Origin: Candidatus Bathyarchaeia archaeon
GTDB taxonomy: Archaea > Thermoproteota > Bathyarchaeia > TCS64
Reading direction: 5' to 3'
NCBI GenBank assembly: GCA_050014495.1
Contig: JBEKDF010000033.1
Location: 1 to 34,626 of the forward strand
Length of the DNA: 34,626 nt
Shown here: positions 1 to 34,626 of the stretch, piece after piece
How positions within the stretch are numbered: the stretch's first letter is position 1
Layout of the letters: each line of letters starts with the position of its first letter
Notes under the pieces: generated by a model
Seen by the model: the letters and a program-made list of their open reading frames with translations, nothing else
Database searches by the model: none
Told to the model about the DNA's origin: nothing
Program-made: the position numbers and the translations under genes

Positions 1-143
1 CCTTGAACTAGGTTGTAAATAACGCCCTCATTGTCATACAAGTTCGAAAAGAGACCAAAGCCAATAAACATTGCAACCATCCAGATTACGATTACGGCGT
101 TCGGGTAATCAAACATGCTTTTGCGCCGTACCTTACTAACCAT
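1..143 (-). CDS. Small membrane protein, 5' part (runs off the window)
   Basis: Manual translation MVSKVRRKSMFDYPNAVIVIWMVAMFIGFGLFSNLYDNEGVIYNLVQ; one hydrophobic helix. Confidence 0.5.
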   Translation of the reverse strand, partial: MVSKVRRKSMFDYPNAVIVIWMVAMFIGFGLFSNLYDNEGVIYNLVQ

Positions 144-258
144 GGACTATCAATGCGTCAGCCAACAAATAAACGCGTACTTGCGCGCATATAGAGAAAA
201 TACGAAATGCGCGCGATGATGTATGAAGGATTTATCGACGCGGCGCTCAGGTCAAACC

Positions 259-777
259 ATGAGCGCTGTAGTTTGTGGACTCGACATCCACAAGGAAACC
301 ACCTACGCCACCATACTTGACCGAGACGGCCAAGTACTGATCCAGAGGAAGATGCAGAACGAGGACATACCCCTCTTCCTCGAGATGACCCACCCAGATA
401 AGCTGGCGATGGAGGCCTCCACCTACATCATCCCACTGTACAGGAAGCTCACCGAACACGGGTACGACGTGACCGTCAGCCACCCGAAGAAGACAAGGAT
501 CATCGCCGAGGCAAGAATCAAATCTGATAGAGTAGACTCAAGAGCCTTAGCGGAGCTGCTGAGGCTGGACAGCTTGCCCACTAGCATCATACCCCCGAGG
601 GATATTGCGGCGATCCGGGAGAAGGTACGCTGAAGGGCATTCCTCGTCCGCCAGGTGACGAAGCTCAAGGTCAAGATCCGCGACGTCCTCGCCGCCGAGG
701 GCGTCAAGCCACCCACGGGCTACGGCCTCTTCACCGTGAAGGAAGTCCAGTGGCTTAGCTCACGCGAATGTATCTAA
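259..777 (+). pseudogene. IS110-family transposase, N-terminal DEDD domain only
   Basis: Motifs CGLDIHK, AMEAS and IKSDRVDSRALAELLR. In-frame TGA at 631-633; the frame continues RAFLVRQVTKLKVKIRDVL and breaks off near CACGCG (761-766). C-terminal domain missing. Confidence 0.88.
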
Positions 778-803
778 TATAACCATGATAAAAAGGAAGG
801 TTA

Positions 804-2195
804 TTACTGTTTCTTTGGCAGATTGAATTTTTTCTCTGTTTCCTTTAAGGTCTCCTCGAGGATCTTCAACCCCTCATCAGCCTGCTCTTCAGTCATGACA
901 AGAGTCGGCATCATTCGAATAATACTAGCACCATAACCCTTCCCGACCATAAGGCCACTCTTCTTCGCTTTCTCAATCACATAAAGCATCGAGTTAAAAT
1001 CAGGGTCACCACTTTGCTCTGGGGTCATACCATGCGGTTGAAGCTCCTCCTTAGTTTCAGGGTTTGCCACAAGCTCGACACCCATGAAGAGACCAAGGCC
1101 GCGCACATCACCCATGATGGGTAACCTCTCCTGCATCTCCTTCAGCCTCTTGATCATGTAGGCACCGGTAGTAGCCGCCCTTTCGGCCAGTTTCTCTTTA
1201 TAGTAATAGTCAATGACCGCGAGGCTTGTGGCACAAGCAAGGGCGTGGCCGCTGTAGGTGTAGCTGTGGGCGAACCCATGCTCATCGAAGTAATCTCCCA
1301 GTTTCTTGTTCACGATGGTGGCTCCTAAGGGGACATAGCCAGCTGTTATTCCCTTGGCGAGGGTCATTATATCCGGTACAACGTTCCAGTGTTCATAGGC
1401 GAACATCTTTCCAGTTCTAGCGAAGCCCGTCATTATCTCATCGAAGACCAGGAGAACACCTTTCTCATCGCAGATCTTCCTAATCCTTTGCCAGTAGTCC
1501 GGCGGCGGAACTACTTGGCCAGCCCAGCTGCAGATGGGCTCCGCGAAGAAGGCTGCAACTTGCTTCTCTCCCTCTTTCTCAATTGTGTATCGGATGAACT
1601 CTGCGCAGAGTAGGTCGCACTCTGGATATGTCTTTTTGTAGACACAGCGATAGCAGTAGGGCGAGGCCACGTGCTTAAACTCCTCTATAATGCTCAGGCC
1701 TGGAAGTCTGCTGCGGGCGCTGCCTCCGATGCTTACGGTGGCGTAGGTTGAGCCATGGTAGGCGTCCCAGAAGCTGATCATCTTCTCTGCAGATCTGTAG
1801 CTCTGAGCTAGTTTGATCGCTACCTCATTGGCTTCTGCTCCACTGTTGCCAAAAAAGGTCTTACAGAGTTTGCCTCCCGTGATCTGAGCGAGGCGTTTCG
1901 CGAGCTGGATTTTTGGTATGTTATTGTATTCGGGTGAAGCATATGCCAGTTCATCTAATTGTTTCTTGGATGCCTCGATTATTTCGCGATTTCCGAGACC
2001 GATGTTGACGTTATATAATTGGGAGCAGAAGTCAAGGTATCGTTTTCCTTCAGCGTCCCAGAAGTAGGCTCCTTCTCCCCTGACAACGATGGGATCTTCT
2101 TTGTTTGGTCTCGGTTCCCACCTTGGAATTAGGTAGGACTTTGCATCAGAGTGAAGACTTTTTACCTCATTTTCTTTTTTTAACTTTTCACTCAT
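804..2195 (-). CDS. Class-III PLP-dependent aminotransferase
   Basis: GEGAYFWDAEGKRYLDF, SGAEANE, YHGST, FDEIMTGFARTG, DIMTLAKGITAG (PLP lysine), DVRGLGL. Start placed at MSEKL; the ORF track extends to 2225. Confidence 0.95.
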   Translation of the reverse strand: MSEKLKKENEVKSLHSDAKSYLIPRWEPRPNKEDPIVVRGEGAYFWDAEGKRYLDFCSQLYNVNIGLGNREIIEASKKQLDELAYASPEYNNIPKIQLAKRLAQITGGKLCKTFFGNSGAEANEVAIKLAQSYRSAEKMISFWDAYHGSTYATVSIGGSARSRLPGLSIIEEFKHVASPYCYRCVYKKTYPECDLLCAEFIRYTIEKEGEKQVAAFFAEPICSWAGQVVPPPDYWQRIRKICDEKGVLLVFDEIMTGFARTGKMFAYEHWNVVPDIMTLAKGITAGYVPLGATIVNKKLGDYFDEHGFAHSYTYSGHALACATSLAVIDYYYKEKLAERAATTGAYMIKRLKEMQERLPIMGDVRGLGLFMGVELVANPETKEELQPHGMTPEQSGDPDFNSMLYVIEKAKKSGLMVGKGYGASIIRMMPTLVMTEEQADEGLKILEETLKETEKKFNLPKKQ

Positions 2196-2256
2196 AATTA
2201 ACCCTGGAATAATAACATCCATCAAATATGATATGGTTTACTCTTGCACCGCGCGC

Positions 2257-2371
2257 TGCCCTGTCCCTAAATTCAGAATAAACTTATCTTAACAGTGAAG
2301 GGTCCCGTCACCTATGGCGGCAACTAGAGGGGGTCAGTCCGTTAGGACAAGACGAACACGAGGCCCTTGAA
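2257..2371 (+). mobile_element. Left end of an IS4/IS5-like DDE element with the first ~10 transposase codons
   Basis: Terminal motif TGCCCTGTCCCTAAATT matches 30970-30986 and 34512-34528. About 2290-2371 aligns with the reverse complement of ~31677-31762 (LGQDEHEALET vs LGQDEHETLET). Bounded by tracts at 2251-2256 and 2372-2385. Confidence 0.8.
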
Positions 2372-2676
2372 ACGCGTGCGCGCGTCGATGTTCGAGAGTG
2401 TCGCGGGACGCGTCTTGATGTTCATGTCATGTACACCGTTTTCTGAGGTTTTTGTATCGGCGTTACGTAGTTAAAGTGGTTATGACGCGCTTGACTCAAT
2501 ATACTACTCGTTTACTCTTGGTGTGACAGATCCTCTGACAACAAGCCCATAACGGTGAGCGCGCATGCGTTCCTATCGCGGTCTGTCATTGGATCACCGT
2601 CGTGACTGCAGCCTAAGGCTGGACGACCACATTCAGCCCGAGAGGTTTATACATTCGACGGGTGGAAATGCAATTC

Positions 2677-3123
2677 ATGAGCGAAACCGAAAAGAGCGTC
2701 CCCCACGAACAGCTTCTCGTCTTCACAGGCCTGCTTGCCGGTTTTTCGTTTACAGCGTTGATGCTGATGCTGTAGTCCCCCGGGTCGTTCCGTGAGCTGA
2801 TCGGGCCAACGTATTCTGACGCCTACTTCGTCCTTCTGGTGAGCATACTAGCAATCGTTTCCACGGACCTGGTTTTCTGCAGCATCGGAATGTCACTTGC
2901 CGCGGCGGGATCGGACCCCTACGGGAGGCTGTGGAGCTTCAACGGCGTAACCTTCTACATTGGGTTTTTCGGGCTGTTGCTGGTCATTCCTCTCCTAGTC
3001 CTCCCCGTATCTCTCGTCACTGGCTTGACGGTCTTCGTGTTCGAGTTATTGTTTGGAGTCTGGCTCTTCAAGCGGGCTCCAAAGGTGCCGTTGAGGTCCC
3101 CCTATCACGAGCCTAACAATTGA
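2677..3123 (+). pseudogene. Multi-pass membrane protein (~148 codons) interrupted by one in-frame TAG
   Basis: ATG at 2677 gives MSETEKSVPHEQLLVFTGLLAGFSFTALMLML, then TAG at 2773-2775, then the same frame continues into track ORF 2839..3123. Confidence 0.65.
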
Positions 3124-3382
3124 CTATGGTGCGCGCGCTGTTTCCAAGCCCTCACAAGAACCCAAGCCGCGACAAATCGGCTATTATCGAACCGACAGAT
3201 ATCAAGAATGTAACAAGGTCAGATTTTGTCAGAGGGTTGAGAAGAAATACTCACCCAAAGATGCCGCTGATTAGAAAAACACTCAGTCCGCGCGCGCGTT
3301 CCCCAGCGCGCGCGTCTCTCGATTAGAACCTCTAATCTGCAATCGATAAATAGTCGTTTTTGTTAGAGTTTATTGACGCTGT

Positions 3383-3508
3383 ATGAGCGATGATGAGCTT
3401 AGATTGGCCTTCTTCGGGGTGGGGTTAACCCTTGCATTTCTCGGCCTGAGGTTTGCGCTGAGCGGGGATTTTGATAAGGTTAAAGACTATCTACGAATCA
3501 AAAGATAA
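3383..3508 (+). CDS. Small single-TM protein (41 aa)
   Basis: Manual translation MSDDELRLAFFGVGLTLAFLGLRFALSGDFDKVKDYLRIKR*; flanked by tracts at 3306 and 3511-3529. Confidence 0.5.
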   Translation: MSDDELRLAFFGVGLTLAFLGLRFALSGDFDKVKDYLRIKR

Positions 3509-3529
3509 GATGCGCAATACGCGTGCGCA

Positions 3530-3543
3530 GTGGGTAGCTCACA
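3530..3543 (+). mobile_element. 14-bp remnant of an IS200/IS605 right end
   Basis: GTGGGTAGCTCACA is identical to 32077-32090; the upstream hairpin arm is replaced by TACGCGTGCGCA. Confidence 0.6.
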
Positions 3544-4963
3544 CGTGAAGTCCCATGAGTCTAAGAAATGGCAGGATGATCCCAATGAATATACTAACCC
3601 CACCCAGGAGCTTTAAATAAAGATCTGAAAAGTTATTCGACACAAGTACTTGGAACGTCCTCCCATACACCAACTGACCAGTCTCCTTATCCTTCACCGA
3701 CACGACTATCGGCTTGTTCCCATTCTCCTTAACCTCGAAACAGAACCAGATAATACGCGCATCCTCCAAAATATGCGACATAAAACCAACGATATCCTGC
3801 TGGTGATCATTCGCCGAATCAGGACCAGATTTAGTGTAGATCGGCAGCGTATCTCCAGCGGGGAGATTAAAATTCCTCACCGGGAGAGTCAAAGTAACCT
3901 CAGAGGTTAAAGGACCGGTTGAGCCGCTCGCATAGCTGACACTGAACGTCTGAGTTTTCGTCGAGTCATTATTATAGAGAAAAACAAAGCACTTGACAAC
4001 CTGACCCTTATTCCTCTCGGGCGTAACCTCAGCATCGATATAATAATTGCTCCCCTTGATGCCTGGGAGGTCGTCCAGTATCTCCACGAATAATCTGTCA
4101 AGAAGTCGGGAGAACTCGGGCACGATTTTCTTGGTCTTGTTAAGTATTATTTTTAGTCGGTTGAACCCAAAAAATGGGTGTTGTTCGATATTCATAATAT
4201 CCTTTCCGGGCTTGAACAACTCGGAGACCTCGCTGCGAACGTCCTCTATTTTAAGCGCTCCGTATATGTTCTGGAACAGTAACACTGTGATCTTGCTGAG
4301 CGCATCCTCAAGATCCAAATCCTCCCTAACGTATCTGGATAAATCGCTGAGATACTCCCTGAATTTTAACCTGTTAAAGGGGTCGATGAACGTCTCCAAG
4401 AAGATGTCCGTTGTGAGCACTGTTGGCCAGTTATCTGGGACGTAGAGCCTCAGTAACTCATCGGGGTCGAGTACGTGCTCCCTCTTAATGATGGAGAAAC
4501 CGAAGGCAATCAGAGCAGATCCCATCGAGAGGTAGATGAAAATGACCTCGGTTGAGGTGCCTCCCAGAAGATACATGGAGAGAGAAGCCGTAGATAATAT
4601 TGTTAGCAGAACCGCAAACTGGGTCTCCTTGACGGAAGTCTCATTTAGCGCCTCAACCCCGATGAGCGATGCGTAGGGTAAGCCTTGTTTTTGGTATCGG
4701 TTGAGTATTTTTTTAAAGAGATAATTCATGACTAGGAAATTCGATAGTATTAGAACCGAGTCTATAACTAGTAAACACAATAATATCGTCACGGCTGCTC
4801 CAATGGGGTCACTCTGTAGAACTAGCCCTAGCTCAGTCGATACGCCGAGGATTATCGCTGCTATTATTGACGCGATTAGGATCGAGGGTAGCCCGATTCT
4901 TCTGTTATATGCTGCCAATATGTGGAGGTATTTATCATCGCTTTTGATGACGTTCAAATCCAA
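3539..4963 (-). CDS. Hypothetical membrane protein (N-terminal TM bundle, soluble domain, C-terminal TM)
   Basis: 474-aa ORF with TTG start and clear hydrophobic segments; no family recognised. Confidence 0.8.
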   Translation of the reverse strand: MDLNVIKSDDKYLHILAAYNRRIGLPSILIASIIAAIILGVSTELGLVLQSDPIGAAVTILLCLLVIDSVLILSNFLVMNYLFKKILNRYQKQGLPYASLIGVEALNETSVKETQFAVLLTILSTASLSMYLLGGTSTEVIFIYLSMGSALIAFGFSIIKREHVLDPDELLRLYVPDNWPTVLTTDIFLETFIDPFNRLKFREYLSDLSRYVREDLDLEDALSKITVLLFQNIYGALKIEDVRSEVSELFKPGKDIMNIEQHPFFGFNRLKIILNKTKKIVPEFSRLLDRLFVEILDDLPGIKGSNYYIDAEVTPERNKGQVVKCFVFLYNNDSTKTQTFSVSYASGSTGPLTSEVTLTLPVRNFNLPAGDTLPIYTKSGPDSANDHQQDIVGFMSHILEDARIIWFCFEVKENGNKPIVVSVKDKETGQLVYGRTFQVLVSNNFSDLYLKLLGGVSIFIGIILPFLRLMGLHV

Positions 4964-5124
4964 TGGTAGTTGTCGTTAACTGTATTTGAAATTTAAGTTG
5001 CGCGTGCTACCTTTGATGCACGCGAGTGCATTTGATCCACCGGTCTAACATGCTCATGAACGCGCGCGCGTTTACTATTCACGTAAGCTTATCACCGGTT
5101 CCTCCAAAACAAATGGGTAGCATT

Positions 5125-5415
5125 ATGTCTAAGGAGAAAAAGGGTACCCTGGCCGTTAAGAAGGAAAAGAAAACAGTGCCAGAAGCAAAAGAACCTGAAC
5201 CCGAAACTATTCAGGATTTCAACCAGATGTTAGATACGCTTCGCAGTGAGATAGTGTGGGATCCCTTCAGGGGATTCGAGTGGCCTGTAGAATACGAGCT
5301 TCCGACGAGGATACCCTATGTTGACGTCATTGACTCAGGTAAGGAGTATGTGGTTAAGGCTGAGCTTCCGGGGTTGAAGAAGGAGAATGTGGAGATTGAG
5401 GTCGGCGCGCGCTAG
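5125..5415 (+). pseudogene. Hsp20/alpha-crystallin small heat-shock protein, 3'-truncated
   Basis: PYVDVIDSGKEYVVKAELPGLKKENVEIEV, then GCGCGCGC (5405-5412) and TAG. The second half of the domain is absent. Confidence 0.88.
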
Positions 5416-5528
5416 ACCCAGCCCTAAAACAGCGTTACAACAACGAACAAATGTATATCATAGGATCAATTGTCGCAATCATCGCTGGTTTTGGCCTACT
5501 CATCTATGGGGCAGCACGCAGTCGCTGA
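5412..5528 (+). pseudogene. Orphan 3' fragment of a membrane protein gene
   Basis: LDPALKQRYNNEQMYIIGSIVAIIAGFGLLIYGAARSR* begins at the 5405 tract; next tract at 5551-5561. Confidence 0.5.
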
Positions 5529-5701
5529 ATGAAACGCTATAAAGAATATTCGTGCGCGCGCTGAAAGTCAACTTTCTATTTTCCATTTAATACGCGCACG
5601 TAGGTTAATCCGGTAGTCATTTTGTGAGCTCGTTTACCCCCTCAGTTTAGCGCGTGTCCGAATTGAAAAGTAGTTATTAACCCTCAGGAGGGTGTATATG
5701 T

Positions 5702-6358
5702 ATGCCATTCTGTCCATTCTGCGGGACACCTGTAAAGGAAAACCACAAGTTCTGCCCAAGTTGTGGCAACCCGCTGGAGCTCGTTCCCCAGATACCGACT
5801 CCAACACCCCAAGCGACACCTACTCCGCAACCCCAGCAGCCACAGCAACCAGCCTCTGCACCTCAGCCAGCCGCAGCGCCTCAACCCCCACAAGTGCAAA
5901 CGACACAGGGGGAGACGATAAGAGAGATTATACCCAACCTAAGCGTCTCTAAGAGCTTCGGCAGAACCGACACCTACAACCTCATAGTCACGGAGAGGAG
6001 AAGCATCTTCGCGAAGCTGACGACCGAGATCATAAATGAAACGGTGAAGATGAGACGCGATAAGGCCGCGGCGGAGGGAAAGGGCTTCTTCGGGAAGTGG
6101 AAGGCCCAGATGCAGGGCTTCAACACCTACACGGACTGGTACAAGGATAAGACACCCGACCAAGCACTGGGTGAGACACCAGGCAACTACGCCATCGACA
6201 ACTCCGCAATGAGAAACATCAAGGTAAAGGAGGACAGCGATGATGATAGCGGCATGGACCTGTACTACATCGAGATAACGACTCCAACGGGGAAGCTTAA
6301 ATTCAAGACACCGTATGACCCCCGGAAACTCCTTCAGGCGGCTTATGGAGGCGCGTAG
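5702..6358 (+). CDS. Zinc-ribbon protein with Pro/Gln-rich linker
   Basis: MPFCPFCG...KFCPSCG ribbon, PQ-rich linker and a globular C-terminal domain. Confidence 0.88.
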   Translation: MPFCPFCGTPVKENHKFCPSCGNPLELVPQIPTPTPQATPTPQPQQPQQPASAPQPAAAPQPPQVQTTQGETIREIIPNLSVSKSFGRTDTYNLIVTERRSIFAKLTTEIINETVKMRRDKAAAEGKGFFGKWKAQMQGFNTYTDWYKDKTPDQALGETPGNYAIDNSAMRNIKVKEDSDDDSGMDLYYIEITTPTGKLKFKTPYDPRKLLQAAYGGA

Positions 6359-6381
6359 TACGAGTCTACCGCATATGCCAA

Positions 6382-6408
6382 AGTCTTATCCCCCAAACCC
6401 AAACCCAA
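6382..6408 (+). repeat. 27-bp direct repeat, copy 1 (IS-terminus-like)
   Basis: AGTCTTATCCCCCAAACCCAAACCCAA, identical to 7390-7416; followed by ATATGCGCGTGCGCA at 6413-6427. Confidence 0.85.
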
Positions 6409-6653
6409 CCTTATATGCGCGTGCGCAACTAAATGATTGAGCTGGATCGGAGACCACCTAACCAGCATCACTTCTTCCGATCCTCCTCTCATTTTTAACC
6501 CGGCACTCTGGGAATCCACCTCTTAATCTCGCCAAGCGTGCCCCTCAGATACTTGGAAGAGTTGAGCTTAGCTTGGTCAAAATATTAAACGAATAAATGA
6601 TTATTAGTGCAATAGTGATTAAATTTATATGTATTTTTATCAAATTATACAAT

Positions 6654-6863
6654 ATGGCCTTTCTTAAACGAATTTATCAAGATGTCCAAGGAGTGAGTTG
6701 TCCATTATGTGGAGCATCTGTATTGAAAGATGCGAGAAATGCAAAAAAGATAACTTATTTCTGCAGCGGAAAAACAACCCACGACCTAACAAATAACAAG
6801 ACCATAAAGGCCTTTTTAATTGGAGAAGCACTAACCCGAGATCACAAACGCGCGCAAATCTAG
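6654..6863 (+). pseudogene. Small CxxC protein, probably 3'-truncated
   Basis: MAFLKRIY...CPLCG...FCSG; ends shortly after ACGCGCGCA (6848-6856). Confidence 0.45.
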
Positions 6864-6915
6864 AACGAATGAGGATGTTGAAATAGCACAATGTAAAAAT
6901 GGCTATTGAGGGATC

Positions 6916-7167
6916 TTGAAGGCATACATTCTTGTTAACACTGAGCTAGGGGAAACGTCGGAGGTCGTCAAAGAATTGAAAGGGATTATTGAGATCAAGA
7001 GTGTCTACGTCGTTTACGGCATCTACGACATAATAGTTGAAGTGGAGGCTGACACTATGGACAAGGTGAAGGAGATAGTCTTCAACAAGATCAGGCGCCT
7101 CAATTACGTGAAGAGCACTATCACACTCATAGCTTATGATGAGCCAATGCGCGAGCAGGTTCTATAA
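6916..7167 (+). CDS. Lrp/AsnC ligand-binding (RAM) domain protein
   Basis: KAYILVN...VYVVYGIYDIIVEVEA...IRRLNYVKSTITLI. Confidence 0.92.
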   Translation: MKAYILVNTELGETSEVVKELKGIIEIKSVYVVYGIYDIIVEVEADTMDKVKEIVFNKIRRLNYVKSTITLIAYDEPMREQVL

Positions 7168-7197
7168 AGAAAAGTCGACCATATTAACTCGGCATGC

Positions 7198-7344
7198 ATG
7201 AAGAAAGATCCTATCTGCGGTAAGATGGTAGATGAAAAGAAGATAAAATGGAGAAGTGATCACAAAGGTAAGAAATACTACTTTTGCAGCGAAAAACACA
7301 AACTAACATTTGATGAGAACCCAAAACGATTCGCAGCTCCATAA
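7198..7344 (+). CDS. YHS/TRASH domain protein (48 aa)
   Basis: Manual translation MKKDPICGKMVDEKKIKWRSDHKGKKYYFCSEKHKLTFDENPKRFAAP*; DPxCG and YYFCS motifs. Confidence 0.92.
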   Translation: MKKDPICGKMVDEKKIKWRSDHKGKKYYFCSEKHKLTFDENPKRFAAP

Positions 7345-7389
7345 TGTGCGCACAACGGCAGATTTTTTTAAAACTTTGAATTACTCCAT

Positions 7390-7416
7390 AGTCTTATCCC
7401 CCAAACCCAAACCCAA
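7390..7416 (+). repeat. 27-bp direct repeat, copy 2 (IS-terminus-like)
   Basis: Identical to 6382-6408. Confidence 0.85.
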
Positions 7417-7603
7417 GAACTTTCACTAATTCTTATCTATTCTCATCTACTATCTTACTTTCTTATTCTTTCCATCACTACACCACATCGTATCACGTAT
7501 ATCGCGTAATCTACAGAAAAAAAATACCTATTATAGAACTACGAATAGAAAGTTTAAAAATATAATCACGTTAGGACTATCTATCATAAATATATTGAGT
7601 TCA

Positions 7604-8523
7604 CTATTTTCTCAAACCTTTTATAACTTCTAACATTTTTTTATTAAATATTTCTTGACTTCGATTTATCCCATAGTTGATAAAATCAGCGGGAACATAA
7701 TCTTGGAAAATTGAAGGTATAATTGATCTGTCTCCTCTAAGTATTATGGGTACAAATCTTTTTCCATCATAAATTCTTTGTCGCATTATTGTATTTTTTT
7801 CTATTTGTGCCCAGCCTATTTCTTCAAAATAATCTGGCGTCCAAATCATTATCGATTTATCATAACTATCAAGCATACTGGTAATCTCCTTATTTAGAGA
7901 ATCACCGGGTACAATATTTAATTCATCAAATAAAATATCAAATTCGATGCTATGATATTTCTTTAAATAATTAACAACTTCATTAGCAAACCACTGATCA
8001 ATTTTCTTATAACTAATTAATATTTTTAATTTTTTACTGATATGTTTTTTTCACTGACCTTTACAATTGGTAATTTATTATATTCTAATCCAGAAAACGG
8101 TTCATTTAATGCTGTTGGTACAGCCTTTTTTGGTTTAAATATATATTTTGAGATTTTTTCACGATTTTTAATGGAAATTCTACCAGGTGGAATCATAAGT
8201 TTTGTTAAAAAATCTTTTCTATCATATTCCATAGCTACATCAATAGCCTCACTTATTTGATATTCTTCAAAAAAACTAGGCCAATTAAAAAGAAATTGTA
8301 AATGATCTATTGACCACAAACCTCTCGATTCCTTAATAACTTCAAATACAAATTCTGATTTATACAATTTCGGTACGTCAATAATTTTTTTTAAACGATT
8401 AGCATAGCCATTTCGAGCTAAATATCTAATTGCTCCAATAACTTCATCATCTGAATGTTTTAGATAATTTGTTATTATATATAAAGCTAAGTTTAAACTT
8501 TCATCCACCATATTAGTTATCAA
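7604..8523 (-). CDS. TIR-domain protein (helical N-terminus plus C-terminal TIR) split by a -1 frameshift at ~8029-8051
   Basis: The -1 frame reads KKLKILISYKKIDQWFANEVVNYL...LFDELNIVPGDSLNKEITSMLDSYDKSIMIWTPDYFEEIGWAQIE, a TIR_2 pattern with the catalytic Glu. It has no start codon ahead of the domain and overlaps the end of ORF 8026..8523. Very AT-rich segment. Confidence 0.8.
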
Positions 8524-8687
8524 TGAAAATGCACAAACCTTTCAAACTATCACCAGATTATAACTCTAAATAATGTTTATCCTAAAGCGATCTGCGCTCG
8601 CGCAAAGAATACAAATCCCCTAAAAAACAAGAAATAGGTCATAATTTTTAATATCGGAATATTGTATTTTCGCGCGCGCGAAATAAA

Positions 8688-8927
8688 TTGGTTCACGAAT
8701 ACAAGGTTGAAAGAAAGCTTCAGGAGCAGGGTGGCTCCTACTTCGTCGTCCTTCCCAAGATCTGGATTGAGTCTCTAGGTCTGAAGGAAGGCGACCCTAT
8801 GTCAATCTTTTTTAATGGAATAATCAAAGTGGTGCCTTCCGATAAACAAACTATCGGGGAGGATAGAAAGATCAACAAATTGGGAGGGCATCCTCATGCG
8901 TCTCCAAGACAGCTGTATCCCATGTGA
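8688..8927 (+). CDS. AbrB/MazE/SpoVT-type DNA-binding protein
   Basis: RKLQEQGGSYFVVLPKIWIESLGLKEGD. Confidence 0.85.
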   Translation: MVHEYKVERKLQEQGGSYFVVLPKIWIESLGLKEGDPMSIFFNGIIKVVPSDKQTIGEDRKINKLGGHPHASPRQLYPM

Positions 8928-9009
8928 AGCAGTCGAGAACCCTTCTCCTACCGCGCACGAAAATATTATTAGTCAGTTATTGACTTCTAATTTTAGGGAG
9001 ATTTTAAAA

Positions 9010-9195
9010 ATGCCAGGAGAAATAGGTAAAAAAGGAGATATTAGACAATATCGTGAAGACGCACAAATAGGTAATGTTGCACCTGATATTCAAAAACACT
9101 TTGGTTACCGTTCTGACAAGACAGTTAAGGCAGTCCTTGAAGAGAACCATGTTACGTCTATCGCTAAGTTAAGAGAAAAAATAGGATTAAAATAA
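9010..9195 (+). CDS. Small basic hypothetical protein (61 aa)
   Basis: MPGEIGKKGDIRQYREDAQIG...; lies between tracts at 8952 and 9217. Confidence 0.55.
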   Translation: MPGEIGKKGDIRQYREDAQIGNVAPDIQKHFGYRSDKTVKAVLEENHVTSIAKLREKIGLK

Positions 9196-9291
9196 GATTT
9201 ACGAGATAAAACAGACTGCGCGCGCGACGCCTCGATATTAATGGTAAGGATTTTATGTATTGGGGTTTAATGAACAGATGGAGAGACTTTT

Positions 9292-9717
9292 ATGTCATTC
9301 TTGGATGAAACAAAAAAGAAGGCTGAGGAAGCTGAAAATAAAGCCTCTGAAGAAGTAAAGGAAGTCGCGGGTGCGCGCATGTCTTTTTGTTCGAACTGCG
9401 GTAAGGAGTTGGACTCTGAATCGAACTTCTGCCCCAAATGTGGTGTGAGAACAGAGAATGGAGTAAAAGCGGGTGTGGCTATCCCTTGGGTCTCGGACCC
9501 ACATTTGAGGCAGGAATTGGATGTTGCGCTGCAGAAGGCTTCTAAAGCTATTGATGAAGGTGTGAAGATCGTGCGGGAGACCTTGAGGGAGGTAGCGGGT
9601 GAGGTAGAGAAGGGCGTGAAGCAGGCTCGTACGAGTGTGCCCGTCAGCTGTCAGAACTGTGGTCAGGAAAATACGAAATTTGCAAAGTTCTGCAGTAGGT
9701 GTGGCAAGGAGCTCTAG
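9292..9717 (+). CDS. Double zinc-ribbon protein, apparently fused in frame to an unrelated 27-codon N-terminus
   Basis: The ribbon gene MSFCSNCG..FCPKCG...CQNCG..FCSRCG starts at ATG 9379, directly after GTGCGCGC (9371-9378). Confidence 0.85.
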   Translation: MSFLDETKKKAEEAENKASEEVKEVAGARMSFCSNCGKELDSESNFCPKCGVRTENGVKAGVAIPWVSDPHLRQELDVALQKASKAIDEGVKIVRETLREVAGEVEKGVKQARTSVPVSCQNCGQENTKFAKFCSRCGKEL

Positions 9718-9741
9718 GTTCGCTATCTCCTATGCGCGCGC

Positions 9742-9942
9742 AATATCGGTTTCACGAAAGACCTCTCTGAGCAGACACGCTTATTAGATGAGCTAAAGCG
9801 CTCTGAGGAGGAGTACAAAACTATTATTGATTCTGGGCTTGATGGTGTATCTATTACAGTAGAGGAAAAGTTGGTTTTTGTCAGTAAAGTAATGGTCGCT
9901 ATGCTTGGTTACTCCAAGGAGGAATTATTGGGGGGAGATATC
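9742..9942 (+). pseudogene. Internal fragment of a PAS-domain sensor
   Basis: NIGFTKDLSEQTRLLDELKRSEEEYKTIIDSGLDGVSITVEEKLVFVSKVMVAMLGYSKEELLGGDI; no start codon; tracts at both ends (9731-9742, 9942-9950). Confidence 0.85.
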
Positions 9943-10097
9943 GCGCGCGCCTCCTGAACGTAGCGATGAGGGCGTACATCGAGCGCGGATTTAAAAGACC
10001 ATCTAGTCATCTTTCACCCTACGAGCGCATAGTTAAGAACCCGCCTATATAATAATTCAAACCAAGCGGTATCAGTAACCGGGTCATGTGGTTTCCA

Positions 10098-11528
10098 ATG
10101 TGGGACACATTCGTAACCGCGACAAGGGTGGAGCAGGTCCTTGAGCTGCTTGCAAAGCACGGACAGGACGTGCGCGTCATCAACGGTGGTACAGACCTCA
10201 TAATAGAGATAGAACACAGAGTGCGCTCCCCGAAAGTGGTCGTCGACGTCAGCCGACTCAGGGGGTTGAACGATATCAGCTTAGAGAATGGGGTGTTCCA
10301 TCTCGGTGCGGGTGTGACCCACAACCAGGCCGCTGGGCATAAGGACCTAGTCGAGAAGGCCTTCCCCCTGGCATCTGCATGCTGGCAGGTGGGAACCCCA
10401 CAGATACGCAACCGTGCCACGATCGCCGGTAACCTCATCACGGCTTCTCCAGCGGGCGACACGATCACCCCGCTGATCGCGATGGGTGCGCAGGTAACTC
10501 TGCAGAGCCAGGCACGCGGCAAGCGCGAGGTCGCGCTCGACAAGTTCATGCTCGGGACACGCCGCACAGCGCTTGAACCCGACGAGATGCTGACGGAGAT
10601 ATCGTTTCCAGCGTTGAGAGAACATGAATTCGGCACGTTCACCAAACTTGGCCTGCGTGGGGCGCATGGCGTTTCGGTCGCCAACGCGGCCGTGGTCTTA
10701 GGACTCGAATCACCGGCGCGGCGCTCCAAAATCAGAGGCGCCCGAGTAACACTCGGATCAGTCGCTCCGACGATCCTCATAGCGGAAGAGGCCCAGCGCT
10801 TTCTAATTGGCAAGACGCTGCTCGACGATCGCGTCATCGCTGAGGCCGCTCACCTAGCCGGACAAGCGGCGCTCCCCATCGACGATATCCGCGGCACCGC
10901 CGAGTACCGACGCGATATGGTACAGGTACTCGTCACACGAGTTCTGACCTCTTTACGCGACGGCGCCGAACGCAGTGGTTTCCCATCGGAGCGGATCATG
11001 CTGTGGGGCAAGACCGACGGAAAGTTCCCGGTTCAGAACTCTAACCCGAATGAACCTACGGAGGTGATCCGAACAACCATCAACGGAAAAGAGTACTCAG
11101 TGGACCACGCGAACGACAAGACGCTGCTCCGAATGCTGCGCGAAGACATCGGCTTGACCGGGACCAAAGAAGGCTGTGCGGAGGGAGACTGCGGTGCCTG
11201 CACCGTCTTCCTCGATGGGATAGCTGTAATGGCCTGCCTGGTGCCGGCACCGCGCGCCCATCACGCAAACATCGTCACGATTGAGGGGCTGCAGAGGGGC
11301 GACAACCTCCACCCAGTGCAATCCGCCTTCCTTCAAGCTGGCGCCGTGCAATGCGGGTACTGCACCCCAGGCTTCATCATGAGCGGCGCTAAGCTGCTCG
11401 AGGAAATCGACTATCCGACACGCGACGAGATACGCCAAGCGTTGACTGGCAACTTGTGCCGGTGTACGGGCTATCACAGGATCATCGAAGCCATTGAGCT
11501 AGCGGCTCGTCTGAAAGGGGGTGCCTGA
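10098..11528 (+). CDS. Xanthine/CO dehydrogenase family fused FAD-binding and [2Fe-2S] subunit
   Basis: INGGTDL, QIRNRATIAGNL, ASPAGD, DDIRGTAEYRR, then GTKEGCAEGDCGACTV, QCGYCTPGF and NLCRCTGY. Confidence 0.95.
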   Translation: MWDTFVTATRVEQVLELLAKHGQDVRVINGGTDLIIEIEHRVRSPKVVVDVSRLRGLNDISLENGVFHLGAGVTHNQAAGHKDLVEKAFPLASACWQVGTPQIRNRATIAGNLITASPAGDTITPLIAMGAQVTLQSQARGKREVALDKFMLGTRRTALEPDEMLTEISFPALREHEFGTFTKLGLRGAHGVSVANAAVVLGLESPARRSKIRGARVTLGSVAPTILIAEEAQRFLIGKTLLDDRVIAEAAHLAGQAALPIDDIRGTAEYRRDMVQVLVTRVLTSLRDGAERSGFPSERIMLWGKTDGKFPVQNSNPNEPTEVIRTTINGKEYSVDHANDKTLLRMLREDIGLTGTKEGCAEGDCGACTVFLDGIAVMACLVPAPRAHHANIVTIEGLQRGDNLHPVQSAFLQAGAVQCGYCTPGFIMSGAKLLEEIDYPTRDEIRQALTGNLCRCTGYHRIIEAIELAARLKGGA

Positions 11529-13729
11529 GGACTACGATCAGCTGGATTTTACCGATCAGCGCTGGTATCGCATTAATCGCGACTATTCTCGTTATTCGGC
11601 TCGGTGTACCGGCTATTCGGCGCAGAGTAGCGGCTATGGAGGCAGGAGGCTTCTCGCCTCCTGGGCGGCGCCTTAACCCCCTATCATGGATCGAGGTGCT
11701 ACCTGATGACCGGGTCCGCCTACTCGTGCCAAAAGCGGAGATGGGTCAGGGAACCCACACTGGCTTAGCTCAAATGGTAGCGGAGGAACTTGAAGTACCA
11801 TTAGAACGTATGGAAGTCGTACACGCTAGCACCCGCCAAGGGGAAAACAAGTACCGGGGGACCTTCGGCAGTACGTCGATCTCCAGCCTCTACGGGCCCA
11901 TGCGCCAAGCTGCCGCCGATATGCGGGAGATGCTCCGGGCTGAGGCCTCGCTTCACCTAGGAGAGCCACCTGAGAAACTGGTCGCGCGGGATGGTCGGTT
12001 TGAGGTCGTCGGCGACCCGGAGAGAGGCGTCTCCTACGGCGTCCTCGTGCAACAGAACCCCAAGTTGCGTGCGCTACGAGAGCCGGCGGCTCTTAAGAGC
12101 CCTGACCAGTTCAAGGTCATAGGCCGATCCCTCCAACGTGTGGATGGTCTGTCAAAGGTGACCGGTCGAGCTATCTTCGGCCAGGACGCCCGCATCGAAG
12201 GAATGCTCTACGGAGCGGTTGTTCACCCACCAACGATCGGGGCAGCGATGCTTTCCGCGCAGCCTGGGAAGGCTCAAACTATGCAAGGTGTGGTGAAGGT
12301 AGTCATTGAGAACGGATTCGCCGGGGTGGTCGCAAGGTCTCTCGAACAAGCTCGGGCTGCCCGCGACGCCATCCAGGTCGAATGGAGCAAGGGACGCCTC
12401 TGGCAGCAGCCTGACCTAGAGAAACTAGTGACGGCTGGGGGGCCGCACGGGATAAATATCCAGAGGCAGGGAGACGCGCACACCGCTCTCGCAGAGAACA
12501 CCTCCTTAAGCGCGGAGTACCGTACGGGTCTGGTAGCTCACGCCTCCTTGGAGACCCAGGCGGCGCTGGCTGTCGTCGACAAGGGGAGCGTCAGGGTGTG
12601 GACATCCACCCAAGCCGAGTCGGTCACCGCCATGCAAGTGGCAAAGGCACTCGGCATCAAAGCGAAGCAGGTCGAGGTTATCCCAACATTTCTGGGAGGC
12701 GGTTTCGGCCGCAAGTCAGGCAGAGGCAATGTCTCTTCCCCCGCCGCCGAGGCGGCCCGTCTTGCACGCGCTGCGAGTGCCCCAGTCCACGTAGGCTGGG
12801 ACCGAGGTGAGGAGTTCCGCAATGGCTTTGTGCGACCCATGACCCACCACAAGCTCTCCGCTAGGCTGAACGGTGGCCGGATTGAGGCTCTCGAGTGGCA
12901 GGAGGCTAGCGGCGACTCTGTACTCGGTTTCGTACCGGAATTAGCGGCACGTATCATTGGCTTCGACCCAGGAGCCACCAGGGGAGCAAGGATCCACTAC
13001 AACATTCCGCGCCTCGAAACCACGGTGTGGAGACGCCGCTTACCCCTCGCAACCGGGCAATGGCGCGGGCTAGGCGCCGTCCCAAACACCTTCTCCATCG
13101 AGAGCTTCATCGATGAAGCAGCCCATGCCGCAGGAAAAGACCCCCTACAGTTTCGCCTCGATCACCTCGCCGTCGATGAGGAGGGACAGCGGATGGCCGC
13201 TGTCCTCAGAGCAGCAGCAGAGCAAGCCAAATGGGGAACGGCCCCACCAGCGGGGCGTGGCAGGGGGATCGCCTGCTGCTTCTACCACGGTACGGTCGTC
13301 GCTGAGGTGGCCGAAGTATCCCTAGACGAACAAACAGGTCAGATCCAGCTCCGTAAAGTCGTTGCGGCAATGGACTGCGGACGGGTCATTAACCCCGATC
13401 TGGTGCGCAGCCAGATGGAGGGAAGCATAGTGATGGGCGCGAGCAGCGCGCTAATCGAAGAGCTCACCGTGAGAGACGGCCGCTTGGTGGCTGGCAGTTT
13501 TGCCGAGTACCCGATCTTCACCGTAGCGGAAGTGCCTGAAATTGAAACGATAATCTTAGAGACGCCAAATAGGAAGCCGTCGGGAAGCGGGGAGCCGCCT
13601 ATCGGTCCTGTTGCCCCCGCCATCGGCAATGCATTCTTCTCTCTCACAGGTGTACGCCTGCGGCAACTGCCAATGTCACCAGCCCGCGTCAGGGAAGAGC
13701 TTCGCACACACGCGCACTTGACTACATGA
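11525..13729 (+). CDS. Molybdopterin-binding subunit, xanthine dehydrogenase / isoquinoline oxidoreductase beta-like, with N-terminal TM anchor
   Basis: EMGQG, TFGSTS, LGGGFGRK, WRGLG, DCGRVINPD, GSGEP. The frame is open upstream of ATG 11636 to CTG 11525, which overlaps the upstream TGA. Confidence 0.92.
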   Translation: MRTTISWILPISAGIALIATILVIRLGVPAIRRRVAAMEAGGFSPPGRRLNPLSWIEVLPDDRVRLLVPKAEMGQGTHTGLAQMVAEELEVPLERMEVVHASTRQGENKYRGTFGSTSISSLYGPMRQAAADMREMLRAEASLHLGEPPEKLVARDGRFEVVGDPERGVSYGVLVQQNPKLRALREPAALKSPDQFKVIGRSLQRVDGLSKVTGRAIFGQDARIEGMLYGAVVHPPTIGAAMLSAQPGKAQTMQGVVKVVIENGFAGVVARSLEQARAARDAIQVEWSKGRLWQQPDLEKLVTAGGPHGINIQRQGDAHTALAENTSLSAEYRTGLVAHASLETQAALAVVDKGSVRVWTSTQAESVTAMQVAKALGIKAKQVEVIPTFLGGGFGRKSGRGNVSSPAAEAARLARAASAPVHVGWDRGEEFRNGFVRPMTHHKLSARLNGGRIEALEWQEASGDSVLGFVPELAARIIGFDPGATRGARIHYNIPRLETTVWRRRLPLATGQWRGLGAVPNTFSIESFIDEAAHAAGKDPLQFRLDHLAVDEEGQRMAAVLRAAAEQAKWGTAPPAGRGRGIACCFYHGTVVAEVAEVSLDEQTGQIQLRKVVAAMDCGRVINPDLVRSQMEGSIVMGASSALIEELTVRDGRLVAGSFAEYPIFTVAEVPEIETIILETPNRKPSGSGEPPIGPVAPAIGNAFFSLTGVRLRQLPMSPARVREELRTHAHLTT

Positions 13730-13845
13730 CAAACGCACTACTCTTGATCGCGCAGGCAGTAGAGTGAACAAGCGCGCGCGGTGTTGGGTGTCCTATGTGT
13801 TGGCGCGTGCGCATACTCGAAAACATGCATTTACTTTATAGCGCT

Positions 13846-13895
13846 CGCGCAAAAGTTTCTGTCAGCACTCAATTTTATTCAAATTACAGCTCGGT
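13846..13895 (+). repeat. 50-bp dispersed repeat, copy 1
   Basis: CGCGCAAAAGTTTCTGTCAGCACTCAATTTTATTCAAATTACAGCTCGGT; one mismatch to 18422-18471; followed by (GC)5. Confidence 0.9.
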
Positions 13896-14248
13896 GCGCG
13901 CGCGCCCTGGAAGGAGGGAGTGCAATGGAACCCTAGCAACGAAAACTGCGTAGCTGGAAAAATACTTCTAAATCAAGATAATTCTAGAAACAGCTAGGTG
14001 ATGAATGGAGAGCTGTTCGAAGTAAACGTGATAAAATAAATCTGAATCTATTTGCGCACGCACTCTATTATTAAATGATGCGGACGAGAATGAATGTGAG
14101 ATTATGGTCCTGTTTTCAGCAGACGCGTTTAATCTTGGTTGGAGCTATCATTATCTCGATGCGCGAGTGTGCGCTGTGGCGTAATCAAACACCAGAAAAG
14201 TTCTTTTATTCTTCACTGAACACTCACTATATTACTCGGTGAATTGGA

Positions 14249-15325
14249 TTGGATGAGGAATATCAGAGACTCGCGGAGCACCTAGACAGTCTCCCAGACG
14301 GATTCCCCCCAAGCAAAACCTCAGCCGAGATACCACTGCTAAAGAGACTCTTCACACCAGAGGAAGCAACACTAGCGACACTCTTAACCCTCAACAGAGA
14401 AGACGCACACACAATAGCGTCGAAGGCAAATCTCCCGGAGGAGAAAGCCAAGGTAATCTTGGAGGAGATGACCAAGAAGGGACTCATATTCTCAGTCCAG
14501 GAAGATGGTCACACACTGTATCAGGCTGCACCCTTCGTCATAGGAATATACGAGTTCCAAGTGAATCGGCTAACAGACGATTTCCTCATGGACTTGGGCA
14601 ACTACTGGAGCACAGTAGCTGAGCGCGACGAACCCAAGACAATTAGCCAGATGCGAACCATCCCAATCAACGAGAGCATAGACACCCGACTCGAAGTACT
14701 ACCATACGAGAACGTATACGCATTGGTTGACGCCCACACCAAATTTGGGGTAGCCCCATGCATCTGCAGAAGCAGAGCGAAGAAGCGGAGTAGGGGATGC
14801 CAAGCACCCATCGAAACCTGCCTGCTGTTCGGAGACTTCGCCGACTTCTATGTAAAAACCGGAAAAGGCAGATACATCACAAAATCAGAGGTAAAGGACC
14901 TCCTAGCTAAAGCAAACGAGGCGAACCTAGTACTTAATCCCACAAACTCCAAGACAGTACAGGCGATTTGCTGCTGCTGTGGATGCTGCTGCGGAATACT
15001 TGGTGATCTCAAGCAATCACCAAAGCCCTCGGAGGCGTGCGCCAGCTCATTCATCGCCCATTATGACGATTCGACATGTATAGCCTGCATGAAGTGCGTG
15101 GGCCGCTGTCAGATGGGGGCAATCACAGCTGACTCAGGTGTAGTCAAGTTCAACCAGGACAGATGCATTGGTTGCGGACTATGTGTATCAACATGCCCAA
15201 CCGGATCACTAGGTCTCACGAGAAAACTCAAAACAGACAAGGAGATGCCCGAGACATTCTTCGACACCTGGAGAACCATTGCCCAAGAAAGAGAAAATGC
15301 CCACAGGGAAACAGTAATACAATAG
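14249..15325 (+). CDS. 4Fe-4S binding protein (N-terminal HTH, Cys-rich centre, C-terminal 2x[4Fe-4S] ferredoxin)
   Basis: GIYEFQ, PCICR, ICCCCGCCC, CIACMKCVGRC, CIGCGLCVSTCP. Confidence 0.93.
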   Translation: MDEEYQRLAEHLDSLPDGFPPSKTSAEIPLLKRLFTPEEATLATLLTLNREDAHTIASKANLPEEKAKVILEEMTKKGLIFSVQEDGHTLYQAAPFVIGIYEFQVNRLTDDFLMDLGNYWSTVAERDEPKTISQMRTIPINESIDTRLEVLPYENVYALVDAHTKFGVAPCICRSRAKKRSRGCQAPIETCLLFGDFADFYVKTGKGRYITKSEVKDLLAKANEANLVLNPTNSKTVQAICCCCGCCCGILGDLKQSPKPSEACASSFIAHYDDSTCIACMKCVGRCQMGAITADSGVVKFNQDRCIGCGLCVSTCPTGSLGLTRKLKTDKEMPETFFDTWRTIAQERENAHRETVIQ

Positions 15326-15487
15326 ACTCACCAGTGTGCACAGTCATCATTGTCAAGTCTCGCCTTCAACTTCTCGGTCGGTTTGCGCGCGCGCGCATGT
15401 TAGAAGGTAAAATTGGCAACATAGTAAGAAGAACAAAAATAGCCAGAACAACTAAATAAAGGAGGTTATAAGATCGATTATCGTGTT

Positions 15488-15784
15488 TTAACCAACTTCT
15501 GTTACTTTCACAATAGTTTTCCATCCACTGAAGTAATCCCATATATATGAATAATATTCGATTGTATAGGTCTTACCTAGTTCAAATGTATAGTTCCCAC
15601 GGAAGATCATAGATTGACCAGCAAAGTATATTGTAGTAACATCATGATAAGAATCGTAATTATAACCGTCTACTTTAACAGTTAAGTAAGTTGGACTATC
15701 ACGATGGAAGATTATGAATAAACCAGCAATGATTACTATGACGAGGAAGACTATAACGATGATTGGAACGACTCCACGCCTCAT
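15488..15784 (-). CDS. Small membrane-anchored protein
   Basis: N-terminal TM followed by a beta-rich domain; GGTGA RBS; starts 21 bp after the SPFH gene. Confidence 0.75.
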   Translation of the reverse strand: MRRGVVPIIVIVFLVIVIIAGLFIIFHRDSPTYLTVKVDGYNYDSYHDVTTIYFAGQSMIFRGNYTFELGKTYTIEYYSYIWDYFSGWKTIVKVTEVG

Positions 15785-15805
15785 TCAGCTCACCTATGAC
15801 ATTGG

Positions 15806-17668
15806 CTAAGCAGTTTCAGCGGCCTTTTTATCTTCTTCCATCTTGGTGGCGGCAGAAGCTGTATATTGCTTATCTAAAAGATTAGCCATGAAAGCGTTGA
15901 ATAGACTTCCCTGTGAGTCACCACCAGTCACTAATATATTGGGCGTTATCTGCACCTTTCCAGTAGAGACCTCATCGATTACTTTCACTAAAGCGACATT
16001 GCTCTGCCCAAGCACCTTGACCTGAGCCTCGTAGGCTTCAGCCTGAGCCTGACCAGTCTGTTTTATCTGGTAGGCGTTACCTTCTGCAACTATTTTTGTG
16101 GATTCACGGACCCCTTCAGCCTGCTTTATTGCAGCAGTAGCTAGGTCTTGATTGATGTCGATGGTCAACTTTGCTGCTATGACGTCCTTCTGCTTCTGAG
16201 CCCTTGCACTCTGCTCTTGTACTGCAATTTGCTGAGCTTGAGCCTTCGCTTCTTCCTGGTATTGAAGTTGCTGTTGTATTGCTATTTGCTTAGCTGTTTG
16301 GGTTTGTAGTAGTGTGGGGTCAACGGAAATATAGGCGATAAGTAGGCCCTGAACTTCTACATGGTATTTCTTGAATTCATCTGCAGCCTTTGATAATGCA
16401 TTCGCCTGCAACTCTGAGCGACTGTGAACGAACTGAAGTGCTTCTTCCTTTCCAGCCTCATTTCTAAATGAGCTGTCAATCAATGGATGAGCTACCTGCT
16501 CGATTAGATTCTGAACTGTACCAAACCGGGCAATGATGTAAGGTGCATCTTCTGGAGGTATTCTAATTATTAGACGTACATCCACCTCTAACTGGAACCC
16601 GTCCTTGGACGTGACCTTGAGCTGACTGAAATTAAAGAATTCGGCTACTCTGTGGGTTTCGGCTTCAGTTGAGGAGGGCGTGAAGGTTTCAGCTGCTCTC
16701 GCACTGTCTGAAGAAGCCCAATCTATTGTAACTGCACTTGTTGGAACTAGCTCAACCTTGTATGCTATGGTATTCAGGTTGTATTTTCCCGGTGCAACTG
16801 GATCCTTTAGGATGCCTCTTTGCTTTTTATCAGTAATAAGAGGTACTTGACTTTCATTGAGAGTACCATTTAAGTTACCGGGAAAAGATACCATTGGAGC
16901 TTTCATAGAACTCTCTAATTCTTCACCAACGCTGGATATTATCACCGCAACATAGCCTGGGGGAATTGTGGCTAATGGATAGTTCGCAACCTCGAATAAT
17001 AGGGGATTAATGTAGTATCGTCCCGGCTGAAGCGTTTCTAGTTGGGGACCTCTATAACCCTTGCCGTTTATGAAGGTCTGACCATCCTGGAAGTGTTTAT
17101 GATCAACCTCAGGTTCTGGCGCAATGATCCTATTAGACATTAATGGGATACCGTCGTTAGCTATCACTATACCGATATTTTCTTTGGGAACGTCGATGAC
17201 GTTTCTTTCAGTTACTTCAAAGACGTATGTGTTTATGCGATAGACACCTGGTCTAAGTATTTGCACCTGTGGACCCTTCATTCCTCCATTATCGAGAAAA
17301 GATTTAGCGTCCTGGAAGGAGTTGCACTCAACAACGTCTCCAAGTAGTCTTCCTGGAGGCATAGGGACACCATCGACGGTGCTAACGGTACCTATTCTGT
17401 TTTCAGCTATAACGGTGTTTGGTATCTTTTTGATGCTCCAGATAAATGGGAATCGATAGTAAAGTCCTGGGAGAAGTGTATCAGCTTGGACACCAACTTC
17501 TCCAGAGCGAGCGATGATTCGACCTTGTGGCAGTTTTTTACCAAGCATTTTCTTAGTGAGAATGCCCACTTGGTTTGCTCCAACTAGAGATAGTCCTCCC
17601 AGCACTAGCCATAATAATATGAATGCTGCTACGCCAATCACTATCCAAATTAGCCAATCTTCAAACAT
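15806..17668 (-). CDS. SPFH/band-7 (flotillin-like) membrane protein
   Basis: N-terminal TM, repeated GPQ..L.PG.Y.IN units, SKDGFQLEVDV SPFH core and Ala/Gln-rich coiled-coil tail. Confidence 0.92.
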   Translation of the reverse strand: MFEDWLIWIVIGVAAFILLWLVLGGLSLVGANQVGILTKKMLGKKLPQGRIIARSGEVGVQADTLLPGLYYRFPFIWSIKKIPNTVIAENRIGTVSTVDGVPMPPGRLLGDVVECNSFQDAKSFLDNGGMKGPQVQILRPGVYRINTYVFEVTERNVIDVPKENIGIVIANDGIPLMSNRIIAPEPEVDHKHFQDGQTFINGKGYRGPQLETLQPGRYYINPLLFEVANYPLATIPPGYVAVIISSVGEELESSMKAPMVSFPGNLNGTLNESQVPLITDKKQRGILKDPVAPGKYNLNTIAYKVELVPTSAVTIDWASSDSARAAETFTPSSTEAETHRVAEFFNFSQLKVTSKDGFQLEVDVRLIIRIPPEDAPYIIARFGTVQNLIEQVAHPLIDSSFRNEAGKEEALQFVHSRSELQANALSKAADEFKKYHVEVQGLLIAYISVDPTLLQTQTAKQIAIQQQLQYQEEAKAQAQQIAVQEQSARAQKQKDVIAAKLTIDINQDLATAAIKQAEGVRESTKIVAEGNAYQIKQTGQAQAEAYEAQVKVLGQSNVALVKVIDEVSTGKVQITPNILVTGGDSQGSLFNAFMANLLDKQYTASAATKMEEDKKAAETA

Positions 17669-17899
17669 TCAATTCACTTATTGTTATTATCTCTCGACTT
17701 CTTAGTTCTTTGGTATAGATATGATGGTGCTACTCTTTGATTCGTCGAGCCGCCCTCCTAGCTGCATGGGTCCTCTCGCCGTCTCGGGGGCCTCATCGGG
17801 GTCAGCGCTTAGGTACATCCAAGTCTCCGACTCCTCCAGATACCCACCATCACAATGACCCGCGTGCGCATTCATTTTCTCTACTTAAGCTGTCCAAGT

Positions 17900-18076
17900 T
17901 TAATAGATTACCTCGGCCTGATTGCATATGTCCTCGATTCCTTTGAATGAATCGTAAATTTTGGCTCGACTACAATTTTTAATGCCCTTAATGATCTGGC
18001 TTATTGATGGTGCTTTTCCCTTCTTCTGATAATATGTCTTAACATATTCCACTACTTCTCGCTGAAAATCGGACAA
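17900..18076 (-). CDS. Small HTH protein resembling the LexA N-terminal DNA-binding domain (58 aa)
   Basis: Manual translation MSDFQREVVEYVKTYYQKKGKAPSISQIIKGIKNCSRAKIYDSFKGIEDICNQAEVIY* (TTG start); TATA-like TTTATTAA on the minus strand at 18106-18113. Confidence 0.65.
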   Translation of the reverse strand: MSDFQREVVEYVKTYYQKKGKAPSISQIIKGIKNCSRAKIYDSFKGIEDICNQAEVIY

Positions 18077-18144
18077 GCCCGATCGATCTTAAAATTCGCT
18101 GGGTCTTAATAAAGGTTGAATTGTGTTAAGAATTGGTTTCAGGT

Positions 18145-18241
18145 AGAACGTTCTCGTCGTTCTGACCCGTTTAATCCCGTTCTTATATCGTTCTTTATGG
18201 AATTTTTCGTTCTAAATCGTTCTTATTGATTCTTAAGAACG
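18145..18241. promoter_or_regulatory. Helically phased CGTTCT array (putative protein-binding array)
   Basis: CGTTCT at 18149, 18158, 18178, 18189, 18208 and 18218; variants at 18168 and 18228; inverted AGAACG at 18145 and 18236. Confidence 0.7.
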
Positions 18242-18421
18242 AAAAGTATACAGGGTCCATTCTTCCCTCCCGTAATGTACCATGGGTATGTTGGCTATGT
18301 GGATGTAGCTTTGCCTAGAGTCTTGCTTTCGATAACGTAAACTAATTTTGAAGAATTATCTCCAGATCCTGACACCCTCGCTGGCAAGATACCTTGAGAC
18401 TAGAGATGCAACGTCTGCGCG

Positions 18422-18471
18422 CGCGCAAAAGTTTCTGTCAGCACTCAATTTTATTCAAATTATAGCTCGGT
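18422..18471 (+). repeat. 50-bp dispersed repeat, copy 2
   Basis: Matches 13846-13895; starts within TGCGCGCGCGCA (18416-18427). Confidence 0.9.
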
Positions 18472-18520
18472 TGACTGATACTATTTAAAACTTCGACTAT
18501 GCTTGAAACGTTTGCGCACG

Positions 18521-18700
18521 CTCGTTGATTTCATCGTCTTTAATGGGTTAAATTAGAAAAAGTTAGAGGAGATCGTTTTTGTTGGGAAGAATGAAGGAAA
18601 TGGTTCCGTGGTGAAGTCGCTGAAGTCTACGGTTGAGAAGGGGAAATATGAGTGGGAACTGGCAAGAGTAACAAATGAGGGCAGGGTCGAATATGAATAA
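18521..18700 (+). pseudogene. 3' fragment of a Holliday-junction-resolvase-like endonuclease gene (Endonuc_Holl-type)
   Basis: LVDFIVFNGLN*KKLEEIVFV...VEKGKYEWELARV; begins at TGCGCACGC and has an internal TAG. Confidence 0.65.
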
Positions 18701-18833
18701 TGCGTGGGCGGGTTAGTGTTTATATAATAATGTTAACGTTGATAACGTGAGCAATTTTATAGGATGCTTCTCTACTTCACGTCTATGAGAACCCTTGACC
18801 AATTCGTGCGTGACAGCACCGAGGGGGAAATGA

Positions 18834-19277
18834 TTGAACGAGAACAAACTACTTGCTATGGCACTCATAGTGTCAATGTTCACCACATTAGTTATGGTCT
18901 ATGGGTTGTGGCTGGAGCTTAACAAGAAGCCACTCACATTCATAGGACCAAGAGGACAAGAAGGTCTGAAGGGTGACACTGGTGCAACTGGGGTTGCTGG
19001 TTCTCAGGGTATCCAAGGCATCCAAGGACCAAGGGGGATTCCTGGGGAACAGAGTGTGGCTGGTGTCAACGGTGTAAATGGTACGATGTGGGCGTTGGGA
19101 TCAACGCCACCAACTAACAAGACTAAGGGTGGAATGTATCTTCAGAGCAACGGTGACATCTGGGTGCTAAATGGTACGTGGATTAGGTTCATGAACATCA
19201 TTGGACCTAGAGGTTCAACTGGTAAGACAGGACCACAAGGACCACAGGGGCCAACGGGCGCAGGAGGTTTCAAATGA
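18834..19277 (+). CDS. Membrane-anchored collagen-like protein
   Basis: N-terminal TM and two Gly-X-Y runs separated by a short YLQSNGDIW domain. Confidence 0.85.
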   Translation: MNENKLLAMALIVSMFTTLVMVYGLWLELNKKPLTFIGPRGQEGLKGDTGATGVAGSQGIQGIQGPRGIPGEQSVAGVNGVNGTMWALGSTPPTNKTKGGMYLQSNGDIWVLNGTWIRFMNIIGPRGSTGKTGPQGPQGPTGAGGFK

Positions 19278-19367
19278 TCTCAGAGTGTTGCATCTGTGAT
19301 TCAACTAGCTTGAAGGCACGCGCGCAAGTGGAAAATGCTATATCAATTTTTAACTAAAGTGTGTCTT

Positions 19368-20216
19368 ATGAGTAATGATAAAATAAAGTCTAATGATATT
19401 AGGACAGAAATCCCTAATGGAATTTTAGTTGGCTATGAATCTCTAATCAAGCCGATGCGGGAAACGATAAACTCCGTTAAAGACATTAGAGATGGAACCG
19501 TGTATCTAAATAAAGTATCCTATAATGAGGATAAGTACTTTGAAATTCTAAATGATAGTAATTTAAAACTTTGGGATTATTATAACACGTTAATCAATCA
19601 ATATGATAAAATGGTCCAATTACTTGGATCTAACTCAGAAGAGGAAATTGATAATGTGAAACATTATTCTAAATTAATGGTGGATGCCATGAGGACGCTC
19701 ATTAATAATTATAAAGAAGTGAGGAGTATTAGCCCTCCAACTAGGTATTACCCAACACATCAAATGTTTATGGGGATATTTGAGAAAATATTTTTGGCTT
19801 GGGAATCTTATCTAAGTCAATTTGAGGCCTTGGTTAAAAATCCCCCAAATACTGGTGGGGAAATAACATTTGTCGCGGATTTTAGGTTTATTCCAGCGGA
19901 TCTACAGGAACTTAATAATACAGTTGCAAATATCGGAGCCTCGTCTCAGGCTTCAGTTGATGGAGGTGTCCTCAACAAATGTTTCGTCGTCACAGCTGTG
20001 TATGGATCTCCACTGGCCGATGAAATCAATCCATTTAGACGTTACCGAGATATCATACTAAGTAAGAGTGTCTTAGGCAGATCATTTATTCGGTTTTATT
20101 ATAAAGTTGGCCCATTCTTAGCTGTTCTAATAGAGGACTCCGTTCTTCTTCGGGAAGCTGTGAAAAAGTTAGTAATCGAGCCAATTTTAAAGATATTAGT
20201 GAAAAATGGATTTTAA
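19368..20216 (+). CDS. CFI-box-CTERM domain protein
   Basis: C-terminal CFVVTAVYGSPLADEINPFRRYRDIILSKSVLGRSFIRFYYKVGP. Confidence 0.88.
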   Translation: MSNDKIKSNDIRTEIPNGILVGYESLIKPMRETINSVKDIRDGTVYLNKVSYNEDKYFEILNDSNLKLWDYYNTLINQYDKMVQLLGSNSEEEIDNVKHYSKLMVDAMRTLINNYKEVRSISPPTRYYPTHQMFMGIFEKIFLAWESYLSQFEALVKNPPNTGGEITFVADFRFIPADLQELNNTVANIGASSQASVDGGVLNKCFVVTAVYGSPLADEINPFRRYRDIILSKSVLGRSFIRFYYKVGPFLAVLIEDSVLLREAVKKLVIEPILKILVKNGF

Positions 20217-20549
20217 CTCGCATTCTGCGAGTGTGCATTAAAGAGGTCTTTAATTCCCACCTATTTGGAGGCGATAGATTTTACGACTAAGGAGGATGAG
20301 CTTGTATCTGCTTAGGGCGATGAATTAATCAGCGAAGTGGCGTTTAAGTTAAAAGAAAAATGATTCAGTCAGATCCCCATAAAAAAATGCGCGCGCGGTA
20401 TCGGTGGCGTCCCTCTCTATAACCGCGTTAATATCTCTAATTTTTTGGATGAAGGGTGAATCAATTATTGATTAGTGTTTCGTTTCTAGAACTATAATAC
20501 TTGAACCTCTCCTTAGTCGTGTACTTTATGCGCTCGCTTGCAAACGCAC

Positions 20550-21755
20550 TTATTCTTGGTTAGAAATTATTAATGTCTCGATATCATTCAAATCTGCCCT
20601 GATTGCATCTTCCATGGCTTCGAGTGATATCTTCACTTCATCGATCTTTGTTTTTGCGTTGCTAAGTGAGTTTTTCATGGCTCTGAGGTTTTCTAGTTGG
20701 CTTTTTATGGATGTTATCTTGGGGATTATGTCTTCGGGCTTTGCGCAGATGTCCTTCTGTTGTAGACGCATGATTAACTCGTCTCTGGCTACCTTGTAAG
20801 CTACCTCTAAGGAGATTGTGGCGCCTTCTTCGGGGACTCCACATATTATTTTTCCTCCATCGAATCTTCTGAAGGTCCCTACCGCATCTGGTACAAACTC
20901 ATCTCGTATAGCACCGATAGCATAGAGTGAGGACCTGTTGGTCTTTGCCTCATCGAGTTCCTTTAGGAAGCTATTCTTACCCTTGATTGTGACCGAGGTA
21001 TCCTTGCATTCAACGACTATTGACTGTGGAATTCCCCCGGTGTCCTTTGAGTTGATCTTGATGACTATGTCTCCGACTTTTCCTATAGGCCCGGATACGT
21101 CACCGACTGGCACAACTTCATCCTCCAGGGGTCTGGCCAATAGGTTGAGGGTATCGTATACGTAGTCCTGCCAGTCTCTACCCTTGGCTGTGCCTTTTTC
21201 CCTCTCCTCCTCCGTGGCGTTTTGCTTCGCTTCGGCTACTCTGATGTCGACGGTAAGTTTCTCGAATCTGTCGTCGATGCATTTTTTCATATCGTAGAAT
21301 GCTGAGCCTTCTTGACTTGGGTCGAGTTCCTTGTGGAGCTGCGTCATGAATCTGCCGAGTGGGGCGTTGGAGTCGGTTGGGTTCAGGATCTTGGTAACTA
21401 TTGTGCCGTCCTCACCAAAATGTTGCTCTAGTGATTTCGCGAGTTCTCCTTTGGGTCCGAGGAATTCGCTGAGTTGGCTGGTTAGTACACCGTCTTTGGA
21501 GAATAGTTTCTCCATCTCTGCATCGATATCGGTTTTGATTTTATCAAACTCGCTCTTAACAAAATCTACTCTCGAAGTTGTGTTCTGTGCCTGCAGGACC
21601 TGCAAGCCAATTATGATGGCCCTCTCGATGAGTTTTGGTCTCTCTCCTACTTCGATTAGGTTGAGTAGGTTTACGGTTGTGGAGTCCTTGATTCTAATCT
21701 TGATTACTGCTTCCGCGTCCTCAATCCTGACTTCCTCGACCAGCTGCTCCTCCAA
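20550..21755 (-). CDS. Coiled-coil protein with central PD-(D/E)xK nuclease-like domain (RmuC/DUF2130-like)
   Basis: KG..WQD.V, GDIVI and IVVECKD motifs between long heptad regions. Confidence 0.75.
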   Translation of the reverse strand: MEEQLVEEVRIEDAEAVIKIRIKDSTTVNLLNLIEVGERPKLIERAIIIGLQVLQAQNTTSRVDFVKSEFDKIKTDIDAEMEKLFSKDGVLTSQLSEFLGPKGELAKSLEQHFGEDGTIVTKILNPTDSNAPLGRFMTQLHKELDPSQEGSAFYDMKKCIDDRFEKLTVDIRVAEAKQNATEEEREKGTAKGRDWQDYVYDTLNLLARPLEDEVVPVGDVSGPIGKVGDIVIKINSKDTGGIPQSIVVECKDTSVTIKGKNSFLKELDEAKTNRSSLYAIGAIRDEFVPDAVGTFRRFDGGKIICGVPEEGATISLEVAYKVARDELIMRLQQKDICAKPEDIIPKITSIKSQLENLRAMKNSLSNAKTKIDEVKISLEAMEDAIRADLNDIETLIISNQE

Positions 21756-21913
21756 GTAACTATCCCAGCATTAACCGTTATTTACGTTTCAAGGTTATAA
21801 TGACCCTCGTAGCAGTGAACTATATTGAGGCTCTATCAAATCAGTGTACTTGTAATGGTCTTTCAAACTCATTGTCTTATATTCAGTTAGCAACGTTAAC
21901 AATTTGATGTTAG

Positions 21914-22072
21914 TTGGAGAAAAATGTCCAAATCATACCTCTTGGCTATGAGATCGACTGGGTGGTGAAGCCGTTCGAGGACCCCAACGGGTTCAGAGCC
22001 AATCGAGTGTACCTCCTCTCAACATTTGAGGGTGTGGATGCCAGGCATGTGCGCGTGCACAATATTTCCTAA
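21914..22072 (+). pseudogene. N-terminal fragment of a DUF6293-like archaeal regulator
   Basis: MEKNVQIIPLGYEIDWVVKPFEDPNGFRANRVYLLS; cut at GCATGTGCGCGTGCACA (22045-22061). Confidence 0.7.
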
Positions 22073-22146
22073 TTAGGAGTTTAATATGTATTTCAAATCA
22101 ACAAATTCTATTAAATCATGAGCTATAGCACCCTAATGGACATGGT

Positions 22147-24054
22147 TTGCAAACCCCGCTCCCGGGAAACGGCGCTGGTCACATAAGATTACTCCATATT
22201 GACGACGATGAATACCAGCTAGCAACCGTGAAACTCTTCCTGAGCCAACTGGATAACTCAATATTTATCCAATCTGAGTCCAACCCCACAAAAGCCCTGA
22301 GTGAAATCGAGTCGAAGAACTTCGACTGCGTCGTTACTGATTATGTCATGCCCGAGATGGATGGCTTAGAGCTCGCTAAGAGGATCAGGGAGCGGCACAA
22401 TGTACCTATAATACTCTACACCGGCCAAGGGAGTGAGGAGGTCGCCGAAAGGGCCTTCTCCATCGGCATTAACGATTATATACGTAAGGAGACGGAGCCT
22501 AGCCATTATCAGCTCCTCGCGAAGAGGATCCGGGACGTTGTCGAGAAGAGGCGGATCGAGAATCTTCAACTGAGTATAATCGAAGGTACACGCGATGCGC
22601 TGAACATAAGCATAGGGACATCGATTGTTTTTGCGAACAGGGCACTTGCTGATCTGCTTGGGATCGAGGATCCTCAACGCCTCATAGGGAGCATAAGCCT
22701 GGAGTGGGTTGTTCCTGAGATGAGGACTAGGGTCGAGAGCATGATTCGCCATATGTCTGCGGATGATGCTGTTCCAGGGCTCCTCGAATACGATGTCAGA
22801 CGTGTGGATGGTTCAAGAGTATCCGTTGAGACCTCCTTCAGTATTATTCAATACAATGGAACGAAGGCAATACTCAGCTTCACTAGGGATATAACAGAGA
22901 GAAAGAAGATTGAAGAGGCCCGGAGAAATTCTGAGGAGAAGTTCAGTTCCCTTGTGAACCTCGCCCCCGACGGGATACTTACGATAGATCTAAAAGGCAG
23001 AATCACATTCGTGAACCCCGCTTTACTTAAACTAACGAACCATATGGAGGAAGAGATGGTTGGAAAGTGGTTCCCGAAGGTCGGAACCGCGCGTGTCAGC
23101 GATATCCCGATGTTCCTAAAAACATTCGCGAGTATCCTCAGGGGGAAGGTTCCTCCACCCACCGAGTTTGTTTACGTTAAGAAAGATGGGTCTCATGGCT
23201 GGGGTGAGGCACATGTGAGCCTGATCAGTGTGGATGGGAAGAAGAGGGAGCTTCTGGCAATCCTAAGTGACATCACTGAGCGTAAGAGGCTCCAGCAGGA
23301 GCTAGAGAACAAGTCGAAGCATCTAGAGATCGAAGTGAAGGAGAAGACTAGGGAACTCCTCGACTCCGAGCGGATGATCACGGCTGGAAGGGTGGCCGCA
23401 CAGGTTGGACATGATCTAAGGGGGCCACTTAGCACGATCAGGAACGCGGTCTACCTGGGGGAGCGTTACCCCGAGAAGGCTGGCGACATGTTCAAGATCA
23501 TTGATAAGGCCGTGGACATGTCAACGCAGCTACTCGACGAGATGAGGACAAGAACCCAAGATGCTGCGCTTAATCTAGCTGAGGTAGACCTGAACAGTTT
23601 TATCGATAATGTGATCAATGAAGTCGTCCTGCCTGTAAACTATAAAATAGACAGCAAGTTGATGGCTGAGGCACGAGTATCGATCGATGTCGTTAAGATG
23701 AAACGCGTGTTGGATAACTTATTCAGGAATGCAATCGACGCGATGCCGAAGAGTGGGACTATTTTTGTTTCAACCGACTCAGATGACGAGTCTGTTACAG
23801 TAAACGTTAAGGATACTGGATGCGGGATACCCGACCACGTTATGAAGAACCTTTTCAAACCCTTCGTAACATCGAAGACGAATGGTACGGGTCTCGGACT
23901 TAATTTCTGTAAAAGGGTTATCGAGGCACATGGTGGCGATATTCGAATAAAGTCAATAGTTGGCGTGGGGACGATTTGTTCGATCAGATTGCCGCGTGTA
24001 AGTCCCGTCGAAACGATCCATGTCTTAACTTTCCCAAGAACGAAGGTTCAGTAA
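22147..24054 (+). CDS. Hybrid sensor kinase (REC-PAS-PAS-HisKA-HATPase)
   Basis: LHIDDD, TDYVMPEMDG, two PAS units ending RDITERK and SDITERK, H-box GHDLRGPL, NAIDA, DTGCGI, GTGLGL. Confidence 0.96.
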   Translation: MQTPLPGNGAGHIRLLHIDDDEYQLATVKLFLSQLDNSIFIQSESNPTKALSEIESKNFDCVVTDYVMPEMDGLELAKRIRERHNVPIILYTGQGSEEVAERAFSIGINDYIRKETEPSHYQLLAKRIRDVVEKRRIENLQLSIIEGTRDALNISIGTSIVFANRALADLLGIEDPQRLIGSISLEWVVPEMRTRVESMIRHMSADDAVPGLLEYDVRRVDGSRVSVETSFSIIQYNGTKAILSFTRDITERKKIEEARRNSEEKFSSLVNLAPDGILTIDLKGRITFVNPALLKLTNHMEEEMVGKWFPKVGTARVSDIPMFLKTFASILRGKVPPPTEFVYVKKDGSHGWGEAHVSLISVDGKKRELLAILSDITERKRLQQELENKSKHLEIEVKEKTRELLDSERMITAGRVAAQVGHDLRGPLSTIRNAVYLGERYPEKAGDMFKIIDKAVDMSTQLLDEMRTRTQDAALNLAEVDLNSFIDNVINEVVLPVNYKIDSKLMAEARVSIDVVKMKRVLDNLFRNAIDAMPKSGTIFVSTDSDDESVTVNVKDTGCGIPDHVMKNLFKPFVTSKTNGTGLGLNFCKRVIEAHGGDIRIKSIVGVGTICSIRLPRVSPVETIHVLTFPRTKVQ

Positions 24055-24152
24055 CCAAATAATCAACTCTTTAGAAAGTTAATCGAAAGCATAAAATACA
24101 TTATTTTAAATGGATAAATATATAGGTAAAAATATCATATTCATTACAATGC

Positions 24153-25073
24153 GTGGCAAGTGTGAGCAAAGATAAGGATTATGGAGGAAGCTTAATCCGG
24201 ATTCTTGGCGCCTTCCTACTGCTACTTTGGTCCAGACGCGATGTCCTCTTCATGTTGTCCTGGTGCACAACAATAGCGGTCATGGTGGCTGGACGAGGTT
24301 TCCCGTCCTTCACGCCTGCTCTTATTGCTGTCATTTCGACATTCCTTGTTGGTGCCTCAGTCTATGTGTATAACGACATGGTTGACGCTGAGATGGATAG
24401 TGTGAGCCCTAATCACAGTACAAGACTGATGGCGTCGGGTCGTATTCCTAAATCGTATGCTTGGCCTACGATAATCTCCTCCGGCTTAGCGGGTCTATTA
24501 CTCGCATACATGATTAACTTACAGACCTTCCTCGCCAGCTTCGCATGGTTCTTTCTTTTCACAATCTATAGTTACCCGAAGATAAGGCTGAAGAATATGT
24601 TCGTCGTCAAGGAACTAGTCGTCGCTTCAGCATGGCCCCTTTGCAGCCTTATAGGAAGTCTCGCCGTGACCGGTGGAGTCTCTGTACAAGCTATATTCGC
24701 TGGTCTACTCTTTGGGACTTTCACTTTCTTCGTCCAACCCGCACTAGTCGACAGCTTAGACGCCTATCAGGATGGGCTCTATGGGGTGAAGAGCCTCGGG
24801 AGGGCCTTAAGTTGGAGGCGGAAGGTCCAGATGCTCGGAGTTGGGGTGCTGGTGATGATGACTGTAACACCTCTGACTTATGTGAGAATGGGGTTCAGTG
24901 TTTTTCTTCCATTATCCGTCATTGTCTTTAGTCTCATTCTTCTCCGATGGGGCATCTATCCTCTCACGAGAGGTTTCGAGCTTCAGTCTGTTCTGAGATC
25001 TAGAAAGATGATGTACGTCTATTTTCTGGGTCTACAGGTTATCCTTATCATGAGTTCAATGATCATACTTTAG
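24153..25073 (+). CDS. UbiA-family prenyltransferase
   Basis: YVYNDMVDAEMD, YSYPKIRLK, DSLDAYQD; multiple TM segments. Confidence 0.9.
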   Translation: MASVSKDKDYGGSLIRILGAFLLLLWSRRDVLFMLSWCTTIAVMVAGRGFPSFTPALIAVISTFLVGASVYVYNDMVDAEMDSVSPNHSTRLMASGRIPKSYAWPTIISSGLAGLLLAYMINLQTFLASFAWFFLFTIYSYPKIRLKNMFVVKELVVASAWPLCSLIGSLAVTGGVSVQAIFAGLLFGTFTFFVQPALVDSLDAYQDGLYGVKSLGRALSWRRKVQMLGVGVLVMMTVTPLTYVRMGFSVFLPLSVIVFSLILLRWGIYPLTRGFELQSVLRSRKMMYVYFLGLQVILIMSSMIIL

Positions 25074-25186
25074 AGTCAAATTTAGGCTGCTTTTTTGCAT
25101 TTGCTTTCTTCACAGGTATTTCGAGTGTGTGCGTGCGCATTCAATTACGGGTAGAATAACCTTTTAGGTGGATACCACCGGTTCCG

Positions 25187-26197
25187 CTAATTGTTATCAT
25201 ACGCTTTTGTATTTTTTAGAAGATTCCTTGATATTTTTAGGTGTTTTATGAACCAGTCGTAGTCTCCATTGGGGAATATTACTTCGAGTTCGTCTGGTCC
25301 TCTTCGTCCCTGGTATTCACCGAGGATGATGACTTTCCCCACCTTCAGGAAGCCCATCACGTTGGCTAGTGTCTGGATTAGGCGCATGAAGCACCTGTGG
25401 GTGACTAGGCCTGACTCGATGGTTTTTGGGAGTTGGAAGAGGAAGTAGTCGAGGTTCTCAATCTTGCAGTAGTCGACCATCGCCGCGTCGCAGGTGAGGA
25501 CGACGGGGTAGACGCCGTGGATGCGTTTGTAGAAGCTGATGGTCCTCGTGAAGACGTCGTCGTTCCTCTCCTTGTCGGATGTGGTCTGGGCTGCGGCCTC
25601 GACCAGGAGGGCGTGGCTGCTCAGGGCCTCGTACTCCCTCAGGGCGAGGGCCGCGGCCTTCCTGGACTGCTTCATCCGCTGGTTGAGGAGCATGTCCCAG
25701 AGCTGGTGGTTGTAGGGTGTGCTGTGCTTCAGCTCCTCTATTTGGTGTGGGCCGTGTTTGTAGTTGAGGTGGGCCCTGATCTCCTCCTTGACGGTGTCTG
25801 AGAGTATGACCTTGTTGGGGTCGATGAGCTGGGTGGTTGTGAGGAATCCGTCGTAGAGGATGTTTGTGTCCGGGGCGTAGTATACTCGGCCCGTCCTGGA
25901 GTAGCCGTTGAGAGCCCCCTTAAAGTCGGGTAGGTTCGTGTAGGTGGTGGCCCCTGAGGCGAGGCTGCACTCGATGAGATCGTTCCAGGTGGGCCTCTCT
26001 CTGCGCCAGAGGTCTGAGTCGGTCTTGTCATCGAAGCTGGTTGGAGATGCAAGGACATGTAGCTGTACGCCTTCTCGTACCTGCGTTGCCCTAAATAGTT
26101 GTATACCTGTCATCGGATAAGTGACCTCTAGCTCGGGGTATGGTAGGTTGAGGAGCAGCTGGAGCTCGTCCCCGCTTATAGTTGCCTCGTGAGTCAC
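25187..26197 (-). CDS. PIN-domain ribonuclease (long archaeal type)
   Basis: YAPDTNILY, VKEEI, RNDDVF and VLTCD acidic motifs; GTG start overlaps the upstream stop (GTGA). Confidence 0.85.
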   Translation of the reverse strand: MTHEATISGDELQLLLNLPYPELEVTYPMTGIQLFRATQVREGVQLHVLASPTSFDDKTDSDLWRRERPTWNDLIECSLASGATTYTNLPDFKGALNGYSRTGRVYYAPDTNILYDGFLTTTQLIDPNKVILSDTVKEEIRAHLNYKHGPHQIEELKHSTPYNHQLWDMLLNQRMKQSRKAAALALREYEALSSHALLVEAAAQTTSDKERNDDVFTRTISFYKRIHGVYPVVLTCDAAMVDYCKIENLDYFLFQLPKTIESGLVTHRCFMRLIQTLANVMGFLKVGKVIILGEYQGRRGPDELEVIFPNGDYDWFIKHLKISRNLLKNTKAYDNN

Positions 26198-26595
26198 TGC
26201 GGGTGCCTCCTGGCCTCCTCGGCGAAGTCGATCATCAGGTAGTAGATGTGGTCGATGTGCTGCTTGGAGGCCGACAGTATCGCTCCGGCGACGAGAGCCT
26301 TTCTGCCCGGTGTGATGTCGAGGGCCGTCTCGTAGCCCTCATCCTTAAGCCTCTTCAGGTCGGTGCCGATCATGTTGCCCGACGCTATGAAGTCGCCCTC
26401 GTGGACCACCTTTACCTCCACTGTTGGTTGAAAGCCATACTCACTGGAGATGCTGCTTATGTCCTCAGGAATGTTTTGTGTTTCACTGTTTCCCTCCGCG
26501 TAGATCGTTACCTTGTCGGGGTGGTAGCCCTTCTCCTCGAGGACGGCGTAGTAGGAGTTGATAAGGGCCCAGGTGGAGCGGCCGAGACAGAGCAT
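26194..26595 (-). CDS. Stand-alone CARF-domain protein; native 5' end lost at ~26586
   Basis: LGRSTWAL (strand 1/loop) and ALDITPGRK CARF signature. The first three codons (MLC) come from the antisense strand of the AOR fragment. Confidence 0.75.
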   Translation of the reverse strand: MLCLGRSTWALINSYYAVLEEKGYHPDKVTIYAEGNSETQNIPEDISSISSEYGFQPTVEVKVVHEGDFIASGNMIGTDLKRLKDEGYETALDITPGRKALVAGAILSASKQHIDHIYYLMIDFAEEARRHPQ

Positions 26596-28038
26596 CTAAT
26601 CAGAAAAGAGACGGGCTTCAGCGACACCGCCATAGTAGCCGAGGGACCAGCATCGGAGAACCTAGTAAAATACTCTGCCGTGACTCATACCGCTCACCGC
26701 GCCGCTGGAAGAACCGGCTTGGGAGCCGTCATGGGCTCCAAGAAGCTGAAGGCGATCGCGGCAAGAGGCACCAATAAGGTCGAGGTCGCCTCCCCCGAGA
26801 AGGTGAGAGAGCTCCAGAAGAAGATCACTAAGGAGACATTCGAGAGCAAATTCACCTCCACCCTCCGAGAGCACGGCCAGATCGGATTCCTCCTAGACCT
26901 AAACAACGACGGGATTCTCCCCACCAAAAACTTCCAAAGCGGCGTCTTCCAAGGAGCCAACAAGATCACGGGGCAAACACTGACGAAACAATTGCTGAAG
27001 ACGAGAGAATCATGCCCCAGATGCCCAGTAGCATGCAAACGAGTCGTGGAAGTCAAAGAAGGGCCCTACGCCCCCGTCTCACCCGAGTACGGGGGACCAG
27101 AGTATGAAAGCACCGCCGCCCTCGGCTCGTTACTATGCATAGACGATTTAGAAGCCATATGCCGAATGAACATGCTATGCAACGCATACAGCCTTGACAC
27201 GATCTCAACCGGAGTCTGCATCGCGTTCGCGATGGAGTGCTACGAGAACGGACTCCTATCCAAGGAAGACACCGGGGGACTGGAGCTAAACTTCGGAAAC
27301 GCCGACGCCGCCATCAAGCTACTCGAGATGATCTCATCAAGGGAGGGCCTAGGCAACCTATTAGCTGAGGGAGTGAAAAAAGCAGCGGAGAAAATCGGGC
27401 GAGGATCAGAGAAATACGCAGTAGAAATAAAGGGCCTGGAGATCCCCATGCATGAGCCCAGAGGAAAAAAGGGCCTCGCCGTAATGTATGCGACCTCCAA
27501 CAGAGGCGGATGCCACATGCAGAGCATGCACGACACAGACATCGAAGCCCCCAACATGGCCCCCGAAATAGGCATGACCAAGGCACTAAACCGATTAGAC
27601 ACCTCCAGAGAGAAGGTCCTATACCTGAAGAAGACAGGCGACTGGACCGCCATGATCAACTCAATGGGGCTCTGCTCGAACATCTACTGGTTCGGAGCCG
27701 TCTACTACAGACCAAGCCAACTAGTCGAGATACTGAACGCAGTGACGGGCTGGGACTACACAGTGGAGGACTTCATGACGACGGGCGAAAGGATCAACAC
27801 CTACTGCCGAATGTTCAACATCAGAGAAGGCATAACAAAAAGGGATGACAGCCTACCACCACGCTTCATGGAACCCCTCATAGGGGGACCCACCAACGGA
27901 CAGTTCATCTCAACCAGGGAAATCGAATCCATGCTCGGTGACTACTACGAGATATGTGGCTGGGATAGAGAAACTGGAATCCCTAAGAAGGAGAGGCTAG
28001 CAGAACTAGGCTTAGTGAACACTGAAATTGGTTCATAA
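26581..28038 (+). pseudogene. aor: Tungsten aldehyde:ferredoxin oxidoreductase (AOR family), 5'-truncated
   Basis: GPASENLV, AAGRTGLGAVMGSKKLKAI, CPRCPVAC, GPEYES, LDTIS, GCH. The N-terminal part is absent; track-ORF residues before 26581 are antisense CARF sequence. Confidence 0.88.
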
Positions 28039-28232
28039 CTTCTAATTCACTCAGCGCGCGCATCGATCTAAAAAAATAATTAATTATCTAGAACGTATAG
28101 GTGCTATGCATGCGCGCATAATAATATCCTATTTCATTACAATATTTGCCTCAAGTAATGTTTTTCTGTGACAAATCCCATAAACAATTCACGTATATGA
28201 CGCGATAATGCGATTTCGTAAGAGGTGATGCG

Positions 28233-30416
28233 ATGGGTGATGAGACTAAGAAGGATTATAATAACAATTTTGGTAAAAACGGGGCAGAATTCTCGAAGAG
28301 TGATTTCGAAGAGACTATTCTAAATTTGAATGATCCGAGATTGTATATTAATAGAGAGCTTAGCTGGCTCAAGCTACATGAGAGGATTCTTGAGGAGAGC
28401 CGAGACCCTAATCATCCTCTTCTAGAACGTGTGAAATTTCTCGCAATATGTGGGGGCAATCTCGATGAATTCTTCATGGTTCGAGTTTCAGCGCTAGATA
28501 AACAGGTTATGAATGGTTCCTTTAAGCTATCCCCAGATGGTATGACTCCTCATGAGCAGCTTGTAGCCATACGCCGTGAGGTTTTATCGATTCTCCGGCT
28601 TCACGAGGATGTTTGGAATCGCGAACTCCTACAAGAGCTCGCGGAAGAGGGAATCCGTATAATGCGAGTTGTCGATCTAAACGAGAGTCAACAGATTGCT
28701 GTAAGAAAGTATTTTGAGCTCCAAATTTTTCCTGCGTTAACTCCTCTGGCACTGGATAGCGCAAATCACTTCCCATTCATAAGTAACTTGAGTCTGAACC
28801 TGGCTGTAATTTTACGTGACAAGAAAAAACATGAGTGGCTAGCAAAAGTAAAAGTTCCAACTAACATCTTCCCGCGGCTTCAGCAGTTACAACTAGAAGA
28901 ATACGAGGAAGATGTGGATAGACGTGTTGCAGATCATGGTATCACCCTACTTTTTCTCGAGGATATTATCGCTTCAAATTTAGATCAGTTATTTCCCGGT
29001 ATAGATATCGTTTCAGCATACCCGTTCAGAATAACACGTGACGCAGAAGTTGAAATAAGCCTAGACCAGACGAGTGACCTCTTAAACGTCATCGAAGAGA
29101 GTATCAAGACACGCCGATCCGGTAAATGTGTACGCCTCGAAGTCGATAAATCGATGCCTGAATCACTCAGAGAAGTTTTCATGAAGAACATGGGTCTAAC
29201 ACCTGACGCAGTCTACGCATTCGACGGACCACTTGGATTCATTGACTTTTGGCAATTATTGAAGATCGACCGCCCAGACCTAAAAGACAAGACCTTTCTC
29301 CCCTTCATGCCCACTAAACTCCGTCAAGGAAGAGATTATTTCAAAGCCATTTCAAAGCGCGATTATGTCCTGTACCATCCCTATGATAACTTTAATGTAT
29401 TGATCAATCTACTGAAACAAGCCGCTGTCGATCCCGGTGTATTGGCGATAAAAATCACCCTTTACAGGATAGATAAAAAGAGTCCCATCGTTGATGCTCT
29501 AAGGCAAGCAAGCCGACACAGAAAGAATGTTACAGCACTTGTCGAATTGAAGGCCAAGTTTGATGAGAAGAATAACATCAACTGGGCTAAGCGGTTAGAG
29601 CATGCAGGTGTACATGTAGCCTATGGTTTCCCAGATCTCAAGGTCCATGCGAAACTGTGCCTTATCGTAAGAAAAGAGGGAGATAAAATAATCAGGTATA
29701 GTCACCTTAGCTCTGGGAATTACAACTCCGTTACATCTCGCATCTATGGGGACATCGGATATCTGACTGCCAACCAGGAGATTGGCACAGAGGTCAACAA
29801 CCTATTCAACTACCTTACCGGCTACAGCCAGAAAGATGATTATAGTTGCCTTCTAGTGGCACCGAAGACGCTCAAAAAGGAGATTATTAGTCGAATAAAT
29901 AGGGAGATAGAGAGGCATCAAAAAGATGGAAATGGGTACATCGCAATTAAGGTTAACAACCTCGATGACAAGGACATCATTAAGACTCTGTATTTAGCGA
30001 GTCAGGCAGGAGTAAGAGTTGACCTGAATATCCGTGCTCTCTGTTGTCTTCGCCCAGGCATTAAAGGTGTCAGCGATAATATTAGGGAGATTAGCATCAT
30101 AGGGAGATTCCTTGAGCATTCAAGAATTTATTATTTCAGGAATGGAGGAGAGGAGGAGGTGCTGCTTGGAAGCAGCGACCTCATGCCAAGAAACCTCGAG
30201 AAGCGAATCGAGGTGTTGTTCCCCGTCCCTGATCCGCGACTTCGTAGATTAATTATAGATAAAATGTTGAATGTTCACCTAAATGACACGGTTAAAGCGA
30301 GAGAGTTGATGCCGGATGGATCCTGGAAACGCGTGAAACCGATCGAAGGTAAGGAACCAATTAATTCACAGCAGTGGCTGATAGACCATAAAGGTGAATG
30401 GCACAGCAACCGATAA
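28233..30416 (+). CDS. ppk1: Polyphosphate kinase 1
   Basis: YINRELSWL, NLDEFFMVRV, HFPFISN, HPYD, ELKAKFDE, KVHAK, GRFLEHSR, DLMPRNL; GAGGTGA RBS. Confidence 0.97.
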   Translation: MGDETKKDYNNNFGKNGAEFSKSDFEETILNLNDPRLYINRELSWLKLHERILEESRDPNHPLLERVKFLAICGGNLDEFFMVRVSALDKQVMNGSFKLSPDGMTPHEQLVAIRREVLSILRLHEDVWNRELLQELAEEGIRIMRVVDLNESQQIAVRKYFELQIFPALTPLALDSANHFPFISNLSLNLAVILRDKKKHEWLAKVKVPTNIFPRLQQLQLEEYEEDVDRRVADHGITLLFLEDIIASNLDQLFPGIDIVSAYPFRITRDAEVEISLDQTSDLLNVIEESIKTRRSGKCVRLEVDKSMPESLREVFMKNMGLTPDAVYAFDGPLGFIDFWQLLKIDRPDLKDKTFLPFMPTKLRQGRDYFKAISKRDYVLYHPYDNFNVLINLLKQAAVDPGVLAIKITLYRIDKKSPIVDALRQASRHRKNVTALVELKAKFDEKNNINWAKRLEHAGVHVAYGFPDLKVHAKLCLIVRKEGDKIIRYSHLSSGNYNSVTSRIYGDIGYLTANQEIGTEVNNLFNYLTGYSQKDDYSCLLVAPKTLKKEIISRINREIERHQKDGNGYIAIKVNNLDDKDIIKTLYLASQAGVRVDLNIRALCCLRPGIKGVSDNIREISIIGRFLEHSRIYYFRNGGEEEVLLGSSDLMPRNLEKRIEVLFPVPDPRLRRLIIDKMLNVHLNDTVKARELMPDGSWKRVKPIEGKEPINSQQWLIDHKGEWHSNR

Positions 30417-30487
30417 AACCGGGCCCTTTTGTAGACAGGGAATGAGGCAAATAGATAGTCTACTCCACTTCCTTGAATCGCGCGCGC

Positions 30488-30604
30488 CTTTTTCGCGTAA
30501 AGAGGAAGCCTGACAACATCAGAAGAGGCTGAAGAAGCCCCATTATTATCCCCGAGGTTAAGGCAAACCGACTGCATGAAGGCAAGGGAGCCAAAGTCAC
30601 TCAT
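30488..30604 (-). pseudogene. Possible N-terminal gene fragment cut at a (GC)n tract
   Basis: ATG 26 bp downstream of the 30631..30888 gene; the frame hits CGCGCGCGC (30479-30487) and then reads antisense into the ppk1 region. Confidence 0.35.
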
Positions 30605-30630
30605 GATCTTATACTAATGAGCACCCGAGA

Positions 30631-30888
30631 TTATTTCGCGTTGTAGAAAGTATCCTCCACCACGCCTTGCTTCATTACTTGTTTGACTACATGCCCTTCA
30701 TTTACAAGGTTCTCCAAGGCATTACGAACCATCTGGACACCTATAGCATATCCACCTGCTTTCCCAAGAAGAAGACCCGCACCAGCTGTCCCGGAAAAGT
30801 TCGCGATCTGAAACACAGTAAATGAGGTGCCACGATTCTCCTTTAGATAAGTGAGGATTCGCTCCTCGAACGCGTCCATGTTGACCAC
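30631..30888 (-). CDS. Small winged-helix-like protein
   Basis: EERILTYLKEN...FTVFQIA...VRNALENLVNEGHVVK. Confidence 0.7.
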   Translation of the reverse strand: MVNMDAFEERILTYLKENRGTSFTVFQIANFSGTAGAGLLLGKAGGYAIGVQMVRNALENLVNEGHVVKQVMKQGVVEDTFYNAK

Positions 30889-30969
30889 TCTAAACTACAA
30901 ATAACCATTATTTTTATGATATTTAATTCTATGTAATGGATACTTCATGTGATAGAGTGGGATGCGCGC

Positions 30970-31801
30970 CGGCCCGTCCCTAAATTAAATACTCTAGAAC
31001 AACAACCACCAACAAAACCCAACAATCAACCCCAACGAAGATCCAACACCCATAAAACCCCACTGACAAACCACACCACCAGCAAGACGACTGTAAAAAC
31101 GACACAGACAAGCCCAGCACCCACTAACAACGGCCCACCCCAACCCGAGACGCCGGCCGTCACACGTTGAAGAACGTAGGCGACAACGCCTTATCCGACC
31201 TGCCCAGATTCTCCGCCGCCTCCCGATTCAACACGCAGCACAACACGCTAAGCAGCGCATACACCGACACGTTCAGCAGACCCCTCACCCTGTTCACCGT
31301 CAACCCATACTGGTTCTTCACAAAGGCGAACAGCGCCTCAACAGCGGGCCTCCTACGATACAACTCCACCAGATCCTCCGGGCCATGAGTCCTGAACCTC
31401 CGGTCCACCCGAAGCACATCCTCACCCCGCCTCTGGCCAGCCGTATAAGGAATAACCGAGTCCTCCACCAGGCCCCTCACCCTCCCGCTGCTGTACTGGC
31501 TATCAGCGATCAGACACCTCAGCTGGGCACCCACCCTCGATAGGACCATTCGGCTCCTCTCCACCAGCGTCGAAGCGTGCCTCTTCTCGTTCTCGTTCGC
31601 GCGCGCGGTCCGGTGGTGTGGTAACATCCGAGGAGTTGCTGTTGGGCAATGCTTAAGTCGACGTTTTTGAAGAGTGTTTCAAGGGTCTCGTGTTCATCTT
31701 GTCCTAAGTGAACTCACCTCCTCTGGTTGGGCAGACCGTTGGGGGACGAGACCCCAACTGTATTCATCAGGTTTGGAAACCCTTAACCTTTAGACGGGAT
31801 C
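30970..31801 (-). mobile_element. IS4/IS5-like DDE insertion sequence with a large internal deletion
   Basis: Right end CGGCCCGTCCCTAAATT. C-terminal transposase 31160-31597 has ADSQY and the YREK signature YRRRPAVEALFAFVK. N-terminal ~33 codons (31707-31608, LGQDEHETLETLFKNVDLS...YHTTGP) lie in another frame. The parts are joined at CGCGCGCGCG (31598-31607). Left boundary is approximate. Confidence 0.88.
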
Positions 31802-31810
31802 ACTGTAACC

Positions 31811-31978
31811 ATGTTCGTCTTCAACGGTGACATCGGGGTAATCCTGATCGTACTTGGCATAATACTCATGGCGGTGGCCGCTATGGTGAAGCAGTTCCGT
31901 GGACTCAGTTCTGTGGGGAGACTATGTCTGATCATCGGCGCCGTCATCTTCATTCTGGAGCTGATTCTAAGAATCTAA
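31811..31978 (+). CDS. Small two-TM membrane protein (55 aa)
   Basis: Manual translation MFVFNGDIGVILIVLGIILMAVAAMVKQFRGLSSVGRLCLIIGAVIFILELILRI*. Confidence 0.7.
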   Translation: MFVFNGDIGVILIVLGIILMAVAAMVKQFRGLSSVGRLCLIIGAVIFILELILRI

Positions 31979-32012
31979 TTTACAATCAGTTCCCCAGAAA
32001 GCGCGCGCGTGC

Positions 32013-32090
32013 TCCACCCAGCTCAGTGATGTTGGGTGAGTCGCCTCGGTGAATCAGGAAGCCCACCTCTTTAGAGGTGGGTAGCTCACA
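32013..32090 (+). mobile_element. Right end of an IS200/IS605 (tnpB-type) element
   Basis: GAATCAGGAAG, hairpin CCCACCTCT-TT-AGAGGTGGG (32062-32081), then TAGCTCAC, the typical right-end layout. Tracts at 32001-32012 and 32107-32113. Confidence 0.82.
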
Positions 32091-32183
32091 GATTAAAAAA
32101 TACTCTCGCGCGCTAGCCTCCACAATTTTTTAAACCGCTCAGATAATCCAAAGAGCACAGTAGCGAAGGTAAGGCGAAGGTAA

Positions 32184-33317
32184 ATGAAGCCACTCGATGG
32201 ATTGAGGGTCCTGGATCTTACACAGGCGCAGGCGGGTCCGATGTGCACGATGTTCCTAGCTGATATGGGCGCTGACGTAATCAAGATTGAGCCCCCCTGG
32301 GGGGAGATGACTAGGCGCTTCCCACCACTCGTCAACGGGGTAAGCCCTTACTACCTCTACCTAAACAGGGGAAAGAGAGGGATCACCCTCAACCTGAAGA
32401 GCGAGAAGGGTATCGAGATCTTCAAGAAACTGGTCAAGCTGTCGGACATCGTAGTCGAGAACTTTAGCCCAGGCACCATGGACAAGATGGGAATTGGATA
32501 CGATGCGCTAAGCGACATCAATCCAAAGATATTATTCGCCTCCATCTCCGGCTTCGGGCAGACCGGCCCCCACTCCCAGAGACTGTCCTTCGACCCAATC
32601 GCCCAGGCATCCAGCGGCTACATGGAGCTCACCAGAATAAAGATCGACCCCGACGGCCCACCAGTCTACCCGCCCGAAGCAATAGCGGACACAATCCCAG
32701 CATTGTTCTGCCTAGTTGGAGTCCTATCAGCAATACACCACAGAGACAAAACAGGCGTAGGCCAGAGGATCGAGTTAGCCCAGGTGGACTCAATGATATC
32801 CGTGATGCCCTCAATATCCTTCCACATACAGGCCGGCATCACCTTCTCCGAATCACTGAAGAAGTATGCGTTGTCCGTCGAAGAGATCTACAAGGCAAAG
32901 GATGGCTACATCGTCTTGACCGTACCGGGCGAAATGCAGGACAGACTTGCGCAGATGATTGGCGTCGAACCACATGAGGTTGACAGCCAGAAAGTCAGGA
33001 GATGGGTAGAGGATAAAACTGTGGATGAGGCGGTCCACCTCCTAGAGAAGGCGAGACTGCCGGTCTCACGCGTCCTAGGCCTCGACGAAGTGATCAGCGA
33101 CCCCCAGGTAAGAGCCCGCGAGATGATCGTGAGACTGGAAGACCCCGTTGTTGGAGAGGTGAGGATACCAGGTTTCCCGGTCAAGTTCTCGGAGACACCA
33201 ACGAATGTAGAGAGGACCGCACCTACCCTGGGCGAACATAACCAGGAGGTGCTCACCACACTTCTTGGCCTAAGCCCGGAGAAAGTTAAAAGCCTAAAGG
33301 AAGAGGGTGTCCTTTAA
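32184..33317 (+). CDS. Family III CoA-transferase (CaiB/BaiF)
   Basis: PLDGLRVLDLT, GADVIKIEPP, LNRGKR, VENFSPG, SISGFGQTGP, APTLGEHN. Confidence 0.96.
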   Translation: MKPLDGLRVLDLTQAQAGPMCTMFLADMGADVIKIEPPWGEMTRRFPPLVNGVSPYYLYLNRGKRGITLNLKSEKGIEIFKKLVKLSDIVVENFSPGTMDKMGIGYDALSDINPKILFASISGFGQTGPHSQRLSFDPIAQASSGYMELTRIKIDPDGPPVYPPEAIADTIPALFCLVGVLSAIHHRDKTGVGQRIELAQVDSMISVMPSISFHIQAGITFSESLKKYALSVEEIYKAKDGYIVLTVPGEMQDRLAQMIGVEPHEVDSQKVRRWVEDKTVDEAVHLLEKARLPVSRVLGLDEVISDPQVRAREMIVRLEDPVVGEVRIPGFPVKFSETPTNVERTAPTLGEHNQEVLTTLLGLSPEKVKSLKEEGVL

Positions 33318-33374
33318 TGCTCGTGTGTCTGTACGCTGCGCGCGCGAGAACTCCTCGTCATGCGCGCGCGCACG

Positions 33375-33553
33375 ATCTCGTCGTTTGGTACCTCCTTTAG
33401 ATCGATGAACTTGAGCTTGTGTCCCTCATCCAGCACCTTCTGGACAATCACCCTTACCTCCTCAAGAGACGGCACGACGCCTCCACCCCCCGTTGAGAGG
33501 GAGGTGCTGCCAATCTGGTAATCTAAAACATCCTCTAGTGTCAAGTATTTCAT
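33375..33553 (-). pseudogene. DUF917-family protein, N-terminal ~60 codons only
   Basis: MKYLTLEDVLDYQIGSTSLSTGGGG...IDLKEVPNDEIV; cut at CATGCGCGCGCGCACG (33359-33374). Confidence 0.75.
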
Positions 33554-33714
33554 CGGTGTTATCAACTATCCTCGGCATCAATATTGTATATAACAATTCT
33601 GAGCGATATTATTGACAGCATATTTCGATCTCGTGGCGTCTACTCTATGCAACTCATTTTAGTCGAGGCATCATAGCTAATGATATAAACCTCCAATCAA
33701 TCGTTGCATGTAAC

Positions 33715-34383
33715 ATGAAGAAGATTGGCATACTGACGATAGGACAATCTCCCAGACCAGACGTCGTGGGGGAGTTCCTGCGCGTCCTCGGCAGCGACTA
33801 CAAGATCATTGAAAGGGGCGCGCTCGACGATTTCTCTATCGAGGAGCTGAGGAGCAGGAAGGTGGCGCCCGGAGAGAGAATACTCGTCACAAAGCTCAGG
33901 GACGGGGAGGAGATCAAGGTATCGCATGACCTCGTCATATCCAACATACAGAAGGGCATCGACTACCTCGAGGGAAAGACGGTGGACATCATCCTCCTCC
34001 TTTGCACGGGCAATTTCCCCGAGTTCAAGTCCAAGTGTCTCGTAGTCCAACCCTCCGACATCGTCAGGGGGGTAGTCAAGGGGTTGCTCAGAAGCGGCAA
34101 GCTGGCCGTGGTCGTCCCAGCGAGGGAGCAGATACCGAAGGGTAAGTCGGACGCCTTCGGGAAAGATGTCGAAGTCTACTACGATACTGCCTCCCCGTAC
34201 GGGTCGATGGCCGAGTTCAAGGAGATGGCGGCCAGGATCTCGAGGGCGAACGTGGATCTGGTGTTCCTCGATTGCATGGGCTTCACACATGAGATGAAGC
34301 AAGTGGTAAAGGAGACGACGGGAAAACCCGTCATCCTATCAAACGCGCTGGTTGCACGCGTCCTGCAGGAGATCGCCGAGTAG
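33715..34383 (+). CDS. AroM-family protein
   Basis: LTIGQSPRPD, GALD, LVTKLRDG, LLCTGNFP, ASPY, LDCMGF. Confidence 0.92.
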   Translation: MKKIGILTIGQSPRPDVVGEFLRVLGSDYKIIERGALDDFSIEELRSRKVAPGERILVTKLRDGEEIKVSHDLVISNIQKGIDYLEGKTVDIILLLCTGNFPEFKSKCLVVQPSDIVRGVVKGLLRSGKLAVVVPAREQIPKGKSDAFGKDVEVYYDTASPYGSMAEFKEMAARISRANVDLVFLDCMGFTHEMKQVVKETTGKPVILSNALVARVLQEIAE

Positions 34384-34421
34384 CTGCTTTTTGAATCGAT
34401 CATTATAGAGGACGCGCGCGC

Positions 34422-34503
34422 TCCCTGACCCGGCGGCTGCTGATCTGGCTGTCCCCGATCAGGCACCTCAGCCTCGCCTCGGCCCATTCAAGCACCATTC
34501 TAG
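34422..34503 (-). pseudogene. ~80-bp internal fragment of the same DDE transposase family
   Basis: RMVLEWAEARLRCLIGDSQISSRRVRE vs RMVLSRVGAQLRCLIADSQYSSGRVRG in the 31160-31597 copy; tracts at 34412-34421 and 34505-34511. Confidence 0.85.
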
Positions 34504-34511
34504 CCGCGCGC

Positions 34512-34626
34512 TGCCTTGTCCCGAAATTACCCCGATATTGGTTTTAAATGGTCTTAATTCCCCTCACAGGATTTAATGGCAAATACGGGCATATCCTAAA
34601 CACCTCACCTCCTCGTAGAAGCGATT
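34512..34626. mobile_element. Terminus of another copy of the DDE IS family (runs off the window)
   Basis: TGCCTTGTCCCGAAATT, similar to 2257-2273 and 30970-30986. Confidence 0.65.

Follow-up and report, generated by a model that had tools for sequence, protein, structure and literature searches.

The GC runs and the genes around them

The window analyzed here, the whole stretch of 34,626 bp, is one contig of a Bathyarchaeia archaeon of peat, whose assembly is a MAG of 92 contigs. It contains many pure alternations of G and C with a GCGCGC core, which we call runs and which were counted at lengths of at least 6 or at least 8 bp. The window has 39 pure runs of at least 6 bp (mean of shuffled windows, 9.1), 37 of them with GCGCGC, and 22 of at least 8 bp (shuffled mean, 0.41); 25 (GC)n 8-mers with one mismatch come in addition to the pure runs. 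Genome-wide, we found 459 pure runs of at least 8 bp against 54–75 expected, a 6- to 8-fold excess. As had been stated in the preliminary description, the runs lie in spacers and junctions and are scarce in coding sequence: 402 of the 459 are outside ORFs, and 25 are located deep within them. Seven pure runs of the window fall within the ORF list. Five of these are ordinary coding matches, including 11252, 13446, and 33818, and two are themselves junctions, namely a fusion at 9373 and a truncation at 33362.

The length of the runs varies between 6 and 10 bp with a sharp ceiling at 10 bp, which only 12 runs exceed genome-wide; among 123 10-mers, 12 extend further, compared to about 46 expected by chance with random placement. 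The longest pure run of the window has 12 bp (15385..15396) and is spanned by an X6 contig without any difference. The variable length and the rarity deep in ORFs distinguish the runs from HIP1, which has a fixed sequence and is common in coding DNA, as the preliminary description had held. The flanks are flat beyond 2 bases without conserved arms, and together with the absence of the core from parental sequences this argues against att/attC-type sites, which have conserved binding arms and a core that is present in the parents. Avoidance of restriction was rejected as a cause, because GCGC and CGCG are not under-represented. Single internal mismatches are C>T or G>A in 165 of 228 cases. The GT/AC variants noted earlier thus exist, but they mostly reflect decay after formation and not the original sequence. 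No C5 methyltransferase to which this C>T decay could be ascribed was found in the five genomes tested.

Near the left end of the window, a run (209..215) adjoins an IS110 transposase remnant (223..633, + strand; PF01548, E 4e-13). Its left side is a new junction, with no run in the parental sequence C73 (97.5% identity), and at its right side the remnant has inserted; the same run with the IS110 start also occurs at C9 and hC19. The run at 2250..2256 is one half of a target duplication at an IS5/IS1182-like end, the TIR motif of which starts at 2257. This end fragment (2257..2373, + strand) is 95% identical to C61 up to 2373, where it is truncated by a partly decayed scar (2373..2384), and the parent continues without a run. 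A cluster of spacer runs (2559, 3131, 3289, 3306, and 3520; 2559..3527) reaches the beginning of a block of a sister population at 3525, and a sister block ends at 5032 among decayed and pure runs between modules (5000..5070). The gene at 5125..5404 (+ strand), which we take to belong to the Hsp20 family and which had no Pfam match, lost its 3' part at a scar with two new sides (5405..5412), to which the left parent contributes one base and the right parent none. The intact paralogue C17 and the sister allele run past 5405, and the sister population has, in another copy, a separate scar at a different site.

Spacer runs continue at 5554, 5593, 6417, 6849, 7149, 8594, 8671, 8952, 9218, and 9373 (5554..9378), and a sister block (6853–7148) sits between two of them. 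A PAS-domain fragment (9734..9950, + strand; PF13188, E 6e-4) lies between the runs 9734–9741 and 9942–9950. Within a dense cluster of runs (13772..14061), positions 13841–13895 are a 55-bp copy (96% identity) of 18417–18471 that a new run terminates at 13896, and the parental copy has no right-hand run. Further runs are at 17861, 18417, 18514, and 19319 (17861..19325). The module at 20389..22058, between runs 20389–20397 and about 22046–22060, corresponds to a sister block (20397–22045), the contig of which continues with other DNA at both sides. Contigs of X6 and X9 span the runs at 25131, 28054, 28112, and 30479 (25131..30487), and the paralogue C30 ends at 30478 without a run. The IS5/IS1182-like remnant at 30964..31761 (− strand; PF01609) carries one run terminally (30964) and an internal deletion of 455 bp that is sealed by run 31598–31607, with no run at either parental side. 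At the runs 32001 and 32107 (32001..32113), the parent C19 (97%) has one base in common. A PF06032 (DUF917-type) gene (33338..33565, − strand), with another run at 33338, is cut at run 33362–33371, with which the intact G016 orthologue (88%) shares one base. A run with a captured IS fragment follows (34413..34504), the parents of which are free of runs and next to which a sister block ends (34411). The contig breaks in an IS end behind half a target duplication (34505..34626, + strand); this end is identical at five other contig ends, each preceded by GCGCGC. No Rfam match was obtained in the window, L192, or L034.

The preliminary description had listed genes that stop or start at such tracts. 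Comparison with intact homologues upholds this for the Hsp20-like gene (5405), the PF06032 gene (33371), and the IS remnants that end at 2373, 31598, and 34413. Judged in this way, the flanks of runs 209, 13896, 30479, and 32001 are also cut at the run. Three further boundaries were assessed by other evidence: PAS paralogues (C18 and C36) match 9741–9942 at the protein level only (tblastx), the endonuclease boundary at 18513 is based solely on a 39% protein match, and that of the DUF6293-like gene at 22045 on the end of the sister block. The runs at 2250, 30964, and 34505 are halves of IS target duplications.

Runs at breakpoints and their absence from parental sequences

Sharp ends of homology to a relative bear a run in 52 of 127 cases at a minimum identity of 85%, in 36 of 83 at 88%, and in 16 of 31 at 91%, with a background of 2–4%. 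Runs therefore mark 41–52% of the sharp ends, which is an enrichment of about 20-fold, and about half of the sharp breakpoints carry no run. The run signature is confirmed to be real and not an artefact. The three observations by which the preliminary description would have been refuted were all looked for, and none was made: assembled contigs of sequencing runs that had not been flagged as a possible source cross the junctions without differences, intact homologues have no runs, and runs are enriched at breakpoints.

At 79 new junction sides, the parent and the run have 0, 1, 2, 3, or 4 bases in common in 25, 37, 12, 3, and 2 cases, respectively, compared to 60, 15, 3, 1, and 0 expected by chance. 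An overlap of at least one base hence occurs at 54 sides versus 19 by chance, 74 sides have 0–2 bases, and A is the last parental base at only five, in a comparison made with DNA from outside the TA-flanked lineages f17, f23, and f37. At 29 of 90 sides, non-GC extra bases, recurrently AT or CAAT, stand ahead of the run, and these may be template or alignment noise. Six collinear deletions (89–1470 bp) and two small replacements each carry a run, with parents of the deletions that are only 75–91% identical. None of the six deleted intervals contains a pure run of at least 6 bp, and one has an 11-bp decayed alternation inside. In none of 14 collinear cases had a parental GCGCGC been expanded. 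Parent-free junctions were found at 96–100% identity, and in C32, a 163-bp fragment is flanked by new runs at both ends (parent, 96–97%). Same-length matches of seven bases within genes were dropped as synonymous coincidences.

With a probability of roughly two in three, we believe that the runs at deletion, capture, and fusion joints are written by primase-type (AEP) end joining and that IS elements adopt them later. An AEP polymerase would start from the terminal one or two G/C bases of every 3' end and give the broken end an alternating GC tail. Such self-complementary tails would then anneal, any two ends could be joined, and the joint would comprise up to about 10 bp. IS5/IS1182-like elements, with their 6-bp GCGCGC duplication, and IS110 elements would later take these scars as targets. 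The data support the previous view of the runs as scars of end joining or deletion. The location at breakpoints, the lack of runs in parents, the overlap of 1–2 bases, the length ceiling, and the insertion of IS elements into runs that were already there are observed; tailing, annealing, and the enzyme are what we infer from them.

Transposons in the runs and rival explanations

GCGC is present immediately outside about 140 of 150 IS ends at the fetched loci, and most exceptions are interrupted by IS110. The transposase combines DUF772 and DDE_Tnp_1, and its scores are below the NCBIfam cut-offs for both IS5 and IS1182. Together with short TIRs and a palindromic target, this resembles the IS5/IS1182 family including IS1272 (PMC5678879, accessible part); in comparison to IS1272 as covered there, the present elements have a (GC)n target and a 6-bp duplication, and they appear to use the runs and not to make them. 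In 14 of 24 pairs of one set and 28 of 56 of another (the sets overlap), the longest direct repeat around the IS measures 6 bp, and in most others it is 4 or 8 bp. IS-adjacent runs amount to 79 of 1142, and only these have the properties of target duplications. That IS5/IS1182-like and IS110 elements target runs had previously been overlooked, and some runs consequently represent target duplications instead of fresh scars.

The IS110 elements agree with bridge recombinases in the CT core and the 5' non-coding guides to the left and right target, as far as covered by the accessible part of PMC11208160, and this likeness concerns a secondary user of the runs only. At 12 distinct ends, the left guide is NNGCGCGCT-like, and the right guide scores 70 matches out of 84, a value that shuffled sets (mean, 60.4) reached in 27 of 5000 trials. 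Judged by their sequences, the guide segments match and covary with the target run, and the guide has evolved to read runs. The result is a layered parasitism, in which IS5/IS1182-like elements land in the scar and IS110 on the border of scar and IS.

The close association raises the question of whether the runs are a product of the IS5/IS1182-like clade itself: they might be its target duplications and excision footprints, or the elements might patch breaks together with their GCGCGC flanks and excise afterwards. The clade occurs in 15 of 30 run-rich versus 30 of 171 other genomes, an IS or MITE lies inside the run in two collinear deletions, three of the 13 youngest junctions adjoin an IS compared to 79 of 1142 overall (p = 0.056), and IS elements are able to insert into breaks that are already present (10.1101/2024.06.02.596822). 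We nevertheless consider this origin unlikely. The left plus the right run minus 6 mostly gives 5–12, which is the size of solo runs, the empty sites L237 and L270/C88 already hold a run, and no IS is present at ten of the 13 youngest junctions; the lack of expanded parental GCGCGC is also unfavorable. For 15 of the 30 run-rich genomes (most are incomplete MAGs), the search yielded no transposase of the clade, PF01609 was not found in seven of ten, including the single-contig genomes G145 and G047, and the IS-bearing G076, G073, and G067 have only 3, 2, and 16 nine-mer matches. As empty sites hold a run and no such transposase was found in G145, the most run-rich genome, the elements most likely exploit scars and do not make them.

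If pre-existing (GC)n runs were fragile sites that attract breaks through Z-DNA or hairpins and recombine with each other, nothing would need to be written. Some runs do serve again as breakpoints, 33 of 80 sides found in common diverge beyond the run (many of them are IS ends), and the instability of long (GC)n could contribute to the length ceiling. However, most sides for which a homologue exists (207 of 341) are new, and neither the genome-wide excess nor runs inside simple deletions would be explained; the parent-free junctions largely refute this very improbable alternative. Similarly improbable are Ku/LigD end joining or PolX as the writer of the runs. G000 and G016 have Ku beside LigD-Pol and also PolX, but LigD-Pol occurs in 13 of 23 run-rich genomes of the families versus 20 of 48 others (p = 0.31). 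The search did not detect it in genera g5 and g21, and G001 and G010 have it at 0–1 matches. PolX is encoded in families free of runs, and the search for it in f17 and f23 was mostly negative. Library or assembly chimeras would have to be considered with a MAG of many contigs, and we compared assembled contigs and not raw or long reads; among the sequencing runs X13–X24, all with small shares, the comparison covered X14, X15, X20, and X23. X6 and X9 contain the same junctions unchanged, runs are common to several species and decay by transitions, single-contig genomes also have them, and the IS110 guide has adapted to them. As far as contigs allow, chimeras are therefore refuted.

Candidate enzymes and related systems

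No enzyme tracks the run signature fully. Of the enzymes suggested for a distribution check, Ku/LigD, PolX, and RT do not follow the runs, while close relatives of the AEP P0001 (G000 C53) occur in 8 of 30 run-rich versus 5 of 171 other genomes, some of which are kin and not independent. P0001 is predicted to be a PriS-like stand-alone AEP with catalytic motifs, as D99, D101, D205, and SGxxG are invariant among 66 relatives (model pLDDT 92). No relative was detected in 22 of the 30 run-rich genomes, with G145, G172, G194, G154, and G143 among them, nor on viral contigs, and the association may merely reflect the general load of mobile DNA. We tentatively regard this accessory family, possibly copying RNA, as a candidate writer that could well be wrong. 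Core PriSL is a weaker possibility. PriS is intact in run carriers and likewise in genomes without runs, so that it does not discriminate, and four aligned PriS copies showed nothing distinctive. Another enzyme seems slightly less probable still. A 439-aa AEP at C20 (close matches in 5 of 71 genomes) and the PolB sets do not track the runs, and neither RT nor PolY was found in the five genomes tested.

More speculatively, and rather doubtfully as a whole, a mobile stand-alone primase might copy a short GC template of its own small RNA onto any broken 3' end in a telomerase-like manner. All ends would become mutually cohesive through this programmable universal glue, which would assemble genomes as mosaics in Bathyarchaeia at large and in one or more further families of Thermoproteota, and two families of transposons would have found their niche in the scars. 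Searches next to the AEP copies of G000 and of 2.66 Mb of G016, all of which are truncated, yielded no template RNA. Upstream of the P0001-type gene, 75 conserved nt read as a TATA box with a divergent ribosome site and start, and the runs that follow its stop codon differ from copy to copy. The multi-copy sequences that qualified best as a template RNA were presumably a small zinc-ribbon gene, a histone-like gene, rRNA/tRNA, and IS110 guides.

A short defined repeat is likewise added to DNA ends, after a priming overlap of 1–2 bases, by telomerase and in de novo telomere addition. Telomerase caps one end, whereas the (GC)n product joins two, and neither an RT (five genomes) nor a template RNA was found here. 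Ku/LigD end joining of bacteria and Methanocella also employs an AEP polymerase that adds bases and bridges microhomology, but the added bases are few and have no fixed repeat, and Ku/LigD does not go along with runs. DRT3, as far as the accessible account goes, also adds a defined short repeat to ends as protein-templated dinucleotide DNA. From the same phylum comes the PriSL microhomology end joining/PADT of Sulfolobales, an archaeal AEP reaction that, according to the accessible parts of two papers, joins ends through 2–4 G:C pairs, with C insertions favored beside G/C in vivo (PMC12019639, PMC3333859). The joints described here fit pairing of 1–4 G:C pairs in their overlap and depletion of A. 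In these parts, the PriSL products are mostly 1–2-bp indels without a stereotyped 6–10-bp alternating insert (PMC12019639, PMC3333859), and the words "alternating" and "slippage" do not occur in that of PMC3333859. Literature searches, in a collection with few subscription papers, brought up no account of (GC)n scars at junctions.

Double-strand break repair in archaea without Ku is unsettled (PMC12019639, accessible part), and about half of the recent breakpoints appear to bear the readable mark of a repair route. Deletions, captures, and fusions thus become countable and datable from sequence alone, and candidate enzymes become assayable for a predicted product. An enzyme whose fixed self-complementary tail renders arbitrary ends cohesive would, if true, be a new tool, and the scars account for the layering of IS5/IS1182-like and IS110 elements. 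The phase and flank of the runs vary by lineage, a pattern that variants of the enzyme or the template would produce.

Abundance and placement of GC runs

The window holds 39 pure alternating (GC)n tracts (GC runs) of at least 6 bp against a shuffle mean of 9.1, and 22 of at least 8 bp against a mean of 0.41. The whole genome (G000; 3.1 Mb in 92 contigs, the window being contig C33), whose DNA is present in sequencing runs from peat and wetland, contains 459 runs of at least 8 bp, where Markov models predict 54-75. While ORFs make up 79% of the genome, 402 of these runs lie outside ORFs; 32 sit at an ORF edge and 25 deep within one, and no comparable shoulder exists for AT, GT, and GA alternations. 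The excess in spacers noted in the preliminary description thus stands, but the substituted variants counted there as part of the signature are mostly decay: of the 228 internal single mismatches located away from deep ORF positions, 165 are C>T or G>A. Run lengths have a ceiling: 192 are of 8 bp, 144 of 9 bp, 111 of 10 bp, and only 12 are longer, in comparison to about 46 of 123 expected from random 10-mer placement.

The signature is real and not an artefact. Contigs from two sequencing runs not flagged as possible sources (X6 and X9), compared as assembled contigs only, cross the window's GC runs at 15385, 19319, 20389, 25131, 28054, 28112, 30479, 33362, and 34413 with zero differences, which speaks against library or assembly chimeras. 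At 9292-9717, a double zinc-ribbon gene has gained a short N-terminal ORF, fused to it in frame through a run at 9373. The window also has a repeated non-coding element with CCCAAA repeats (6373-6415 and 7385-7420), which recurs many times across the genome and sister populations.

Runs at breakpoints and in new joints

The comparison covered 2.66 Mb of the 3.1-Mb genome of the closest relative, G016. Sharp homology ends carried a run in 52/127 cases at ≥85% identity, 36/83 at ≥88%, and 16/31 at ≥91%, compared with a background of 2-4%; about half of the sharp ends are therefore without one. Among the 151 run flanks whose homologue was ≥85% identical, 72 shared the run with it, largely IS ends and inherited joints, whereas 79 were new. 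This bears out the earlier proposal that runs sit at synteny breakpoints whose parental flanks lack them. The 79 new sides overlapped the parent (the homologous sequence from which a side derives) by 0, 1, 2, 3, or 4 bases in 25, 37, 12, 3, and 2 cases (chance: 60, 15, 3, 1, and 0), and the final parental base was G in 35, T in 20, C in 19, and A in 5.

Collinear flanks on both sides were found in the other genome for 14 of 771 runs tested. Six of these are deletions of 89-1470 bp whose joint contains a run, with parents only 75-91% identical; two are small replacements (12 by 13 bp, and 9 by 12 bp in frame), and the remaining six are matches of equal length. No pure run of 6 was found in the six deleted intervals; one holds an 11-bp decayed alternation. 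The in-frame replacement by a GC run (G000 C3:76677-76688; PNGG to PRARG, ancestral residues uncertain) leaves the gene otherwise intact and is a scar tolerated in coding sequence. Fragments were also captured, as a 163-bp copy bears new runs at both ends, and window 13841-13895 is another capture. The Hsp20-like gene, described earlier as cut at the tract at 5405, indeed continues intact past this point in a sister population; there, a separate scar lies at a different place in another copy.

The runs form a real junction signature whose occurrence is patchy among lineages. With a probability of roughly 0.68, we take them to be glue that is written as ends are joined. A 3' end whose last base is G or C, or T through wobble pairing, would prime an alternating GC tail, and two such self-complementary tails would then anneal and join the ends. 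This model fits the 1-2-base overlap, the scarcity of A, the novelty of the sequence on either side, and the length ceiling, although later contraction could also produce the latter. That such glue is RNA-templated, and in that case categorically new, is a tentative and rather doubtful idea. A search of the literature, as far as its text was available, returned no published description of such a junction signature, and the accessible part of PMC12776410 does not mention Bathyarchaeia.

Mobile elements at the runs

Transposons of a DUF772 plus DDE transposase clade (about 330 aa, with scores that miss the NCBIfam cut-offs of both IS5 and IS1182) and IS110 elements use the runs. GCGC lies directly outside about 140 of 150 ends of the DDE clade elements, also in members only 32-44% identical; the target duplication is mostly 6 bp, and adding the left and right flank runs and subtracting 6 yields lengths in the same range as solo runs. 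An IS110 element inserts with a CT core where a GC run meets an IS5/IS1182-like terminal inverted repeat (TIR), as in G000 C17:57466-58775 (L034), on C48, at L059, and in G016 copies. Its left guide reads GCGCGCT, and its right guide, within the 5' guide region, covaries with the TIR of the element that it hits (70/84 matches; as high in 27/5000 shuffles). A second IS110 family (window 209-770, G016 hC19:15052-16200, and G000 C63:8018) begins directly after ATGCGCGCG. Its transposase is closely followed by a conserved stretch that includes a GC run, may be its guide, and is itself a target of the other elements.

The main rival explanation, that transposons created the runs, appears improbable to us. 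In its favor, an element lies inside the joint of two collinear deletions, and an IS adjoins 3/13 of the youngest junctions versus 79/1142 overall (p = 0.056); IS entry into existing breaks has been reported in the available text of 10.1101/2024.06.02.596822. However, empty sites (L237 and L270/C88) already hold the run, and the clade, present in 15/30 run-rich versus 30/171 other genomes, was not found in the richest run-bearing genomes, while some genomes that have it are almost free of runs. Likewise, 7 of 10 run-rich genomes searched, including the single-contig G145, gave no PF01609 match. Separately, L238 and L239 share the IS and left flank but have different right flanks, each beyond a run, and represent an IS-adjacent rearrangement between runs.

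Candidate writers and distribution across genomes

The suggestion that Ku/LigD, PolX, or RT genes follow the signature failed: LigD-Pol, Ku, PolX, PolB, PolY, RT, and the C20 AEP (primase-type) proteins were rejected as writers, since their occurrence does not track the runs. LigD-Pol is above cut-off in 33/71 family genomes, and G000 has adjacent Ku and stand-alone LigD polymerase genes (L189, C3:65142-68894). PriS is the only AEP present in all run-rich genomes tested. According to the accessible parts of PMC12019639 and PMC3333859, S. islandicus PriSL joins ends via 2-4 G:C pairs and favors C insertions beside G/C; the joining at the runs would resemble such primase-assisted microhomology joining, but these parts report no alternating insert.

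A candidate writer is P0001, a stand-alone PriS-derived AEP of 268 aa with 93 relatives, invariant catalytic residues, and a confident model. In G000, one copy is nearly whole and several pieces are truncated at runs, whereas the part of G016 read has pieces only. Close relatives occur in 8/30 run-rich versus 5/171 other genomes (by our own cut-off, with kin not independent) and were not found in G145. No template-bearing RNA was found beside any P0001 copy examined, all of which are damaged. The C20 AEP (L192, C20:26047-27707), of 439 aa with a C-terminal extension, follows a 114-aa gene with no Pfam family; it has close copies in five genus members, every one with runs, and the spacer on its 3' side forms hairpins but contains no GC run.

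Many family members have high nine-mer counts and others almost none; the counts are also high in single-contig genomes. By counts only, families f17, f23, and f27 show an excess of AT-flanked 8-mers, as do 8/12 genomes of f37, a family outside the class. Phase and flank depend on the lineage: in G000, AT precedes G (159/604), f17 and f23 have WA...TW flanks, and G007 uses the CG phase, which would be consistent with variants of an enzyme or template. Runs are phase-locked in G143, G145, G150, G151, G156, G172, and G194 and in the f37 genomes G233, G261, and G289, where they far exceed the reverse phase in counts, for example 84:3 and 54:0; in f17 and f23 their flanks are often TA or AA. A contig labelled Anaerolineaceae (L213) has five GC runs of ≥7 bp in 8.6 kb and an IS fragment, and may have been misbinned or transferred. 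Three runs in G021 (C1:357138, 357309, and 357481) are spaced at 171-172 bp and probably belong to a tandem repeat.

What the first reader, a model, noticed from the sequence alone, without database searches (positions are those of the whole stretch)
2251..34528. Three termini of one DDE IS family each directly follow GCGCGC
GCGCGC-TGCCCTGTCCCTAAATT (2251), GCGCGC-CGGCCCGTCCCTAAATT (30964) and GCGCGC-TGCCTTGTCCCGAAATT (34506) are in identical register. Either the element targets (GC)n, so that insertion, excision and adjacent deletions create or extend tracts, or transposase cuts at its ends are healed with a scar. This is the best in-window candidate driver of the pattern.
Basis: partly seen in the sequence, partly recalled or inferred. 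Interest (0 to 1): 0.72.

Follow-up and report, generated by a model that had tools for sequence, protein, structure and literature searches.

The report
Transposon that lands on GC-repeat scars
A family of jumping genes in sediment archaea sits directly against short GCGCGC runs at both of its ends; these runs mark places where DNA was lost and rejoined and also fill genomes in which this jumping gene was not found, so they are likely its landing sites, probably written by the host's own break repair, rather than its product.

Summary
Observation confirmed. The three termini follow GCGCGC in register. So do 64 of 75 family termini genome-wide and elements across Bathyarchaeia whose transposases are as little as ~30% identical. 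The family is an unclassified IS1182/IS5-like DDE group (~330-aa transposase, 17-bp inverted repeats). It targets (GC)n runs and duplicates at most 4 bp; up to two of the six bases may belong to the element.

The 'driver' reading is not supported. The ~600 free runs are junction scars: in 49 of 72 testable sides the parent copy lacks even GCGC. The same runs and junction type fill a genome where neither this IS, any DDE_Tnp_1 or IS110 transposase, nor LigD polymerase was found (gapped assembly). Some IS-bearing genomes have almost no runs.

Best reading: an unidentified host end-joining step writes the runs and the IS follows them. An IS110-family element, likely RNA-guided, in turn targets the IS-run joint. 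No empty allele was found, so the exact duplication length is inferred. The scan noted these runs before on other DNA, with conflicting readings.

The parts
2250..2256 (.). (GC)n run (7 nt) abutting the left terminus; target half-site
2257..2373 (+). Left-end remnant (117 bp, 17-bp inverted repeat first) of the DDE IS; 95% identical to bases 1-116 of the intact copy G000:C61:6043-7308
2374..2384 (.). GC run (one T inside) at which the remnant breaks off; absent from the intact copy
30964..30969 (.). GCGCGC abutting the right terminus
30970..31597 (-). 3' half of an IS copy (right inverted repeat at 30970-30986; C-terminal transposase fragment 31160-31627, DDE_Tnp_1 E 1.6e-10)
31598..31607 (.). 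10-nt (CG)5 run standing in place of 454-456 bp of transposase gene in 14 listed homolog rows, none with a run there
31608..31761 (-). 5' part of the same IS type (element bases 45-199), left inverted repeat lost
32001..32009 (.). 9-nt run standing in place of 1255 bp of an IS605-type TnpB element (homolog G000:C19): the scars are not confined to this IS family
34413..34421 (.). 9-nt run at the break of an internal transposase fragment
34423..34504 (-). Internal fragment of the transposase gene (element bases ~703-777), bounded by runs on both sides
34505..34511 (.). (GC)n run (7 nt) abutting the third terminus; not present in the intact transposase gene it adjoins
34512..34626 (+). End of a non-autonomous derivative (72% to the 418-bp element G000:C34:18636-19053); identical at six contig ends, this one included (collapsed repeat); relatives carry a winged-HTH ORF instead of the transposase

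Best explanation
The three termini belong to a Bathyarchaeia-centred group of IS1182/IS5-like DDE insertion sequences whose ends always abut (GC)n runs, which the element likely uses as its target, likely duplicating the central GCGC, while the runs themselves mark deletion junctions and are likely written by a host break-joining step that does not need this IS. Shown: element anatomy (1.1-1.35 kb autonomous copies, ~330-aa transposase, 17-bp imperfect inverted repeats, 418-466-bp non-autonomous derivatives); flank conservation; absence of the runs from parent copies; 1-2-nt microhomology at junctions; run-rich genomes without a detectable IS. Inferred: the order (run first, IS second); a 4-bp duplication (no empty allele seen); that the writer is a host polymerase step. 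In that step a broken end would be extended with alternating G and C, starting from a 1-2-nt G/C match, until the self-complementary tail (about 7-10 bp) can pair with the other end and be ligated. For the IS the runs would be safe landing sites, because they mark DNA already broken and dispensable. IS excision probably adds breaks in IS-rich genomes.
For: Target: 64 of 75 termini follow >=6 nt of run. In 166 ends from other genomes and metagenomes, positions -1 to -4 are GCGC in 97-98%, then 93%, 89%, 67%, 55% at -5 to -8. A duplication is read from both sides, so mismatch rates must mirror: -1 vs -4 equal (3 vs 3 of 166), -1 vs -6 not (3 vs 18, p 0.001), -1 vs -8 not (3 vs 74). 11 of 55 intact elements allow a direct repeat of only 2 or 4 bp. 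The same flank is seen at subfamilies 29-38% identical and in run-poor genomes. Run first: of 42 IS ends whose flank has a homolog, 33 homologs lack the run, 6 have it, 3 are unclear (counted by eye). One copy in a few-contig assembly sits where the homolog has 420 GCGC-free bp. Of 72 free-run sides with a >=85% homolog, 49 share <=3 nt of the run; 33 of those 49 share >=1 nt against 25% expected (p 4e-10). A 26-bp GCGC-free segment is replaced by a 7-nt run between two close relatives (96%/88% flanks). IS not needed: of 221 class genomes, 41 are run-rich (>=30 nine-mer hits) and 21 of them have no match to the family profile at 1e-25. 8 of 10 rechecked at 1e-5 still have none. G079 (40% GC) has the most runs, the same drop above 10 nt (54 then 7 in 822 kb), 10 of 18 testable sides at junctions whose paralog lacks the run, 1 of 512 sides with a loose IR-like match, no family terminus at 249 gap edges, and no DDE_Tnp_1 or Transposase_20 match. 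IS not sufficient: G183 (4 matches, 0 nine-mers), G169 (1, 0), G069 (4, 3), G162 (9, 16).
Against: No writer enzyme was identified. LigD primase-polymerase is not associated with run richness (17 of 41 rich genomes vs 50 of 180 others; outside the own genus 5 of 27 vs 48 of 177). No reverse transcriptase or C5-methyltransferase was found in 5 test genomes, and no polymerase B or primase-family gene particular to the run-rich ones. IS presence is associated with run richness (20 of 41 vs 29 of 180, odds ratio 5; 2.6, p 0.06 outside the own genus; kin are not independent), which fits either direction. The IS-free genomes are incomplete: G079 is 86% complete and its single record is a scaffold with 127 gaps in the part read, so collapsed IS copies could be missing, and an extinct IS cannot be excluded. 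With a 4-bp duplication the implied targets are longer than free runs (20 of 55 at >=11 nt, against 12 free runs of >=11 nt in G000); part of this may come from non-cognate flank pairs (L127 and L128 share one flank). 5 of 7 longer lost segments contain a GCGC that could have seeded an insertion. No empty allele turned up in 8 runs.
Confidence: 0.64

Rival explanations
1. The IS is the driver: insertion at natural GCGC sites, excision that leaves the duplication, and repeated one-sided deletions from the run create and spread the runs; IS-free run-rich genomes have lost or failed to assemble the element.
For: Class-wide association of IS and runs (odds ratio 5). Natural 4-6-nt sites plus 4 would give 8-10 nt, the observed ceiling. 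About 6 of 55 intact elements sit in sites of <=6 nt under 4-bp arithmetic. 5 of 7 lost segments hold a GCGC. The IS-free assemblies are gapped.
Against: Runs replace short GCGC-free segments (26 bp; ~35 bp at lower identity). Runs have both neighbours foreign inside single collinear elements of three families. G079 has junction runs against 96-100% identical paralogs yet no IS trace. Re-insertion into 8-10-nt runs with footprints would pile up 12-14-mers, which are rare. IS-bearing genomes exist with 0-3 nine-mers.
Confidence: 0.17
2. Boundary variant: the element's true ends include the proximal GC, with a 2-bp duplication (GC) in the middle of a run; or the element carries a 4-nt GCGC overhang from donor to target as piggyBac carries TTAA. 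The target preference stands either way.
For: The first base of the 17-bp repeat varies (T, C, A, G) even between the two ends of one element, while the preceding GC does not. Subtracting 6 instead of 4 makes implied target lengths match free runs with a flatter preference curve. All 6 intact elements with a variant 4-mer at one end have GCGC at the other (L073, L145, L167, L182, L197, G000:C48). The model's nearest solved folds are Tn5 and piggyBac transposases.
Against: One end (L035) has no GC at all after the repeat. A recent copy (G000:C29) and six others vary at -1 or -2. A tandem junction has exactly GCGC between two ends and a 4-nt flank (L157). The six asymmetric cases are all transitions and could be later mutations.
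Confidence: 0.3
3. The runs are written by the Ku/LigD non-homologous end-joining system encoded in this genome.
For: G000 has a complete LigD-Pol, Ku, ligase-phosphoesterase operon. 14 of 17 other members of the genus have Ku. Junction microhomology of 1-2 nt is typical of polymerase-aided joining (general knowledge).
Against: G001 and G010 have Ku and LigD-Pol and 0-1 nine-mers. 24 of 41 run-rich genomes have no LigD-Pol match, among them G079, G021, G098 and G203. There is no association outside the own genus. All are incomplete assemblies.
Confidence: 0.07
4. The runs are selected binding or recombination signals (like REP or HIP1 repeats) kept in intergenic DNA, which the IS targets and at which deletions stop.
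For: Sharp, shared length ceiling and lineage-specific flanking dinucleotides (AT in G000, TA in G079); mostly intergenic by eye.
Against: Runs are rarely conserved between homologs and appear inside transposase genes with both neighbours foreign, including against 97-100% identical parents. Density varies from 0 to 12 per 10 kb between contigs. No C5-methyltransferase was found.
Confidence: 0.08

Closest known systems
IS1182 family (NCBIfam NF033551; IS1272 of Staphylococcus aureus, PMC5678879: abstract and passages seen)
   Same: DUF772 N-terminal domain plus DDE_Tnp_1; best NCBIfam match for all 17 aligned members; ~16-17-bp inverted repeats; IS1272 also picks palindromic targets and leaves target deletions.
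   Different: Transposase ~330 aa against a 488-position model; 94.7 bits against a cut-off of 270 for the first member. IS1272 replaces inverted-repeat structures of unrelated sequence without any duplication, whereas this group needs a sequence-defined (GC)n run and keeps GCGC on both sides.
IS5 family (NF033581 IS5_4; ISH1 group of haloarchaea)
   Same: Compact size; IS5_4 model matches full length (14-306 of 331); only plasmid hit is an annotated IS5-family transposase at 31%; a Y-x2-R-x3-E-x6-K pattern around the catalytic E273 is visible in alignment A1 (its assignment to IS4/IS5-type enzymes is recalled).
   Different: 84 bits against a cut-off of 140. The one ISH1 duplication quoted in PMC7002104 (passages seen) is 8 bp, excluded here.
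IS targeting REP/BIME or other repeats; IS4321/IS5075 targeting Tn21 terminal repeats (reference title in PMC11187229); bridge-RNA IS110 elements (bioRxiv 10.1101/2024.01.24.577089, passages seen)
   Same: Insertion into a dispensable, repeated host sequence; an IS110-family element that inserts at another element's end.
   Different: The target is a 6-10-nt dinucleotide run that arises anew at junctions, not an inherited repeat family. REP targeting by DDE elements is recalled, not checked.
piggyBac (TTAA) and Tn5 transposases
   Same: Nearest solved folds of the predicted model (Tn5 E 1.3e-5, piggyBac 6.5e-5); short palindromic 4-bp core as in piggyBac.
   Different: 9-13% identity, TM-score 0.43-0.50; the mechanism of this group is untested.
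Ku/LigD non-homologous end joining and microhomology-mediated end joining in archaea (recalled)
   Same: Deletion junctions with 1-2-nt microhomology and added bases.
   Different: The added sequence is a fixed alternating G/C run of about 7-10 nt, and it does not track Ku or LigD polymerase.

Membership tests
DDE insertion sequence (IS4-like superfamily) | Single transposase with D, D, E triad and RNase H-like fold | tested here: met
   D129 invariant, D219 and E273 >=90% in 17 members; Pfam DDE_Tnp_1 over cut-off; model pLDDT 88.6, nearest folds Tn5/piggyBac
DDE insertion sequence (IS4-like superfamily) | Terminal inverted repeats and short flanking direct repeat | tested here: met
   17-bp imperfect repeats; GCGC on both sides in 52 of 55 intact elements; exact boundary inferred
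IS1182 family | Score over the curated cut-off of NF033551 (270 bits), ~450-550-aa transposase | tested here: not met
   94.7 and 91.2 bits for two G000 copies; ~330 aa; best member E 5e-52, bit score not shown
IS1182 family | DUF772 N-terminal domain | tested here: met
   PF05598 37.8 bits, cut-off 23.1; on all 120 listed homologs
IS5 family | Score over the cut-off of an IS5 model | tested here: not met
   IS5_4 84 of 140 bits; IS5_3 30 of 110 for the first member
IS5 family, ISH1 group | 8-bp target duplication | tested here: not met
   position -8 is G in 92 of 166 ends while -1 is C in 163 of 166
IS1272-type replacing transposition | No duplication; target inverted repeat removed on insertion | tested here: inconclusive
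   no empty allele; deletions under insertions exist but also occur at runs without an IS
piggyBac-type carried overhang | 4-nt target overhang carried on the excised element, seamless excision | not testable with these tools
   6 of 6 variant cases asymmetric, compatible but also explained by later transitions
Ku/LigD end joining as writer of the runs | Co-occurrence of Ku and LigD polymerase with the runs | tested here: not met
IS110/IS1111 family (side element) | DEDD transposase, subterminal inverted repeats, non-coding region with target guides | tested here: met
   PF01548 + PF02371; subterminal repeats; guide-like segments matching both halves of the target; RNA itself not shown

The most novel reading that the evidence does not exclude
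Many Bathyarchaeia rejoin broken DNA by writing a self-complementary (GC)4-5 linker, independently of Ku and LigD. A dedicated DDE IS lineage has specialised on these scars as safe landing sites, and an RNA-guided IS110 element is programmed against the joint between that IS and the scar: a three-tier system built on an undescribed archaeal end-joining route.
Probability: 0.4. Interest if true: 0.82.

Novelty: new variant of a known kind. Interest (0 to 1): 0.56.

Why it matters
A compact (~330-aa) transposase with near-absolute specificity for a GC dinucleotide run is an unusual targeting mode for a prokaryotic IS and is directly testable in vitro. More important, using the IS as a probe separates target from cause: the runs look like sequence written at repair junctions in lineages that often lack detectable Ku/LigD. 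How archaea without classical end joining mend double-strand breaks is an open question, and this gives it a sequence signature that can be followed in genomes and tested with purified replicative polymerase or primase. If instead the IS made the runs, the case is an ordinary transposon footprint and matters less.

Tried and rejected
8-bp and 6-bp duplication: rejected by mirror-position mismatch rates.

GCGCGC wholly part of the element: rejected (flank lengths 4-10, variants, tandem junction with 4 nt).

Assembly artefact: rejected.

Empty allele: sought in 8 public runs on two stretches (no joint skipping an element) and among homologs of 241 flanks; none found.

Simple +4 footprints in collinear homologs: none among 759 runs tested.

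Writer candidates: Ku/LigD, reverse transcriptase (0 of 5 genomes), extra polymerase B or primase-family genes (no pattern in 5 genomes), C5-methyltransferase or GCGC avoidance (0 of 5; GCGC obs/exp 0.91-1.21), IS110 (0 of 4 run-rich genomes). None fits.

Protein-level truncation test at G079 runs: 1 of 94 against 0-2 per control set, uninformative with the small protein set used; the DNA-level test was used instead.

Sequence search of solved structures found nothing. Outside the class only 3 partial matches appeared among the phylum sample of 301 genomes.

My working assumption that G079 and G021 are closed genomes was wrong; both carry 100-base gap spacers.

Literature searches for a (GC)n-targeting IS or a GC-writing repair route listed nothing on this by title or abstract start. 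The library lacks most subscription papers and ISfinder, and the 2007 review of archaeal IS was not held. No supplements were read.


Full report
OBSERVATION. The window is contig C33 of a 3.1-Mb, 92-contig genome; close homologs of its transposase lie in records titled Bathyarchaeia. GCGCGC begins at 2251, 30964 and 34506 and is followed immediately by the quoted 17-mers. The chance for three of three is about 6e-9 at the window's own GCGCGC density. Motif searches that ignored the flank found 85 candidate termini in the genome. I dropped 10 with no downstream similarity to the family (two kept hits also lacked it). Of the 75 kept, 64 follow at least GCGCGC, 5 follow 4-5 nt, 4 follow a single-transition variant and 2 have an IS110-family element wedged between terminus and run. 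Contigs of another public run match long parts of the window without differences.

THE ELEMENT. Intact copies are G000:C61:6043-7308, C5:82611-83894 and C43:15781-17065: 1.27-1.29 kb, 17-bp imperfect inverted repeats, one ~330-aa ORF. The ORF has DUF772 and DDE_Tnp_1 domains and a D129-D219-E273 triad; its predicted structure is closest to Tn5 and piggyBac transposases. It scores below the cut-off of the IS-family models shown (IS1182 94.7 of 270; IS5_4 84 of 140), so it works like an IS1182/IS5-type element but is not filed as a member. At least 2137 protein clusters match the profile. It is found in 49 of 221 class genomes and in only 3 genomes, as partial matches, outside the class in a phylum sample of 301. 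Non-autonomous derivatives of 418-466 bp exist; two of three examined carry a winged-HTH ORF. In the window, 2257-2373 is a left-end remnant, 30970-31761 an internally deleted copy, and 34512-34626 the end of a derivative present at six contig ends, this one included.

TARGET AND DUPLICATION. In 166 ends from other genomes and metagenomes, flank positions -1 to -4 are GCGC in 97-98%, then 93%, 89%, 67% and 55% at -5 to -8 (two false hits and one IS110-joined end are included). A duplication is read once from each side, so its positions must be equally variable in mirror image. That holds for -1/-4 but not for -1/-6 (p 0.001) or -1/-8. Of 62 listed end pairs I removed one false pair and six joined to IS110; of the 55 left, 11 allow a direct repeat of only 2 or 4 bp, 33 up to 6, 8 up to 8, and 3 have a variant on one side. 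The duplication is therefore at most 4 bp, centred in a run of usually 8 or more. The same flank holds for subfamilies 29-38% identical and in genomes with almost no free runs. Two things remain open. The first base of the repeat varies while the preceding GC does not, and subtracting 6 rather than 4 fits free run lengths better, so the element may end in GC with a 2-bp duplication. All six intact elements with a variant core have GCGC at the other end, as a piggyBac-like carried overhang or later transitions would give. Pairs from short-read assemblies can be non-cognate (L127, L128). No empty allele was found.

THE RUNS ARE JUNCTION SCARS. G000 holds 645 runs of 7 nt or more, with 192, 144 and 111 of lengths 8-10 and then 5 of length 11; the other dinucleotide pairs decay geometrically. 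Of 1249 free-run sides, 72 have a homolog of at least 85% identity reaching the run. In 49 the homolog shares at most 3 nt of it, and 33 of these 49 share at least 1 nt against 25% expected: junctions with 1-2-nt microhomology and new alternating G/C. Collinear deletions carry a run at the joint: 455 bp in this IS (window 31598-31607), 1255 bp in an IS605-type TnpB element (window 32001-32009), 316-317 bp elsewhere, and a GCGC-free 26-bp segment between two close relatives. Five of seven longer lost segments do contain a GCGC, none a GCGCGC. Runs next to IS ends are of the same kind: 33 of 42 flank homologs lack the run, 6 have it, 3 are unclear (by eye).

IS IT THE DRIVER? In 221 class genomes, 41 are run-rich (30 or more nine-mer hits; my threshold). 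Twenty of these and 29 of the other 180 carry the IS (odds ratio 5; 2.6, p 0.06, outside the own genus; kin are not independent), an association expected in either direction. Against sufficiency: G183, G169, G069 and G162 carry the IS with 0, 0, 3 and 16 nine-mer hits. Against necessity: 8 of 10 run-rich genomes rechecked at E 1e-5 have no match and two have only 30-60-aa fragments. G079, at 40% GC, has the highest count and the same ceiling (70, 44, 54, then 7 in 822 kb read). Ten of its 18 testable sides are junctions whose paralog lacks the run, three against 96-100% identical paralogs (12 share <=3 nt; two of these are point-mutated runs). One of 512 run sides gives a loose IR-like match, no family terminus or transposase trace was seen at 249 gap edges or in the pieces read, and no DDE_Tnp_1 or Transposase_20 match was found. 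Caveat: G079 is 86% complete and gapped, as is G021, and run density near gap edges is raised (47 of 249 against 8%), so hidden or extinct elements are not excluded.

WHO WRITES THEM? G000 has a full Ku/LigD operon, but LigD polymerase does not track the runs (17 of 41 vs 50 of 180; 5 of 27 vs 48 of 177 outside the genus), and two Ku-positive relatives have 0-1 nine-mers. Reverse transcriptase, C5-methyltransferase, extra polymerase B or primase genes and IS110 gave no fitting pattern in five-genome tests. The writer is unidentified. My inference is a core polymerase or primase step that extends a broken end with alternating G and C until the self-complementary tail pairs with the other end; a 7-10-bp duplex would explain the ceiling. 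This step is untested.

A THIRD LAYER. An IS110-family element (370 aa) sits exactly between IS terminus and run in at least 10 loci. Its upstream non-coding region has two guide-like segments, one matching the run side and one the terminus side on opposite strands, overlapping at a 2-bp core. The terminus-side segment matches the last 4 nt of the terminus variant actually hit in 9 of 10 copies (two copies come from one genome). This resembles the bridge-RNA target loop (bioRxiv 10.1101/2024.01.24.577089, passages) and IS4321/IS5075 targeting Tn21 ends (reference title and passages in PMC11187229). The RNA was not shown.

COMPARISON AND NOVELTY. IS1272 (PMC5678879, abstract and passages) is the closest described behaviour, but it replaces inverted repeats without duplication. 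An ISH1 duplication quoted in PMC7002104 (passages) is 8 bp. Searches listed no paper on a (GC)n-targeting IS or GC-writing repair (listings only; subscription papers, ISfinder and supplements not seen). Earlier notes of this scan described the runs on other DNA, some as transposon scars and one as written repair scars. The tests here favour the latter, with the IS as follower.

VERDICT. The IS targets the runs (about 0.9); it is probably not their origin (about 0.75). The combined best explanation has confidence 0.64. It is a new variant of a known kind, interest 0.56, with a 0.4 chance of an undescribed archaeal end-joining route behind it.

Noticed in passing
G000:C17:57460-58774 (L007) and C48:5779-7090 (L005); also L019, L049, L084, L106, L126, L138, L139, L150, L162: IS110-family element inserted exactly at the joint between the DDE-IS terminus and its GC run; guide-like segments in its upstream non-coding region covary with the terminus variant hit (9 of 10 copies).
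   Followed up: partly
G000:C79:7080-7543, C48:7091-7556, C34:18636-19053; window 34512-34626: Non-autonomous 418-466-bp derivatives; two carry a 120-130-aa ArsR/DeoR-like winged-HTH ORF with a Cys-rich tail in place of the transposase; several are recent multicopy families.
   Followed up: partly
L035:1185-2681: An element of a distant subfamily lies between two 98% identical copies of a ~200-bp segment; only one end abuts a GC run. Possibly a very long target duplication.
   Followed up: partly
G079 stretches (L255-L274, L293-L312) versus G000: The dinucleotide next to the runs is lineage-specific (TA in G079, AT in G000), often giving a longer palindrome; G079 also shows short TAGC repeats.
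   Followed up: no
L072:5437-9464 (G000:C3): Complete LigD primase-polymerase, Ku, ligase-phosphoesterase operon with a DUF72 gene; LigD-Pol found in 67 of 221 class genomes.
   Followed up: yes
window 183-633: IS110-family N-terminal fragment (DEDD_Tnp_IS110) preceded by two GC runs (183-188, 209-215); the second marks a junction against a 97% identical paralog.
   Followed up: partly
window 13896-13905 and 18417-18426: A segment of about 55 bp occurs twice in the window near these runs; the run at 13896-13905 has foreign neighbours on both sides.
   Followed up: partly
window 26182-28038: Aldehyde:ferredoxin oxidoreductase ORF whose N-terminal domain matches only model positions 136-199 of 199; possibly truncated or frameshifted.
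   Followed up: no
window 3539-4963, 19335-20216, 20550-21755, 25187-26197: Four ORFs of 293-474 aa without a Pfam match.
   Followed up: no

Follow-up and report, generated by a model that had tools for sequence, protein, structure and literature searches.

Filler bases, or N-nucleotides, are added in end joining by TdT, Pol mu, Pol lambda and Pol theta, and the new bases lie between two donor ends with 0-3 bases pairing (partly from PMC9226535). The tracts described here resemble such joints in this respect, but the host is an archaeon and its filler consists of a fixed self-complementary alternating tract with about 6-11 new bases per junction, neither random nor copied from nearby. Archaeo-prokaryotic NHEJ (Ku and LigD with POL, PE and ligase) likewise joins breaks with little template, and a complete operon encoding LigD polymerase, Ku and ligase-phosphoesterase is present in the genome analyzed here (G000); however, the tracts do not follow Ku/LigD among relatives, and the accessible portion of PMC8656161 mentions no (GC)n product.

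Telomerase and DRT10 extend an end by short repeats that stay in register with its final bases (bioRxiv 10.1101/2025.10.16.682844, as far as the text is accessible). In contrast, neither an RT in G000 nor a template RNA was found, and the product here is a linker of about 10 bases inside the chromosome rather than a long array. De novo writing of an alternating purine-pyrimidine repeat is also described for the poly(GT/AC) synthesis of DRT3 (PMC13174585, PMC13314766), an RT-based phage defense making free DNA, whereas the present repeat is GC and lies at chromosomal junctions. Finally, IS5/IS1182-family elements may leave footprints, and such an element is present with ends adjoining GCGC; however, most tracts are without an IS and the donors are without the target.

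Alternating tracts in the window and in the genome

The window, i.e. the whole stretch of 34,626 nucleotides analyzed here, comes from an uncultured peat archaeon whose genome is a metagenome assembly of 92 contigs. It contains 27 occurrences of GCGCGCGC against a mean of 0.29 in shuffled sequences (about 0.3 expected), with none of 100 shuffles reaching 27, and genome-wide the count is 512 where 29 are expected. Tracts are clustered in islands in the genome. Short GCGCGC runs mark the places at which unrelated or broken DNA pieces meet, and intact copies of both pieces are found without them (Table 1). Most genomes of the family show the trait as well. We found no description of such tracts in the literature, with most subscription journals and supplements outside the reach of the search.

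Base composition is flat over 50 nt on either side of 706 tracts and no conserved flank motif is present; an integron or recombinase site was rejected on the same tracts, given that neither conserved flanks nor conserved spacing extends beyond the core. In-frame tracts inside genes were rejected as scars, all 15 cases in G000 and nearly all 28 in the comparison with the related genome G002 being codon variants of the same length. For a class-wide trait of mixed RY tracts we make no claim: G039 seemed enriched outside genes, but its stretches had been chosen for known matches, and G036 is not enriched.

Table 1. Tracts and adjoining sequence pieces in the window
Feature	Position	Strand	Evidence
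Tract between truncated repeat (left) and left end of broken IS110 (gene 223-633)	207-215		Left donor C73 (97.5%) without tract; second IS110 copy, C9, has tract on IS110 side
GCGCGC adjoining IS5/IS1182-like left end, likely target site	2251-2256		CGCG after 22 of 24 ends of subfamily
IS left-end fragment, broken after CTTGAAAC (case 1)	2257-2373	+	95% identity to full-length C61 copy, which continues ACTCTTC
Tract not in donor (case 1)	2374-2384		C61 copy and contigs of three runs continue ACTCTTC
Tract ahead of 14-bp IS605-type end piece 3530-3543 (case 3, weak control)	3521-3529		Just 14 bp common with 32077-32090; run X7 contig bridges
Tract linking truncated Hsp20 gene to unrelated piece	5405-5412		Donors C17 (86%) and C89 (82.5%), both without tract; Pfam
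55-bp repeat copy (case 2), begins with tract common to other copy	13841-13895	+	96% identity to 18417-18471
Eight inserted bases of 13894-13905 tract; GT common with left donor, GC with right donor	13896-13903		Bridged by X9 and X11 contigs
Second repeat copy including left tract; then TGACTG without tract	18416-18471	+	Run X18 contig: left flank continues tract-free
Tract at right end of second IS copy	30962-30969		IS-end survey
IS right part with transposase C-terminus (DDE_Tnp_1)	30970-31597	-	Domain match and sequence comparison
Tract sealing likely internal IS deletion, about 470 bp	31598-31607		Donors C9 (91%) and C17 (94%), both without tract; no 6-base tract in matching segment of three full copies
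IS left piece, holds intact CTTGAAAC-ACTCTTC control of case 1	31608-31761	-	93.5% identity to C17
Tract cutting IS605-type end (32012-32090)	32001-32012		C19 copy, 97% identity, continues without tract
Tract at left end of 34422-34503 transposase piece (case 4)	34412-34421		Control just 55/78 identical
Captured transposase piece, diverged subfamily	34422-34503	-	56% amino-acid identity to 31160 copy
GCGCGC adjoining IS left end (34512-34626)	34505-34511		Common to other copies

The original prediction drew on four pairs of related sequences that diverge at a tract, and the strings it quoted were all found at their places in the window. Case 1 is sound: contigs of three runs, like the 95% identical full-length IS in C61, read ACTCTTC where the window has GCGTGCGCGCG. 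Case 2 is stronger than originally presented, since a tract-free donor (C25, 87%), a loose end in run X12, is known for the right flank at 13894 too; the control at the right edge of the repeat holds, but it had been overlooked that both copies open with a common left tract (13841-13850 and 18417-18426). In case 3 only 14 bp are common, of which about four pairs would be expected by chance in the window by our own arithmetic, and the case is saved only by the likeness of the piece at 3530-3543 to what we take to be the right-end motif of IS605. Case 4 is half wrong: the pieces are identical at just 55 of 78 positions, the tract on the right adjoins the IS left end in other copies also and is therefore not a de novo control, and the 31160-31597 copy, put forward as having ordinary codons, is itself cut by the tract at its end.

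Donor sequences and bases at the junctions

That the tracts are not inherited from the broken sequence is borne out genome-wide: of 225 tract sides for which a paralog exists, 150 have the tract in none of their paralogs. Both sides are known for 23 tracts, of which 5 are collinear variants, 7 have an IS end or a common tract on one side and 11 are true junctions. At 10 of these 11, neither donor has the tract and the junction bases come from neither of them, where donors are paralogs 80-100% alike and not the true parents. The same is seen in the relative G021, a single contig, where 12 of 16 non-collinear sides have a paralog without a tract (1.66 of 2.30 Mb examined). Moreover, tracts seal internal deletions at C14:4044 (320 bp), C32:2270 (167 bp), C2:45750 compared to G002 (590 bp) and position 31598 of the window, and none of the deleted donor segments contains a 6-base tract.

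The original prediction left two routes, synthesis at the break or arrival with the partner end. Because 10 of 11 junctions have tract-free donors and the segments lost in tract-sealed deletions lack a tract, we favor synthesis de novo. Arrival still occurs at some places: in about six pairs without an IS the same flank and tract are found with different partners, suggesting that tracts are also reused. Full-length family members sharing the tract, named in advance as evidence against the idea, were seen at IS termini alone, and there the tract is probably the target of the element. Ends of young low-copy repeats (at least 94% identity) have a tract in 12 of 30 cases against 0.9% of positions. 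A systematic scan, with regions of the multicopy cassette repeat masked, found a tract in just 2 of 14 simple collinear deletions.

The suggestion that tracts continue a terminal RY dinucleotide of the donor finds no support (33/88 versus 28 expected, P=0.18). The join rule instead concerns the last single base, which is kept in register: G is followed by C, C by G, and T mostly by G. No donor that ends in G or C is continued by the same base (0/88 G|G and C|C joins versus 11.3 expected; 4/144 versus 18 and 0/38 versus 4.9 at other identity cut-offs), and among 1249 tract edges T|G is found 455 times versus 270 expected and G|G 111 times versus 208, with AT|G edges also enriched. This in-register addition to the last donor bases is what telomerase-like addition needs, and wobble pairing explains it equally well. 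Inside tracts, AT steps (30 versus 1.8 expected) and TA steps (18 versus 2.5) are in excess, unlike CpG decay; the AT excess partly reflects heterogeneity from tract to tract, the ratio being 1.78 at distance 1 and 1.33 at distance 2. Of 16 stretches of 1-4 new nt beside the donor, 9 preserve the alternation versus about 3 expected (own arithmetic), and 20 of 36 fillers are at least 5 nt long and non-alternating. Hairpin (P-nucleotide) scars were rejected by inspection of the 88 junctions by eye, as the inserts are not reverse-complementary to the donor end: after AAAC, for instance, comes GCGT where such a scar would read GTTT.

Insertion sequences at the tracts and rival readings

The IS5/IS1182-like element in this genome carries DUF772 and DDE_Tnp_1. 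CGCG follows 36 of 39 of its ends, which lie at a fixed distance from GCGC, and a short duplication, GCGC of 4 bp, fits all full-length copies seen, with the exact terminus deduced. Letters beyond GCGC differ between identical IS copies, as those of a target would. Of all genes, that of the IS transposase co-occurs best with the tracts, with matches in 11 of 17 genus genomes and none in G001, G010 and G024. IS5/IS1182-like and IS110 elements sit at tracts, which likely serve as their targets, and the IS5/IS1182-like element is more plausibly seen as exploiting the tracts.

Alternatively, tracts could be old sites that are cut repeatedly, either by an IS transposase targeting them or as fragile alternating DNA, with the tract-bearing end joining a foreign end via one-base pairing. 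After two rounds both neighbors would be foreign, and capture of a fragment would double the tract; this corresponds to the arrival with the partner end of the original prediction. We consider repeated cutting unlikely, even though GCGC is found at IS ends in this genome and in all copies seen in relatives, IS elements co-occur with tracts, flank and tract are reused with new partners, tracts lie in island clusters, in-register joins on every side fit annealing to an existing overhang, and at the break of one G021 donor, whose flank is 100% identical, there is an RY run. Simple internal deletions would need at least three events each, yet their donor segments are without a 6-base tract, and one gene copy contains two of these junctions at a distance of 66 bp. 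Moreover, 23 of 88 junctions open with A or T bases that the donor does not have, only 2 transposase matches stand against 348 tracts in the 1.66 Mb of G021, and this reading does not say how the first tracts arose.

The presence of GCGCGC beside nearly every IS end could also reflect excision of IS5/IS1182-like elements, with a duplicated GC or GCGC target and terminal bases left behind. This reading is largely refuted and in our view improbable: it needs the target in the donor, and donor ends show no excess of GCGC/CGCG (3/88 versus 1.2 expected) or GC/CG (14/88 versus 11.2), which argues against simple footprints; neither the 23 tracts with two known sides nor a comparison with 298 kb of G002 shows a pure insertion into a contiguous donor; and the variation of the letters past GCGC between identical copies speaks against it as well. 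That canonical Ku-LigD writes the tracts is more doubtful still and was rejected. LigD POL has terminal transferase activity (in the part of PMC8656161 available) and the operon in G000 is complete, but its distribution does not follow the trait: Ku-LigD is present in tract-poor G001 and G010 (1 octamer each), whose GC content of only 33-36% weakens this half of the contrast, and Ku was not found in tract-rich G021 (250) or G022 (104), with no match to LigD, including its polymerase, in G021. An assembly or library artefact, conceivable for a metagenome assembly in so many contigs, is refuted for the bridged tracts and has practically no weight, given the recurrence in the family and the contigs of seven other runs that match, several bridging tracts with no other letter. 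The tracts at 3521, 5405, 13894 and 18416 are bridged letter for letter by contigs of runs not flagged as possible source and are thus not assembly seams; among the contigs listed for the 2374 tract, none has 31 letters on both sides. No strain-level joint at a tract was seen in the run-contig comparisons (for runs X18, X20 and X21, a small share only).

A proposed Ku-independent joining route and its candidate enzyme

Combining the donor comparisons with the letters at the junctions, we suggest that the tracts are probably de novo (GC)n filler from a Ku-independent end-joining route. A putative polymerase would write a short self-complementary (GC)n tail onto broken ends, and since the tail is self-complementary any two ends would become joinable. 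The alternating tail may anneal to a second tail of the same kind or to a single G, C or T of the partner end, after which the paired ends would be filled in and ligated. Such joining would seal deletions and capture stray fragments, giving rise to patchwork islands, and the IS5/IS1182-like family, which likely duplicates GCGC, and IS110 would then likely take the scars as targets.

None of the candidates searched (Ku-LigD, PolX, PolB2, PolY, RT, Prim-Pol and primases) tracks the trait. PolX was rejected, being canonical in G000, present also in tract-poor relatives and families, and alike in its active sites in tract-rich and tract-poor genomes; PolB2 was rejected because the tract-poor genomes G001 and G010 have it. 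Searches of G000 for an RT, PolY or Prim-Pol found none. Extra primases are patchy, the C20 primase being present in just 5 of 17 genus genomes, and the mobile primase of C53 does not track the trait. No further primase shared by the tract-rich genomes came up in four home-made profiles (G000 and 1.66 Mb of G021), in motif scans or in a 30-sequence profile run on 41 genomes, all of which would miss more divergent families. Embedded in the C20 primase lies a conserved RNA-like element that has no GC template, and no GC-template RNA common to G000 and G021 (1.66 of 2.30 Mb) was found. Two structured RNAs with GCGCGC were rejected as template: they are the non-coding end of IS110 and part of another mobile piece, with no Rfam match.

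Our guess, and not a result, is that the candidate enzyme would be a primase-type polymerase, either the core PriS itself or a divergent primase using an RNA template. In its boldest form, which we put forward tentatively as possible, a dedicated universal-linker end-joining enzyme of primase type would copy a GCGCGCAU-like RNA template onto any broken end in the fashion of telomerase, making ends mutually sticky, so that patchwork islands would be built from captured DNA and IS5-like and IS110 parasites would home to the scars.

If the tracts are written, they would provide a sharp in vitro signature for the enzyme hunt, i.e. a self-complementary tail of about 10 nt in register with the last base, and, if true, a polymerase capable of making any pair of ends sticky would have practical use as a tool. 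Each event would leave a readable mark and thus a countable record of illegitimate joining, and the IS elements would be an example of mobile elements specialized on repair scars. An abundant uncultured archaeal group would then repair breaks and take up DNA by neither homologous recombination nor Ku-LigD joining.

Abundance and placement of the GC tracts

The window is contig C33 of a 3.1-Mb metagenome assembly that is matched by peat sequencing runs; the primase, the polymerases and the gene content are of archaeal character, and the organism probably belongs to the class Bathyarchaeia. The window has 27 copies of GCGCGCGC, where shuffled sequence has 0.29 on average, and the whole genome has 512, where an order-2 model predicts 29; several window tracts (short GCGCGC-type runs) are spanned letter for letter by contigs from runs not flagged as source. 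The tracts are real. ORF interiors make up 76% of the genome yet hold only 13% of 842 tracts; no motif was found in the tract flanks. In two places neighbouring tracts lie very close together, 6 and 12 bases apart (window 3289-3315 and 33337-33374). Across 40 relatives, 15 of the 17 genus genomes have 40-402 octamers; counts are 1 each for G001 and G010 (both 33-36% GC), 250 for the single-contig genome G021 and 2 for G024, and genomes from other families have 0-28.

Tract junctions and their paralogs

The original prediction, that tracts are not inherited from the sequence that broke, gains support genome-wide. A paralog extends to the tract edge at 225 sides of the 1046 tracts, and at 150 of these sides every paralog is without the tract; it is present in all paralogs at 49 sides and in some at 26, most of both groups being termini of an IS5/IS1182-like insertion sequence (IS). 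Both sides are known for 23 tracts; with 5 collinear variants and 7 cases with a one-sided IS end or a shared tract excluded, neither donor, i.e. the paralogous copy standing in for the parent sequence, has a tract at 10 of the 11 remaining junctions. In G021 (1.66 of 2.30 Mb covered), the paralog is without a tract at 12 of 16 non-collinear sides.

Two of the four window pairs first put forward agree with this: at 2374-2384 a full IS copy, 95% identical, reads on into ACTCTTC, and at 13896/18472, where both donors are known, GT is common with the left donor, GC with the right, and eight bases come from neither (the left-hand tract of this repeat is common to both copies). The other two are poorer controls, the piece shared at 3521 being only 14 bp and the control copy for 34422-34503 being identical at only 55 of 78 positions, with the right tract a normal IS-end border. 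That control copy is itself broken by a tract at 31598-31607, likely the site of an internal deletion of ~470 bp. Tract-sealed internal deletions also lie at C14:4044, C32:2270 and C2:45750 (the last versus G002), and no 6-base tract was found in the deleted donor segments of the four. By contrast, a systematic scan found a tract at just 2 of 14 simple collinear deletions, and tract joining is therefore one of several routes. At most tract junctions the two pieces are unrelated, and tracts adjoin low-copy repeat ends in 12/30 cases at 94% identity, 20/62 at 90% and 43/169 at 85%. One tract-free junction (window 26593-26600) abuts a 5'-truncated aldehyde ferredoxin oxidoreductase gene to an opposite-strand gene.

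The proposal that a tract continues a terminal RY dinucleotide of the donor did not exceed chance in 88 junction sides (donor identity at least 86%, collinear variants removed; 33 versus 28.4 expected, P=0.18). Instead, the first new base is complementary to the last donor base at 51 sides (35 expected), and no side has a G|G or C|C join (11.3 expected). Across 1249 tract edges, IS termini excluded, T|G (455 versus 270 expected) and AT|G (186 versus 131) are in excess and G|G is depleted (111 versus 208); G021 edges have the T|G excess without the G|G deficit. A single base therefore keeps the end in register, as would result equally from a template with AU at its end or from G-T wobble pairing with a (GC)n tail. 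Within tracts, AT (30 versus 1.8) and TA (18 versus 2.5) steps greatly exceed independent decay, an excess that is partly tract heterogeneity.

Insertion sequences and the origin of the tracts

The IS family (DUF772 plus DDE_Tnp_1) falls into two subfamilies, in which CGCG follows 22/24 and 14/15 of the ends, four chance matches left out; IS ends in relatives likewise adjoin CGCG, and the letters farther out differ between identical copies. A 4-bp GCGC duplication, given the inferred terminus, would be compatible with every full-length copy seen. An apparent exception on C17 reflects a second element, IS110, inserted exactly between tract and IS end, a joint also found on C48 and in two relatives. 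The structured non-coding left end of this IS110 contains GCGCGC and is likely a bridge RNA directed to the end of a different element.

We consider it probable that the tracts are filler synthesized de novo. That they are footprints left by the IS is very improbable: a footprint presupposes that a donor carries the target, and no enrichment in GCGC (3/88 versus 1.2) or GC (14/88 versus 11.2) is seen at donor ends, which leads us to regard the IS as a user of tracts; when membership was tested, the tracts fell outside the transposon-footprint class. Repeated cutting of existing tracts, linked to the IS, is a less likely but serious candidate, in line with the co-occurrence of IS transposase and tracts across genomes and with about six non-IS pairs that reuse a flank plus its tract.

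Genome features related to the tracts, other repeats and candidate writers
Feature	Location	Strand	Content
IS110 insertions between tract and IS5-like end	C48:5780-7090; C17:57465-58775; L020; L028		
MVDAQ/MVDL arrays	C15, C24, C50, C53, C72, C74, C75, C77, C84, C86, C88, C90, C92		
Archaeal NHEJ operon	L052:5437-9464 (C3)		LigD polymerase, Ku, ligase-phosphoesterase fusion, DUF72
C20 primase element	L073:1985-2095 (C20:26543-26636)	minus	multi-stem, within coding linker

Runs of short genes whose products begin with MVDAQ or MVDL, each gene with a conserved ~60 bp repeat on its 5' side (33 linked copies), look like a cassette array and are distinct from the GC tracts; a related repeat lies at window 6386-6411 and 7392-7416.

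Candidate writers and known systems

The genome encodes a full Ku-LigD operon. Ku is found in 14 of 17 genus genomes; the tract-poor G001 and G010 have it, and it was looked for and not found in the tract-rich G021 and G022; the tracts accordingly failed to group with Ku-LigD end-joining products. The distribution of PolX, PolB2 and extra primases does not follow the tract trait, and searches of the genome for RT, PolY and Prim-Pol found none. A PolB of ~790 aa is seemingly absent from families f1 and f4, which retain a larger PolB and, often, PolB2; the other families searched have the ~790-aa form. In a primase of 439 aa on C20, codons 241-275 form a conserved nucleotide element, with 55-60% of third positions invariant versus about 10% elsewhere; it is retained in 5 genomes and at 13 metagenome loci, and neither an Rfam match nor a GC template was found in it. 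Strong matches are confined to 4 of the 17 other genus genomes, and a 238-aa relative stops right at the element. As for a possible writer made up of a primase and a folded template RNA, wider profiles of the genome, its relatives and 1.66 of 2.30 Mb of G021 picked up no additional primase that tract-rich genomes have in common, and no template RNA shared with the same part of G021 emerged. A mobile primase family (268 aa; L054:7058-7864 on C53) has pieces on C13, C22, C24, C32 and C51, and most of its scattered fragments are bordered by a tract on one side or both.

The tracts behave as in filler-DNA end joining, with bases that come from neither donor. Telomerase is an analogy only, as are DRT10 and DRT3. 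No tract description was found in the searched literature; this analysis adds a one-base register rule, the lack of a target at donor ends and a Ku-independent replicate in G021.
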